From Caulobacterales bacterium (GTDB taxonomy: Bacteria > Pseudomonadota > Alphaproteobacteria > Caulobacterales > Aquidulcibacteraceae), in contig JBEVJO010000340.1 of NCBI GenBank assembly GCA_040510175.1, positions 1 through 38,171 on the forward strand: a DNA stretch of 38,171 nt. The letters are read 5' to 3'. Below, piece after piece: positions 1 through 38,171 of the stretch. The first letter of the stretch is position 1. The number at the start of each line of letters is the position of its first letter. Under the pieces are notes generated by a model. That model was not told the origin of the DNA and ran no database searches. It worked only from the letters and a program-made list of their open reading frames with translations. The translations under genes were made by a program, and so were the position numbers.

Positions 1-39
1 CCCGGCGACACCGTGCGGATAGGCGAGCGCATCTTCTAA
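1..39 (+). CDS. 3' end of a CDS cut by the window edge (..PGDTVRIGERIF*); possibly an outer-membrane polysaccharide export (Wza/ExoF-type) protein
   Basis: Frame 1 reads PGDTVRIGERIF followed by TAA at 37-39. A PGD-x-hydrophobic tail resembles the C-terminal SLBB repeats of OPX proteins, and OPX genes often precede exoP/wzc-type genes. Only 12 codons are visible. Confidence 0.3.
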   Translation, partial: PGDTVRIGERIF

Positions 40-185
40 GACGCATAGTTTTGGCGTCCGTCCTATGGGCCTGTTGAGACGAACGCGGCGTAAAAGACAA
101 TCTCTGATGGGCATCCGATTTGCGGCGCGCGACCTGTGTAGTCGCGACCCGCGCGCGGCGATAGGATGCGATTTTATGCTGCGTT

Positions 186-2018
186 TTGCGAAAGCGTTCG
201 ATGAATTTCGATCCTCAAGCGCGAAAGTCGGGAGTTCAAAGGCGAATGCTTTCGGCCGCCGCTGACGACGGGCCCGGCGTTCGTTCCGCCATCGGGCTAT
301 TGATGCGCCGGCATTGGACGATCGGAATCGTAACTTTCGCCGTTACCGCGCTGATGTTTGCCGCTGTCCTCAACGCGCCGAAGAAATACGTGGCCACTGC
401 CATGGTGCTCCTGCCTCCCACGCATCAGGCGTTGTTGGGCGGAGATGCCGGAAAACTTCCACCTGCCGAACAAACAGAGGTTGATGCAGAACTAGCGGTT
501 CTTCGTTCACCAATATTGATCGGAAAAGTGATCGACAGACTGAGACTCGATAACGATCCCGAATGGAACGCCGCGTTGCGTACGCCCGCAGCCTTTACGG
601 CGCTGCTTACAAAAGCCGGCATCTCAAGCGCGCGGCAACCATCAGGGACTCGAGCTAAGATTATCAAAGCCCTTGAGCGGTCTTTGAGCATACAGCAAAA
701 AAGCAATAGCTATGTGTTGGAGGTGACCGCAGTCTCCAACAACCCCGAAAAAGCAGCCGACGTCTCAAATGCAGTTGTTGACGTTTATCTCGATGGGCAA
801 ATGGCGAAGCGCTTTGCCGCACAGGCGGCCGCGAATGAGTGGCTGTCACAGCGCCTCGACGATTTGTTGATCGAGATTCGCCAAAAGGAATTGGCGCTGG
901 AGGCGTTTAAGGCGAAACACAATCTTACCGGCCTTGTCAGGCCACGCCCCGATAGTCCGGCGGCGAGCGAGCTCTCGGGTCTTGAACGGGACCTGGAAGC
1001 GCAGCGCGGCGTCTATGATAATTTCCGCCAGCGCTATCAAGAGCTGGTTGGGATGCGACCCGCAGAACTTGAGCAGATGAAACAGGCGGCGGAACCTGGA
1101 ACGCCTGCGCGCTCTTTGTCGCTAAGTGCGCCGGTCCTGTTTGCCGTGAGCCTTGTGTTGGGAGTCATGTGTGGCCTGATGGCTGGCATACTGATCGACC
1201 AAATGGACAAAGGCGTCAGAGGCGCCGGCGACGCCTTAAGAAAGACCGGCCGGCGCGCGATCGCTTCAATTCCAGTATTGCGAGCGTCAGACTTAAAACC
1301 TCTGCCGGCCGGGTCTCGCACGCCTTGGAATTATATTCTCGAAAAACCGTTGTCCGCTTTCGCCGAAAGCATTCGCAATCTGCGCACCGCAATTATGTAC
1401 TCGGTTCAGACCGGTCCAGCGAAGCTCGTGTGCGTGACGTCGGTTCGCGCGCATGACGGAAAAACCACGACGGCGCTGTGTCTCGCGCAAATCGCCGCCA
1501 TGTCAGGACAAAAGATCCTCATCATCGATTGCGATTTACGTCGCAGGCTGATCGCCAAATGCTTGGGTCTTTCGCCCAGTGCAGGAGTGCTGGACGTTGT
1601 GGCTGGCGACGTTTCATTCGCCGATGCGATCATCACGGACGCTGCGACAGGCCTGGATATCTTGCCGGCTATCGAAGCGCTCTACACGCCGAAAAACGTC
1701 TTCAGCTCGCCCGCGATGGCCGAATTGCTGAGCCGCGCCCGCGCCCGTTATGACTTGATTGTCCTGAATGCGCCGGCGACGACGGCGGCGAGCGAGTCGC
1801 GCATTATCGCCGTGCAATCGGATCAAACCATTATTGTCGCGCGGTGGAGCAAAACGCCCACCGAGAGAATCCGGCGCGTGGTAAATGATCTTGAGGAATC
1901 CGGCGCTTTTGTTTCCGGTCTGGCGCTGAACTTCGTTAATCCTCGAGCCAAACGCCAGCTAGCGCCGACGGACACTGCGCACCCGGCCAATTACGCCAGC
2001 AAATATTTCGTCCAGTAA
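186..2018 (+). CDS. ExoP/Wzc-like polysaccharide co-polymerase (PCP-2a) with a C-terminal BY-kinase-like domain whose nucleotide-binding motifs are degenerate
   Basis: 610-aa ORF (TTG at 186, ATG at 201). Two TM segments (about aa 45-65 and 315-337) flank a coiled-coil-rich periplasmic region. The C-terminal domain aligns residue for residue with the paralogue at 5100-7595 (EKPLSAFAESIRNLRT; IIDCDLRRR). However, Walker A reads VRAHDGKT (nt 1443-1466) instead of AMPGEGKT, and Walker B reads LIVLNAPA (Asn codon 1767-1769) instead of VVLDCPP. Confidence 0.85.
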   Translation: MRKRSMNFDPQARKSGVQRRMLSAAADDGPGVRSAIGLLMRRHWTIGIVTFAVTALMFAAVLNAPKKYVATAMVLLPPTHQALLGGDAGKLPPAEQTEVDAELAVLRSPILIGKVIDRLRLDNDPEWNAALRTPAAFTALLTKAGISSARQPSGTRAKIIKALERSLSIQQKSNSYVLEVTAVSNNPEKAADVSNAVVDVYLDGQMAKRFAAQAAANEWLSQRLDDLLIEIRQKELALEAFKAKHNLTGLVRPRPDSPAASELSGLERDLEAQRGVYDNFRQRYQELVGMRPAELEQMKQAAEPGTPARSLSLSAPVLFAVSLVLGVMCGLMAGILIDQMDKGVRGAGDALRKTGRRAIASIPVLRASDLKPLPAGSRTPWNYILEKPLSAFAESIRNLRTAIMYSVQTGPAKLVCVTSVRAHDGKTTTALCLAQIAAMSGQKILIIDCDLRRRLIAKCLGLSPSAGVLDVVAGDVSFADAIITDAATGLDILPAIEALYTPKNVFSSPAMAELLSRARARYDLIVLNAPATTAASESRIIAVQSDQTIIVARWSKTPTERIRRVVNDLEESGAFVSGLALNFVNPRAKRQLAPTDTAHPANYASKYFVQ

Positions 2019-2053
2019 TACAGCACTGCAGAGCGGCTTCGACAGGAGCGCGC

Positions 2054-3196
2054 TTAGCCGTGCGAAACAAGCGCCAACTCAGTCGTTCGGATTTTCTGTG
2101 CGCTGACGTTCGCGCTCGTAGCGAGGCGAACGGACGCAAGGACGCCTGCATCGAAATTTTCCGGGCGGAACTTGTCCATGCTGCGTTTGCCCTCGACAGG
2201 CGAGAATGCGGGAAGCCATTTTTCAAAGTCATCAAGCGCATGGACCAGGCTGTCCACGCTTTGCTCGTGAAAAAACCTCCCGGATACATTGTTGACTACG
2301 GTGTCGAGAGCGCCGCCGCGGCCATAAGCCAGAACCGGCCGGCCCGACGCCATCATCTCCACGGGAACAATGCCGAAGTCTTCCTCCGCGGTGAAGATAA
2401 GGCCGCGGGAGGTCTGATATGCCTGTTTCAATTCGGCGAAAGACAGCCCTTTCTTGAAGGAAATGTTGGGTTTCGCTCGGCGTTTCAATTGCGCTTCCAT
2501 CTCGCCCTCGCCGATGACCAGCAATGGCAGGCCCAAGCGGTTAAAGGCTTCGATGGCGATGTCGGGGCGTTTGTAAGCGGTGAGCTGGCCGAGCCAAAGA
2601 TAATGCGGGCTGACCTGGGAGGAAATCTCGAAGGCGTCAACGTCTACCGGCGGATACACGATGTCCGAGTCGCGCCGATAATATTTGCTGATGCGCCGCG
2701 ATACGAAGTTTGAGTTCGAAATAAAGCGATCGACCCGTTGTGCGCTGCTCACATCCCAAAGACGAAGCGAAGGCGAAAAAACGTCCATGCCCATGCGCGC
2801 GAAAAAACCCGCGTTCTCGCGATAGAGCGCGGCCTGATCCCACAAATAGCGCATGGGTGAATGACAATAGCAGACATGAGTTGCGTCGGGGCGCGTGATC
2901 ACGCCTTTTGCGGGGCCGGACTCGCTGCTGATCACAAGATCGTATTCGCGAAGATCGAGCGCCTCGAGCGCGCGCGGCATCAGCGGCAAATACTTTTGAT
3001 AATGTTTTACTGCGCCCGGCAGTTTTTGAATGAACGTCGTTTTTACGTTCGCGGCGCGGATCTTATCCGACACACGACTTGGATCATAAACGTGGGTGAA
3101 AATGTCCGCTTGGGGATAAAGATGAAGAAGCCGCTCGACGACGCGCTCTCCTCCGCGCATGCCAATCAGCCAATAATGTATGATCGCGACTTTCAA
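2054..3196 (-). CDS. Glycosyltransferase, GT4 (group 1) family
   Basis: 380-aa ORF. N-terminus MKVAIIHYWLIGMRGGERV is typical of GT-B retaining transferases. C-terminal E-x7-E motif EDFGIVPVE followed by ASGRPVLAYGRGGALDTV. Confidence 0.9.
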   Translation of the reverse strand: MKVAIIHYWLIGMRGGERVVERLLHLYPQADIFTHVYDPSRVSDKIRAANVKTTFIQKLPGAVKHYQKYLPLMPRALEALDLREYDLVISSESGPAKGVITRPDATHVCYCHSPMRYLWDQAALYRENAGFFARMGMDVFSPSLRLWDVSSAQRVDRFISNSNFVSRRISKYYRRDSDIVYPPVDVDAFEISSQVSPHYLWLGQLTAYKRPDIAIEAFNRLGLPLLVIGEGEMEAQLKRRAKPNISFKKGLSFAELKQAYQTSRGLIFTAEEDFGIVPVEMMASGRPVLAYGRGGALDTVVNNVSGRFFHEQSVDSLVHALDDFEKWLPAFSPVEGKRSMDKFRPENFDAGVLASVRLATSANVSAQKIRTTELALVSHG

Positions 3197-3332
3197 ACTG
3201 TCTCCGCAATTTAGCGTCGGATCAAGATCGGCTTGCGCTTTTTAGATCCCCAAGCGCTCAAGCCTCCCGCCCCGGATGCATTACCGCGTCATGTGGCTGA
3301 CTGGGCCGCCAGAGCACATGTTCGCAGTTCTT

Positions 3333-4121
3333 TTATGACGCCCGGGAAGACGGCAGCATTTCAGGCACTGTGCGCAGGATGATGCCGATGTCGCCTACCA
3401 GCGTCCAGTTCTTGACGTAGGATTCGTCCAGTTCGGTGCGCCGGTCGTAAGTCGTATTATTACGTCCGCTCACCTGCCACAGGCCCGTCATGCCAGGACG
3501 CGCGGAAAGATAGGCGGCGCGGCGCGCGCCATATCGGGGAAGCTCATCCGCAACTATAGGTCGTGGACCAACGAGGCTCATATCTCCACGCACGACATTT
3601 AGAAGCTGGGGCAACTCGTCCAGGCTCGTTTTGCGAAGAATTTTGCCGACCCAGGTGACCCTGGGATCGTCGCGCAATTTCCGGTCCTGGAGCCATTGCT
3701 CTGCGGCGGCGGGATTGGACGCCAGATACTCCGCCAACCGCTGTTCGGAATCCACGACCATGGTGCGGAACTTCAGGCACTGAAATTCCTTACCGCGAAA
3801 GCCGACACGCGTATGGGCGTAGAGCATCGGCCCGCCACCGAGCAAGGCGGCCAGCAGCGTCGTTGCGAGGATGAGGGGAAGCGTCAAGAGGATAATGCAT
3901 AAAGCTGCAGCGATATCGAATGCGCGCTTGAGGGGGCCGCCAACTGGGACTGTCCCAATCGCGCCGCCGTTCGGATGAGAAATCACTTCTGCCGCGTTTC
4001 GCGCCGCGTCTCGGCCGTTTGCGTCGGACGCTATTGAGGCCAAGAGGTCACGTGGGGGCCGCGAGGCGCCAAAGCGATCTGCATCGTCGGTGAGAGGCTT
4101 TCCTTCGATATTGTAGGCCAT
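3333..4121 (-). CDS. Priming polyprenyl-phosphate sugar-phosphate transferase (bacterial sugar transferase family, ExoY/WbaP C-terminal type)
   Basis: 262-aa ORF with one TM segment (AAALCIILLTLPLILATTLLAALL). Family motifs present: CLKFRTM, DELPQLLNVVRGDMSLVGPRP, GMTGLWQVSGRN. Confidence 0.9.
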   Translation of the reverse strand: MAYNIEGKPLTDDADRFGASRPPRDLLASIASDANGRDAARNAAEVISHPNGGAIGTVPVGGPLKRAFDIAAALCIILLTLPLILATTLLAALLGGGPMLYAHTRVGFRGKEFQCLKFRTMVVDSEQRLAEYLASNPAAAEQWLQDRKLRDDPRVTWVGKILRKTSLDELPQLLNVVRGDMSLVGPRPIVADELPRYGARRAAYLSARPGMTGLWQVSGRNNTTYDRRTELDESYVKNWTLVGDIGIILRTVPEMLPSSRAS

Positions 4122-4157
4122 GAAGTCCCTCAGTCGCTTAAGCTTGCCAGACCCGAA

Positions 4158-4172
4158 AATCGCTCAGGTAGT
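4158..4172 (+). repeat. Copy 1 of a perfect 15-bp direct repeat AATCGCTCAGGTAGT
   Basis: Exact match to 4423-4437, 265 bp downstream, both in the intergenic region. A related GAACAATCGC also occurs at 4616-4625. Confidence 0.6.
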
Positions 4173-4422
4173 CAGGCGTGCCATCGCAGAGCCTTATGCT
4201 CACTCATTCAATAAGGAACGGAAAGTCGCTCCCTACCTGGGTAGTTTTGCACTCAAACCCACCAGTCCGGCAATTGTATATGCCGGACCAATAAATCGAG
4301 AGCAGACCCCATCCCTAGAAGCGTTCACGCTTGCCTCGAGCCTCCCATTCAGAAGACGGAAGATTGCGTGCTTGCTGAAACCATGTCCAACGGTCCGCGC
4401 GCTTGGAAGGCAAGACCGGAAC

Positions 4423-4437
4423 AATCGCTCAGGTAGT
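4423..4437 (+). repeat. Copy 2 of the perfect 15-bp direct repeat AATCGCTCAGGTAGT
   Basis: Exact match to 4158-4172. It is preceded by GAAC, so that GAACAATCGC (4419-4428) is repeated at 4616-4625. Confidence 0.6.
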
Positions 4438-4666
4438 GATTAAAGCGATTGATTATCGCGCAGGTTAATGCCGGTCAAGGTTAAATAGTGCGCAAATCAG
4501 CGCCCCGCAGCACATAAACAAAGACCTGTGGCGTAGCGCGCACGGACGATTCGGACGCGGGCTCAGGTGTCATAATGTGACGGTCAGCCTGAATTTGTGG
4601 GCTTTGAGAACGCATGAACAATCGCGGAGTTCCAGCAGCGATTGCTGATCATCTGATTTTTCAGAA

Positions 4667-4699
4667 ATGACGCATTTTAAGCGCATTTATTCGCGTCAT
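4667..4699. promoter_or_regulatory. Inverted repeat ATGACGC-N19-GCGTCAT (candidate operator)
   Basis: 7-bp perfect arms at 4667-4673 and 4693-4699 in the AT-rich part of the intergenic region. The spacer contains a tandem CGCATTT(T/A) pair. Function is unknown. Confidence 0.3.
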
Positions 4700-4731
4700 A
4701 ATAGTTTCGCACAATGGGTAGACTGCGCACT

Positions 4732-4747
4732 GCGCTGTAAACAGCGC
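4732..4747. promoter_or_regulatory. 16-bp palindrome GCGCTGT-AA-ACAGCGC (candidate operator)
   Basis: Perfect 7-bp arms with a 2-nt centre, flanked by a GCGCACT direct repeat (4725-4731 and 4744-4750). It lies about 350 bp upstream of the exoP-like start at 5100. Confidence 0.3.
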
Positions 4748-5099
4748 ACTAACAAGGCCAGCGCCAGCGAGACGTTATATGCTAAGTAAATGTGCGCCGC
4801 GCGCGCCGGTCAGCTGCCTCACTGTGCAGCCTCGGCGACCTGAAGCAAGGTCGGGCGGGATGGGTCTCTATATCGGCGGCGATGTCGCACATTCCCCGCA
4901 AGCGCACCCGCGTCCCGTATAGGCGTTATGTATTGTTGCGATCGCGCAGAGTGGGGTATGAAGTGTGCATAGCCGGGATAGCAGCCGAAGCGCTTCGAAA
5001 CGAATGGGCTCCGTAGATGCCTCGGTTCATGGTCCCAGCCGTAGCGTAAGTCCGAAGGCCGATCATTGTACTCCCGAGTGGAGCTCCTGAAAGTCCAAT

Positions 5100-7595
5100 A
5101 TGAACGTACCGCGCAAAATCGATGGAATTCAGCGGCAAGTCGATCCGCGAGACGCCCGGCTTGATGCGCGCAGCGATTCCAGATTGGAGCGACACAATTT
5201 GAGGCGCGAGACGAATGTTCGCGGCTTCAATGAGTCCGACGATGAAGGCGAAGGCATCGACATCAAGGGGTTGATGCGTTTCTTCCTGCGCCGCCGCTGG
5301 GTCATGATGAGCGTCGGGGCCCTCGTCGCGGCCATCGTTGTCGTCGCGGTGATGCTACAGGCGCCAAAATATAGCTCGGTGGCGCTGTTGATGGTCTCGC
5401 CGCAAGAATCCGATCTCGTGATGGACAGCGACAAAAAAGCGTCTCAGCCGGATGCGGGCGCTCTCGAGTCACAGATCGAAATTTTGCAGTCGCGCAAGCT
5501 GGCCGGCAATCTTGCCGACCGTCTTAAACTGGCGAATGACCCAGATTGGAATACATCTCTACGGCCTTCGAGGCTGGAGACCCTATTCGGTATTAAGCCC
5601 AAGCCGAAACCCAAGACGAAGCTCACCAAGATGGAGCGTGAGCAACTGATCGATGGCGTGACTGGCGCTCTACAGGCTCGCCGCAAAGGTCTGACGTATG
5701 TGATCGAAGTGATTGCGACCTCGCCCGATCCAAAATTGTCGGCAAGGATGGCCTCCACCCTGGTGGACCTTTATTTTGAATCTCAGCTTCAAATGAAGCT
5801 CGACGCCAGCCGCAGCGCCAATGCCTGGCTGAGCGAACGGCTGGGACTTCTGAAGACAGAAGTCCAGCAGAAGGAGGCCGCAGTCGAGGCCTATAGAGCG
5901 TCGTCGGGCCTGCTGACCGCCTCGGGCGCGTCATTGACAGAGCAACAAATCACCGGCTTGCAATCAACGGTAATTCAGGCGCGCACGGACCTCGCGGAGC
6001 GCGAGGCCCGGTACCAGCAAGTGCAGGCCTTGATCCGTTCAGGAGGCAACGCCGACTCGATTGCAGGCGTCATCAATTCCGAAACCATCCGGGTGCTTCG
6101 CGCGCAGGAAGGCGATGCGGCGCGCCGGCAGGCAGATCTTGAATCCCGCTATGGAAACCTCCACCCCGCCATCGCCAAAGCGCGGGTGGAGCGTGAAGGC
6201 ATTCAAGCGCAGATCCAGGCAGAAATCGCGCGGATTTCGGCGAACCTGAAAAATGAAGTGGACGTGTCGCGCGCCCGCCTGGCGACGCTCTTGGGAAACC
6301 AGCATGCGGTCCAAGGCGAATTGGTCAGCAATAATTCCGGTATGGTGAAATTGCGCGAGCTGGAGCGCGACGCCGGCGCCACGCGTGCGATCTATGAAAG
6401 CTTTTTGAAGCGCTATCAGGAACTCACCGAATCGGAATCCTTGAAGGTCACGGATGCGAGCTTGGTCAGCCCGGCAACCCCCCCGACCGGAAAGAGTTCA
6501 CCGCGTCTGAGCGTTGCTCTGCTGCTCGGTTTTGCTTTGGGCGCATGCATCGGTGGCGCAGTCGGTCTGTGCATCGATCTCATGGACGAAGGATTGGACA
6601 ACGCCAAAGCGGTGGAAGCGGCCACAGGGAAACCGATCCTGGCCTCTATCCCCGTAGTGCATCCGCCTGGCATGACCGCGCTACCAAAGCAAACGGTGTC
6701 CGAAATAGGCGGCGACCTGATGCGCGCATCCACCATCAGCGATTTGAGGCGAGTCGGCGCTCAGGTCGCTTTATCGCTGAAGCATGGCAATATCGAAGCC
6801 ATCGGCAAAAAACGCGCGAAGCACCACAAAAATGCGAAGCCCGAAGAGCCGACAATTCTCGACGCCAGGCGTTTTGAGCCAAGCGGCGAAGGCTGGAACC
6901 CGGCGATGTATCTCGTCGAAAAGCCGATGTCGGCTTTCGCCGAAGGTCTGCGTTCGCTCCGCACCTCGTTGCTCTATACCGGCCTTGAACGCCGCGTGAA
7001 GGTGGTCGCCGTAACGTCTGCAATGCCCGGTGAAGGCAAGACGACGACGTCCATTTGTCTGACCCGCGTCGCGGGCTTATCGGGTCAACGAACAATTGTG
7101 GTTGAGTGCGACCTGCGCCGCCGTTCCTTGAACGGCGTGCTGGGATTGAAACCCGAACGCGGCATCCTGCAAGTCTTACGCGGCGAGACCACCTGGCAAG
7201 AAGCCTTGATCGTTGATCCGTATACCGGTGTGCACGTGTTGCCTGCGATTGAAGAAACCTTCACGCCTTGGGACGTCTTTGGGTCGCACGAAATGCGGAG
7301 TTTGTTGGACACCTTGTCCGAACAATACGATATGGTGGTGCTGGATTGTCCACCCGTTCTCGCCGTCGCCGAGACCCGAATTATCTGCCGTCTGGCCGAC
7401 GAAACAGTTTTGGTCGTACGCTGGGCGCAAACGCCGGCGCGGGCCGCCAATGGCGCCATTGAACTGATTGAGCAATGCGGCGGCAATGTCATCGGCATCG
7501 CTATCAACTGCGTTGATCCGAAAGCCCCGGGCCGCGGCTCCTATGGTGATGTTACCTTCCAAGCGCGCTATGCTGGCGAGTATTATCAAAGCTGA
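5100..7595 (+). CDS. ExoP/Wzc-like polysaccharide co-polymerase fused to a canonical BY (bacterial tyrosine) autokinase domain
   Basis: 831-aa ORF. It has two TM segments (about aa 66-88 and 470-495) and a long coiled-coil periplasmic region. Motifs: Walker A AMPGEGKTT (nt 7020-7043), Walker A' VVECDLRRR, Walker B VVLDCPP (Asp codon 7344-7346), and a C-terminal Tyr cluster SYGDVTFQARYAGEYYQS (nt 7542-7586). Confidence 0.9.
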   Translation: MNVPRKIDGIQRQVDPRDARLDARSDSRLERHNLRRETNVRGFNESDDEGEGIDIKGLMRFFLRRRWVMMSVGALVAAIVVVAVMLQAPKYSSVALLMVSPQESDLVMDSDKKASQPDAGALESQIEILQSRKLAGNLADRLKLANDPDWNTSLRPSRLETLFGIKPKPKPKTKLTKMEREQLIDGVTGALQARRKGLTYVIEVIATSPDPKLSARMASTLVDLYFESQLQMKLDASRSANAWLSERLGLLKTEVQQKEAAVEAYRASSGLLTASGASLTEQQITGLQSTVIQARTDLAEREARYQQVQALIRSGGNADSIAGVINSETIRVLRAQEGDAARRQADLESRYGNLHPAIAKARVEREGIQAQIQAEIARISANLKNEVDVSRARLATLLGNQHAVQGELVSNNSGMVKLRELERDAGATRAIYESFLKRYQELTESESLKVTDASLVSPATPPTGKSSPRLSVALLLGFALGACIGGAVGLCIDLMDEGLDNAKAVEAATGKPILASIPVVHPPGMTALPKQTVSEIGGDLMRASTISDLRRVGAQVALSLKHGNIEAIGKKRAKHHKNAKPEEPTILDARRFEPSGEGWNPAMYLVEKPMSAFAEGLRSLRTSLLYTGLERRVKVVAVTSAMPGEGKTTTSICLTRVAGLSGQRTIVVECDLRRRSLNGVLGLKPERGILQVLRGETTWQEALIVDPYTGVHVLPAIEETFTPWDVFGSHEMRSLLDTLSEQYDMVVLDCPPVLAVAETRIICRLADETVLVVRWAQTPARAANGAIELIEQCGGNVIGIAINCVDPKAPGRGSYGDVTFQARYAGEYYQS

Positions 7596-7654
7596 GTCTG
7601 CGCGCCTGCGCCAATAAAGGCCATGACCGCTTCAAGCGCTATGTCTGGAAACCT

Positions 7655-9130
7655 CTACGCGCGGCTTAGGCGCGAGGTTTCGTGCGCGCCATCTCTTGCC
7701 GCGACTGTATCGGCGGGCAGGTCCGGGTAATAATCCTCCTCGTCCCGAGCATCGGCCGCAAGAAGGCTTGCTTCGATGCGCGTGCGCCGGTCGAGGCCGA
7801 GCACGAAGCCTGCCATCAGCCCAAAAATGACGCCTGGATCGGGTGACGCCGACACAAGAAACGCGGGCGTCAGGATCAGCAACGAGGTCAAGCCGCACGC
7901 GATCACTCTTGGCCGCTGCGGCGACCGCACCCGGCGCGTGATCGCGCGCCAAATTTTGCCGAGGTACAACAGCAAGCAGATCACGCCGAATACGCCCATC
8001 GATCCAAGTATCGCCTGAGCGATCCCGGAGGATCGGAAGCTGCCGGGACCAATGCCGACCCCTTTGGATAAAAGGAATGCGTCCCAACCCTGCGCGGCCC
8101 AAATGCCGCGCTCAACCGCGGAAGCGCTAGTGCGTTTATCAATCGTGTTGCTTGTGAATATCTTTGCGAATTTGTCAGCGAAAGCCGGCATCATCGCCGA
8201 AACGCCGATGATCGCGACGACGGAAATGGCCGCCATGACCGCAAAGACCACGAATTTTCGCCGCCGGGTAAGTCGCGGCATGGGGGTGATGACGCCGGCC
8301 ACCAAAATCATCAGAAGGAGCATGCCTAACGTCGCGAAACCGGTGGCCGATGTTGAAAGCCCAATGAGTATCGCGACGCCAAGCGCCAGAAGTCCCGACT
8401 GCGTGCTTTTGACGTCGACAAGCCACATATAGGCAAACAGGATCATGGGCGCTGCACCGAACGCGGCAAATGATGACGGCTCTGGAAAAGAGCCGGAGAT
8501 TCTACGGATGCCGTCTGCGGATTGGCTTAGAATCGCATAGTTGGCTGTTTTCAACCACGCGAGCATGTCGCCAGCGCCCGCGTAGAAGCTCGCTAAATCC
8601 ACCAGCCCGAAAAGAATGAAAAGAAGCGCGGCTATCGTCCAACCCAATGCGAGCGTCGAAAAACCTTTGGGTGACTGGGCCATCATATAACCCGCCACTG
8701 ATGCGAGCGCGGTCAAGATCAGATAGACCGATTGCGTGATATTTTGGCTGGTGAAGGTCAGCAACGTCCGAAAAGGCTGCGGCCGCATCGCAAAGACGCT
8801 CATCGCGCCCTCTAGGAGACGCGGCATGGTGAAGGCGACAATTAGCCCGTAGAGGGCGGCCAGCAATAGATAGCTGTTGGCTTTAATTGCGGAAGCAGCC
8901 AGCTTTGGCTTCCGGTTCGCAATGAATAGACACTTTACGATAACGAACAATACGCAGAAATTCGGCGCCGTAAGGGAGGCCCCGCCAAGCATCGGCAGCG
9001 ACATTGCCTCGGCTGCGCCGAACACGCCGCAGACGACCAAAAGCATTACAAATTCGCGTAGCGGGCGCTTCAGCACCAGCATCAACAGGCATATGCCCGC
9101 GATGAGTAGCCCGTATAATGTGAATCCCAT
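7655..9130 (-). CDS. Polytopic membrane protein of the O-antigen ligase / Wzy polymerase family (likely repeat-unit polymerase)
   Basis: 491-aa ORF with about 11-12 hydrophobic helices. It has a loop with ERGIWAAQGWDAFLLSKGVGIGPGSF, resembling the Wzy_C/O-antigen-ligase signature. It sits in a Wzx/ExoP context. Confidence 0.6.
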   Translation of the reverse strand: MGFTLYGLLIAGICLLMLVLKRPLREFVMLLVVCGVFGAAEAMSLPMLGGASLTAPNFCVLFVIVKCLFIANRKPKLAASAIKANSYLLLAALYGLIVAFTMPRLLEGAMSVFAMRPQPFRTLLTFTSQNITQSVYLILTALASVAGYMMAQSPKGFSTLALGWTIAALLFILFGLVDLASFYAGAGDMLAWLKTANYAILSQSADGIRRISGSFPEPSSFAAFGAAPMILFAYMWLVDVKSTQSGLLALGVAILIGLSTSATGFATLGMLLLMILVAGVITPMPRLTRRRKFVVFAVMAAISVVAIIGVSAMMPAFADKFAKIFTSNTIDKRTSASAVERGIWAAQGWDAFLLSKGVGIGPGSFRSSGIAQAILGSMGVFGVICLLLYLGKIWRAITRRVRSPQRPRVIACGLTSLLILTPAFLVSASPDPGVIFGLMAGFVLGLDRRTRIEASLLAADARDEEDYYPDLPADTVAARDGAHETSRLSRA

Positions 9131-9192
9131 GACGTCTAATACGGTAAGGTATAAATCGTTCGCGCGCGATAGCTTAAGCTCAAAGCGTTACC

Positions 9193-9936
9193 ATGAGCGG
9201 GCATGCCGGGGGGCCAGTCTTGACGCTTAAAATCCTCAACGATGAGGTCCAGCTCTGGGTCTGGCCGCTAAATTCCCGTCGCTACGCCATTGAGGAAATC
9301 GAGGCCACGTTGAGCGACGACGAGAAGGCTCGCGCGGCAAGGTTTGTTTTTGAAAAACATGCCGCGCGGTATCGTGCCGGACGTACCCAGTTGCGCGAAA
9401 TTTTAGCCTCGTATCTGGACGTCGGCCCGAGCGAAATTGCGTTTCAATATGGGGCGAACGGCAAACCGGATTTGGCGCCGGCGCTTAACAGCACGCTTCG
9501 CTTCAATCTGGCGCACTCGGAAGACTTGGCCGCGTTGGCGATCACCCGCGACGTGCAAATCGGCTTGGATATCGAGTATGTTCGCCCGATTGAGGACGGC
9601 GTGGCCCGCCATCATTTTTCCCCCAAAGAATATGCGGATCTGTCTTCATTGCAGAGTGAGGGATGGCGAGACGGTTTCTTCCGCTGTTGGACGCGCAAGG
9701 AAGCGGTTATCAAAGCGCTGGGCGACGGACTATCGCTTCCCCTCGACAGTTTTGACGTGACTCTTCTTCCGACGGAACCGGCCCGATTGGTCCGCAACGC
9801 TTTCGATGCTGCGGCGCCAAGCGAGTGGATGCTTCATCACTTTGAGCCGGCGAAGGGGTGCATGGGCGCCATCGCGGCCAATACTAAGGGTCAAAAGCTG
9901 ACGATTACGCCCATGACGGATTTAGGTCAGCTTTGA
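9193..9936 (+). CDS. Sfp-type 4'-phosphopantetheinyl transferase
   Basis: 247-aa ORF with the three PPTase motifs: GKPDL...RFNLAHSEDLA, IGLDIEYV and FFRCWTRKEAVIKALGDG. Confidence 0.9.
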   Translation: MSGHAGGPVLTLKILNDEVQLWVWPLNSRRYAIEEIEATLSDDEKARAARFVFEKHAARYRAGRTQLREILASYLDVGPSEIAFQYGANGKPDLAPALNSTLRFNLAHSEDLAALAITRDVQIGLDIEYVRPIEDGVARHHFSPKEYADLSSLQSEGWRDGFFRCWTRKEAVIKALGDGLSLPLDSFDVTLLPTEPARLVRNAFDAAAPSEWMLHHFEPAKGCMGAIAANTKGQKLTITPMTDLGQL

Positions 9937-9965
9937 TTGCGAAGAAGTTTGCAAGCACGATCGCC

Positions 9966-10964
9966 TCAGTAGCTGGGTTCTCCGGTCAAGCGTTTTGCGG
10001 TTCGGTAGATTGAAGCAACCGTCTCCGCGCGCTCGAACCCCACGACGCGACTCAATGCCGTCAAATAGGATGGGTCCGTTGGGATAAACTGTCCAAACAT
10101 AGCATCGAGCTGCGACAGCCTTTGACGAAAACGCGGGCGGTCATAGCGGTACAACAACCGCATGTAAGAAGAGCATCTGCGAATAAGAGTAGCGCGATCC
10201 ACGGATGACAACTGGTCAAGAGCCGAAAGGTCTCCGTTCGTAATGCGCAGCAAATGCCCGACAAACTGTTCAGTTAGATCGACCGCGGGCCAACGCGCGC
10301 CCGCGCCGCCGAGCCGCCGTTTTAATTGCTGACGCCAGAAAAAAAGCGGTGCATCGCTCGGAACGATGACTTGCCGTGCGCCTTTTCGCGCGAGCCTCAG
10401 ATAAAAGTCCTGATCCTCGTCCACTCTTAGGGCGGGATCGAATCCGCCGACTTCGACGACCCAGTCTCGTCGAAAGAGGCTTTGTCCCAAAGTCAAAAGG
10501 GGCCCTTTCGCCAGTACCTCCAATTCGGTGGGCTGATCTGGGAAGGTTGAACAGTCAATATCTCTGACTGTGCGGACCACATCGCCATCAATCGCAACTT
10601 CCCGCCAGGGAGAACTGACGCAGGCGACGTCCGGCGCAAGGTCCGCAGCGACGTTGAGCTGAAGCTCAAGCTTTTGCGGCGCTAGGAAATCGTCGGCATC
10701 GAGAAACTGAATCCACTCGGCCTGCGTGGCTTTCCAACCGGCATTGCGCGCAGCAGGAAGGCCGGCATTCGATTGGGAGACGATGGTCCAAGGCCCGTTG
10801 AAATCAGCCAAGGCCTCGCGCGCGACGTTTGCGGTGTCATCTTTCGATCCATCGTCAACGACAATTACCTCAAAATCCGCGAGGGTTTGGGTAGTTACGG
10901 TCCGCAGCGTCGCGCCAATATAGTGCGAGAAATTATAGGCGGGAATGACGACAGCTAGTTTCAT
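9966..10964 (-). CDS. Glycosyltransferase, GT2 family
   Basis: 332-aa ORF. N-terminal GT-A fold signature VVIPAYNFSHYIGATLRTVTTQT..FEVIVVDDGSKDDT and a DxD motif in FLDADDF. Confidence 0.9.
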   Translation of the reverse strand: MKLAVVIPAYNFSHYIGATLRTVTTQTLADFEVIVVDDGSKDDTANVAREALADFNGPWTIVSQSNAGLPAARNAGWKATQAEWIQFLDADDFLAPQKLELQLNVAADLAPDVACVSSPWREVAIDGDVVRTVRDIDCSTFPDQPTELEVLAKGPLLTLGQSLFRRDWVVEVGGFDPALRVDEDQDFYLRLARKGARQVIVPSDAPLFFWRQQLKRRLGGAGARWPAVDLTEQFVGHLLRITNGDLSALDQLSSVDRATLIRRCSSYMRLLYRYDRPRFRQRLSQLDAMFGQFIPTDPSYLTALSRVVGFERAETVASIYRTAKRLTGEPSY

Positions 10965-11223
10965 TTTCGAGTTTCAGGTTTCTGCTGATCCGTTCGCGGC
11001 GGCCGAACGCAGCGTGAAGTTGGGCCGCCGAGCTTGGACAAGACGTAAACCGCCCAGGATGGGATTGGCAATTGCGTCGATTGGTTTACGGACTTGCCGC
11101 TCGTTCAATGTGCAAAGCTCTCCTTTAGCGCGAGTTCGAGGCGCTCCAAGCCTGCGCCGGATTTCGGACGCGTCCGCGCTCGCTTATGGTGCGGGTCGAT
11201 TCGAATCCCTTTTCAGGCGCCCC

Positions 11224-12012
11224 ATGTCTTTGTCTCCCTGGAAGCTGCCCGTTCTGAAGCAATTGCGGCAGTGCGGCTGGCTGAACGAAAAACTGCGGCT
11301 GGGGTTCGGACCGTACTGGGGCATGTTCCCTTCCCGCGGTGAAGCGGAACAGTTTCTCAGGCCCGATCGTCGCGCTTCTCCGGACGATGATGAATTGGCG
11401 GAGATGAACGCCGACATATTTTCAACGGTGCATCCGTTCGATTGGCCGATGCTGTTTTTCCTTGGGCAAATGCAAAAACGTGAGCGTTTAAAAACCATCA
11501 CGGATTTTGGCGGCCATGTTGGCGTCAAGTATCACGCTTACAAAACGCAAATGGCCTTTCCGCCGGATTTCCTCTGGCAGGTGGTCGATATTCCAGCGGT
11601 ATGCAAAGCAGGCCGGCGCCGCCAGGGAGACGACAAGACCAATCTGGTCTATCATGAAAACCTAAAGGACACGGCGCCATGCGATGTTCTGATCTGCTCC
11701 GGCGTTGTGCAGTATTTGGACCACAGTCTCAGCGATGTGATCAAGCGGCTCCCCCAGAGAGCCGGCATGGTTCTTCTCAACAAGGTCGCGGTAACTGAAG
11801 GCCCGGCCTTTTATACGCTCGAATCGCTAGGCTTCGTCCGCGTTCCCTATCTCGTCACGACCATCCCGGCGCTTGATGCGATCCGTGAAGAGCACGGTTA
11901 CAGACTCTTGGCGCGATGGGAAATTCCTGACCGCGTCTTCACAATCGCCCATCAGCGCGGACATCGAAATATGAGGATGATCGGTGAAGCCTGGTCCGCC
12001 GATCCTGTCTGA
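11224..12012 (+). CDS. Putative SAM-dependent methyltransferase-like protein (resembles the TIGR04325-type family from memory)
   Basis: The ORF is open from 10945, but that start overlaps the divergent GT2 start. ATG at 11224 (or 11059) is more plausible. YWGMFPSRGEAEQF followed by a glycine-rich ITDFGGHVGVKY and WQVVDIPAV matches my recollection of that family. The assignment is tentative. Confidence 0.5.
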   Translation: MSLSPWKLPVLKQLRQCGWLNEKLRLGFGPYWGMFPSRGEAEQFLRPDRRASPDDDELAEMNADIFSTVHPFDWPMLFFLGQMQKRERLKTITDFGGHVGVKYHAYKTQMAFPPDFLWQVVDIPAVCKAGRRRQGDDKTNLVYHENLKDTAPCDVLICSGVVQYLDHSLSDVIKRLPQRAGMVLLNKVAVTEGPAFYTLESLGFVRVPYLVTTIPALDAIREEHGYRLLARWEIPDRVFTIAHQRGHRNMRMIGEAWSADPV

Positions 12013-12020
12013 AGTTTTTG

Positions 12021-12953
12021 CTACGCGCCTTGGACGAAACGCTTATGAAGATGGACCGCTTTGCGCCGGATGGGCGTCGCGACCCGCATCGTTGCGCCTT
12101 TGAGTGCGTCCCGCAGCGGTTGAGATCCGGGTTGCGGCGGCTTTAGGCCGGCGGAGCGCAAATAGGAATTGAACGCGTTGACGCGCGCATGTTGACGGCC
12201 CCGCGGCGTTTCAAAGACGAGGGAATACGATACCGATCGTCCTGGCCCCGTCTCCACCCAATGCGGCGAATTTTGGGGCTGATGCAGGCCGAGCCCCGGA
12301 GATAGTTTAAACGTTTCGCGCGCTGAGTCCGGCAGGCGCTCAAGATCGACGTTGCACACCGAGACTTCGCCGCGGGCATAAAATCGCTCGAGCTCCGGCG
12401 CCGGAACCACTGAAGGAGAATAAGTATGAAACTGCTTCTCCCCTTCAACTTGCAGGAAAAAATTGACCTCTGGATCGAAATGCACGGGCGTTATCGCGCG
12501 CGCTGAAGAGATGAAAAGCGCAGCGCGCGCGCGAAACACCGGGCCTTCGATCCCGCACATCGTTCTGATTTCTTCCAGCAGAGAATCTCTCAGCGCCCGA
12601 AAACCCTCGTCGTGGTTTTCCAGAAGTTTGAGCAGAATACGCACGGGTTGCTTCGGCAATCTTACGAGCGCTTCTTTCGGTGTGCACATACCATGCGCGA
12701 CATCGAAAAATGACGTCGAGGCGCTGGGCGCTGGCGTTGAAACAAAATAGTCCCGGCCCTCGGCCGTATACAGGTCGGCGAGGCGCGTGATGTAGTCGTC
12801 GCTAAACAAGTCCAGCTTTGCGAGTTGATGCTCGATTCCAAACGCGGCTTTATCGAACGCGCGCGCGGGAAGGCCCGGCTTTATCACCGCATCCCCTGCG
12901 CTACCGCTAGGGATCGCACGAAGCATCTTCGGCGTCTGCAGGCTATTCAGCAC
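12021..12953 (-). CDS. JmjC/cupin-type Fe(II)/2-oxoglutarate oxygenase-like protein (paralogue B)
   Basis: 310-aa ORF. HxD...H facial-triad candidates in ITPVHFDPEVNFFLQVEGEK and SPHWVETG. It is alignable with the upstream paralogue (YHFDLEPSFLLQVSGQK ... GPHWVQNG). Its start overlaps the upstream stop by 7 nt. Confidence 0.7.
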   Translation of the reverse strand: MLNSLQTPKMLRAIPSGSAGDAVIKPGLPARAFDKAAFGIEHQLAKLDLFSDDYITRLADLYTAEGRDYFVSTPAPSASTSFFDVAHGMCTPKEALVRLPKQPVRILLKLLENHDEGFRALRDSLLEEIRTMCGIEGPVFRARAALFISSARAITPVHFDPEVNFFLQVEGEKQFHTYSPSVVPAPELERFYARGEVSVCNVDLERLPDSARETFKLSPGLGLHQPQNSPHWVETGPGRSVSYSLVFETPRGRQHARVNAFNSYLRSAGLKPPQPGSQPLRDALKGATMRVATPIRRKAVHLHKRFVQGA

Positions 12954-13939
12954 CCGAGCCCCCTATTGTCGCCTACATCAGCGCGGACCGGTTTCCAGAC
13001 GGGATACAGTTCCGCGGGATTGCGCTTTGCCGTGATCGACTGACCGACGCGGCGCACCTGTCGTGCGAGCGACCAGAGTCCGGCTTTCGTGTCGTCTAGC
13101 CATGGTTTGGCGCCGGGGGGCGTCGGCTTGAGCCCGAGCTTACGGAGACGGCTATTGACCGCGTACGCATGTTGCAGCCGCTGATGCGACGACCGCATGT
13201 CGAAATTCACGTTCACGGATATCGAAACGTCAGCTCCGTTCTGAACCCAATGCGGACCGGTGCTTGGAAAGTGCACGCCAAGGCCCGGCGTTAAATCATA
13301 CTGCGCGGCGTCGTGTTGGCGCTCCGGCTTGTAAATCGCGGCGCTGTGTTCGCCCGCGCAATAGGTTTCGAGTTCCTGCTCCGTGGTCAAAGTGCGATCG
13401 CCATTGGGCCACGCGAACACAGTCTTCTGTCCCGACACCTGCAGCAGAAAGCTGGGTTCAAGGTCGAAATGATACGCGGTCTTTCGGTTCGGCGAATTGA
13501 TAAAGATCAGACATTCGCCAATAGACACGTCGTCTCTGAACGACTGTGGTGACGCTTCGAATACTTCCTGCAAGAGATCGCGTAAGACGGGGCCAAATAC
13601 GGCGTCTTGCTCAACATGCTTCAGGACGACGACGCTGTTGGAGGTGCTGATCCCCTCAATCGTTTCGCGCAGTGTTAGCCGCTTTGCCGGCTGCGCGTTC
13701 CAGCCGTCGGTAATATCAATCGTGCCATTCTGCCAATATTTGAAACCATCGTAATCGGGAATGCGCTCGGCCAGAGCAACGAGCCCATCGATCGTACAGA
13801 TCGGCTGTTTCGCGAGATTATGCCGAAAGCCGAAATGCCGCCTGTTGACGCCCAGAAATTGCGGCCGATCGCTTTGTGCAATGAGCGCGGAATCCTGTGC
13901 TGGCTTGTCCGGTCTGCTTTGATTGTCCATGGGAGTCAT
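12947..13939 (-). CDS. JmjC/cupin-type Fe(II)/2-oxoglutarate oxygenase-like protein (paralogue A)
   Basis: The ORF is open to 14107. ATG at 13939 is preceded by GAGGA and lies 16 nt after the upstream stop, so it is preferred. Motifs YHFDLE and GPHWVQNG, then a double-stranded beta-helix-like region. Confidence 0.7.
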   Translation of the reverse strand: MTPMDNQSRPDKPAQDSALIAQSDRPQFLGVNRRHFGFRHNLAKQPICTIDGLVALAERIPDYDGFKYWQNGTIDITDGWNAQPAKRLTLRETIEGISTSNSVVVLKHVEQDAVFGPVLRDLLQEVFEASPQSFRDDVSIGECLIFINSPNRKTAYHFDLEPSFLLQVSGQKTVFAWPNGDRTLTTEQELETYCAGEHSAAIYKPERQHDAAQYDLTPGLGVHFPSTGPHWVQNGADVSISVNVNFDMRSSHQRLQHAYAVNSRLRKLGLKPTPPGAKPWLDDTKAGLWSLARQVRRVGQSITAKRNPAELYPVWKPVRADVGDNRGLGC

Positions 13940-13955
13940 GGCGCCATCCTCGTCT

Positions 13956-15266
13956 TCACTGCACGGATTGAACTGTTTCGTCAGCGCGCACGCCCTTTGG
14001 GAGCATCCCGATCTGCCGGAATCCCTGAACGCCCTCGGTCCTCTCCGGGTCGGGAATTTGCGCCTCTGGAAGGTGGGCGAGATTCCTGTCGAAAAAGCCG
14101 CGAACATAGGTGTGAACGATTTCGCTGACCTTGACCGGGTCGACCCGGAGCCAGCTTTTGTTCAGATGAGGTTCGAAGGCGTCATCACGAAAGTTTTCGT
14201 GGATGGCTTTTCTCACGCGAACGCCCACGCTACCTGGCCGCGCCGCCAATTGTGCATGCATGTCTATATCCCGGTCGTTGATCATGGCCCAATAGCGCAC
14301 GTCCGGGATCGGGGAGGCTAAGTCCTCTCTCGTTGGCATAGTGAAATCGCTGATGATGAACATATAGGGTGCGCTGAAACCACGGCTCAGCGCCTCGCCG
14401 AACAGACTGCCATCGATATTCACCACGGCCACGATGCGCGAATCCATCGTGGCGGCTTCGGACACAGATGATCCTCCAAACGAATACCCCAGCACCCCCA
14501 CGCGATCGAAGTCGATCGCGCCGGCCGGCGACGAACTTCCATCGGCGCCCACACATGAAGCGAGGCGATCCAGGGCGTTGAGCGCTTTTTTGGCTTGGCG
14601 CTGCACACGCTCGTCGCTCAGTGCAATTGTGCGTTCATAGGCCGGTCCAGAGGTAAAATTCCAATCCTCCAGTCGAACGGCTGCGTCGTGAGCGCTCTCG
14701 TTTGGGGGATTATCGTTGGCGATGTCGTCCAGCGCCAAGACCAAATAGCCGTACGACGCCAGCATTCCGAGGAGGCGCGTATTGTCATCCCGCGTGCTTT
14801 TGAGGTGCGGGATATAAAGGATCAATTTCCGCGGCGTGCTGGTCTGGGCGATCGGAAGATTGCGGAGGCATGTCCGGGCTGTTTCCGTCGCCGCGGTCGC
14901 CGCTGACGATCCGCTGGCGGACGGAAACCAAATTTCCGCGCGGATATCTTCGCCGCCCGCCGGATCCAGGGATGGCAGCGCGAGGCTCGCATGCGCCGCC
15001 TTGAACGGTCCTACGGCCATGCGGGTTTGCGACCGGCGCACGGATTCGGCGAGCGCCCATGGCGTCAGCAAGGCACCGGCCAATGCGAATCCGCCGATAA
15101 GAAGCAGCGCGGTGGGCAGGATGCGCGGACCGGGCAAACTCCGGACTGTGAGCGTGGCGAGCAAGATCATCGCCAGCGCAAAGATCGCCGCATAAATCCA
15201 GCCGATCCGTCCGCTTAAGGCCACGAGAATGCTTTCGAGTGCGATGCGCACGCTACCCTGTCCCAC
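13956..15266 (-). CDS. Membrane-tethered alpha/beta-fold serine hydrolase (PAF-acetylhydrolase / lipase-like)
   Basis: 436-aa ORF with a GTG start sharing 1 nt with the TAG stop of the NRPS gene. Two N-terminal TM helices are followed by a basic stretch (ESVRRSQTR). Nucleophile elbow GYSFGGSS. C-terminal KAIHENFRDD resembles the His motif of PAF-AH-type hydrolases. Confidence 0.75.
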   Translation of the reverse strand: MGQGSVRIALESILVALSGRIGWIYAAIFALAMILLATLTVRSLPGPRILPTALLLIGGFALAGALLTPWALAESVRRSQTRMAVGPFKAAHASLALPSLDPAGGEDIRAEIWFPSASGSSAATAATETARTCLRNLPIAQTSTPRKLILYIPHLKSTRDDNTRLLGMLASYGYLVLALDDIANDNPPNESAHDAAVRLEDWNFTSGPAYERTIALSDERVQRQAKKALNALDRLASCVGADGSSSPAGAIDFDRVGVLGYSFGGSSVSEAATMDSRIVAVVNIDGSLFGEALSRGFSAPYMFIISDFTMPTREDLASPIPDVRYWAMINDRDIDMHAQLAARPGSVGVRVRKAIHENFRDDAFEPHLNKSWLRVDPVKVSEIVHTYVRGFFDRNLAHLPEAQIPDPERTEGVQGFRQIGMLPKGVRADETVQSVQ

Positions 15267-18200
15267 TATCTCAGCGCCTTAACGCCGTCGATCGCCTCAA
15301 GCATCGGGCGGAGCGTCTCAGCAATGATGTCCGCGCCCTTGCCGATAAATATCTCCGCATGCCAGCCTGGCGCGCGCGCCACCACCAGTTCGCCGGTGAC
15401 ATGACGCCGCCATCCCAGATCTGGATCAAGGAACTCCGCGCCGACTTCGTCGCTGAGAAAAACCGCGACGTCGCCATCATAGCGGCGGGGAACGTAATGC
15501 CGGCGCGCTTCCTCAAGCATCGGCTGGAACCACAGATTGCTCCACGCTTCTCCGAGATCGCTTTGCTTTAGCCAGCCGAGGCGAATGAGCAGAGGCGTCA
15601 ATCCCGCGCGATTAAAAATTTGATATGAACCAAGAACATAAGAAAGGGAGATTTCACCCTTCGCGACGCGCGCGATGTGGCGTCCCGCCACGCGCAATCT
15701 GTAGATCATGCTGTGCAGGAAACGGCGGCCTCTCGGCGCCGCGCGAAGATAATTTGGCGAGGTCGCGTCGGCTTGGATGATAAGAGGGACATCCTCCCCG
15801 GCGCGACGCAATTGTTGCGCGACTTCCAAAGCGATGGCGCCCGAAACGCAAAGGCCCAACAATATGTAGGGCCCCGATGGCCGCACGCGGCGGATGGCGT
15901 CGACAAAGCTTGATGCGATGGTTTCGAGCGTCTGAAAAGCGAGTTCTCGCGGCTGCTCGGGATCATACATCTGAATCCCGATAAAGGGCCTGTCGACCCC
16001 GATGCGCTGCGCCAAATTGTAATAGATGACGGTATTGTTGATCGCGATGATCGGCGTTTTGTCGCCGAAAGGTTGAATTTCAAAAATCTCCGCGTTCGCC
16101 CCGCCCTCAGGAAGCGGGTCGCTCGCCGGCGCTGTATGCTGCTCACGAGAAGCGATGGGCGAATGCGTCACAGCGTGACGGGCAAAGGCGCGCAGCGTTG
16201 GCTCGCGAAAAAGAACGGCCACATTGGGCGCCCAACCGAGTTGTTTTTTGACGTCCGCCAACATGCGCAAAGCGAGAAGAGAATATCCGCCCAGCTCGAA
16301 AAAATTGTCTTCTGGATTTACGTCCGCCACGCGCAGTAACGACGCCCAGATACCGGCGATCGTTTTCTCGGCGTTCGCGTGTTGCGGTTCAGGCCTTTGG
16401 GCCGGAGATGTCGTTGCCGCCGGCGTCGCCGGCCTTGTCGGCTGGCGATTCGGCCAGGCGATTGCGCCGTCAGCGCTTTTGGGAAGGCGCAGATAAACGC
16501 TTATATCGATCTGTGCGTCGGCGGTCGCGGCGTTGTCCCGAAGCGCATTCAAAAGAGCGTCGGGCAAACGCTCAAGAGAAATGGTCACGTCCGGATGCGG
16601 CGTCACCATCGCCCGATAGAATTCCGCGCCGGTCAGCCCGGGTTGCAGGCGCACAACGACGTCTTCCACCTGTCCGGAAGCGCGCAGGACGTCAGCGATC
16701 AGCGCTGCGGCAGGATCATCCAGCGGGTTTGAAATCTGTGCGGCTGATCGATCGCGTTCCGTGGTGAAAGTCGACAGTCGGACGGCGGGGTCAATAATTG
16801 CGTTTTCGATCACACGCCGCCAAAGGCTGAGAAGCTGCTCAATCGTGGAAGTCGCATACAAAGACGTGTTGTACTCGATATGGAGCCGCCACTCGTCTTG
16901 AACGCCGACGAGCTCGAACGAGAGGTCATAAAGCGCGTCAGTAGAGGTCGCCGGGGCGGCCGCCACAAACTCCAGATCGCCAAAACGCGCGGCTTCCAGG
17001 AAGGTCCGGCGGACAACAACATTGACCGCGATCAAAGGGGTTCGCGACGGGTCGCGTGGAGGTTTCAAGAGTTCGACCAGGTGATCGAATGGCATGTCCT
17101 GATGCGCCAGCGCCGCGGTGACGCGTTCGTTGGCGTCGAAAACGCAATCGGCAAGGGAACCGGTCGCGCTTGGCCGCAGACGCAAAACCAGATTGTTGAT
17201 GAAGACGCCGATCAAGGCCTCTTCGTCCACTTCGCCGCGCGCCGCAGCCTGCGTCCCAATAACGATGTCGTTTTCTCGGGTAAACGCTTGCAGAGCGGCG
17301 CCCACCGTGGCGCATCCGAAAGCGAAGGTCGTAACCCCGAGCGTTTGCGCCGCCGCATCGAGTCTGGCCGCCAAAGCGCCTGAGAGTTTATCGGAGGCAA
17401 TTGCGCTCTGCGTGGTTCGGCTGGCGGCGCGAGGATGATCGGGCGAAACCTCGAAGTAAGGCGCATCGGCAAGGTGACTGAGCCAATAGTCCCGGCTCTC
17501 CTCGAACGCCGCGCTTTTCAGGCGCGCCTGCTGAGCGACTGCAAAATCCGCATACTGCAGATGCAGCGGCGGCAGGTCCGGCGTCCGGCCTTCTCTTAGA
17601 GTGTGCAGCAAACTGCCCAGCTCGGTTGCAAAGACGCGGATCGACCATCCGTCAAATACGCTCTGATGAAAAACGACGATCAGATGACTAATCGAGGCCG
17701 ATGTGCGCACCAGCATAGCGCGCATCAAAGGCGGAACGGTCAGATCAAAGGGGGCCTGTGCAAAGGCGCGCCGCAATTTGTGAATTTCAGTCTGCAGAGC
17801 GTCCGCCGGCAAATGGGAAAGATCAACTCTGTCGAGCTTGAACTCTACAGCGTCGGCAATCTGCTGAGCCGGACCCGTTTCTTGCGCAATGATGCGGGTC
17901 CGCAATATCTCGTGCCGTGAGATGATAATTTTAAGTGCGGTTTCCAGGTGCTTGCTAGCAAGCGGGCCGCGCAGTTCCCATGCGATCGGGATGTTCAGCG
18001 CGGGCGATCCGGGATTTAGCTGATCCAGGAACCAGCATCTAACTTGGGGTGGGGTACAGGGAAACAATGCAGCATCGTCAGCGCGCACGGGTTTTATGTC
18101 GGGATCAAGCGCATGCAGACGCATTTGCGGCGCTTCAACGAAGGACTCGAACGCTGCACGCCAAGCCGCAAGCAAAGTCAGCGCGGTGTCTTCCGAGAAT

Positions 18201-19426
18201 CGCGCGGGATCATACTCACACGAGATGCGCCAACCCTCAGGCCGGCCAATCATGAAGAAGCTGAGATCGTAAAGCGCCCCCGCCGAATGAGACGGCAGGT
18301 CAATGAGATTGATATTCCCATAGCGCGCATTTTCGATGAATGAGCGCTGCACGATCAGATTGGTCTGGTAGGGCCGTGCGGAGGCTTCAAAGGGCGCCGT
18401 TTGATGTGCCAGAGCTTCGCGCACATAGGCGCCGATACGCTTGAGAAGAACGCGGAGACTTGGATTGCCGCTCGCATCGAGGTTCAGCAAAAGCGTATTG
18501 GCGAGCGGCCCGACGATATTTTCCAAATCGACGACGTCGCGGCCCGCCACTTGGGTGCCGATGACGACTTGATCGCTATCGGATCGCGCACGAAGAACCA
18601 GAGCCAACGCCGCCGCAGCAGCGCTGAACATCGAAACCCCCGTCAATTTGCATTCGCGCTCCAGGCCTGCCGTGACGCTTTCCGGCAGCAGCATCGAGAC
18701 GATCGGCGCGGCGTTGTCCTGAGGCGGCGAAACGGGATCGTATGGAATCGCGGCTAATGGAGCGTTAGCGCTCTGCTGCCGCCAATAATCGAGATCCGCA
18801 TCGAACGCGCTGCCGGCGAGGCATTCGTTCTGCCACAGAGAATAGTCGACATACTGCAACGGTAATTCGGGCAGGCGTGCCGCATGGCCAGATGCGCGAG
18901 CTTCGATGACGGTTCCAAGTTCGCGCGCAAGTACGCCGATCGACCATCCATCGCTGATCATGCCATGCAAAGTGACAAGAAGGATTGCGCAATCTGGCCG
19001 CAGCACCAAAAGCGTGGCGCGCCATGGCGGTTCGGCGTGCAAATCAAAACCGGTCCGTGCTTCCTTTTCGCCGATGGCGATCGCCTGCGGCTCCCGCTCC
19101 TCGATCGCAAAGCGCGTGAGGTCAACGATGCCAAAGGCGGGCTGATGGCCTTGCCGGACGCGCTGCATCAACTTGCCGCCGGTCATTGTGAAAAGTGTGC
19201 GCAATGATTCATGACGCGCCGTCAGGACATCAAATGCGGCGCGGATCGACGCCGGATCAATTGGGCCTTCGAGGCGCCAGCGGACGGCGACATTCCGCGC
19301 CGCGCTTGCCGGATTTAACTGCTCTTCGCGCCACAAGCGCAGTTGAATAGGCGACGCTGGAAAGTCCGCGAAGTCCGGGCTGGGATCGGCATGGCCTAAG
19401 GGATCGGCGTCGGCGCGAGTGGTCAT
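15266..19426 (-). CDS. NRPS termination protein: C - C - (A C-terminal subdomain remnant) - PCP - TE
   Basis: 1386-aa ORF. The ATGA overlap at 19423-19426 couples it to the upstream megasynthase. Domain motifs are listed in the sub-features. Confidence 0.92.
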   Translation of the reverse strand: MTTRADADPLGHADPSPDFADFPASPIQLRLWREEQLNPASAARNVAVRWRLEGPIDPASIRAAFDVLTARHESLRTLFTMTGGKLMQRVRQGHQPAFGIVDLTRFAIEEREPQAIAIGEKEARTGFDLHAEPPWRATLLVLRPDCAILLVTLHGMISDGWSIGVLARELGTVIEARASGHAARLPELPLQYVDYSLWQNECLAGSAFDADLDYWRQQSANAPLAAIPYDPVSPPQDNAAPIVSMLLPESVTAGLERECKLTGVSMFSAAAAALALVLRARSDSDQVVIGTQVAGRDVVDLENIVGPLANTLLLNLDASGNPSLRVLLKRIGAYVREALAHQTAPFEASARPYQTNLIVQRSFIENARYGNINLIDLPSHSAGALYDLSFFMIGRPEGWRISCEYDPARFSEDTALTLLAAWRAAFESFVEAPQMRLHALDPDIKPVRADDAALFPCTPPQVRCWFLDQLNPGSPALNIPIAWELRGPLASKHLETALKIIISRHEILRTRIIAQETGPAQQIADAVEFKLDRVDLSHLPADALQTEIHKLRRAFAQAPFDLTVPPLMRAMLVRTSASISHLIVVFHQSVFDGWSIRVFATELGSLLHTLREGRTPDLPPLHLQYADFAVAQQARLKSAAFEESRDYWLSHLADAPYFEVSPDHPRAASRTTQSAIASDKLSGALAARLDAAAQTLGVTTFAFGCATVGAALQAFTRENDIVIGTQAAARGEVDEEALIGVFINNLVLRLRPSATGSLADCVFDANERVTAALAHQDMPFDHLVELLKPPRDPSRTPLIAVNVVVRRTFLEAARFGDLEFVAAAPATSTDALYDLSFELVGVQDEWRLHIEYNTSLYATSTIEQLLSLWRRVIENAIIDPAVRLSTFTTERDRSAAQISNPLDDPAAALIADVLRASGQVEDVVVRLQPGLTGAEFYRAMVTPHPDVTISLERLPDALLNALRDNAATADAQIDISVYLRLPKSADGAIAWPNRQPTRPATPAATTSPAQRPEPQHANAEKTIAGIWASLLRVADVNPEDNFFELGGYSLLALRMLADVKKQLGWAPNVAVLFREPTLRAFARHAVTHSPIASREQHTAPASDPLPEGGANAEIFEIQPFGDKTPIIAINNTVIYYNLAQRIGVDRPFIGIQMYDPEQPRELAFQTLETIASSFVDAIRRVRPSGPYILLGLCVSGAIALEVAQQLRRAGEDVPLIIQADATSPNYLRAAPRGRRFLHSMIYRLRVAGRHIARVAKGEISLSYVLGSYQIFNRAGLTPLLIRLGWLKQSDLGEAWSNLWFQPMLEEARRHYVPRRYDGDVAVFLSDEVGAEFLDPDLGWRRHVTGELVVARAPGWHAEIFIGKGADIIAETLRPMLEAIDGVKALR
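15287..16093 (-). other. Thioesterase domain with Cys at the nucleophile-elbow position (GLCVSG)
   Basis: Type I TE-like alpha/beta fold. The elbow at nt 15839-15856 translates to GLCVSG where GxSxG is expected. Candidate Asp is in LIIQADATS and candidate His in APGWHAEIF. Confidence 0.75.
16172..16372 (-). other. Peptidyl carrier protein domain
   Basis: IAGIWASLLRVADVNPEDNFFELGGYSLLALRM, with the phosphopantetheine Ser at residue 1049. Confidence 0.85.
16442..16714 (-). other. Orphan remnant of an adenylation-domain C-terminal subdomain (A8-A10 region) without an A core
   Basis: aa about 905-995: IADVLRASGQVEDVVVRL..AEFYRAMV...LPDALLNAL...YLRLPKSADGAIAWPN. This mirrors the A-sub pattern (IE..L...V.eaaV.. 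/ LP.YM.P / LP.T.NGK.DR). The A10 Lys is lost and no A1-A7 motifs occur anywhere in this protein. Confidence 0.6.
16772..18064 (-). other. Condensation domain 2, non-canonical active site HQSVFDG
   Basis: C1-like motif TPPQVRCWFLDQL is present. The core motif at nt 17648-17668 translates to HQSVFDG, so the second His is replaced by Gln. Confidence 0.8.
18107..19363 (-). other. Condensation domain 1, non-canonical active site HGMISDG
   Basis: C1 motif SPIQLRLW is present. The core motif at nt 18947-18967 translates to HGMISDG, so the second His of HHxxxDG is Gly. I verified this by reverse-complementing the nucleotides. Confidence 0.8.
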
Positions 19427-22400
19427 GTCGGCCGGTTCCGGCGACCGCCGCTGCGGAATGCGGCCAGAGACGGCGCGTCAGCAACAGTGCGTTGATCTGA
19501 GCGTGCAGCAGATGCGATCGCCGCCAGCGCCGCGATGCTGGGATTCTGCAGAACATCTTTTGCTTTTAACGGCAAGCCGCGTTCGGCCATGCGCGCGGCA
19601 ATCCGGAAGAGGTGGATCGAGTCAGCGCCGAGCGCAAACAGGCTGTCGGTGGTGCTGATTTCGCGAACGCCGAGAACATCGCTCCATATCTCCAGCAGCG
19701 TTTCTTCCATAGAATTGACGGGCAGAACCCGATCGCGCGCCGGCTCATTTTCCAAATTCGGATTCGGCAGCGCTTTGCGGTCTAGCTTTCCGTTGCCGGT
19801 CATGGGCATGCGCGCAAGCGCGACCCACGCCGTGGGGCACATATAATCTGGCAGCTGCGAGCGCAAATGCAGCGCCAGATCGCTCGTTGCGGGCGCAGCG
19901 CCGGGCGCTGGAACATAATAGCCGACGAGGCGCGCTTCACCTGTCGCGCCGTCGCGCAAGGCGACCGCAGCCTCCGAGACGCCGGAGGCTGCACGAAGCA
20001 GAGTTTCGATCTCTTCCAGCTCGATACGAAAGCCGCGCAGTTTGATCTGCTGATCGGCGCGCCCAAGATGTTGAATGCGCCCGTCAGGAAGCCGCCGCGC
20101 GATGTCGCCGGTATTATACAGCCGTCGCGGCGCCGCGCCGTTCAGCGAGATAAATCGAAACGCGGCGTCCGTTAGATCGCGCCGGCCAAAATAGCCTTTC
20201 GCCAGGCCTTCGCCGCCAATATACAAAAGACCCGGCGCGCCCAACGGGCATAACTGGTCATTCGAATCCAGAATATGCAATTGCGTATTGGCGATCGGCT
20301 CGCCGATGGTGATGAGTCCCGGGCCGACCCGCGAAACAGATGACCATATCGTCGTTTCTGTCGGACCATACATATTCCACAGTTCGGCGTCCGGCGCGCT
20401 TGTAAGGCTGTCCGCGAGGTCGCGCGGCAGAGGCTCGCCTCCGCACAGCATTTTGAGCGAGCGCGAAGGCTTGAACCCCGCCTCGAGCAATATCCGCCAC
20501 AAAGACGGAGTGGCTTGCAGCATGGTTGCGCGGTGCTTGTTGATCAGGTCCAGCAAGCCGAACCCGCTCCGCACATCATCCCTGTTCGCGATGACCACAC
20601 GCGCGCCGAGGACCAGCGGCAAGAAGAGTTCCAGCGCCGCAATGTCAAAGGACACGGTGGTGACCGCCACGATGCAATCGTTGGCGTTACAGCCTGGCTT
20701 GCGCGCCATGGAGGCGAGGAAGTTCGTCAAAGCGCGATGCGGCACCTCGACTCCTTTCGGCTCACCGGTCGAGCCGGAGGTAAAGATGACATAGGCGATT
20801 GCCCCCTCGCCTAAGGCAACGGCCGCGCCAGTTTTGTCTTCGGAATCGATCAGCGCGCGATCGCGGTCCAGACTGACGACAATGGACGCATCAGGCGCAA
20901 TGGGAAGCGCCCGGTCATTGTGGCATACAAGCGCCGACACTTGCGCGGTCGCGAGTACGTGGCGCAGGCGCTCCGGCGGATGATCGATGTCGAGCGGAAC
21001 GTAAGCGTGCCCAGCTTTCAGTACGCCCAGCATCGACGCCAGCAAGTCCAGCGAGCGATCCAGGGCGATTGCAACGCGCTTGCCCGAGCCGGGCACACGG
21101 CGCGCGAGATAGCGTGCGAATTGATTGGCGCGCGCGTCAAGGTCGGCATAGGTGAATGCCTGCGCGCCGGCGATCGCCGCGATTGCGTGCGGCGTTCTGC
21201 GGGCCTGCACCTCGAAAAGACGGTGCAATGGCAGATCCGTGAATTCGGTCTGCGTGTGATTGAGCGTTTCCACCATCCACGACCGTTCGTCGCGCGATAG
21301 CAGGTTGAGGGATTGGATCGGCTGAGTCAGGTCTTCAACGAAGCTTTCAAGAATGGTCCGATAATGGCCCATCCAGCGCTCGATCGTTGCAGCATCAAAA
21401 ATATCGCCGTTGAAGTCGCAATCGATGCGCAGCCCTTCGCTGGATTCAGCGACATTGAAGAACAGATCGAAATTCGACGCAGCCTTAGGGTTGGGTCGAA
21501 CGCGCGCCGTCAAATTCTCAAGCTTGAGATCGCCGCCAAATTTTTCGAAGTTAAACTGCACTTCGGTGAGCGGCAGACGATTGATGTCGCGCGGAACCTT
21601 CAAATCGCGCACCAGCGTGCCGAACGTGTAAGACTGATGATCGAAGGCGCGCAGCAGCGCTTGTTTGACTTTCTCGAGGTGATCAGCGACGGGCGCCGCC
21701 GGATCAAAACCGACGCGAACGGGCAGCAAATTGACGCAATGTCCGACCAGGCCCGCGTCTTCCTCCAGGCTTTGCCCAGCCGTCGGGACCGCGACGACAA
21801 CGTCGCTATGGTTCGCCAGCCGGCCGATCAGAATCTGGAACGCCGTGAAGAGCGTCGCGAACGGCGTGCAACCTCGCTGAGCGCCGGCCTTTTTGATTTT
21901 CCGGGTCAGGATTTCATCGATGAAGGCGGTGCTGGTGGCGCCGTCATAGGTGCGAACTTGCGGACGCGCGCGATCGGCTGGCAAATCCGGCAACGCCGGA
22001 ATGTCTAAATATTGACCTGCCCAGAAGCTTTGGGCGCTGCGCGTATCGGCGGTTTGTTGAGCCTGCGCCAATGCATAGGCGCGATATTGCGGCGCCGGCG
22101 GCAGACCGGCCGCAAGACCGGCCAAGCGCGCGTCATAGCACGCGGCGAGTTCGCTGATCACCACGCCCGCGGACCAACCATCGAACACGATATGATGGGC
22201 GCTGAAGCAAAGAACGTGCGCGTTGTCGCCAAGTCGGACGACAAAGGCGCGGACCAATGGTCCATTGACCAAGTCGAATGGCGTTCTAGCGTCGTCCGCC
22301 AATATATCGGCCAGCGCGTCTTCGCCGCCGCTTGCGCTGACGTCCACCGAGCCTAGCTCAAGCTCAAGCTGCGGGCGCACAAACATCTGCTCGCCGGTTT

Positions 22401-25400
22401 CACCGAAATAAGCGCGCAAAGCGTCGTGCCGCGCCACGAGGTCATTCACGGCGTCTTCAAGCGCGCGCACATTGAGCAGGCCGTCAAGTTCAAGACGAAA
22501 TGATTCATTGAAGGCGCAGGAGGCGGTGTCGCCCATCTGCGCCGCCAGCCAGACTTCCTTCTGCATTTCGGTAAGTGGCGCCTGCCACGGCAGATCGGCG
22601 ACTGGCGCCGTGATTAACGCTGCTATTTCCGCCGCAGGCGCCAAACTAGCGTCTATGCTGTGTGCGCCCAAGATGCCGACGCTCTGCAAGGCATCCAGCG
22701 CTTCGCCGAAGACTGTTTCGATGCGTTGAAAATCGGCGTCGGAATGCGCCGTGGTGATGAAGCAGGGAAAGCCTTCTTGGATGTTTACCCCGAGTGATCG
22801 GGCATACAAATAGAAAAGGCTCCCGAGCGCATCTTCGGCGCCGAAGTTCAGCATGAACCAGGACGAGAACGTTTCAGCGCGTGTTTTGACGCCGCGATCC
22901 GCGAACAGCGCATTCAGCCGGTCAACCAGTTGGCGGGTGCGCGCTTCCAGGCCCTGCTGGAGCGCTGCGCCTTGAGTCTCCAAATGCGTGAGGACAGCTT
23001 GAGCCGCCGCCACAACAAGCGGATGGCGCACAAAGGTTCCGGCGAAGAATATCGGCGCGACTTCAGGCACGCTGTCATCGCCGAACTGCCAGGCGCCGCC
23101 GTCGAGCGCATCCATATAAGCGGGCGTGCCGGCAAGAATGCCGATGGGCATCCCGCCGCCGATCACTTTGCCGTAGGTCGCCATGTCGGCCTTGATGCCC
23201 CACAGCGCTTGCATGCCGCCGGGATGGGTTCGGAAACCGGTCACCACCTCATCAAAAACAAGGGCCGCGCCGTTGGCTGCGGTGATCGCCCTAAGTTCTT
23301 TCAGGAATTCAACGGGACGCAATTCCGGATGGCGGCTTTGCACCGGCTCGACAATAATTGCGGCGAGCGTCTCCGCGTTGTCCCGAATCCAGGACAGGCT
23401 TTCGCTTTCGCCGTAGCCGAGCACGACCATGTTGCTGACCGCGCTGGCTGGAATTCCGGCGGAGATCGGCAACGCGCGGGGCGGCGCGCCACGGCGGGCG
23501 CCTTTCACCAGCACTTCATCGAACTGGCCGTGATAGTCATTGGAGAAAACCACAACGGTTTCGCGGCCGCTGACGGCGCGCGCGACACGCATCGCGGCCA
23601 TGACAGCTTCCGAGCCTGTGTTGCAGAAGGTCACCCGCTCCAGACCGACCATTTTGGCGATCCGGCGCGCAACGTCACCGGCGGCATCGCTTTGCGGACC
23701 AATCGGGAAGCCTTTCGTCAATTGCTCCTGGAGGGCTTCGACGACAAAGTCGGGGCTGTGGCCGAACGCCGTCTGCCCATAGCCATTAACGAGATCGATG
23801 TAGGAGTTGCCGTCCAGGTCCCAGATTGTCGACCCTTTGGCGCGTGACGCCACGATCGGGAAAATCGCGTTCTTCCACTCGGCTCTGAAACCGGACACCG
23901 AGCGTGGGTCGGCCAGATGCGGGCGATGCTCCGCCGCATAAGATTTCGACTTCGGCATCTGCTCCGACACGCGTGCCACCAGCGCGTCGACAAACGACTT
24001 CTGGGCCGGCGTCAGGGTTTCGGTTCGCGCGTTCTTATCGAACATGCGGAAACGCGAAGGCTGCCCGTCGGCATTCGGCGCGGCGGCCGCCGGAATGGCT
24101 GAGATCGCGGCCGGCGCAGGCGCTACAGCTGCAGGCTGTGCTTGCTGGCTTTGGGCTGAAGGACTTTCGCGGCGGCCGCCGAGCGCATCGAGCTGCCGGT
24201 CCATCAAATTCTGCATCGCGCTGAGTTGCGCCTGGAAAATCGCCAGCATGTCGCCACCCGCCGCTATTGGGGCAAGCGGCGCGGAGGCTGCGGGTGCTGC
24301 AACAACTGGCGCCGCGCTGACTTGAGCGATGGGCGCTTCGATTTGCGCAACGGGATCTGCGGGCATCGCCGCATCGAGAAAATCCGCGAGCGACGCGATA
24401 TCCGGATAGTCGCCGAGCAGCTGACGGAACGTGATCTTTATCTTGAAATGCTTTTGAATCTGCTGCGCGACCTGGCCGAGAAAGAGCGAGTCAAAGCCGA
24501 ACTCCAGATAGGGCGTGGTCCATTCCGTATCGGCGATCGGCTCGCCTGAGAGGCCCTCAATGATCCGCGCAATATCCGCACAGAGGCGCGTGGTCCGCTG
24601 CCCGGATTTTGTTGCAGGCGAAGGCGGGGCGCTCTCACTCATTTCGGGCATGGATAAATCCGCTGGAGGCATTGGTTGCTGAAGCGTCGCAGGATCGCGC
24701 GGTTCTGGGCTCTTGGCGGCGGCGCTGGACGATGTTTTTGGCGCCTCGATCCAATAGCTGCGACGTTCAAAGGGATAGGTCGGCAGACTCGACAACCGGG
24801 GCGCGCTCGATGCCGGCCAGCGAACCGGCGCGCCGCTGGTCCAAAGCCGGGCCGTCGCCTCGGCAAAAACACGATCTTCGTCTGACGCGTTGGAAAACTC
24901 AGGAAGGGAGGCGATAACGCAATCGTAGCTGGCCTTGCTGAGCCCTTGCATCGCAAACGTCGAAAGCGTGCGTCCGGGTCCCACTTCCAGCAGGACAGGC
25001 CGCGTGTCCGCGACCAATCGCGCCAACGCATCGGCAAAACGCACAGGCTCACGGCAATGCAGGGTCCAATACGATTTCGAGGTCAGCAGGTCCTGAGTCG
25101 CCCAATCCCCGGTTACGCATGAGACAAACGGAATATTGGGAGCATGCAACTTCATGCCGTTCGCATGAATCGCGAGCGCGGCGACCACGTCATCCATCAT
25201 CGAAGAATGAAATGCGTGCGAGGTATGTAGCCTGCGATGTTGAATATCGCGCTGGTTGAGCGCGCGCTCGAAAGCAGCGATGCGGGGGAAGTCGCCTGCG
25301 ACCACGCAAAGCGACGGGGCATTGATGGCTGCGATGTCCAGACCCTCGTCAAGCAGCGCCTTTAGCGCCGACTCGGACGTCCGCACGGCCAGCATGGCGC

Positions 25401-27423
25401 CGCCCGGCGCCGCCTGCATGAAGCTGGCGCGCGCCGCGACAAAGCTCACTGCTTCTTCGAAAGACATGACGCCGGCGAGCGTAGCGGCGACAAGCTCGCC
25501 GACGCTGTGACCAATCATGCTGTCTGGCTGCACGCCACGCGACATCCAGAGTTTGGCCAACGCGTATTGCGTTAGAAAAAGTGCGGGCTGCGCGAACACC
25601 GTCGAGCGGATTTCATGGGACTCATTCTCGTCGGCCGACGTTTTGCGATAGAGCAGGTCGCGGATGTCCCGCTGCAATATGCGGGCGAGTTCGTTAGCGC
25701 CGCGATCAATCACGTCGCGAAAGACCGGTTCGCTTTTGTAAAGCGCACTTCCCATGCCGGGATATTGAGCGCCCTGTCCGGGAAACATGAATACGACGTG
25801 GGGGCGTTTCGCCGGAATGCGCTTCAAAGCCTTCGCATCGAGACTGTTGAGCTTCGTGAGCGCCTCTTCCCGATCGGCGGCGACAATTGTGGCGCGCACA
25901 TCGAAATCGCGGCGGCCCTCTTGAAGCGTCCGCGCCGTTGCATCCAGTTGGAGCGCCAGATCTTGCTCAACAGAAGTTTTCAGGCGAGCCGCCGCCGCCA
26001 GAACTGCAGTTTCCGTGCGCGCTGAAATCGGAAAGATAAGCGGCGTCTTGTCTTGCGCTGGATGAGCGGCGCGCGCGGGCGCCTCTTCCAGCACAACGTG
26101 AACATTTGTGCCGCCGACGCCAAAAGAACTGACGCCGGCGCGCCGGGGGCTTCTACCGCGTGGCCATGGCGTCGCATCTGTGGATATGCGGAATGGACTC
26201 TTATCCAGATCGATGTTCGGATTTGGCGACTTGAATTCCGTCATCGCCGGAATTTTTTCGTGATGCAGGCTCAGCGCGGTCTTGATCAGGCCGGTGACGC
26301 CGGCTGCCGCGTCGAGGTGGCCGACATTCGCCTTCGCTGATCCAAGGACGCAGAAATTTCTCGCGCCGTTGCAATCGCCAAACGCGCGCTTCAGACCCTC
26401 GAATTCAATTGGATCGCCAAGCGGTGTGGCCGTGCCATGCAGCTCAACATAGCCGATGGACGCCGCATCAACGCTGGCGGCTCCGTGCGCGGCCTGAATA
26501 ACGCGCGCCTGCCCCTCGGCGCTTGGCGCGGTGAAGCCAACCTTGGCGCTGCCGTCATTGTTGACCGCCGTTCCCCGAATGACTGCAAAGATGGGATCGC
26601 CATCGGCGATCGCGTCTTCGAGACGCTTCAAAAGCACAACGCCAGCGCCGCTGCCGAAAACGGTGCCGGATGCTTCGGCGTCAAACGGGCGGCACGCTCC
26701 ATCACGCGAGGCGATGCCGCCTTCCTGATAGAGATAACCGCGCTTCTGCGGAAACGTAATTGAAACGCCGCCGGCCAGCGCGGCGTCGCATTGATAGAGC
26801 ATCAGGCTTTGACATGCCTGGGCAACCGCGAGCAGCGACGTTGAACACGCGCTCTGAACCGTCAGCGCCGGTCCGCGCAAATTGAGCTTGTAGGCGACTC
26901 GCGTGGCCAGCGCGTCCGGCAGCGCCCCAAGCAGTGTTGGCAAGCCGCCGATCTGGTAGTCGCTGGTGAAGCTTGCGATTGCGTTTCGGTCGGCACAGAC
27001 ATTGTTGAGGAAATAGGTGGGCATGCTGGCGCCGGCGAACACGCCAATCTCGCCCTTGTACCGCTCCGGTATGATCCCCGCAGATTCCAGCGCTTCCCAG
27101 GCGATTTCCAGAAAGATCCGGTGTTGCGGATCCATGAGTTCCGCTTCGCGCGCGTACACGCCAAAGAATTCTGCATCAAACTTATCGGCGTCTTCAAGAA
27201 TCGGCCGCGCCGCGACGAAGTTGGACTGTGATCGCGTTTCGACGTCGAAATTGTCCTCGAGTTCGGAGAGGCCCAGGCGCGAAATGGAAACGGTCTTGTC
27301 GAGAAGATTGCGCCAAAACGCGTTCAGATTCTCGGCGCCAGGGAATCGTCCCGCCATGCCGACGATGGCGATGGCGTCCGGCGGATAATCTCCGGCAAAT
27401 GAAAAGCTGCTGTCGGGCATCAT
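19423..27423 (-). CDS. Hybrid PKS-NRPS megasynthase: KS-AT-ACP-aminotransferase-C-A-PCP
   Basis: 2666-aa uninterrupted ORF. An ATGA overlap with the upstream A-PCP gene lies at 27420-27423. All core motifs are present; see the domain sub-features. Confidence 0.95.
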   Translation of the reverse strand: MMPDSSFSFAGDYPPDAIAIVGMAGRFPGAENLNAFWRNLLDKTVSISRLGLSELEDNFDVETRSQSNFVAARPILEDADKFDAEFFGVYAREAELMDPQHRIFLEIAWEALESAGIIPERYKGEIGVFAGASMPTYFLNNVCADRNAIASFTSDYQIGGLPTLLGALPDALATRVAYKLNLRGPALTVQSACSTSLLAVAQACQSLMLYQCDAALAGGVSITFPQKRGYLYQEGGIASRDGACRPFDAEASGTVFGSGAGVVLLKRLEDAIADGDPIFAVIRGTAVNNDGSAKVGFTAPSAEGQARVIQAAHGAASVDAASIGYVELHGTATPLGDPIEFEGLKRAFGDCNGARNFCVLGSAKANVGHLDAAAGVTGLIKTALSLHHEKIPAMTEFKSPNPNIDLDKSPFRISTDATPWPRGRSPRRAGVSSFGVGGTNVHVVLEEAPARAAHPAQDKTPLIFPISARTETAVLAAAARLKTSVEQDLALQLDATARTLQEGRRDFDVRATIVAADREEALTKLNSLDAKALKRIPAKRPHVVFMFPGQGAQYPGMGSALYKSEPVFRDVIDRGANELARILQRDIRDLLYRKTSADENESHEIRSTVFAQPALFLTQYALAKLWMSRGVQPDSMIGHSVGELVAATLAGVMSFEEAVSFVAARASFMQAAPGGAMLAVRTSESALKALLDEGLDIAAINAPSLCVVAGDFPRIAAFERALNQRDIQHRRLHTSHAFHSSMMDDVVAALAIHANGMKLHAPNIPFVSCVTGDWATQDLLTSKSYWTLHCREPVRFADALARLVADTRPVLLEVGPGRTLSTFAMQGLSKASYDCVIASLPEFSNASDEDRVFAEATARLWTSGAPVRWPASSAPRLSSLPTYPFERRSYWIEAPKTSSSAAAKSPEPRDPATLQQPMPPADLSMPEMSESAPPSPATKSGQRTTRLCADIARIIEGLSGEPIADTEWTTPYLEFGFDSLFLGQVAQQIQKHFKIKITFRQLLGDYPDIASLADFLDAAMPADPVAQIEAPIAQVSAAPVVAAPAASAPLAPIAAGGDMLAIFQAQLSAMQNLMDRQLDALGGRRESPSAQSQQAQPAAVAPAPAAISAIPAAAAPNADGQPSRFRMFDKNARTETLTPAQKSFVDALVARVSEQMPKSKSYAAEHRPHLADPRSVSGFRAEWKNAIFPIVASRAKGSTIWDLDGNSYIDLVNGYGQTAFGHSPDFVVEALQEQLTKGFPIGPQSDAAGDVARRIAKMVGLERVTFCNTGSEAVMAAMRVARAVSGRETVVVFSNDYHGQFDEVLVKGARRGAPPRALPISAGIPASAVSNMVVLGYGESESLSWIRDNAETLAAIIVEPVQSRHPELRPVEFLKELRAITAANGAALVFDEVVTGFRTHPGGMQALWGIKADMATYGKVIGGGMPIGILAGTPAYMDALDGGAWQFGDDSVPEVAPIFFAGTFVRHPLVVAAAQAVLTHLETQGAALQQGLEARTRQLVDRLNALFADRGVKTRAETFSSWFMLNFGAEDALGSLFYLYARSLGVNIQEGFPCFITTAHSDADFQRIETVFGEALDALQSVGILGAHSIDASLAPAAEIAALITAPVADLPWQAPLTEMQKEVWLAAQMGDTASCAFNESFRLELDGLLNVRALEDAVNDLVARHDALRAYFGETGEQMFVRPQLELELGSVDVSASGGEDALADILADDARTPFDLVNGPLVRAFVVRLGDNAHVLCFSAHHIVFDGWSAGVVISELAACYDARLAGLAAGLPPAPQYRAYALAQAQQTADTRSAQSFWAGQYLDIPALPDLPADRARPQVRTYDGATSTAFIDEILTRKIKKAGAQRGCTPFATLFTAFQILIGRLANHSDVVVAVPTAGQSLEEDAGLVGHCVNLLPVRVGFDPAAPVADHLEKVKQALLRAFDHQSYTFGTLVRDLKVPRDINRLPLTEVQFNFEKFGGDLKLENLTARVRPNPKAASNFDLFFNVAESSEGLRIDCDFNGDIFDAATIERWMGHYRTILESFVEDLTQPIQSLNLLSRDERSWMVETLNHTQTEFTDLPLHRLFEVQARRTPHAIAAIAGAQAFTYADLDARANQFARYLARRVPGSGKRVAIALDRSLDLLASMLGVLKAGHAYVPLDIDHPPERLRHVLATAQVSALVCHNDRALPIAPDASIVVSLDRDRALIDSEDKTGAAVALGEGAIAYVIFTSGSTGEPKGVEVPHRALTNFLASMARKPGCNANDCIVAVTTVSFDIAALELFLPLVLGARVVIANRDDVRSGFGLLDLINKHRATMLQATPSLWRILLEAGFKPSRSLKMLCGGEPLPRDLADSLTSAPDAELWNMYGPTETTIWSSVSRVGPGLITIGEPIANTQLHILDSNDQLCPLGAPGLLYIGGEGLAKGYFGRRDLTDAAFRFISLNGAAPRRLYNTGDIARRLPDGRIQHLGRADQQIKLRGFRIELEEIETLLRAASGVSEAAVALRDGATGEARLVGYYVPAPGAAPATSDLALHLRSQLPDYMCPTAWVALARMPMTGNGKLDRKALPNPNLENEPARDRVLPVNSMEETLLEIWSDVLGVREISTTDSLFALGADSIHLFRIAARMAERGLPLKAKDVLQNPSIAALAAIASAARSDQRTVADAPSLAAFRSGGRRNRPT
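19504..19710 (-). other. Peptidyl carrier protein domain
   Basis: LLEIWSDVLGVREISTTDSLFALGADSIHLFRI, with Ser2602. Confidence 0.85.
19768..21228 (-). other. Adenylation domain, predicted Gly-activating
   Basis: A3 YVIFTSGSTGEPKGV, A5 NMYGPTETT, A7 YNTGDIARR, A8 GRADQQIKLRGFRIELEEIE, A10 NGKLDRKAL. Specificity residues aligned by eye to GrsA numbering give DILQLGMIWK. Confidence 0.8.
21304..22590 (-). other. Condensation domain (canonical HHIVFDG)
   Basis: PLTEMQKEVWLAAQ. nt 22177-22197 translate to HHIVFDG, verified from the nucleotides. Confidence 0.9.
22729..24006 (-). other. In-line class-III PLP-dependent aminotransferase domain (GSA-aminomutase-like, MycA/ItuA-type AMT)
   Basis: SYIDLVNGYGQTAFGHSP, FCNTGSEAVMAAMRVAR, LVFDEVVTGFR and the PLP-lysine motif ATYGKVIGGGMPIG (Lys1419). 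Confidence 0.85.
24370..24594 (-). other. Acyl carrier protein domain
   Basis: YLEFGFDSLFLGQVAQQI, with Ser979. Confidence 0.85.
24904..25797 (-). other. Acyltransferase domain, malonyl-CoA-type signature
   Basis: FMFPGQGAQYPGMG, GHSVGE (Ser640) and the HAFH motif (aa 736-739), which is generally associated with malonyl rather than methylmalonyl (YASH) specificity. Confidence 0.85.
26086..27378 (-). other. Ketosynthase domain (catalytically competent)
   Basis: IAIVGMAGRFPGA; active-site TVQSACSTSLLAV (Cys193, codon 26845-26847); ELHGTATPLGDPIE; KANVGHLDAAAG. Confidence 0.9.
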
Positions 27424-29420
27424 TTACCCCTTGCGAGGCGCGCGCGCGCGGCCGCGTCTCTCGCACGATCGGCGCGGGTGCGGGCTATGCTGGAGTCAGC
27501 TTCTTGAGACTGAGCGCCGCGCAAATATGCCGCCAGATCAGAAATGCTGGCGTGCTCAAACATCGCAGCAAAAGGAAAATCCCGGTCCAAAACGCGTTGG
27601 GTTTCGGCGTGCGCCTGCATAAGCTGCAAAGAGCGTCCGCCGAGGTCGAAAAAATTCAGGTCAAGGCGCCGGATCGAAACACCAAGGACGCTTTCCCAAA
27701 TCGCCACGAGTTTGCTCTCGAGGTCGCTTGAAGGAGTCGTCTCTAAAGATGAACTTTGGCAATCACCAGCAACTAAAAACTCGGCCAATGCCGCGCGATC
27801 GACCTTCCCGTTGGCGGTCAATGGGAGTGCGGATATTGCCGAAATAGAGGCTGGTATCATGTGAGCGGGAAGAGTCTCATGCAGCCGGGGCAGGAGGTTT
27901 TGTTCCCAATGCGCGGGCGGGCCCGCAAGGCGGCTGGTCACGAACGCAAACAATTGTTTCCCTGCGGCGCCTCTTTCGATGGCGATAACCGCGCTATCGG
28001 CAACGCGCTCGTCTGCACGCAGCGCTGCTTCAATTTCGCCGGGTTCCACACGCTTGCCGCCGATTTTTACCTGGCCATCGAGCCGCCCCAGAAACTCGAT
28101 AACGCCGTCTGGCCTGCGCCGAACAATGTCACCCGTCAGATAGACGCGCTGGTTGATCGGCGCCGGAAGCGTCACAAAGCGCGCGGCTGTCAATTCGGGA
28201 AGGTTATGGTAGCCAAGCGCCAGTCCGGCGCCGCCCGCCGCGAGCTCGCCGCTTGCGCCGTCGAGAACGGGCAGGCGATCTTCATCAAGGACGAAGACTT
28301 CCGTGCCTGCGATAGCGCGGCCGATCGGCGCCGCCTCCAATGGGCCGCGCATAAATGTGTGGCAGCAGGTGAAGGTGGTGTTTTCCGTCGGTCCATAGCC
28401 GTTGATGACGCGACACGCGGGGAAGCGCCGCAATACGCGGTCGACATGCGATGGCGACAGAACATCGCCCCCAGCCAGCAATTGTCGCAACGGACTCAGG
28501 GACTCGATCGCGTGATCGACGACAAGATGGAAGAGGCCTGCCGTCAGCCAGGCGATGGTGACTTTGTGGCCATCGATGATTGCCCCGATTTCCGTGACAG
28601 AAGGACGGGCATTGTTCAAAATTGCGAGCGCGCCGCCATTCAACAGTGCGCCCCAAATTTCAAACGTGCTTGCATCAAACGCCAACGGCGAGGCGTGCAA
28701 AATAACGTCTCGGCTCGAAAGCTCACAGAAATCTTGTTGGAGCACCAAACGCTCGACGGCGCGATGCGGCACGACAACGCCCTTGGGCAGGCCGGTCGAT
28801 CCCGACGTGTACATGATATACAGCGGCTGATCAGGGGCCGCGAAAAAAGCTGGCGGATTAAAAGCGAGGTCTGGGCTGACTTGAAGCACGCGCGCCAGCG
28901 TCAATTGCGCAACTGATTCTACTCTAACACATGCGGGCGGCGCATCGTCAGTCAGTAGAAGAGTGGCTGCGGCATCGCGGAGCATGTGGGCGATCTGCGT
29001 CGCGGGATATGCGGGATCGATGGGCACGTAGATCGCGCCGATTTTGACGATGCCCAAGATCGCCGCGATTGTTTCTTGCGATCGCGCTGCGATCAAAGCG
29101 ACGCGATCGCCCGGCTGAACACCGTGCTGGCGAAGATTTGTCGCGGCCCGGTCCGACGCTAAATCCAGGTCCCGATAGGTCCAACTGGGTCTGCCGCGTT
29201 GAACAAGTGCGGGAGCGTAAGCGTGTTCCGCGACGGTCACCCGAAAGGCGTAAGCCAAACCGCCGCGCCCATCATAGGTTGCGCTCTCCGGTGGCAAACT
29301 CTCTTCTGTGAAACGCGCCCGTCGCATAAAAAACACCTCATGCAACAGGAACTTGCGACCCGTCGCGAGGAACAGCCTATCGTTCAGGTAGAGTACACGC
29401 GAGGCGGCATCGCTTTGCAA
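27420..29420 (-). CDS. Stand-alone NRPS loading protein: A-PCP, predicted Val-activating
   Basis: 666-aa ORF (alternative ATG at 29327). A3 YIMYTSGSTGLPKGV, A5 NGYGPTENT, A7 YLTGDIVRR, A10 LPLTANGKVDRAAL. PCP motif FFDLGGRSLQL (Ser597). Specificity residues read as DAFWLGGTFK. Confidence 0.9.
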   Translation of the reverse strand: MQSDAASRVLYLNDRLFLATGRKFLLHEVFFMRRARFTEESLPPESATYDGRGGLAYAFRVTVAEHAYAPALVQRGRPSWTYRDLDLASDRAATNLRQHGVQPGDRVALIAARSQETIAAILGIVKIGAIYVPIDPAYPATQIAHMLRDAAATLLLTDDAPPACVRVESVAQLTLARVLQVSPDLAFNPPAFFAAPDQPLYIMYTSGSTGLPKGVVVPHRAVERLVLQQDFCELSSRDVILHASPLAFDASTFEIWGALLNGGALAILNNARPSVTEIGAIIDGHKVTIAWLTAGLFHLVVDHAIESLSPLRQLLAGGDVLSPSHVDRVLRRFPACRVINGYGPTENTTFTCCHTFMRGPLEAAPIGRAIAGTEVFVLDEDRLPVLDGASGELAAGGAGLALGYHNLPELTAARFVTLPAPINQRVYLTGDIVRRRPDGVIEFLGRLDGQVKIGGKRVEPGEIEAALRADERVADSAVIAIERGAAGKQLFAFVTSRLAGPPAHWEQNLLPRLHETLPAHMIPASISAISALPLTANGKVDRAALAEFLVAGDCQSSSLETTPSSDLESKLVAIWESVLGVSIRRLDLNFFDLGGRSLQLMQAHAETQRVLDRDFPFAAMFEHASISDLAAYLRGAQSQEADSSIARTRADRARDAAARARLARGK
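27516..27725 (-). other. Carrier protein domain of the loading protein
   Basis: LVAIWESVLGVSIRRLDLNFFDLGGRSLQLMQ. Confidence 0.85.
27786..29258 (-). other. Adenylation domain of the loading protein
   Basis: Motifs A1-A10 as above; FDASTFE, IAWLTAG, LLAGGD, NGYGP and TENTTF supply the code residues. Confidence 0.85.
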
Positions 29421-29518
29421 GCGAACGATCCGCGACGCTTTCGCGCTGCGCGAGAAGAGCCGCCCGTCAACGAGAAAGAATGCAAGAGTTTCAGAGCGTA
29501 GAGCAGAAAGCGAAGGCG

Positions 29519-30652
29519 CTAACGCACCGGCGGCGTTGCATCAAGAAGTGTGATCAATCGTTTCGCGACATTGAGCCATTTAAACTGATCGGCATGTTTC
29601 AGTCCGGCCTCAATTCGGTTCCGTCTGCGGTCCTGATCGACGGCCAGAGAGAGGATGCCTTCGACCCAGGCGTCGGGCGAATCCGCATCCGCGTACATAA
29701 CGGCATCGCCACATACTTCCGGTAGAGCGCCGCAGGGCGCGCAGATTACCGGACATCCTACGGCCATCGCTTCCAACGGCGGTAAGCCAAACCCCTCCGT
29801 GGTGGACGGAAAGGCGAGACAAAGGGCGCTTTCCATGAGGGCCCGAAGCTCTCCATCGCTCACCTTGCCCGCGAACACGACATTTGAGGGAATGGAGGCG
29901 CCGATTGCGGCCTCAAACGCTTCGCGGTTAGCCGCGCCGAACAGAACCAGAGTTTTTTCGATTAACCGGGGATCCGCAAACGCCTTAATCAGAACGCGGA
30001 CGTTTTTATGAGGCTGCGTGTTCGCCCGACCCAAAACGAAGCTCCCAGGCGCGAGATTGAGCGCTTTTAAGGTTTTCTGGTCCGCCGGCATGGAAAGGAT
30101 GTGGTCGGCGCCGTTGTGCAGAACGGTTGTTTTTTCCAGCCGCGCCACTCTGGCGTTCGCCAATTGCGTCCTTGAATAATCCGAGACTGCGAGGATGCGG
30201 GTATGCCGTTTGCCGAGAAGCGGCTGAACGGTCTTATACCAGAGGCGAAAGGGCTTCGAGTATGATTCAGGGGAGAGGTAAACCTGGGCGTCATGGATCA
30301 TCGTTACGGCATTTGTCGCGATGACGGGTCCCAGATTGCAGAAGCCGACAATCATCGCGCCGTTGCGCATGGCGCGATACGGCAAATCGAATTGCTCCCA
30401 CGGTATGTGGGTGAACACGCCGCCTTGGCGAAACGGAATATGCGCAAGGCTCAGCGTGTGATGCAGCCGGCGCGGGGCGAAAAGTTCGATGTCCCAACGC
30501 TGCCGGATTTCTGAGTCGAGACCAAGCAACTCGTCGAGCGCCAGGATGAGCTGCTCGGCAACCCGATGCACGCCCGTCGGCGGCGCCATCAGGAACTTCC
30601 CATTCAAGATAATTTTTCGCCTTTGGGGCGATATTTCGAGCTGTGCGCTCAT
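29519..30652 (-). CDS. Glycosyltransferase, GT4 (group 1) family
   Basis: 377-aa ORF. E-x7-E motif EGFGLPPLE followed by AVGCPVICAPCGALPEV. A GGAGG lies about 11 nt upstream of the ATG. Confidence 0.85.
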   Translation of the reverse strand: MSAQLEISPQRRKIILNGKFLMAPPTGVHRVAEQLILALDELLGLDSEIRQRWDIELFAPRRLHHTLSLAHIPFRQGGVFTHIPWEQFDLPYRAMRNGAMIVGFCNLGPVIATNAVTMIHDAQVYLSPESYSKPFRLWYKTVQPLLGKRHTRILAVSDYSRTQLANARVARLEKTTVLHNGADHILSMPADQKTLKALNLAPGSFVLGRANTQPHKNVRVLIKAFADPRLIEKTLVLFGAANREAFEAAIGASIPSNVVFAGKVSDGELRALMESALCLAFPSTTEGFGLPPLEAMAVGCPVICAPCGALPEVCGDAVMYADADSPDAWVEGILSLAVDQDRRRNRIEAGLKHADQFKWLNVAKRLITLLDATPPVR

Positions 30653-30707
30653 CCCGGAATGGCCTCCAGGATCAATGTCCGGCTGAGAACCAAACCGGCC
30701 AAGCGCT

Positions 30708-31646
30708 TCACTTCAGATCCAGTATGTTACGCGGGTGGAGACGGCCGCGCATAAGATCCGAAATGGCTTGGAGGTTGCCGCGCAGACGTCCTTTCCGGTC
30801 GCACCAAGGCTCCGGCTTCAGGGATTTGATCATATTGGCGGCCACGTTGCGGATCATTAGCGGATACGCATGACGGATTGAAACCGTCCGCTTACGGCGC
30901 ATAAAAATGGGGTTTGCAATTTGGGCGTACCCCATCGGCTTGCCCGGCGACCGCGCACTTTTAACGCCTAGATGCACGCCTATCAGTGCGTCCGTCCAAT
31001 AAAGGCGCCCGCGACGGCCCAGTTGCATCGTGAAATCGATGTCCTCCTGCCAGGCGTAACCCGGCAAGGTCTCGTCAAAGGTCAAGCCGTCGGCGAGACT
31101 GCGGCGCATCACCATGTTGCAGCCGTAAAGGCCGCCGATCCGTCGCAACTTTTCAGCGCCCGCCACGCGCGACCCCGCTGCGCCCAAATAGGCGGCGGCC
31201 TCCTGGAAGGTGAAGCCGGGGCCGCCAATGCCGTCCGCGATAACGTGGCCCGTGAGGCCGGCGATATCGGCGCGGGCTTGAATGAGGCGTTCGGCCGCTT
31301 CGAGATAGTCAGGCGCCGGGGCGAAATCGTCGTCGAAATAGATGATGATGCCGGAGTCTGGATCGAGCGCCCGCATGGCCGTGTTGCGCTGAGCCGGCAA
31401 ACCTTTCGGGCCAAAGACAACCTTGATCGGAAGCGCCGGATCGACCGGGGGCACGTCAGCCGGGCTTGGAGCGGATATGATGATTTCATCCGCCAGCCGG
31501 GTCTGGTTTGTGAGAAAGCTGAGCGCTTCGCCGACGATGTCGGCGCGCCCGGCGGTCGCGTAAACAACCGATAGTTTCACGCCCGCCCCCAGTGGCTTGT
31601 CTCGACTGACATTCTTCAATTCCATCAATCGCCGAAGCCCTGTCAA
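30708..31646 (-). CDS. Glycosyltransferase, GT2 family; first gene of the long minus-strand operon
   Basis: 312-aa ORF. GT-A N-terminal beta-alpha-beta (LSVVYATAGRADIV), GLPAQRN, DxD in IIYFDDDFAP, YGCNMVMRR and WQEDIDF. Confidence 0.85.
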   Translation of the reverse strand: MTGLRRLMELKNVSRDKPLGAGVKLSVVYATAGRADIVGEALSFLTNQTRLADEIIISAPSPADVPPVDPALPIKVVFGPKGLPAQRNTAMRALDPDSGIIIYFDDDFAPAPDYLEAAERLIQARADIAGLTGHVIADGIGGPGFTFQEAAAYLGAAGSRVAGAEKLRRIGGLYGCNMVMRRSLADGLTFDETLPGYAWQEDIDFTMQLGRRGRLYWTDALIGVHLGVKSARSPGKPMGYAQIANPIFMRRKRTVSIRHAYPLMIRNVAANMIKSLKPEPWCDRKGRLRGNLQAISDLMRGRLHPRNILDLK

Positions 31647-31894
31647 TCGCTAGCATCGCTGCCGGTGAATCTTATGACGTTTGCCTTCTGTGCGACATAA
31701 GAACGCACGATGACTGGCGGGCGCGGGCATTCAAGAACGTGGGATTAAGTCACCTGCACAGTAATGCCGCCTTGAACGGGATGTGTGGACGCGGGATGGT
31801 CCTGCCCTTGCCAGACCGCTTTCCGGACCGCCATGACAGGCCGCATGATCAGACTTCTCCGCCCGAGCACGGCAGCAGTAGCGGCGCGTCACGC
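31647..31894. promoter_or_regulatory. Divergent promoter region between the GT2/NRPS-PKS operon (-) and the flippase gene (+); contains inverted repeat TCTTATG-N19-CATAAGA (31669-31701)
   Basis: 248-bp non-coding gap if the flippase starts at 31895. It has 7-bp perfect arms with a 19-nt spacer, the same arm and spacer geometry as the repeat at 4667-4699. No sigma-factor consensus could be assigned by eye. Confidence 0.4.
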
Positions 31895-33388
31895 ATGACG
31901 GACATTGCGCAGCCAAGTTCGCTTCGCGTCCGGGCGACCCATGCCGTAGCCATGTTCACGATTTTGAGCGTCGGCGCGCGCGTCGTCATGCTGGTGAGCA
32001 ACTGGCTCCTGGGCTATTTCCTGGATCAGGAAGCGTTCGGCGTCATGGGGATGGTCGGCATCGTCACCACCCTCGCCTGGACCTTTGTGGGCTTCGGTCT
32101 GGACGATGTACTGATCCAACGCGGTCGATCGATTAGGCTTTGGGAGAGCACAACCTTTGCCGCCAGTTTGACGGTTGGGATTTTGGCCGGACTTTCCGTG
32201 GCTCTTTCGGCGCCGTTTTTTGGATGGATTTTTCGCGAGCCGGGCCTTGTCGGGCCTCTGATGGCGATGTCGCTCTGCATGCCAATCGCATCGTTATCAA
32301 CTGTGGCCAGTGCGAAGATTAGCTCGGAAATGGACTTTCCATTCTTTGTGCGCTGGAGCGTTGTCGAACTTCTGGTCGGTCAGATTTTGACAGTGATTTT
32401 GGCGCTTCTCCACTTCGGCGCCTACAGTTTCGTGCTGCCCGTCATTTTGGTGATGGTGTTGCGGGCGGTGGCCTATAACCTCAGGGCTCGCCCGAATTGG
32501 GGGATCATTCAGCGTGGTAAGCGGCGCCTTCTGATCCTGCGCAAGGGCGCGATGGTGGCAGGCGGAAAAGTCGCCGGCGGCCTTGTCACACAAGCAGATT
32601 ACCTGGTGCTGGCCCTTCTGACGAATACAACGGCGCTGGGCTATTACTTCTTCGCTTTTCGCATTGCCGCCTTGCCCGTTCGCACCATTGCGGGAAGCCT
32701 TGGGCAGGTGCTTTTCCCCGCGATGAGCAGTCACCGCGGCGATATCGCGCGCCAGTCGGCGTCGGCGATCAAGGCCGCTGCGCTTTTATGTTGGGTCGTG
32801 TCGCCACTGTGCTACCTGCAAATGGCCGTGGCGCGCCCACTGCTTGAGCTTTTCTTCGGCGACAAATGGGCGCTCTCGATTCCGGTGATCGAATTTCTGA
32901 GCGCTGGTCTGGCGATCGAGGCCGTGATGACGGTCATGCGTTCCTTCCTTAGCGCCGCCGGAAAATTTCATGTGGGCCTCACCTATTCGATCCTGCACGG
33001 CATTGGATATTCATGTGCGTGCTTGATTGGTGCGCTGTGGGGATCGATCAACGGTCTCGCGCTGGCGGTGTCGCTCTACTACATCATTACGCAACCGATC
33101 ATTTTTGTGTGGCTGGTGGATCAGTCCAGGCAAAAGATCAGGATGTTGATCGATATTTTCGTGCTGCCGTCGCTTGTGTCCGCTGCGAGTTTTGGCGCAG
33201 GTTTGGCGGTCAGCAAAAGCGCCTTCGTCCCTCAGGGTTATGTGTGGGAGATGGCGATTACCGCGCTTGTCGGCGGCGCCGCCTTCATTGGAATGTTGGC
33301 GTTCACGGCGCCAGCGATTTTTCGCGAATTGGTTGACCTGGGCAGGAGCTTTCTACGGCGCCGCAGGCCGATCCAAGCAAGCGCCTGA
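31895..33388 (+). CDS. Wzx-type polysaccharide flippase (MOP superfamily, Polysacc_synt family)
   Basis: The ORF is open from 31739. ATG at 31895 (MTDIAQPSS) precedes the first TM helix. About 12-14 TM helices are present. The N-terminal pattern ...GARVVMLVSNWLLGYFLDQEAFGVMGMV...GLDDVLIQ is typical of EPS/O-antigen translocases. Confidence 0.75.
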   Translation: MTDIAQPSSLRVRATHAVAMFTILSVGARVVMLVSNWLLGYFLDQEAFGVMGMVGIVTTLAWTFVGFGLDDVLIQRGRSIRLWESTTFAASLTVGILAGLSVALSAPFFGWIFREPGLVGPLMAMSLCMPIASLSTVASAKISSEMDFPFFVRWSVVELLVGQILTVILALLHFGAYSFVLPVILVMVLRAVAYNLRARPNWGIIQRGKRRLLILRKGAMVAGGKVAGGLVTQADYLVLALLTNTTALGYYFFAFRIAALPVRTIAGSLGQVLFPAMSSHRGDIARQSASAIKAAALLCWVVSPLCYLQMAVARPLLELFFGDKWALSIPVIEFLSAGLAIEAVMTVMRSFLSAAGKFHVGLTYSILHGIGYSCACLIGALWGSINGLALAVSLYYIITQPIIFVWLVDQSRQKIRMLIDIFVLPSLVSAASFGAGLAVSKSAFVPQGYVWEMAITALVGGAAFIGMLAFTAPAIFRELVDLGRSFLRRRRPIQASA

Positions 33389-33749
33389 GCAGGCCTGCAG
33401 GCTTGAGACCAAGCATGACGCTTTGATGACGGCTCATAGGCTTGACGGCTTGAGCACAACCTTTGCGGCGCGATTACACGCCAAACGCGACATTTTTTAA
33501 GGCACATTCCTTATGAGCCGCTCTCTAGCGAGCAAACACCGCACACTTTATTGGCGGGCGCGCTTGCTCATAACCCTGCAGGCAACGTACAACAAATGTT
33601 CGCTTTTTTTGGCGCGTACAAGGCTTCAAGATGAGCAAGTCCGAGGTTCGCTGACGCGAAGTCACGAACTTGGGCCCTGCTTGCTTTGAGGCGGCATGCC
33701 GACCGCTTGCCTGCTGACCTTATATGCCTGACGCCAAAGGTGCGAAAAG

Positions 33750-34892
33750 TTGATGGACGGATCTTTGTCTCAGCCCCTGCAAAAATTGCGCATTTTGCAT
33801 GTGCTCAATCACTGTGAGCGCGGGCACGGCAATGCTCATGTCGCAGTAGATCTTGCATGTGAGCAAACGAAGCGCGGCCACGCTGTCGGATATGTCAGTG
33901 CGGGCGGCTGGCTCGAAGACGTCCTTCTTGCAAACAATGTGCAGCTCATCCACTTGGATCAGACAACGGCGCGGCTGCGGCGTGCGCCCGCGATGGTAGC
34001 GCAGCTATGCAAGATCATCGACGAATTTAAGCCGGACATTGTTCACGCGCACATGATGGGAGCCGCCGTCATCGGTTTCGCTGCAACGCGCATCAAGGGC
34101 GTTCCATTTATCACGCACATCCATAATTCGTTCGATTTTCATTCCTTGCTGATGCGATTGGGCGACCGGATTATTGCGGTGAGCGAAGCGGTCGCGCGCC
34201 AAAGCATCGCGAGGGGGATGCCAAAAAGCAAAATACGGGTTGTGCTCAATGGCACTACCGGAACGGCTCGTCTGGCGGAGCCGCCGCCGCCGCCGATGGA
34301 TCTGCAGCGTCCATGCATTGGAACCGTCGCCGGATTGCATCCTCGCAAAGGCATCGACACCTTGATCAGCGCCTTTGAGCAGGTCTTTCAAGCCCGGCCT
34401 GATGTGCATCTTTATATCGCCGGCGTGGGGCCTTACGGAGAAGCTTACGAAAATCAGGCGAAGGCCAGCGCAGCAGCGGCGAATATTCATTTCCTCGGCT
34501 TTGTCATGGATCCCAGACCCTACTTGGCGTCGTTCGACGTTTTTGCGTTGCCGTCCCTCGCGGATCCGTTCGCTCTGGTTGTGCTGGAGGCGCGTTGGGC
34601 GGGATGCGCAATCGTTGTCAGTGATGTCGATGGCATGCCGGAGGCCGTGGACCACGGCAAAGCTGGCCGCCTGATTCCGCCCGGAAATCCGGACGCATTG
34701 GCGACGACGATGCTGGATGTGCTCAGGTCGCCTGAAAGCCTAGCCCAGGCAAAGCGAGCCGCTCGCACTGGTGCCGAACATTTTTCTGTCGGCCGGGTCG
34801 CGGACGATACCGAGCAAGTTTATCGTGAACTGATCTCTTCAATCGGATACGCTGCTGCGCAGACTGAGCTTAAGTCATCCGCCCCGACATAA
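33750..34892 (+). CDS. Glycosyltransferase, GT4 (group 1) family
   Basis: 380-aa ORF (TTG at 33750, ATG at 33753). LRILHVLNHCERGHGNAHVAVDLA is a GT-B N-domain. C-terminal FALPSLADPFALVVLEARWAGCAIVVSDVDGMPE. Confidence 0.85.
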   Translation: MMDGSLSQPLQKLRILHVLNHCERGHGNAHVAVDLACEQTKRGHAVGYVSAGGWLEDVLLANNVQLIHLDQTTARLRRAPAMVAQLCKIIDEFKPDIVHAHMMGAAVIGFAATRIKGVPFITHIHNSFDFHSLLMRLGDRIIAVSEAVARQSIARGMPKSKIRVVLNGTTGTARLAEPPPPPMDLQRPCIGTVAGLHPRKGIDTLISAFEQVFQARPDVHLYIAGVGPYGEAYENQAKASAAAANIHFLGFVMDPRPYLASFDVFALPSLADPFALVVLEARWAGCAIVVSDVDGMPEAVDHGKAGRLIPPGNPDALATTMLDVLRSPESLAQAKRAARTGAEHFSVGRVADDTEQVYRELISSIGYAAAQTELKSSAPT

Positions 34893-34947
34893 TCGTGGCC
34901 TGACGAAATCGGCGGCCGCCATCGACAACGCTAGAAGGAGGCTGAAA

Positions 34948-36024
34948 ATGTTCAAGTTGTCTCGCAGCGGCGTGGTGCGTTTCGCGGGCGTGTGCATTGT
35001 CGCTGCGTTGCTCGCTATTTGCGGCGCCGGCTTCATTGCCTACGCCAAAGAAAACGCAACGAAGCCCTATGCAATGCCGGTGAATCCGAACGGCGATCTC
35101 ATCTGGGGCGCGAACGGCCACCCCACGACTGCCTACGGCTCGGTGACGCTTGATGAGCAAATGGCGGCTTTGGCGCGCCTTGGTCTCACTTATTACCGCG
35201 TTGGCGCGCGCCTGGACATGATGGACGCGATGCTGGCGGCGGCGAAAAAGCACGGCATCACGTTGCTGCCTGTCGTGACCGGTGAGTTCGACTTGGAGAA
35301 GGACACGCCGGAGCAAATCTATCAGAAGACCTACGGCGCGGCGAAGGAAACTGCGAAACGCTATCGGGGTAAAATCAAGGTTTGGGAACTCCATAATGAG
35401 CTGGAGGTCCACGCCATCATTCTCCCTTGCGAGATGCGGGATGACGGCACTCAATATCCCTGCGAATGGGGACCGGCGGGTGGCGTGGGTCCCGGCGAAT
35501 ATTACGGCCCGCGCTGGAAGAAGGTCAGCGCCGCACTGCATGGATTATCCGACGGGATTGCAGCCGGAGATCCGAAAGCGTTGCGCGCCATAGGCGCCGC
35601 GGGCTGGGGCCATACCGGTATGTTCGAACGCCTCGAAGCGGACGGCGTGAAATGGGATATTTCCGTTTGGCACGTCTACCGCCTAGGGGGAGACGAATGG
35701 GCCTATGAAAAGCTGGCGAAGTTCAAGAAACCGATTTGGATCACGGAGTTCAATCATCCGTTTGGTAGCACAAACAGCGAGACGGAGCAGGCAAACGGTC
35801 TTGCGGCGATGATGAAAGAAATGCGCAAGATGCGGCGCTACGGCGTCGAGGCGGCGTTTGTTTACGAACTCTTGGACGAGCCTTATTGGACCAATTTCGA
35901 AGGTAAAATGGGCCTCATACGCTTGATAAAGAATCAGCGCGGAGAGTGGGTGTTGAGTTCGGACAAACCGGCGGCGGAAGCCGTTCAGTCGACGATCGAG
36001 AGTTGGGATGGATCGACCCAATAG
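34948..36024 (+). CDS. Secreted clan GH-A (GH5-like TIM-barrel) glycoside hydrolase, probable EPS-processing glycanase
   Basis: 358-aa ORF preceded by GGAGG. Signal-peptide-like N-terminus (VRFAGVCIVAALLAICGAGFIAYA). Acid/base motif VWELHNELE and nucleophile motif IWITEFN, at the spacing expected for clan GH-A. Confidence 0.65.
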   Translation: MFKLSRSGVVRFAGVCIVAALLAICGAGFIAYAKENATKPYAMPVNPNGDLIWGANGHPTTAYGSVTLDEQMAALARLGLTYYRVGARLDMMDAMLAAAKKHGITLLPVVTGEFDLEKDTPEQIYQKTYGAAKETAKRYRGKIKVWELHNELEVHAIILPCEMRDDGTQYPCEWGPAGGVGPGEYYGPRWKKVSAALHGLSDGIAAGDPKALRAIGAAGWGHTGMFERLEADGVKWDISVWHVYRLGGDEWAYEKLAKFKKPIWITEFNHPFGSTNSETEQANGLAAMMKEMRKMRRYGVEAAFVYELLDEPYWTNFEGKMGLIRLIKNQRGEWVLSSDKPAAEAVQSTIESWDGSTQ

Positions 36025-36041
36025 GCGCCGGTTGTCGCTCG

Positions 36042-37262
36042 CTAACCGAGTATTTCTGTAATTGCGCCGCGCCACTCTTGTGCAATCTTGTCGCCGTCAA
36101 AGCGGGCAATAGATTGGTTCAGCTGGATGCGACGCACATCCAGTTCTGGTTCACTCATTTCGGAAAGGCGGAGCAAAGCATCCCGGATCATCGACTCGTT
36201 CGAAGGGTCGACCGCGATGGCGGCATCCCCGGCGACTTCCTCCAATACCGAATTTGATGAGACAAGCGGAACCTGGCCGAACGAGATGGCTTCAGCCACC
36301 GGCATCCCAAAACCTTCCAAAAGGCTGGCTAGAATGAATCCCTTGGCGTGGGCATAGAGCCAGTTCAGTTCTGAGTCCGACACGTAGCTTAAAAGAACAA
36401 CGCCCGGGACTTCATGCGCCGCAGCTTCGACCGCTTGGTAACCGGGCTCTTTCGCTCCGCAGAGAACATATTTCACGCCGCGCTCCGCAAGCCCGGAATT
36501 TTGAAAAGCTTTTATGACGGTCAACTGATTTTTGCGAATACCGATCGCGCCGACCGTCAATAAGAACGGTCCATCAATTTGGCTCACTGCGGCCTGTGTC
36601 CGGTTGCTCTCGACTTGCCGAATTGCCGGATATATGACGCGCTTGCTTGATACTGGGGCGTTGGGAAAAAAACTTTCGAAAGCGCGTTCGGTGGCTTTGC
36701 TTACAAAAATAAGGTGTGGGCCCGCCTGCGCTATTTTTTTATAGGCCTCGGCATAAATCGCGCCAGTTTTGGAATCGAATAAATATGGATGGGACAGTGG
36801 ACCCATGTCGTGACAGATCACGGCGTCCATTGACGTCAGGCGCGCGGCCAAGACCGTAATCGGATCAATATGCAGGATCGGCCGCTTCGCTCTCTGCTTG
36901 GGCAATAGACTCAATGGTCCGCCAAGCGCCGTATTTATGATCTGCAAATGCTGTAGGCGTCCCGCAATCTTGCCTATCAGGTCGGACGGCGGCGCTTTTC
37001 GTCGAAGCCCGGCGTAATAGACGTCGCCGATCAGATCGTGGCAGGTGTCCAGGATGTCTTTGCCGATAAAGAACTTCCCCGTCCGATTATAGATGGACAA
37101 CGAAAACTCTACGTCGAGCAGCTTCGGAAGTGCTGAACTCTGCAAACGACTAACCCCACGACGAAATTGTTGGGTGCGCCATAGCATAGCGTACGGCGCC
37201 GCACCCAAAGCGAACTGCGATCCACAGCAAAAATTCCAGCACAACGGCCAGTTTAGCGTCAA
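36042..37262 (-). CDS. Glycosyltransferase, GT4 (group 1) family
   Basis: 406-aa ORF; the start is uncertain (alternative ATG at 37187). E-x7-E motif EGFGMPVAE followed by FGQVPLVSSNSVLEEVAGDAA. Confidence 0.8.
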   Translation of the reverse strand: MTLNWPLCWNFCCGSQFALGAAPYAMLWRTQQFRRGVSRLQSSALPKLLDVEFSLSIYNRTGKFFIGKDILDTCHDLIGDVYYAGLRRKAPPSDLIGKIAGRLQHLQIINTALGGPLSLLPKQRAKRPILHIDPITVLAARLTSMDAVICHDMGPLSHPYLFDSKTGAIYAEAYKKIAQAGPHLIFVSKATERAFESFFPNAPVSSKRVIYPAIRQVESNRTQAAVSQIDGPFLLTVGAIGIRKNQLTVIKAFQNSGLAERGVKYVLCGAKEPGYQAVEAAAHEVPGVVLLSYVSDSELNWLYAHAKGFILASLLEGFGMPVAEAISFGQVPLVSSNSVLEEVAGDAAIAVDPSNESMIRDALLRLSEMSEPELDVRRIQLNQSIARFDGDKIAQEWRGAITEILG

Positions 37263-37519
37263 TCAATGGACGCGCCGCTTCACGCCGCTCTCCGAATGTC
37301 AGCTCCGCCCCGCGATGCGCTCGCCTTTTAAGAGAAATATGAGGCCGCTAAATTGTCCGTTGCCTGTTGATTGAGAAAGCCTTGCGAAGCGTCTGCAGTG
37401 AAAATCTAGTCAATTCGTTGGGGGCCATGCGCGTGCGCCGCTGGCGCCTTGTGGCTGGTTTCTTCGGCATCTATAAAAACGAAGTTTAGTAAACCTCGAC
37501 AAGATCGAGTGGGCTTGGA

Positions 37520-37900
37520 GTGGCGGGCATGAGAGGTTTTATCGTTCTGGCGACGTTCGGCTTGGGATTGCTGTCCGCTTCATGTGCGCCCTCGTCCGGC
37601 GCCTCAACGGAGATAACGACCACGCAATGTGAAACGCCGGAAAGCGGCATCATCCGGGCCCCATCTCCGGGGCTCGAGGAGATCAAGCTAACTGGACCGA
37701 TCATGGTGACGATGCTCGCCCCGGTCATTGATCCTGCTAATCCTCATCCATTTATCGTCTATTGGAGCAACGGAAATGTGGGCTTCCTGACGAGCGACCT
37801 TAAGGGACCATTTTATTTGGCGTCCGGCGAAACGCTTTCCGGCGTGCAAGAACACATGCCAAGTCCCGTTGTATATTCCGGCTGCCGGATTGAAGAATAA
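37520..37900 (+). CDS. Small secreted protein or possible lipoprotein of unknown function
   Basis: 126-aa ORF (GTG at 37520, ATG at 37529). Hydrophobic N-terminus FIVLATFGLGLLSASC has a weak lipobox-like LSASC. I recognise no family. Confidence 0.4.
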   Translation: MAGMRGFIVLATFGLGLLSASCAPSSGASTEITTTQCETPESGIIRAPSPGLEEIKLTGPIMVTMLAPVIDPANPHPFIVYWSNGNVGFLTSDLKGPFYLASGETLSGVQEHMPSPVVYSGCRIEE

Positions 37901-37997
37901 GAGCTGCTAGGCTTGGCCGATCATACGGCCAATGGAGCATGCGGCGGTCGACATGGGTGGCCGAGGCGCTTGGGCGCGCCAAGGGGGAGGCGCCGGC

Positions 37998-38171
37998 ATG
38001 ATTTCCAACCTTCATGTTTTGCGCGCCGTCGCCGCCTTGGGGGTAGTGTGGTATCACACCCATCCGATTTTGAATTCTGCGTTTGACGTAGATTTTTGGA
38101 CGGATTTCGGCGATGCCGGGGTCGACATCTTCTTTGTCATCTCCGGCTTCATCATGTTTCACTCCAACAAG
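37998..38171 (+). CDS. 5' part of an acyltransferase-3 family (OafA/ExoZ-like O-acyltransferase) gene, truncated by the window edge
   Basis: This ORF is not in the ORF track because it has no stop. The ATG at 37998 is preceded by AAGGGGGAGG. My own translation gives MISNLHVLRAVAALGVVWYHTHPILNSAFDVDFWTDFGDAGVDIFFVISGFIMFHSNK. The LRAVAAL..V..H and GVDIFFVISGF motifs are typical of acyltransferase_3. Confidence 0.75.
   Translation, partial: MISNLHVLRAVAALGVVWYHTHPILNSAFDVDFWTDFGDAGVDIFFVISGFIMFHSNK

Follow-up and report, generated by a model that had tools for sequence, protein, structure and literature searches.

What would a hybrid NRPS-PKS assembly line do in the middle of a Wzx/Wzy exopolysaccharide (EPS) locus? 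The question is raised by a contig of a Caulobacterales bacterium (JBEVJO010000340.1, assembly GCA_040510175.1), all 38,171 nt of which were analyzed and are referred to here as the window. A first-pass annotation had described a run of eight minus-strand genes set between glycan-assembly genes and had suggested that the thiotemplate product is made for the glycan pathway.

Gene content and composition of the locus

ORF coordinates, together with Pfam and NCBIfam matches, bear out the eight genes and their domain orders. The run is headed by two glycosyltransferase genes assigned by Pfam, GT2b (a GT2; 30708-31646) and GT4b (a GT4; 29519-30652), and continues on the minus strand with a loading A-PCP synthetase (27420-29420), a hybrid synthetase (19423-27423), a terminal synthetase (15266-19426), a membrane-anchored hydrolase (13956-15266), and two JmjC-like oxygenases (12947-14107, or to 13939, and 12021-12953). 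Most of the reported junctions hold: 55 bp between GT2b and GT4b, ATGA overlaps at 27420-27423 and 19423-19426, a 1-nt overlap at 15266, 16 bp between the hydrolase and the first JmjC gene (with the ATG 13939 start, which has GAGGA upstream), and a 7-nt overlap at 12947-12953. The exception is the 98-bp gap between GT4b and the A-PCP gene. Since A-PCP homologues are 630-638 aa long and ATG 29327, with GAGG upstream, yields 635 aa, this gene probably starts at 29327, leaving a gap of 191 bp. A single transcript of the eight genes is putative, promoter-like and terminator-like matches being at chance level.

The reported glycan genes and phosphopantetheinyl transferase are likewise present in the flanks. 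At lower coordinates lie a co-polymerase (PCP)-like protein with Wzz and P-loop AAA_31 domains by Pfam and two TM segments (186-2018, plus strand), a paralogue of the ExoP-like gene (repeat D2); GT4a, a GT4 enzyme by Pfam (2054-3196, minus); the polyprenyl-phosphate sugar-1-phosphate (priming) transferase (3333-4121, minus; Bac_transf, PF02397, 5e-61); the ExoP-like polysaccharide co-polymerase (5100-7595, plus; Wzz-GNVR-AAA_31 by Pfam); a Wzy-like or O-antigen-ligase-like membrane protein, assigned about 11 segments by a TM scan (7655-9130, minus); an Sfp-type 4'-phosphopantetheinyl transferase (PPTase; 9193-9936, plus; PF01648, PF22624); and GT2a, a GT2 enzyme (9966-10964, minus; PF00535, 3e-30). 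A TIGR04325 (LIC12133-type) methyltransferase (10945-12012, plus), missing from the earlier list, scores 141 bits in NCBIfam against a cutoff of 80; the match begins at aa 124, and translation probably starts downstream of 10945. At higher coordinates, the Wzx flippase (31739-33388, plus; Polysacc_synt_3, PF13440, 1e-43; about 10 TM segments) diverges from the run and is followed by GT4c (33750-34892, plus) and GT4d (36042-37262, minus), both GT4 by Pfam, with a putative glycanase between them (34948-36024, plus; weak Glyco_hydro_cc match in Pfam, N-terminal hydrophobic segment). The contig end cuts an Acyl_transf_3 O-acyltransferase gene recognized by HMM, of which only the 5' part remains (~37998-38171, plus; translation MISNLHVLRAVAALGVVWYH...VDIFFVISGF).

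No MbtH motif, tRNA, Rfam match, or IS-like repeat was found in the window, in keeping with the reported lack of an MbtH-like gene and of mobile-element scars. Wzx is the sole membrane-translocation gene identified in the window; no other transporter and no regulator occurred among Pfam matches to window ORFs of at least 150 aa. Synonymous codon usage of the NRPS-PKS block correlates with that of the glycan flanks (r = 0.975), GC3 being 0.63-0.69 in the block and 0.60-0.72 in the flanks, and codon usage shows no sign of a recent insertion of the block.

The assembly line and its probable tailoring enzymes

Pfam, NCBIfam, and motif searches assign the loading protein as A-PCP with a Val code (DAFWLGGTFK). 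A fatty-acyl ligase was ruled out as its identity, since the domain matches the amino-acid adenylation family TIGR01733 at 384 bits. The hybrid protein reads KS-AT-ACP-AMT-C-A-PCP by Pfam and motifs, with a malonyl-type AT (HAFH), a class III AMT, an elongating C domain (HHIVFDG), and a Gly-coding A domain (DILQLGMIWK). In the KS, AT, ACP, AMT, elongating C, both A, and carrier domains, the catalytic residues are all present and are invariant among homologues. The terminal protein, described earlier as C-C-PCP-TE, keeps that domain order with the addition of an A-subdomain remnant after the C domains, as judged from Pfam, motifs, family comparison, and PDB neighbours. Both of its C domains lack the second His of HHxxxDG (HGxxxDG and HQxxxDG), and its TE carries Cys as the nucleophile (GxCxSG). 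Extra C domains and JmjC genes do not vary together in number across the family.

There is hardly any variation from the architecture A-T / KS-AT-ACP-AMT-C-A-T / C-(A/C/none)-T-TE among 80 loci, counted at species level, that belong to Pseudomonadota, Acidobacteriota, and Verrucomicrobiota and to MAGs with the titles Vulcanimicrobiaceae and Binataceae; the second A domain has a Gly code almost everywhere and the first mostly a Val code. Because the architecture recurs with such steady codes, we interpret the family as a conserved product class rather than a decaying relic. We found no description of it in the literature.

Neither a starter C domain nor a fatty-acyl ligase is part of the loading module in the window or in most loci, so that the product is predicted to be small, polar, and lipid-free. 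This bears on a model after rkp-1, in which the thiotemplate product would serve as the acceptor or anchor of the glycan, or as the target of a Wzy_C/WaaL-like ligation. The rkp-1 PKS of Sinorhizobium has been proposed to produce a lipophilic K-antigen carrier or anchor (PMC3557214), the Wzy-like protein is unusually conserved beside the block (21 loci), and in Beijerinckia and one MAG a C domain ahead of the first A domain could N-acylate the starter. A lipid-free product, however, would make a poor match to such an anchor, and the window encodes a priming transferase acting on a polyprenyl carrier; we regard this model as very improbable.

Weak Cupin_8/JmjC matches in Pfam for the two oxygenases, A (12947-13939, the ATG 13939 start being preferred over 14107) and B (12021-12953), were firmed up by profiles built from homologues. 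The family profile matches FIH at 2e-6 and also JMJD5, and the family alignment (A3) has invariant His157, Asp159, His230, and Lys172, as in JmjC/Cupin_8-type Fe(II)/2-oxoglutarate oxygenases. The membrane-tethered hydrolase was similarly secured, from a weak alpha/beta-hydrolase match in Pfam, by two N-terminal TM segments and a homologue profile that places it in the feruloyl-esterase/PAF-AH family (5YAE, 1e-44; PAF-AH, 1e-28), with invariant Ser262, Asp285, and His356. The structure 5YAE is that of the R18 feruloyl esterase (PMC8228269); feruloyl esterase, the best structural relative, cuts acyl-sugar esters. Since hydrolase homologues bear a signal peptide or lipobox, the catalytic domain is probably periplasmic. 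The hydrolase gene usually follows the TE gene directly (32 loci), the PPTase gene occurs in 55 of 85 related loci, and both are absent from NRPS-free loci of the same EPS chassis; the methyltransferase family is found at 24-26 NRPS loci.

Recurrence of the block beside glycan genes

The two genes that head the run are co-directional with the synthetases, as reported, but belong to a common alphaproteobacterial EPS set. GT2b has counterparts of 40-46% identity at NRPS loci and NRPS-free EPS loci, and GT4b counterparts of 43-49% in NRPS-free loci and 47-50% in Paraburkholderia NRPS loci; in the EPS loci L086 to L089, counterparts of both (40-49%) occur with no NRPS within 10 kb. A role for GT2b and GT4b as synthetase-specific tailoring enzymes was ruled out by these counterparts, which lead us to view the block as an accessory module placed within a common set of EPS genes. 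The module spans 20 kb (9193-29420) and comprises the PPTase, methyltransferase, two oxygenases, hydrolase, and three synthetases; the common set comprises the priming transferase, GT4a, GT4b, GT2b, Wzy-like, ExoP-like, Wzx, glycanase, and AT3 acyltransferase genes.

Chassis genes of the window have counterparts of 40-58% identity at NRPS loci of Rhodobacterales, Sphingomonadales, Rhizobiales, and Paraburkholderia. Those of GT4a are 63-76% identical in NRPS-free EPS loci and 49-58% at NRPS loci; the priming transferase has counterparts at 17 NRPS loci by tblastn (identity up to 53%), GT4d in Paraburkholderia NRPS loci (42-43%), the glycanase in L009 and L086 (47-51%), and the ExoP-like gene in L086 (58%). 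Homologues of the Wzy-like protein occur in 21 NRPS loci; 3 of 14 family members match PF04932 (Wzy_C), and the window's own copy has no match in Pfam.

A synteny search, a check called for in the first-pass annotation, gave a positive outcome: most related loci, in several phyla, adjoin or sit inside Wzx, Wzy, ExoP, priming, and glycosyltransferase genes. Among the 56 loci with full 10-kb flanks, glycan genes lie within 10 kb in 47 and Wzx, Wzy, priming, or PCP genes in 40 (Wzx in 32, PCP in 20, Wzy-like in 17, priming in 16). Given general genome content, a Wzx gene would be expected in no more than a few percent of 20-kb stretches. Gene order and strand vary, often with glycan genes on both sides (e.g., L039, L047, L057, L071, and L090). 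The arrangement is thus widespread and not unique to this contig, and because the pairing recurs in dozens of species and several phyla, the two pathways most likely work together.

Could the block instead make a free metabolite, with no covalent link to the glycan and a location that reflects shared regulation, a surface/biofilm island, or chance insertion? The glycan pathway can do without the block, given that same-chassis EPS loci occur that lack it; nine of the 56 full-flank loci have no glycan genes within 10 kb; and in the closest relative (L001, 63% identity) the upstream genes are housekeeping genes, the contig ending just past the hydrolase gene. EPS and O-antigen loci are also known hot spots of gene gain. 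Against these points, linkage persists across phyla despite extensive rearrangement, no transporter other than Wzx occurs among the Pfam matches to window ORFs of at least 150 aa, the module-specific hydrolase appears periplasmic, and, although related loci without the block exist, the window shows no compositional break of the kind that a recent unrelated insertion would leave. We consider two independent pathways unlikely.

Proposed pathway and known systems

Functional coupling of the NRPS-PKS to the undecaprenyl-diphosphate (Und-PP)/Wzx route is the most likely reading of what the sequences show: the gene content, the intact motifs, the codes of the A domains, and a module that is conserved and linked to glycan genes. 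The assembly line would load Val, extend it once with malonyl, convert the beta-keto group to an amine, and add Gly, giving a small cationic 3,4-diamino-5-methylhexanoyl-glycyl thioester as the predicted structure. The JmjC enzymes would probably hydroxylate this unit and the methyltransferase methylate it. It would then pass to the non-elongating terminal protein, with its two His-less C domains, decayed A domain, PCP, and Cys thioesterase, and be offloaded not onto water but onto a sugar of an Und-PP-linked repeat unit supplied by the neighboring transferases; both the acceptor and the offloading enzyme are putative, the transfer being ascribed to the atypical C and TE domains. In Rhizobium-type loci, a DegT sugar aminotransferase and a GMC oxidoreductase are added and might provide an amino sugar as the acceptor. 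Wzx would carry the conjugate across the membrane, and in the periplasm the feruloyl-esterase-like hydrolase may remodel, move, or remove the acyl group before the unit is polymerized and exported.

As a whole, this is the best explanation that we can offer, and we hold it with roughly even confidence. Counting against it are the nine loci without nearby glycan genes, the context of L001, and the fact that in the window we identified no sugar aminotransferase, MBOAT, recognizable peptidyl-to-sugar transferase, or Poly_export/Wza outer-membrane export gene. Shared regulation, too, can bring glycan loci and secondary-metabolite loci together. It is conceivable that, as proposed for carenaemin, the peptide-polyketide is joined to one lipid-linked oligosaccharide unit, flipped by Wzx, and freed by the hydrolase as a glycosylated small molecule that diffuses away. 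Carenaemins diffuse, bear sugar, and require a Wzy-pathway locus (PMC8313283); the hydrolase resembles esterases and is probably periplasmic; and loci such as Paraburkholderia phymatum L004, with Wzx, glycosyltransferase, and Wzy-like genes, lack a priming or PCP gene within 10 kb. Yet a small molecule would need no co-polymerase, and full polymer sets surround the block here and at many other loci (in the window, two PCP/ExoP-like proteins, the Wzy-like protein, and the glycanase), so that such a release seems to us improbable. The suggestion that the product is made for the glycan pathway, be it as a polymer substituent or as a released glyco-conjugate, gains from the recurrent linkage and matching codon usage.

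Several known systems share features with the locus. The thioesterases of ObiF1 (obafluorin) and SulM (sulfazecin) have Cys instead of Ser, as does the terminal TE, in resemblance only; beta-lactone or beta-lactam logic is not evident in the window. Noncatalytic C-like X/I domains recruit oxygenases, and the C-like domains of the terminal protein, which lack the catalytic His, are likewise encoded beside stand-alone oxygenases, again no more than a resemblance. In mycosubtilin/iturin MycA and microcystin McyE, KS-AT-ACP-AMT directly precedes C-A-PCP, so that a beta-keto thioester is transaminated before the peptide continues; those lines, however, start from a fatty acid or long polyketide and release macrocyclic peptides as free toxins or antibiotics, whereas the line in the window has an amino-acid starter, a single further residue, and a non-elongating terminal module. 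Mycobacterial glycopeptidolipid loci cluster NRPS genes with glycosyltransferases, methyltransferases, and acyltransferases and yield a cell-surface glycoconjugate, but these lipopeptides are glycosylated sugar by sugar and exported by MmpL, with no polyprenyl-linked repeat unit, Wzx, Wzy, or co-polymerase.

The closest precedents are Dlt, rkp-1, and carenaemin. In the Dlt system (DltA-D), which resembles the proposed pathway in outline, a carrier protein is charged by an adenylation domain and the thioester-bound acyl group ends esterified to extracytoplasmic teichoic acid; a membrane-anchored extracytoplasmic Ser-His-Asp esterase-like protein is involved. Dlt transfers a single amino acid via an MBOAT, unlike the window, which lacks an MBOAT and would combine an acyl unit from a multi-module NRPS-PKS with a Wzx/Wzy glycan. 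The lipophilic carrier or anchor proposed for RkpA would presumably serve an ABC-transporter-type (group 2-like) capsule; NRPS modules and Wzx/Wzy are absent from that system. RkpA, of Sinorhizobium and Rhizobium tropici, is a type I PKS of K-antigen capsule biosynthesis, encoded within a surface-polysaccharide system and proposed to serve the glycan instead of yielding a free metabolite (PMC3557214). Carenaemin production in Collimonas arenae Cal35 needs a KS-AT-AMT-containing PKS-NRPS locus, cplA-K, and a separate Wzy-dependent locus (PMC8313283). The parallels are a KS-AT-aminotransferase unit followed by C-A, a dedicated PPTase, a requirement for priming transferase, glycosyltransferase, Wzx, and Wzy genes, and an associated polysaccharide pyruvyl transferase, as in the Rhizobium-type loci of the family described here. 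The carenaemin line is larger and different, with three amino acids and a second PKS module; its two loci lie well separated on the Collimonas chromosome, whereas here the synthetases lie inside the glycan locus, and the present family is far more widespread. For carenaemin, whose structure and coupling step were not solved in that work, attachment of the peptide to a lipid-linked repeat unit is proposed to precede flipping (PMC8313283).

Gene run and glycan flanks of the window

Eight consecutive minus-strand genes, reported by the first-pass annotation between 12021 and 31646, were reproduced at the same coordinates in our ORF table, and searches against Pfam and NCBIfam bore out the domain orders assigned to them. 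From the upstream end, they encode a GT2 glycosyltransferase (GT2b, 30708-31646), a GT4 glycosyltransferase (GT4b, 29519-30652), a loading A-PCP protein (27420-29420; amino-acid adenylation model TIGR01733, 384 bits), a hybrid KS-AT-ACP-AMT(class III)-C-A-PCP protein (19423-27423), a terminal C-C-PCP-TE protein (15266-19426), a weakly matching alpha/beta-hydrolase (13956-15266) and two weakly matching Cupin_8/JmjC proteins (12947-14107 and 12021-12953). The gene junctions stood as described, apart from the 98-bp gap between the GT4b and A-PCP genes: homologues of the A-PCP protein are 630 to 638 aa long and an ATG at 29327, preceded by GAGG, would give 635 aa, so a gap of 191 bp is more likely. 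The 16-bp junction presupposes that translation of the first JmjC gene begins with the ATG at 13939, which has GAGGA upstream. A promoter and terminator scan of 12000-31900 found no more matches than would be expected from shuffled sequence and was uninformative on operon structure.

The glycan genes described on both sides of the run are present, as judged by Pfam, NCBIfam and a TM scan. They include a Bac_transf priming transferase (PF02397 at 5e-61), a Wzx flippase with ~10 TM segments (PF13440 at 1e-43), four further glycosyltransferases, a weak glycanase-like match and two co-polymerase genes (Wzz/GNVR plus a kinase-like P-loop; 186-2018 and 5100-7595), and a gene for an Sfp-type PPTase lies among them. 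The two co-polymerase-like genes are paralogues that share a 57-nt segment at 74% identity, and the shorter copy is without a GNVR match. The Wzy-like protein has 11 TM segments and no Pfam match of its own; 3 of its 14 homologues match Wzy_C, a family that includes WaaL-type ligases, and its profile had no match among solved structures. An Acyl_transf_3-type O-acyltransferase gene, of which the 5' end occupies 37998-38171 (+), is cut by the contig end, and the locus therefore extends past the window. No Wza/Poly_export gene was found among window ORFs of at least 150 aa, and the contig may end before such a gene.

The first-pass gene list lacked a TIGR04325 methyltransferase (10945-12012). 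The longest ORFs of this gene and of the divergent GT2 glycosyltransferase gene GT2a (9966-10964) share 20 nt at their starts (10945-10964); since the NCBIfam match begins only at residue 124, translation of the methyltransferase probably begins well downstream. Between the divergent priming-transferase and ExoP-like genes lie 978 bp (4122-5099) with only short ORFs and no Rfam match; this is the longest non-coding gap in the window and may be a regulatory region. A 223-aa ORF without a family match (34870-35541, -) runs antisense to the glycanase-like gene (34948-36024, +); because the latter has 47 to 51% identical counterparts elsewhere, the ORF is probably spurious. In line with the first-pass annotation, the window contains no MbtH motif and no IS-like repeat, and no transporter or regulator occurs among the Pfam matches to its ORFs of at least 150 aa. 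Neither tRNA genes nor Rfam families (riboswitch or other RNA) were found in the window.

The assembly line and its terminal protein

The catalytic motifs of both upstream synthetases are intact and invariant in homologues. In the hybrid protein, the KS domain has Cys193, His329 (HGT) and N366-x-G-H369, all invariant in the homologue alignment, the AT domain has GHSVG at 638 and the malonyl-type motif HAFH at 736, the ACP has Ser979, with carrier serines present in GxDS motifs, and the elongating C domain has HHIVFDG at 1743. The AMT domain between ACP and C is a class III PLP enzyme (PF00202 at 4.6e-51, aa 1185-1509) with Y1417-G-K1419 invariant in homologues. The A-domain codes, extracted with an LgrA alignment anchor and GrsA numbering, are DAFWLGGTFK for A1 and DILQLGMIWK for A2, with the Lys517 position retained in both; from reference codes, we take these to specify Val and Gly, respectively. 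The line is predicted to elongate Val by a single malonyl unit, to transaminate the beta-keto group and then to add Gly, giving a 3,4-diamino-5-methylhexanoyl-Gly thioester. We also considered the loading A domain as a fatty-acyl ligase of an iturin-type lipopeptide pathway and rejected this, since the domain passes TIGR01733 at 384 bits and carries the Val code.

The two JmjC-type oxygenases and the methyltransferase are candidate tailoring enzymes. Single-sequence Pfam scores of the oxygenases are at or below cutoff; in the family, H157, D159, H230 and K172 are invariant in 21 sequences, corresponding to the HxD/E...H triad and the 2OG-binding Lys, and the family profile matches FIH (2e-6) and JMJD5. 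Judged by these residues and profiles, both belong to the JmjC/Cupin_8 Fe(II)-2OG superfamily.

The terminal protein departs from canonical NRPS termination, in which a C-A-PCP-TE protein has a catalytic His, a working A domain and a Ser TE; none of these was found in it. Its C domains read LHGMISDG and FHQSVFDG, the second His of HHxxxDG being missing in both, and the 120 residues between C2 and PCP (window 16382-16729) are a remnant of the C-terminal subdomain of an A domain (E = 0.002). The homologue in the closest relative, L001, has a weak AMP-binding_C match at the equivalent site. The nucleophile elbow of the TE is GLCVSG, with Cys in place of Ser, and the nucleophile is usually Cys in the relatives compared. 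Among these relatives, the terminal protein takes four forms: C-A(Gly)-T-TE with HH; C-A-T-TE with HQ, a degenerate A code and loss of Lys517; C-T-TE, the commonest among the loci compared; and C-C-T-TE or C-TE. Compared in this way, the series looks like a stepwise loss of elongation with the C-T-TE scaffold retained, and our reading is that the terminal protein may be specialized in handing the chain off rather than extending it. The family also displays, in living lineages, a terminal A domain decaying in steps with the C-PCP-TE scaffold preserved.

Several details of the terminal protein were recorded locus by locus. The terminal A domain is intact (Gly) in L018, L035, L058 and L062, whereas Nevskia/Steroidobacteraceae-type loci have degenerate terminal A codes in which Asp235 or Lys517 is lost; the third synthetase gene (~19.3-19.7 kb) of L008, L017, L020, L026, L031, L043 and L053 is among those showing stages of this decay. 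Only the subdomain remnant is left in the window and L001, and the domain is absent in most Rhizobiales. By and large, loss of the terminal A domain goes along with a C motif of HQ or HS in place of HH. Recruitment of one JmjC oxygenase per His-less C domain was considered and dropped, since the numbers of extra C domains and of JmjC genes are unrelated across the family.

Distribution, glycan linkage and the exopolysaccharide chassis

The window is an entire metagenomic contig of 38,171 bp, and the best of its relatives reaches 63% identity. A lookup of the exact hybrid-protein sequence returned no record, and no second contig carries that sequence. A scan of one genome per species yielded at least 513 relatives, and our comparison was made on the best 80 of these. 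The architecture A-T, KS-AT-ACP-AMT-C-A-T and C-x-T-TE is common to all 80 loci, and carriers among this best 80 of at least 513 include Rhizobium, Labrys, Ancylobacter, Nitratireductor, Methylocella, Rhodobacteraceae, a Sphingomonadales MAG, Paraburkholderia, Nevskia, Steroidobacteraceae, Acidobacteriota, Verrucomicrobiota and MAGs titled Vulcanimicrobiaceae and Candidatus Binataceae. Phenylobacterium and Beijerinckia indica homologues came from a protein search and contig look-ups. The A2 code is Gly in nearly all loci compared; A1 reads Val in most and Thr-like or otherwise in some. In Beijerinckia indica (L002:6374-9733) and one Vulcanimicrobiaceae MAG (L018), the loading protein is C-A-T, not A-T; such a starter C domain would imply an N-acylated (lipo-) version of the product. 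The Beijerinckia loading code, DLKNVGSDVK, differs as well.

A synteny search for the NRPS-PKS block near glycan genes in other genomes had been proposed, and we carried it out across the family. Plain tblastn with window proteins missed divergent glycosyltransferase and Wzx genes and was replaced by iterated HMMs built from the window proteins and run on all ORFs of the loci. Among the matches listed, 56 species-level loci had full 10-kb flanks, and 47 of these 56 had some glycan gene within 10 kb. At least one of Wzx, Wzy-like, priming transferase and co-polymerase lay within that distance in 40/56 loci (Wzx in 32, co-polymerase in 20, Wzy-like in 17 and the priming transferase in 16). At a few Wzx genes per genome, any one 20-kb stretch would, by a rough estimate, include one in only a few percent of cases. 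Gene order and orientation around the block vary widely, and the block is often flanked by glycan genes on both sides (L039, L047, L057, L071, L009 and L090). By Pfam, the Beijerinckia indica context is GT4, GT4, Wzy_C, GT2, synthetases, hydrolase and PPTase, that of Paraburkholderia phymatum is Crp, PPTase, synthetases, Wzx, AT3, GT4, GT2 and Wzy-like, and a Phenylobacterium MAG confirmed the glycan-linked pattern. Rhizobium lusitanum additionally has LuxR and Crp regulators, a pyruvyl transferase, GH16, a GINT1_N-like protein, a DegT sugar aminotransferase, a GMC oxidoreductase, a methyltransferase, Wzx and a priming transferase. These data support a non-accidental link between the NRPS-PKS block and glycan genes.

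Several conserved partners in Rhizobium-type and Phenylobacterium loci (L006:911-9634 and 22431-27992; L090:20855-23685) are absent from the window. A GINT1_N-like protein of 530 to 545 aa directly follows the TE gene in 13 loci, DegT aminotransferase and GMC oxidoreductase genes occur in 14 to 15 and a polysaccharide pyruvyl transferase gene in 12; the window has none of them. A DUF418 membrane protein was seen only in L090, and Crp/LuxR regulators and a curlin-repeat protein lie nearby in L006.

The closest homologues of the GT4 glycosyltransferase GT4a (2054-3196; 63 to 76% identity) lie in exopolysaccharide loci without an NRPS within 10 kb, namely, L086 and L087 (metagenome), L088 (Sphingomonas profundi) and L089 (Phenylobacterium). 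The priming transferase has counterparts in these loci at 54 to 60% identity, as have the ExoP-like protein (58%), the Wzy-like protein (48%), the glycanase (47%) and both glycosyltransferases heading the eight-gene run (GT4b, 43 to 49%; GT2b, 40 to 44%). In L086 to L089, the PPTase, methyltransferase, JmjC genes and hydrolase have no counterparts. The window thus consists of a common exopolysaccharide chassis and an accessory module at ~9193-29420. One of the main rival explanations is that the assembly line makes an independent free metabolite. The earlier annotation had stated that relatives with the same locus but without the block, together with compositional evidence of a recent unrelated insertion, would speak against a glycan role, and only half of this was found: the block-free chassis exists, but composition gives no hint of a recent foreign insertion. 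GC3 is 0.63 to 0.69 in the synthetases versus 0.60 to 0.72 in the glycan genes, synonymous codon usage correlates at r = 0.975, there are no tRNA genes, and the repeats are only paralogous domain motifs; none of this points to a recent horizontal insertion of the block.

The NRPS-free locus nearest the chassis has an MBOAT, an 80-aa ORF and an FkbH_N-domain protein instead of the module (L086:19242-21170; also L087:15682-17631), with GLF, GMC-oxidoreductase and GFO/IDH-FAD proteins near this set. It is conceivable that the set provides an alternative, carrier-protein-based acylation of the same kind of polymer.

Proposed coupling and known systems

The hydrolase family is present in 32 loci, usually directly after the TE gene. 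Ser262, Asp285 and His356 are invariant. In profile comparison, the family matches PAF acetylhydrolases at 1e-28 and, at 1e-44, the esterase 5YAE, known as R18 feruloyl esterase from Streptomyces cinnamoneus, which cleaves sugar-linked acyl esters (PMC8228269). The window enzyme carries two TM segments at its N terminus, joined by an Arg-rich loop; its homologues show a signal peptide, a lipobox (LMGC) or predicted TM segments, the latter numbering one to four. The simplest topology consistent with these features would put the catalytic domain in the periplasm, and a module-specific periplasmic esterase would imply passage of the product, as such or as a conjugate, into that compartment. Wzx is the sole membrane-translocation gene identified in the locus.

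Support for a coupling of the NRPS-PKS to the glycan pathway comes from comparative genomics; the acceptor and the transferase named below are inferred, as is what becomes of the conjugate, polymer or released molecule. In the cytoplasm, the assembly line would make a diamino-acyl-Gly unit, which the non-elongating terminal protein would move onto the Und-PP-linked repeat unit, at the hydroxyl or amine of a sugar. Wzx would flip the conjugate, the hydrolase would then remodel or release the acyl group, and the Wzy-like, ExoP-like and related proteins would polymerize and export the glycan. Offloading would thereby involve a Cys thioesterase, C domains that lack the catalytic His and, in the periplasm, an enzyme resembling feruloyl esterases. 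We put forward only tentatively, as a possibility we would not bet on, that these loci specify widespread unrecognized surface polymers or glyco-conjugates in which a thiotemplate-built, cationic diamino-acyl-glycine is grafted onto a Wzx/Wzy repeat unit by this unusual offloading. The presence of an NRPS-PKS block inside a glycan locus, as first annotated, is confirmed; the accompanying view that its product serves the glycan pathway is supported in part, through a link to glycan genes that comparative genomics indicates to be non-accidental.

If the coupling is real, NRPS-PKS chemistry joins acetyl, pyruvyl, succinyl and single amino-acid groups as a decoration of surface glycans, and a conserved "orphan" NRPS-T1PKS cluster of many soil- and plant-associated bacteria, cultivable legume symbionts included, gains a role. 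On the tentative reading above, rhizobia, Paraburkholderia, Acidobacteriota and others would make peptide-polyketide-decorated, possibly zwitterionic, exopolysaccharides. A diamine-bearing substituent would alter polymer charge, with effects on biofilm, desiccation tolerance, metal binding and host recognition, and the terminal module would represent a new kind of offloading, with a carbohydrate acceptor.

Thiotemplate lines combined in this way with a Wzx/Wzy pathway for glycans are widespread and appear to be uncharacterized. We found no published description of the family in open-access papers or preprints, although subscription journals may hold one; papers on megapolipeptin and B. rhizoxinica proved unrelated. 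Mycobacterial glycopeptidolipid loci share the clustering of NRPS and glycosyltransferase genes but not the Wzx/Wzy route, and their hallmarks, a FAAL/PKS lipid starter and MmpL, were not found: loading is by an A domain for amino acids, and there is no MmpL/RND among the window ORFs. Prodrug systems of the ClbM/ClbP type pair a MATE exporter with a periplasmic, membrane-bound S12 peptidase of beta-lactamase fold; in place of such a peptidase, the probably periplasm-facing enzyme of the window is an alpha/beta-hydrolase of the feruloyl-esterase/PAF-AH kind. The beta-amination modules of the MycA/McyE type have thiotemplate chemistry like that of the window. Dlt D-alanylation is conceptually related to the proposed coupling; neither the window nor any NRPS locus encodes a homologue of its MBOAT component, which was seen only in the NRPS-free locus L086.

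Two further systems bear on the main rivals. The rkp-1 PKS of K-antigen capsules is conceptually related (PMC3557214), and by analogy with it, the product could serve as a primer or anchor of the glycan, rather than as the repeat-unit substituent that we propose. Carenaemin of Collimonas requires a KS-AT-AMT-containing PKS-NRPS locus plus a separate Wzy-dependent locus, and its authors proposed attachment to a lipid-linked repeat unit (PMC8313283). A similar glyco-conjugate, released instead of being retained in a polymer, would share with our proposal the transfer to the repeat unit and could draw on the acyl-releasing capacity envisaged for the hydrolase; the polymerization and export genes of the chassis are the components that our proposal assigns to a polymer. 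Of the known systems, carenaemin is the nearest precedent in function for the window locus.

Follow-up and report, generated by a model that had tools for sequence, protein, structure and literature searches.

Comparison of the terminal synthetase encoded in the 38,171-nucleotide stretch of DNA analysed here (the window) with its relatives shows that its tandem of condensation (C) domains, both without the second His of the HHxxxDG core motif, goes along with an apparent evolutionary decay of the glycine module at the end of the line, and not with recruitment of the oxygenases encoded nearby. This picture was assembled from the observed architecture, motifs, conservation, phylogenetic pattern and gene co-occurrence. 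We tentatively favour an account, credible but somewhat short of probable, in which C2 is an acyl-transfer catalyst that uses Gln, the carrier T2 is loaded with Gly in trans, C1 is a non-catalytic adaptor or relic, and the terminal Gly module has been eroded.

The terminal synthetase begins with two C domains that lack the second histidine

The terminal gene (15266-19426, minus strand) encodes by translation a protein of 1386 amino acids with the domain order C1-C2-(adenylation-domain remnant)-T-TE. Pfam recognised two full-length Condensation domains (494.9 bits over two stretches), then PP-binding and then Thioesterase; a carrier between C1 and C2 was absent and the linker between them is about 14 residues long, confirming the earlier note's description of two complete C domains back to back. 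C1 spans amino acids 16-450 (18077-19381, minus strand) and C2 amino acids 451-900 (16727-18076, minus strand). Their core motifs, HGMISDG in C1 (amino acids 154-160; 18947-18967, minus strand) and HQSVFDG in C2 (amino acids 587-593; 17648-17668, minus strand), as well as the canonical HHIVFDG of the C domain in the preceding protein (22177-22197), lie on the translation exactly where that note had placed them. Phmmer alignments to the solved C domains of Txo2 and Txo1 set G155 of C1 and Q588 of C2 opposite the second His, and HH is present in 154 of the 183 C domains of the homolog set. Both domains have the full-length fold of a canonical elongation C domain of the LCL/DCL type (PF00668; two CAT-like lobes), but neither has the second His or a cognate A-T unit directly downstream in cis: C1 is followed by C2, and C2 by an adenylation (A) remnant without its core and then by T.

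The sole ortholog of the protein, P0002 from an alphaproteobacterial MAG, is 54% identical and has the same architecture, with HS and HQ at the two motifs; the His-less tandem is not due to chance or sequencing error. Between the window and this ortholog the A remnant is only 32% identical, against 54-63% in the functional domains (C1 58%, C2 54%, the canonical upstream C0 61%, A 63%, TE 62%). C1 and C2 are real C-fold domains, evidently under purifying selection and about as conserved as the canonical upstream C domain.

The remnant comprises about 115 residues (amino acids 901-1015; 16382-16726, minus strand) and corresponds to the C-terminal subdomain of an A domain, seen in relatives as Pfam AMP-binding_C; it appears to be decaying. 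By our reading, its A10 Lys position aligns to Ala (motif ADGAIAWP), and since only this remnant is left and A10 Lys has become Ala, the terminal module has lost its A domain. The carrier T2 (16157-16381, minus strand; Pfam, translation) has no cognate A domain but keeps an intact Ser, residue 1048, in FFELGGYSL, and this Ser is invariant in 26 A-less relatives. The thioesterase (15269-16066, minus strand; Pfam, translation) has a Cys nucleophile, residue 1193, in GLCVSG (15839-15856) and its His in GWHAEIF; Cys is found in 79 of 80 TE domains of the family. In having an intact carrier Ser without an A core, and a matching A specificity (DILQLGMIWK) upstream in the assembly line, the terminal module resembles A-less modules that are charged in trans.

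The synthetase belongs to a widespread cassette

The loading protein of this hybrid polyketide/peptide assembly line is an A-T didomain (27420-29420, minus strand) with the Val-like code DAFWLGGTFK, and its A domain scored 384 bits against NCBIfam TIGR01733 (cut-off 317). A fatty-acyl-AMP ligase, as in iturin-like lipopeptides, was considered for this first gene and rejected, given the TIGR01733 score above cut-off and a Val-like code that contains Asp235 and Lys517. The following protein, KS-AT-ACP-aminotransferase(class III)-C(HHIVFDG)-A(Gly code DILQLGMIWK)-T1 (19423-27423, minus strand), ends in a stop codon that overlaps the start of the terminal gene. On-line transamination by this protein is predicted to give a vicinal diamine, and two free amines are expected on the chain.

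Among the accessory genes of the cassette, the most conserved encodes a PAF-AH/PETase-like alpha/beta hydrolase (13956-15266, minus strand). A tie between this hydrolase and C1 was rejected, as the hydrolase also follows single-C and A-containing terminal proteins. Two paralogous JmjC/cupin-8 oxygenases are encoded nearby: JmjC_a (12947-13939, minus strand; HxD...H triad) is 330 amino acids long in the database, with an open reading frame that extends to 14107, and JmjC_b (12021-12953, minus strand) is 30% identical to it (E = 1e-26). On the plus strand lie a TIGR04325-family methyltransferase gene (10945-12012), a recurrent neighbour of JmjC genes, and a gene for an Sfp-type phosphopantetheinyl transferase (9193-9936), which adjoins the cassette also in L084, L088, L092 and L094.

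Across phyla the cassette has the order A(Val-like)-T, KS-AT-ACP-aminotransferase-C-A(Gly)-T, terminal protein, with a variable architecture of the last (C-A-T-TE, C-T-TE, C-TE, C-C-T-TE or C-C-A-T-TE). It was conserved in 11 of 11 further distinct loci, from Alphaproteobacteria, Terriglobales, activated sludge and soil, and was also seen in many metagenome loci. The operon of the window lies inside an EPS locus of the Wzx/Wzy type, and polysaccharide or amino-sugar genes (priming sugar transferase, Wzx, GT2/GT4, DegT, deacetylase, exosortase) recur beside the cassette in L003, L086, L087, L091, L093, L094, L109, L122 and L157; this neighbourhood is frequent but not universal, the exceptions being L084, L088 and L092. 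Since the cassette lies so frequently inside polysaccharide loci, it may make a new metabolite that is associated with the cell surface or linked to a glycan. Literature searches found no characterised member or product of the cassette, which combines a Val-like starter, on-line transamination, one or two Gly, a Cys-thioesterase and JmjC hydroxylases.

Replacement of the second histidine accompanies loss of the last A domain

The state of the second His varied with the architecture of the terminal protein. The motifs of C-A-T-TE proteins were HH in 28 cases and HQ in one; those of C-T-TE proteins were HQ in 19, HH in 10 and HE in one; and the T-less C-TE proteins had HS, HS, HQ and HH. The second His was retained wherever an intact Gly A domain follows, except in the second C domain of a few tandem proteins, and its replacements (Q, S, G, E) were found mainly where A, or A together with T, is missing or dead. 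HQ occurs in 22 of the 183 homolog C domains, 21 of them in A-less proteins; the two HQ proteins that retain an A domain (P0120, L106) have degenerate A codes without Lys517. One lineage (P0012/P0017/L108) has HP in a C domain directly before an intact Gly A domain.

On a neighbour-joining tree without support values, C2 falls in a monophyletic A-less 'HQ' clade with one HH reversal, the A domain has been lost at least six times, in some lineages along with T, and the change from His to Gln has at least three independent origins (the HQ clade, P0120/L106 and L093). The correlation between His and A comprises few independent events. In L094 and most A-containing relatives the terminal A domain has the same code as the upstream one, DILQLGMIWK, and wherever T2 persists with no A domain of its own, A1 is Gly-coding.

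Because His is kept with an intact cognate A and has repeatedly become Gln where A or T was lost, the family amounts to a natural experiment on the role of the second His, a long-debated point of NRPS enzymology. Its ready-made variants (HH, HQ, HS and HG, with A and T present or absent) lend themselves to comparison by biochemistry.

Terminal proteins with a C-C tandem have several origins in the family, mostly with HH in both domains, and these repeated origins hint at a positive function of the tandem. A contig scan with an alignment of A-less terminal proteins relied on patterns of too little specificity (FFELGGHSL and HHxxxDGWSI); it was dominated by generic NRPSs, with no family member among its 80 loci.

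C1 is an apparent lineage-specific addition

Judged from its relatives, C1 is a lineage-specific additional C fold at the N terminus. Its AF2 model (pLDDT 91.2, pTM 0.89) shows a complete C fold, and in a Foldseek comparison with the PDB the model matched the C domains of Txo2, TycC and DhbF with a TM of 0.8 and the X domain with about 0.81; catalytic C and X domains match equally, so structure does not tell them apart. Its only ortholog, C1 of P0002 (58% identical), has the motif HSIICDG, and with Ser at the second-His position there and Gly here the position appears unconstrained. In line with these observations, C1 may well be non-catalytic, and to that extent the earlier interpretation survives; its other half, X-like recruitment of oxygenases, runs against the comparative genomics set out below.

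C1 deviates from the family consensus at 20 of 81 conserved positions, including a partial deletion of the C7 motif. The corresponding count is 17 for C2, 7 for single-C HQ proteins and 23-25 for T-less C-TE proteins; C1 and C2 are both more diverged from the consensus than the single-C HQ proteins. By sequence, C1 has its nearest relatives (42-44% identity) among the HH domains of proteins with C-A-T-TE, C-T-TE or C-T architecture, and since the His-less C-TE domains do not belong to these, derivation of C1 from the T-less C-TE lineage was rejected. An exhaustive HMMER search with C1 against 1.84 billion representatives, in which hits were ordered by summed score, brought up giant multi-C NRPSs only and added no ortholog of C1, and a word-indexed search with C1 alone found no further C1-C2 proteins, surfacing C-T and T-less C-TE relatives. 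As a separate observation, C1 is conserved between the two orthologs like active domains are, which could also mean an unrecognised catalytic role.

A proposed pathway for the eroded module

In its full form the cassette ends in a C-A(Gly)-T-TE module, which shares the 10-residue Gly code of its A domain with the module upstream. We propose that this redundant last Gly module was eroded repeatedly, losing A and in some lineages also T, and that the second His was replaced mainly where no intact cognate A remained. In the window, C2 would accept the chain from T1 and condense it with Gly on T2, this Gly having been loaded in trans by the single upstream Gly A domain. Gln588 would do the positioning and hydrogen-bonding job of the His, and the Cys-TE would then release the product. 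C1 would be retained for docking or architecture, and the two JmjC/cupin-8 proteins would be tailoring hydroxylases of an ordinary kind for this cassette family, with no dependence on C1 or C2. What we infer here is that T2 is loaded in trans, that C2 is still catalytic and that C1 is inert.

The trans-loading step has a counterpart in thalassospiramide and WS9326A, where the carrier of a C-T module without A is charged by the A domain of another module (PMC10510592). The layout here is the same, and the upstream A domain has the code of the A that was lost, as read in related clusters; trans-loading is predicted on this ground. The C domains of thalassospiramide and WS9326A keep HHxxxDG, whereas here loss of A is accompanied by the change from His to Gln. 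This change need not abolish activity: the second His is dispensable in some C domains (PMC10510592), and the earlier premise that its loss equals loss of catalysis was too strong.

A natural precedent for Gln at this position is streptothricin ORF18 (Maruyama et al. 2012, as summarised in PMC11546977), a C and PCP protein without A whose C domain has an HQxxxDM motif and is active, its activity being lowered by a Q-to-A substitution. C2 resembles ORF18 in having Gln for His at the second position of the C3 motif, a carrier but no A domain in the protein, service by an A domain in trans, which for C2 is predicted, and an amino-sugar context; C1, with HG, does not share the Gln. The two were compared by motif and architecture only, and they differ in sequence (HQxxxDM in ORF18, HQxxFDG in C2) and in what surrounds them: ORF18 releases its chain onto a free amine without a TE, whereas C2 has another C fold before it and T and a Cys-TE after it. 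The motif HQxxxDG was not found in the literature full text, where the precedent is written HQxxxDM.

Canonical condensation onto Gly-S-T2 gives no obvious reason why loss of His should track loss of A, and the correlation fits changed or lost chemistry equally well.

Alternative roles for the tandem

The ORF18 precedent also bears on a different reaction, which the earlier note had raised as its alternative. In it C2, or possibly C1 or the C domain of T-less C-TE proteins, would couple the chain on its carrier to an amine that is not carrier-bound, for example the amino sugar of a nucleotide- or lipid-linked glycan. A-less ORF18 with its natural HQ transfers a chain held on a PCP to an amino-sugar compound with a free amine (PMC11546977). 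Together with the C domains that work without the second His (PMC10510592), the T-less C-TE relatives that have no in-cis acceptor carrier, and the recurrence of polysaccharide and amino-sugar genes beside the cassette, including the EPS locus of the window, this precedent makes such a free-acceptor reaction conceivable. The product would then decorate exopolysaccharide or form a glycoconjugate. We nevertheless consider it unlikely: C2 is followed by a conserved T with invariant Ser and a conserved Cys-TE, the layout of an elongating or terminating module and not of a releasing amide synthase; A1 codes for Gly in every locus that keeps T2, which fits trans-loading; and three loci have no polysaccharide neighbours.

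Standard pipelines would mark both C1 and C2 inactive; antiSMASH 8 makes this call for C domains without catalytic residues (PMC12230676). If both were catalytically dead, the C folds would serve only docking or architecture, the Cys-TE would take the chain from T1, and T2 would be vestigial or have another role. Loss of His does track loss of A and T, T-less C-TE proteins exist that keep the full C fold and in which the TE must take the chain from T1, and both domains deviate from the consensus at many positions. Set against this, Gln is fixed across a broad clade and converged upon rather than drifting, 74 of 81 conserved positions are intact in single-C HQ domains, the Ser of T2 does not vary, and ORF18 is an active natural HQ domain whose Gln matters (PMC11546977). 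We regard complete inactivity as decidedly unlikely.

It is likewise a long shot that the fixed, convergent HQ domain performs chemistry undescribed for C domains, either handing the chain over to a carrier whose thiol bears no amino acid or forming an amide between a PKS-NRPS-made (diamino-acyl)-glycyl unit and an amino sugar of the exopolysaccharide repeat unit. Under the sugar option, the assembly line would covalently decorate a cell-surface glycan, C1 then being a dedicated adaptor.

A further arrangement comes from icosalide, in which the tandem C domains of IcoA module 3 (C-Cs-A-T) lie adjacent without a carrier between them, as here, and share one acceptor T (PMC10510592). By analogy, C1 and C2 could bring two different donors to a single T2-bound intermediate, for instance to acylate one of the two amines of the predicted diamino acid, and the product would be branched or dimeric; the several tandem C-C origins in the family, mostly HH/HH, and the two free amines predicted on the chain are compatible with this. 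In icosalide, though, both C domains are active and the second is of the starter (lipo-initiation) type and is followed by A-T, whereas in the window both motifs are altered, the C1 position appears unconstrained, the A domain is missing, and neither domain is starter-like (phmmer E values of 3e-6 and 3e-12 for C1 and C2 against CDA-C1, versus 1e-53 for elongation C domains). Apart from the loading T, no carrier that could serve as a second donor is evident, and branching of this kind is highly improbable.

The JmjC genes occur irrespective of the second histidine

The two oxygenase genes beside the tandem had led the earlier note to propose that C1 and C2 are scaffolds like the X or interface domains, each recruiting one JmjC-like oxygenase to a carrier-bound intermediate. 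Gene arrangement offers some grounds for this: both JmjC genes are translationally coupled to the NRPS operon, the JmjC gene of L091 overlaps the end of the C(HS)-TE gene, and that of L093 comes after the C(HQ)-TE and hydrolase genes. Genes of the JmjC_a and JmjC_b types, often paired, are however also found beside single HH terminal proteins of the form C(HH)-A(Gly)-T-TE (L143, L157) and beside HH/HH tandems (L116, L138/139), and JmjC genes lie beside single His-less domains as well (L086, L091, L093). At the only other His-less tandem locus (L001) no JmjC gene was present within 10 kb; the JmjC_a ortholog of that genome lies on another contig in an unrelated neighbourhood. Since JmjC/cupin-8 genes accompany many cassettes, including those with a single canonical HH domain, recruitment by the degenerate domains is not supported and is scarcely credible.

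The X domain of glycopeptide NRPSs (Tcp12; PDB 4TX2/4TX3) resembles C1 in being a C fold without a working HHxxxDG and in having a non-condensing role, which for C1 is proposed. The X domain, however, sits between the last T and TE and recruits P450s, whereas C1 and C2 are N-terminal to T and the window contains no P450 gene. In phmmer comparisons C1 and C2 were closer to the catalytic C domains of Txo2 (E values of 1.4e-53 and 2.6e-54) and TycC (about 1e-53) than to the X domain 4tx2 (9.6e-33 and 4.5e-29), the fold search with C1 being equivocal on this point.

The Asp/His beta-hydroxylases that partner siderophore interface domains are TauD/SyrP-type enzymes, not JmjC/cupin-8 proteins. No TauD-family gene is present in the window, where the oxygenase neighbours are Cupin_8/JmjC. 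The interface domain (Reitz et al. 2019, cited in PMC12230676) belongs to the C superfamily as a non-canonical member, its proposed role being the positioning of a stand-alone Fe(II)/2OG hydroxylase, and with the X domain it gives C-like recruitment domains a precedent; its partner is an Asp/His beta-hydroxylase, whereas here the enzymes are JmjC/cupin-8 and their co-occurrence pattern argues against dependence on C1 and C2. In the laxaphycin cluster, cupin-8 pairs are proposed to act without any recruitment domain of this type (PMC7524897).

Domain organisation and conservation of the terminal synthetase

The minus-strand reading frame at 15266–19426 translates into a 1386-aa terminal synthetase, in which Pfam recognises two full-length Condensation domains (C1 and C2, the second at aa 456–898), PP-binding (the carrier T2, 1022–1084) and then Thioesterase (TE). 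Pfam finds no carrier domain between C1 and C2, which are separated by a linker of about 14 residues; this bears out the back-to-back arrangement described in the earlier note. Translation also gives exactly the motifs read there, HGMISDG (aa 154–160) in C1, HQSVFDG (aa 587–593) in C2 and the canonical HHIVFDG in the C domain of the preceding protein, and in phmmer alignments to solved C domains the second His of HHxxxDG is matched by Gly155 in C1 and by Gln588 in C2. The interval between C2 and T2 is a poorly conserved remnant (about 115 aa) of the C-terminal subdomain of an adenylation (A) domain, with, in our reading of the alignment, Ala at the A10 Lys position.

A search of a 5.8-billion-sequence collection returned the identical C1-C2-T-TE layout only in P0002, a protein from an alphaproteobacterial MAG that is 54% identical to the terminal synthetase and carries HS and HQ motifs. 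Since the second-His position of C1 is Gly in the window and Ser in P0002, it appears unconstrained. C1 and C2 are not decaying: identity to the ortholog is 58% for C1 and 54% for C2, alongside 61% for the canonical upstream C, 63% for A, 62% for TE and 32% for the A remnant. C1 is predicted to adopt a complete C fold (AF2, pLDDT 91.2, pTM 0.89). As a reference we took the 81 positions with conservation of at least 93% among the C domains of C-A-T-TE relatives: single-C HQ domains depart from it at 7, C2 at 17, C1 at 20 (its partly deleted C7 motif among them) and T-less C-TE domains at 23–25. All 26 A-less relatives keep the Ser of T2.

In locus L001 of P0002 (15662–24173), a second, unrelated assembly line lies downstream of the hydrolase gene; its first protein has formyltransferase, AMP-binding, luciferase-like and methyltransferase matches among others, and a KS-AT-KR PKS comes next. 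The TE nucleophile of the window protein is Cys rather than Ser (GLCVSG, 15839–15856, in a TE domain at 15269–16066, both minus strand), as in 79 of the 80 TE domains of the family. By analogy with the Cys-TEs of the beta-lactone- and beta-lactam-forming ObiF and SulM (PMC10510592), release or cyclisation may take an unusual course here.

Loss of the A domain and of the second His across the family

The three-gene cassette (A-T loading gene, KS-AT-ACP-aminotransferase-C-A-T gene and terminal protein gene) was present in all 11 further distinct loci looked up and in many metagenome loci, with terminal proteins of C-A-T-TE, C-T-TE, T-less C-TE, C-C-T-TE and C-C-A-T-TE architecture. Except for the second C of the P0053, L116 and L138 tandem proteins, the terminal-protein C domains group together in a neighbour-joining (NJ) tree, separate from those of generic NRPSs. 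C-A-T-TE proteins carry HH in 28 cases and HQ in one, and C-C-A-T-TE proteins HH/HH in nine and HH/HP in two; among C-T-TE proteins HQ (19) is joined by HH (10) and HE (1). The carrier-less C-TE endings read HS at L091 (7756–10014), HQ at L093 (6656–8965), HS at L092 (9957–12191, P0261) and HH in P0259.

In the NJ tree the A domain was lost at least six times, and the HQ proteins lacking it fall into one clade, which takes in C2 and its P0002 counterpart and shows a single reversal to HH. H-to-Q replacement arose independently at least three times (the HQ clade, P0120/L106 and L093), and across these sequences Gln is a recurrent, fixed replacement of the second His. The only HQ proteins retaining an A domain, P0120 and L106 (14202–18092, minus), are 77% identical to each other and have degenerate codes without Lys517 (DRIYLYLIWT and DRVYLSLVWE); they resemble a transitional state, with the A domain already inactive but still in place. 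The second His is thus mainly kept before an intact cognate A domain and mainly replaced where A or A and T are gone, a pattern that is suggestive, not proven, given few independent events and an NJ tree without support. The family is a natural series for probing second-His function, in a cassette that is, like its product, uncharacterised.

Tandem C-C proteins have several separate origins, by different routes. In tandem proteins other than the window's, one C usually has a motif defect of another kind (HHxxxDY, HHxxxDC or HPxxxDG), located in the first C of P0053, P0054, P0059 and L116, and in the second C of P0003 and of P0012, P0017 and L108. As a rule, constraint thus seems to be relaxed or changed on one C of each pair.

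Predicted chemistry and proposed charging of T2

The operon comprises six translationally coupled minus-strand genes (29420 to 12021). The A-T loading protein (27420–29420, minus) has the 10-residue code DAFWLGGTFK, which we take to be Val-like; with an NCBIfam amino-acid adenylation match (TIGR01733, 384 bits against a 317 cut-off), this led us to reject a fatty-acyl-AMP ligase. The second gene (minus) encodes the KS-AT-ACP-aminotransferase(class III)-C-A-T protein, whose internal A domain has the code DILQLGMIWK, presumably for Gly. The loading A-T and the KS-AT-ACP-aminotransferase portion are predicted to yield a carrier-bound vicinal 3,4-diamino acid: a Val-derived beta-keto-gamma-amino acyl chain would be transaminated to the vicinal diamine, by analogy with the KAPA-to-DAPA step of biotin synthesis, before Gly is added. 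We found no characterised product with this Val-start, PKS and transamination-to-diamine logic in the literature.

At L094, a full cassette, the upstream and terminal A domains share the code DILQLGMIWK, which is also the terminal code in most A-containing relatives. This redundancy explains why the A domain has been lost repeatedly, and given it the upstream A domain could plausibly charge T2. Wherever T2 is kept without its own A, the upstream A is Gly-coding, while the three T-less C-TE loci examined (L091–L093) have other codes. A-less modules served in trans are known from thalassospiramide and WS9326A, the latter loaded via TE-like shuttling enzymes (PMC10510592).

A PAF-AH/PETase-like alpha/beta hydrolase gene (13956–15266, minus) lies directly 3′ of the terminal synthetase gene, as in most cassettes regardless of terminal architecture; candidate roles are proofreading, shuttling and product tailoring. 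At L091 the upstream carrier T1 is a stand-alone 161-aa protein, and the C-TE gene overlaps at its end with a JmjC gene.

Possible roles of C1 and C2

Reviews report several C domains to be active without the second His, whose role is now viewed as positioning the acceptor amine (PMC10510592; PMC11546977). Streptothricin ORF18, which combines C and PCP without an A domain and naturally reads HQxxxDM, is active, and a Q-to-A change lowers its activity (PMC11546977). An HQ domain therefore cannot be presumed dead. Our tentative combined reading, to which we give slightly less than an even chance, is that C2, of the fixed HQ type, would be a competent acyl transferase serving a trans-loaded T2 upstream of the Cys-TE, and that C1 would be a lineage-specific non-catalytic adaptor or relic.

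The earlier note's alternative, transfer of the chain to a non-carrier-bound acceptor such as a free amino sugar or glycan, has a real precedent in ORF18, where the free amine of an amino-sugar compound receives a chain carried on a PCP (PMC11546977); we regard it as unlikely here. That C1 and C2 are both dead and T1 hands the chain straight to TE is rather improbable, and icosalide-like branching very much so.

Least credible is the earlier note's proposal that degenerate C1 and C2 recruit the two JmjC/cupin-8 oxygenases encoded by the last genes of the operon (minus). The two are 30%-identical paralogs, each with an HxD...H triad, and homologs of both often adjoin the cassette, often paired and with a TIGR04325 methyltransferase. 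However, such genes stand beside single canonical HH terminal proteins with an intact Gly A domain (L143, L157) and HH/HH tandems (L116, L138/139) as well as lone His-less C domains (L086, L091, L093, L106), which argues that the oxygenases are family-wide tailoring accessories rather than partners of degenerate C domains. No JmjC gene lies within 10 kb of the only other His-less tandem (P0002, L001); a 68%-identical ortholog in that genome is on another contig in unrelated surroundings. C1 and C2 differ from the X domain in position, partner type and sequence similarity, and a fold search with the predicted C1 structure did not discriminate X from catalytic C domains. In laxaphycins, paired cupin-8 proteins are proposed to hydroxylate NRPS-bound residues (PMC7524897).

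The mechanical JmjC_a frame (12947–14107, minus) gives 386 aa, against 330 aa for the database protein P0121 and 310–330 aa for homologs; these lengths put its true start probably at 13939. The longer frame runs into the 3′ end of the hydrolase gene (13956).

Exopolysaccharide setting

The operon sits inside a Wzx/Wzy-type exopolysaccharide locus (1–9130 and 29519–37262) encoding two Wzz/tyrosine-kinase paralogs (186–2018 and 5100–7595), a priming sugar transferase (3333–4121), a Wzx flippase (31739–33388) and GT2 and GT4 glycosyltransferases. A 491-aa reading frame (7655–9130, minus) with about 11 hydrophobic segments and no Pfam or NCBIfam match is probably the Wzy-type polymerase, or a ligase, of this locus. 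Polysaccharide or amino-sugar genes adjoin the cassette in unrelated organisms too (L003, L086, L087, L091, L093, L094, L109, L122 and L157), and in Salipiger the cassette is adjoined by an exosortase EpsH gene.

What the first reader, a model, noticed from the sequence alone, without database searches (positions are those of the whole stretch)
19423..29420. Predicted chemistry: Val starter, malonyl extension, in-line beta-keto transamination, then Gly (a 3,4-diamino acid unit)
Seen in sequence: the loading A domain's specificity residues, hand-aligned to GrsA-PheA positions 235-517, read DAFWLGGTFK, which I recall as a valine code. The second A domain reads DILQLGMIWK, which I recall as a glycine code of the DhbF type. 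The KS has the Cys-His-His triad. The AT has GHSVGE plus HAFH, the malonyl signature. There is no KR, DH or ER. A class-III PLP aminotransferase with an intact Lys motif instead follows the ACP, the arrangement MycA/ItuA-type modules use to make beta-amino fatty acids. Here the primer appears to be an alpha-amino acid rather than a fatty acid. The predicted carrier-bound intermediate is therefore 3,4-diamino-5-methylhexanoyl-Gly, an amino analogue of statine-type gamma-amino-beta-hydroxy acids. Such a vicinal diamine building block made by this logic would be unusual. It also provides two amine nucleophiles for cyclisation or conjugation.
Basis: partly seen in the sequence, partly recalled or inferred. 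Interest (0 to 1): 0.75.

Follow-up and report, generated by a model that had tools for sequence, protein, structure and literature searches.

The report
Amino-acid-primed aminating PKS-NRPS, orphan family
This is a real hybrid peptide/polyketide assembly line that should turn valine, malonate, an amino donor and glycine into a peptide carrying an unusual 3,4-diamino acid. It belongs to a large, widespread gene-cluster family whose product I found described nowhere, and which sits inside sugar-polymer loci.

Summary
A GrsA-anchored alignment gives A1 = DAFWLGGTFK (Val) and A2 = DILQLGMIWK (Gly). The KS has Cys/His/His, the AT has GHSVGE/HAFH, and there is no room for KR, DH or ER. The aminotransferase matches the MycA domain at E = 1e-119 and keeps its Lys.

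A valine starter feeding the KS is supported by homologues in which A-PCP is fused to the KS. So 3,4-diamino-5-methylhexanoyl-Gly is the sound colinear prediction, but it is inferred, not shown.

- The line continues into a third protein, C-C-(vestigial A)-PCP-TE. Both C domains lack the catalytic His and the TE nucleophile is Cys.
- This is one member of a large orphan family: at least 584 species genomes carry a related AMT, in rhizobia, Paraburkholderia, Roseobacteraceae, Acidobacteria and myxobacteria.
- The family travels with orthologous Wzx/Wzy-type glycan genes, here and elsewhere.

I found no described product and no paper on an amino-acid-primed aminating module. Verdict: a new variant of the MycA-type module, chemistry unverified, interest moderate to high.

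The parts
27420..29420 (-). Loading module A-PCP. The ORF as listed is 666 aa; the likely true start is M32 at 29327. The A domain is about 27804-29243 and PCP1 about 27522-27713 (GGRS serine).
   Evidence: Pfam hits. Code DAFWLGGTFK. Pocket segment closest to the Val-activating PA1221. TIGR01733 amino-acid adenylation domain at 6.8e-115. The stop overlaps the next gene's start.
25891..27375 (-). Ketosynthase with an intact Cys-His-His triad
   Evidence: Pfam ketoacyl-synt, Ketoacyl-synt_C and KAsynt_C_assoc. Motifs SACST, HGTAT and NVGH.
24844..25794 (-). Acyltransferase with the malonyl signature
   Evidence: Pfam Acyl_transf_1 at 4e-52. GHSVGE and HAFH. GHSxG/HAFH is present in 72 of 72 family loci.
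24379..24591 (-). ACP (LEFGFDSLF), followed by an Ala/Pro-rich linker. There is no reductive domain.
   Evidence: Second PP-binding stretch. GFDS motif. The AT-to-AMT spacing is 201-342 aa across the family, too short for KR, DH or ER.
22654..23976 (-). In-line class-III PLP aminotransferase domain of the MycA type
   Evidence: Pfam Aminotran_3 at 5e-51. MycA AMT structures 6KFM/6KFU at 1e-119, with the YGK lysine aligned. The Lys motif is present in 72 of 72 loci.
21280..22581 (-). Canonical condensation domain (HHIVFDG)
   Evidence: Pfam Condensation at 3e-85. Motif. HH in 75 of the 85 mid C domains scored across the family.
19519..21216 (-). A domain with a Gly code (about 19786-21216) plus PCP2 (19519-19704, GADS)
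   Evidence: Code DILQLGMIWK. Pocket closest to the Gly-activating AB3403 and 5U89. Literature lists the code as Gly.
15266..19426 (-). Third synthetase: C-like 1 (18092-19369, HGMISDG), C-like 2 (16733-18061, HQSVFDG), vestigial A C-terminal subdomain (about 16397-16729), PCP3 (16175-16363) and a thioesterase with a Cys nucleophile (15269-16027, GLCVSG)
   Evidence: Pfam. Motifs. TE alignments place Cys where other TEs have Ser, as in AB3403. An A10 remnant LPKSADGA has lost its Lys. C-like 2 is closest to LCL-type C domains.
13956..15266 (-). Membrane-anchored serine hydrolase (GYSFGG), esterase / PAF-acetylhydrolase-like
   Evidence: Weak PETase and PAF-AH matches. Esterase 5YAE at 4e-09. 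A homologue is present in 30 related loci, typically just downstream of the TE.
12021..14107 (-). Two JmjC/cupin-type Fe(II)/2-oxoglutarate oxygenase genes (12947-14107 and 12021-12953), both with an HxD...H triad
   Evidence: Pfam Cupin_8. JMJD5 and FIH matches. Sequences. Cupins co-occur with the Ct1-type C-like domain.
10945..12012 (+). TIGR04325-family methyltransferase
   Evidence: NCBIfam 3e-41. The same family is annotated beside the cluster in Loktanella and Rhizobium. Homologues occur in 19 loci.
9193..9936 (+). Sfp-type phosphopantetheinyl transferase
   Evidence: Pfam ACPS and AASDHPPT_N. It is the commonest neighbour: 38 loci by tblastn and 14 of 102 nearest ORFs.
186..9130 (.). 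Glycan genes on one flank: Wzz / Tyr-kinase (186-2018 and 5100-7595), GT4 (2054-3196), initiating sugar transferase (3333-4121) and a multi-TM Wzy-like protein (7655-9130). A further GT2 lies at 9966-10964.
   Evidence: Pfam. Orthologues of 3333-4121 (36-59% identity, 15 loci) and 2054-3196 (49-59%, 7 loci) sit beside the same PKS-NRPS elsewhere.
29519..37262 (.). Glycan genes on the other flank: GT1 (29519-30652) and GT2 (30708-31646), same strand and directly upstream of the A-PCP gene; Wzx-type flippase (31739-33388); GT4 (33750-34892); glycosyl hydrolase-like (34948-36024); GT1 (36042-37262)
   Evidence: Pfam. Orthologues of 30708-31646 at 39-50% identity in 13 loci. Flippases account for up to 11 of the 102 nearest neighbour ORFs (6 Polysacc_synt and 5 Polysacc_synt_3 hits, which may overlap).

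Best explanation
This is a three-protein hybrid NRPS-PKS assembly line.

Steps supported by sequence and homology:
1. A1 adenylates L-valine and loads PCP1.
2. The KS takes the valyl unit and condenses it with malonyl-ACP loaded by the malonyl-specific AT. This gives 4-amino-5-methyl-3-oxohexanoyl-S-ACP.
3. No reductive domain is present. The in-line MycA-type PLP aminotransferase converts the C3 ketone to an amine, giving 3,4-diamino-5-methylhexanoyl-S-ACP. This step is the assembly-line counterpart of the BioF/BioA route from KAPA to DAPA.
4. The canonical C domain joins this unit to Gly on PCP2.

Steps that are inferred:
5. The chain passes to the third protein. Its last module has lost its A domain, so PCP3, if used at all, is probably glycylated in trans by A2. 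Its two C-like domains lack the catalytic His. They more likely dock partners, such as the two JmjC-type oxygenases or a glycan-side acceptor, than form peptide bonds.
6. The Cys thioesterase off-loads the chain by hydrolysis, by cyclisation through one of the two amines, or by transfer to an acceptor.
7. Two oxygenases, a methyltransferase and a membrane hydrolase tailor the product. The surrounding Wzx/Wzy genes suggest that the product is glycosylated or joined to a glycan.
For: - Domain order and intact catalytic motifs.
- Specificity codes extracted against 1AMU.
- Closest experimentally characterised pockets are Val (PA1221) and Gly (AB3403, DhbF-like). Literature code tables agree.
- AMT matches the MycA AMT at 1e-119 with the Lys conserved.
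- A-PCP is fused in frame to the KS in Paraburkholderia and Rhodobacteraceae homologues. The window's A-PCP aligns at 45% identity to that N-terminus.
- Family census of 72 loci: 63 have an amino-acid A domain (D235 present) directly upstream of the KS, and 37 of those are Val-like. The AMT Lys is present in 72 of 72 and the malonyl AT in 72 of 72. No locus has room for a reductive domain.
- The middle A domain is Gly-like in about 64 of 81.
- Four-base start/stop overlaps couple the first three genes, and the hydrolase gene abuts the third (1-base overlap).
- Terminal-module decay and the Cys TE.
Against: - No enzyme was assayed and no product is known for any family member.
- A free gamma-amine on a beta-keto or beta-amino thioester is prone to five-ring lactamisation. 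The valine amine may therefore be masked or used before or during extension, which would change the intermediate.
- Stachelhaus codes do not separate Val from close relatives such as Ile, allo-Ile or hydroxy-Val with certainty.
- Starter codes vary across the family, for example DALALGGTFK in Paraburkholderia.
- The role of the His-less C domains, the fate of PCP3 and the TE chemistry are guesses.
Confidence: 0.6

Rival explanations
1. The domain logic is the same, but the diamino-acyl-glycyl unit is not a free small molecule. The Cys thioesterase, perhaps with the Ct2-type C-like domain, transfers it onto a sugar of an undecaprenyl-linked repeat unit, or the unit is glycosylated. The true product would then be a peptide/polyketide-decorated exopolysaccharide or glycoconjugate, exported by the Wzx/Wzy genes.
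For: - The operon is embedded between glycan genes on both sides, with a GT2 and a GT1 directly upstream on the same strand.
- Orthologous sugar transferase, GT2 and GT1 genes (36-59% identity) lie beside the same PKS-NRPS in 7 to 15 other loci.
- The neighbour census is dominated by PPTase, flippases and GTs.
- Annotated Loktanella and Rhizobium loci carry the same set: sugar transferase, oligosaccharide flippase, TIGR04325 methyltransferase, GTs and Tyr autokinase. Rhizobium also has a DegT sugar aminotransferase.
- Ct2-type domains co-occur with glycan genes, 24 of 36 against 7 of 32.
- A similar dependence was proposed for carenaemin (PMC8313283).
Against: - This is co-location only. No linkage chemistry or acceptor enzyme has been identified.
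- About half of the loci show no glycan gene within the DNA held.
- The association test is not corrected for phylogeny.
- MOP-family flippases could simply export a small glycosylated metabolite.
Confidence: 0.3
2. The free-standing A-PCP does not prime the KS. It supplies the A-less terminal PCP3 in trans, in the way SyrB1 serves SyrE. The KS is primed by an acyl-CoA or acyl-ACP, giving an iturin-like beta-amino-fatty-acyl-Gly-Val lipopeptide.
For: The terminal module lacks an A domain. A hydrolase gene follows the TE. MycA-type modules normally take fatty acyl starters (established knowledge).
Against: - In 17 of 63 loci, and in the roughly 3,300-aa Paraburkholderia proteins, A-PCP is fused directly to the KS.
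- The A-PCP gene sits immediately upstream and is translationally coupled.
- No FAAL or acyl-ACP gene is in the window.
- Where a terminal A domain survives in relatives, it is Gly-like or degenerate, not Val-like.
- The hydrolase is membrane-anchored.
Confidence: 0.07
3. The starter is not valine but a close relative such as Ile, allo-Ile, Leu or a hydroxylated Val. Alternatively the valyl unit is hydroxylated on the carrier by a cupin oxygenase before extension, so the diamino acid differs from 3,4-diamino-5-methylhexanoate.
For: Ten-residue codes are imperfect predictors. Relatives carry DAFLLGAVIK, DAFFLGAVFK and DALALGGTFK. Two oxygenases are encoded in the operon.
Against: The code is an exact match to a tabulated Val code. 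It differs by one residue from the structurally characterised Val enzyme PA1221.
Confidence: 0.15

Closest known systems
MycA / ItuA / BmyA (mycosubtilin, iturin and bacillomycin synthetase subunit A)
   Same: The KS-AT-ACP-AMT-C-A-PCP order is the same, and the AMT matches the MycA AMT structures at 1e-119 with the catalytic Lys aligned. The AT is malonyl-type and there is no reductive domain, so a beta-ketoacyl-ACP is transaminated in line and then coupled to an amino acid.
   Different: In MycA the starter comes from a fatty-acyl-AMP ligase plus ACP. Here it comes from an amino-acid A-PCP with a Val code, so the product would be a 3,4-diamino acid rather than a beta-amino fatty acid. The downstream amino acid is Gly rather than Asn. 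The line is short, with a Cys TE, and does not build a heptapeptide.
BioF/BioA chemistry in biotin synthesis (KAPA to DAPA)
   Same: Both use an amino acid plus an acyl thioester to make an alpha-amino ketone. A class-III PLP aminotransferase then converts it to a vicinal diamine. This is a chemical analogy from established knowledge.
   Different: BioF and BioA are free-standing enzymes acting on free acids, and BioF is a PLP-dependent decarboxylating synthase. Here a KS performs a Claisen condensation with malonyl-ACP, and everything stays tethered to a carrier.
Statine-type gamma-amino-beta-hydroxy acid modules (pepstatin, didemnin, tubulysin tubuvaline)
   Same: An amino acid or peptidyl unit is extended by one malonyl unit on a hybrid NRPS-to-PKS interface.
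   Different: Those routes reduce the beta-keto group with a KR, in cis or in trans. Here an AMT replaces the KR, giving an amine instead of a hydroxyl. This comparison rests on recalled knowledge and was not tested here.
Conserved Roseobacter NRPS/PKS/glycosyltransferase/PPTase cluster (Martens et al., as described in PMC4337385)
   Same: Family members occur in Roseobacteraceae (Loktanella, Jannaschia, Aliiruegeria, Sulfitobacter) with the same NRPS, PKS, GT and PPTase neighbours. PMC4337385 reports that cluster in 28 of 57 genomes with its product uncharacterised.
   Different: Identity with the published cluster is inferred from gene content and taxonomy only. I could not retrieve a Phaeobacter, Ruegeria or Leisingera copy to compare.
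AB3403 of Acinetobacter baumannii (C-A(Gly)-PCP-TE, PDB 4ZXH)
   Same: It is the best structural relative of the A2 pocket. It also matches the terminal C (1e-26) and the TE (4.5e-10), where it likewise has Cys in the nucleophile elbow (GWCFGG against GLCVSG).
   Different: AB3403 is a complete single module. Here the terminal module has lost its A domain and the catalytic His of its C domains.
PA1221 of Pseudomonas aeruginosa (A-PCP, PDB 4DG8/4DG9)
   Same: It is a free-standing A-PCP didomain and the best match to the A1 pocket segment (2e-33). Its code DALWLGGTFK differs at one position. That it activates Val is established knowledge.
   Different: PA1221 is not followed by a KS-AT-ACP-AMT protein.

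Membership tests
MycA/ItuA-type beta-aminating hybrid PKS-NRPS module | Contiguous KS-AT-ACP-AMT-C-A-PCP with no KR, DH or ER | tested here: met
   Pfam domain order. The AT-to-AMT gap holds only the ACP and a linker.
MycA/ItuA-type beta-aminating hybrid PKS-NRPS module | Class-III PLP aminotransferase domain homologous to the MycA AMT, with the Schiff-base Lys | tested here: met
   6KFM/6KFU at 1e-119 over residues 7-447, with YGKVIGGG aligned to YGKIIGGG.
MycA/ItuA-type beta-aminating hybrid PKS-NRPS module | Priming by a fatty-acyl-AMP ligase and ACP (fatty acid starter) | tested here: not met
   The loading domain is an amino-acid A domain: TIGR01733 at 6.8e-115, with D235 and K517 present and a Val code. 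No FAAL is in the window.
MycA/ItuA-type beta-aminating hybrid PKS-NRPS module | Transamination of the carrier-bound beta-keto intermediate actually occurs | not testable with these tools
   This needs in vitro reconstitution with MS of the ACP-bound species.
Valine-activating NRPS adenylation domain | Alpha-amino and carboxylate anchors (D235, K517) and a Val-type ten-residue code | tested here: met
   DAFWLGGTFK. Tabulated as Val for MlcM. One residue different from PA1221.
Valine-activating NRPS adenylation domain | Measured substrate preference for L-Val | not testable with these tools
   ATP-PPi exchange or a hydroxamate assay is required.
Glycine-activating NRPS adenylation domain | DILQLGxxWK-type code | tested here: met
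   DILQLGMIWK. AB3403 has DILQLGVVWK and 5U89 has DILQLGLIWK in the same alignment. Listed as Gly in PMC12283262.
Malonyl-specific type I PKS acyltransferase | GHSxG nucleophile elbow plus the HAFH motif | tested here: met
   GHSVGE and HAFH.
Canonical peptide-bond-forming C domain (asked of the two C domains of the third protein) | HHxxxDG with the second, catalytic His | tested here: not met
   HGMISDG and HQSVFDG. The substitution recurs across the family as Q, S, A or G. The overall fold family is LCL-like.
Type I thioesterase with a Ser-His-Asp triad | GxSxG serine nucleophile | tested here: not met
   GLCVSG aligns Cys to the Ser of 7CRN and to the Cys of AB3403. Cys appears in at least 48 of 62 family TEs.
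Conserved Roseobacter NRPS/PKS cluster (Martens et al.) | NRPS, PKS, glycosyltransferase and PPTase genes together in Roseobacteraceae genomes | tested here: inconclusive
   Loktanella and other Rhodobacteraceae loci of this family have that gene set. No sequence from the published strains could be retrieved for direct comparison.

The most novel reading that the evidence does not exclude
A widely conserved Wzx/Wzy-type glycan pathway, found from Roseobacteraceae and rhizobia to Paraburkholderia and Acidobacteria, uses a dedicated NRPS-PKS line to build a vicinal-diamine (3,4-diamino-acyl)-glycyl unit. A Cys thioesterase and a His-less C-like domain then transfer this unit onto the sugar repeat. 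That would make a nonribosomal-peptide/polyketide-decorated polysaccharide, a class of cell-surface polymer not yet described. It would also explain the long-orphan Roseobacter cluster.
Probability: 0.25. Interest if true: 0.85.

Novelty: new variant of a known kind. Interest (0 to 1): 0.6.

Why it matters
If the prediction holds, swapping a fatty-acid starter for an amino acid in a MycA-type module is a simple, portable way to make beta,gamma-diamino acids on an assembly line. Such vicinal diamines are useful in peptidomimetics and metal binding.

The cluster is also not a one-off. Related loci occur in hundreds of species, including plant symbionts (Sinorhizobium, Rhizobium, Paraburkholderia) and abundant marine Roseobacteraceae, and no product is known for any of them. 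Its steady association with exopolysaccharide genes points to a role at the cell surface, in biofilm formation or in host interaction. This can be tested directly in strains that are genetically tractable.

Tried and rejected
- Fatty-acid or keto-acid starter: rejected. D235 and K517 are present, TIGR01733 scores above its cutoff, and the pocket is Val-like.
- Hidden KR, DH or ER: rejected by Pfam and by the AT-to-AMT spacing.
- Literature search for a described product or for the chemistry: nothing found for an AMT domain with a vicinal diamine, for gamma-diamino, or for Roseobacter with an AMT domain. Searches on Paraburkholderia, phymatum and Roseobacter gave only genome-mining mentions of an unknown hybrid cluster.
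- Myxoglucamides and carenaemin: these are different clusters and serve only as analogies, for atypical C-like domains and for PKS/NRPS with Wzy dependence.
- Attempts to retrieve named Phaeobacter or Ruegeria homologues: the protein search returned mostly fragments or failed.
- Source organism: the closest genome-collection relatives are only 57-66% identical in the AMT. The best overall relative is a metagenome contig at 63%. The source is probably an uncultured alphaproteobacterium, but this is not established.
- I did not run structure prediction, because no conclusion depended on it.
Full report
**What is there.** The first, 27420-29420, is an A-PCP didomain. The second, 19423-27423 (2666 aa), reads KS-AT-ACP-AMT-C-A-PCP. 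Pfam E-values run from 1e-9 to 1e-85, and there is no KR, DH or ER hit. The first ORF as listed starts at a TTG. Alignment with the closest homologue begins near residue 53, so the true start is probably M32 at 29327.

**Specificity codes.** It matched residues 65-528 except for two residues near the start, which I corrected. Aligning both A domains to it returned GrsA's canonical DAWTIAAICK as a control.

**Do the codes mean Val and Gly?**
- I searched each pocket segment (A4 to A5) against all solved structures. A1's best match is PA1221 (2e-33), a free-standing A-PCP known to activate valine. In the alignment its code reads DALWLGGTFK, one residue different.
- A2's best matches are AB3403 (4ZXH) and the DhbF-like 5U89, both glycine-activating. 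Their codes read DILQLGVVWK and DILQLGLIWK.
- DAFWLGGTFK is tabulated as Val for the malacidin enzyme MlcM (PMC9113097). DILQLGMIWK is tabulated as a Gly code (PMC12283262).

**Other catalytic residues.**
- The KS has SACST, HGTAT and NVGH. The AT has GHSVGE and HAFH. The ACP has GFDS. The C domain has HHIVFDG. All PCP serines are present.
- The aminotransferase domain matches the MycA AMT crystal structures (6KFM/6KFU) at 1e-119 over its whole length, with the Schiff-base lysine motif aligned.

**Does the amino acid really prime the KS?**
- Full-length homologues are abundant. About 2,650-aa proteins with the window's architecture occur in Alphaproteobacteria: Phenylobacterium, Rhizomicrobium, Beijerinckia and Chelativorans.
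- In Paraburkholderia, Caballeronia, Steroidobacteraceae and Rhodobacteraceae the protein is about 3,300 aa. There the A-PCP is fused in frame to the KS. The window's A-PCP aligns at 45% identity to that N-terminus.
- Myxobacterial versions of about 4,300 aa also fuse a further module.
- Such fusions are strong evidence that A-PCP is the loading module of the PKS.

**Family census.** A scan of one genome per species with an AMT-domain profile found at least 584 genomes with a relative. I fetched the best 80, which are 57-66% identical.
- Synteny is conserved: A - KS - AT - AMT - C - A - C(terminal) - [A] - TE.
- Of 72 loci with the KS and AMT in one ORF, 63 have an amino-acid A domain (D235 present) directly upstream of the KS. 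Seventeen of those are fused.
- Thirty-seven of the 63 carry a Val-like code, DA[FL]W.GGTFK. The rest have other aliphatic or polar codes.
- The AMT lysine motif is present in 72 of 72, and GHSxG/HAFH in 72 of 72.
- The AT-to-AMT spacing is 201-342 aa, which excludes reductive domains.
- The middle A domain is Gly-like in about 64 of 81.

**The predicted logic.** It is not an accident of this window. For this member the colinear intermediate is 3,4-diamino-5-methylhexanoyl-Gly. This remains an inference. A free gamma-amine next to a thioester is prone to lactamisation, so the amine may be masked or used earlier than the model assumes.

The next gene, 15266-19426, is translationally coupled and encodes C-C-PCP-TE with no A domain.
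- Both C domains have lost the catalytic second histidine: HGMISDG and HQSVFDG. The same substitution (Q, S, A or G) recurs across the family, while the internal C domain is almost always HH.
- Between the second C domain and PCP3 lies a relic of an A-domain C-terminal subdomain. Its A10 motif has lost the lysine: LPKSADGA.
- In relatives the terminal module is found at every stage of decay. Some have C-A-PCP-TE with a Gly-like A. Some have an A that has lost D235 and K517. Some have C-PCP-TE. Paraburkholderia has C-TE without a carrier.
- The thioesterase nucleophile is Cys (GLCVSG), as in AB3403. This holds in at least 48 of 62 family TEs.
- I infer an ancestral X-Gly-Gly line whose third module is now vestigial or has been repurposed.
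- Cys thioesterases are known from strained-ring formation, as in obafluorin and sulfazecin (recalled knowledge). Cyclisation through one of the two amines is therefore one possible off-loading route, and transfer to an acceptor is another.

**Tailoring genes.** The operon continues with four further genes.
- A membrane-anchored serine hydrolase (GYSFGG).
- Two JmjC/FIH-like Fe(II)/2OG oxygenases with intact HxD...H triads.
- On the other strand, a TIGR04325 methyltransferase and an Sfp-type PPTase.

Across loci, the Ct1-type terminal C-like domain co-occurs with cupin genes: 13 of 32 against 2 of 36, Fisher p = 8e-4. The test is not corrected for phylogeny. This fits the known use of His-less C-like 'interface' domains to recruit trans-acting oxygenases (see PMC13638107). 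It is only a hypothesis here.

**Genomic context.** The synthetase operon sits inside a Wzx/Wzy-type polysaccharide locus.
- The locus contains two Wzz/tyrosine-kinase genes, an initiating sugar transferase, a Wzx flippase, a Wzy-like membrane protein and seven glycosyltransferases. A GT2 and a GT1 lie directly upstream on the same strand.
- Orthologues of the sugar transferase (36-59% identity, 15 loci), the GT2 (39-50%, 13 loci) and a GT4 (49-59%, 7 loci) lie beside the same PKS-NRPS elsewhere.
- A Pfam census of the 102 nearest neighbour ORFs in 26 loci is led by PPTases (14), Wzx-type flippases (up to 11) and GTs.
- PGAP-annotated loci in Loktanella salsilacus and Rhizobium sp. CCGE532 show the same set: sugar transferase, oligosaccharide flippase, TIGR04325 methyltransferase, GTs, tyrosine autokinase and a Crp/Fnr regulator. 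Rhizobium also has a DegT sugar aminotransferase and a pyruvyl transferase.
- This matches the 'NRPS, PKS, glycosyltransferase, PPTase' cluster reported as conserved in 28 of 57 Roseobacter genomes with an uncharacterised product (PMC4337385). Surveys from 2023-24 still give no product for the hybrid NRPS-T1PKS clusters they detect in related genera. I could not retrieve a sequence from the published strains to prove identity.
- A functional link between a PKS/NRPS and a Wzy-type locus has been proposed once before, for the unrelated carenaemin cluster (PMC8313283).

**Comparison with known systems.**
- The system works like a MycA/ItuA module in every testable respect except the starter: an amino-acid A-PCP replaces the fatty-acyl ligase. 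It therefore fails that defining feature and is best called a new variant of the kind.
- Chemically, the amino-ketone-to-diamine step parallels BioF/BioA.
- Architecturally, it is the amino counterpart of statine-forming modules.
- No paper in the searchable library describes an amino-acid-primed AMT module or a 3,4-diamino acid made this way. The library is incomplete, so prior description elsewhere cannot be excluded.

**Verdict.** The product is inferred, and the third synthetase, the tailoring genes and the glycan context all matter. The design is also common in genomes, although I found it undescribed chemically. Interest is 0.6. The most novel reading not excluded is a peptide/polyketide-decorated polysaccharide (probability about 0.25).

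Noticed in passing
window 15266-19426 (-): The third synthetase has two C domains lacking the catalytic second His (HGMISDG, HQSVFDG). It also has a relic A10 motif without its Lys before PCP3, and a thioesterase whose nucleophile is Cys (GLCVSG). All three features recur across the family.
   Followed up: yes
window 186-9130, 9966-10964 and 29519-37262; loci L084 and L085: The PKS-NRPS operon is embedded in a Wzx/Wzy-type polysaccharide locus. Orthologous sugar transferase, GT, flippase and TIGR04325 methyltransferase genes accompany the same synthetases in Loktanella, Rhizobium, Paraburkholderia and other genera.
   Followed up: yes
window 12021-14107 (-); family loci L004-L083: Two JmjC/FIH-like oxygenase genes follow the synthetases. 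Across loci, cupins co-occur with the Ct1-type His-less C domain (13 of 32 against 2 of 36), and glycan genes co-occur with the Ct2-type (24 of 36 against 7 of 32). The window has both types. The tests are not corrected for phylogeny.
   Followed up: partly
window 13956-15266 (-): A predicted membrane-anchored serine hydrolase (N-terminal TM helices, GYSFGG) abuts the TE-encoding gene (1-base overlap). A homologue lies just downstream of the TE in many of the 30 related loci that carry one. Its substrate is unknown.
   Followed up: partly
window 186-2018 (+) and 5100-7595 (+): There are two separate Wzz / tyrosine-autokinase (chain-length regulator) paralogues in one locus. A 491-aa multi-TM protein at 7655-9130 has no Pfam hit and looks Wzy- or ligase-like. 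Homologues of it flank the cluster in 15 loci.
   Followed up: no
proteins P0014-P0061 (Paraburkholderia) and loci L004-L083: The starter A-domain code varies within the family. Many Paraburkholderia copies have W278 replaced by A, G or N (DALALGGTFK, DALGLGGTFK). A few loci carry Thr-like or charged codes. This suggests a series of different beta,gamma-diamino acids.
   Followed up: partly
loci L006, L019, L024, L025, L027, L045, L046, L053 and L069: Where a terminal A domain survives, it is either Gly-like or has lost both D235 and K517 (for example ERFFLPLIWQ, SRFYLSMIWA). These are snapshots of an A domain decaying in place.
   Followed up: partly
window 29327-29420: The listed TTG start of the A-PCP ORF is probably too far upstream. 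Homologue alignment and an in-frame ATG (M32) suggest a start at 29327. The 12947-14107 ORF likewise overlaps the upstream gene by about 150 nt and probably starts later.
   Followed up: partly
one search hits H24-H40 (Ralstonia solanacearum megaplasmids): The AMT domain also matches Ralstonia megaplasmid synthetases at 48% identity. They may be the fatty-acid-primed ralsolamycin/ralstonin RmyA type (identification recalled, not checked), and if so they would make an outgroup for dating the starter switch.
   Followed up: no
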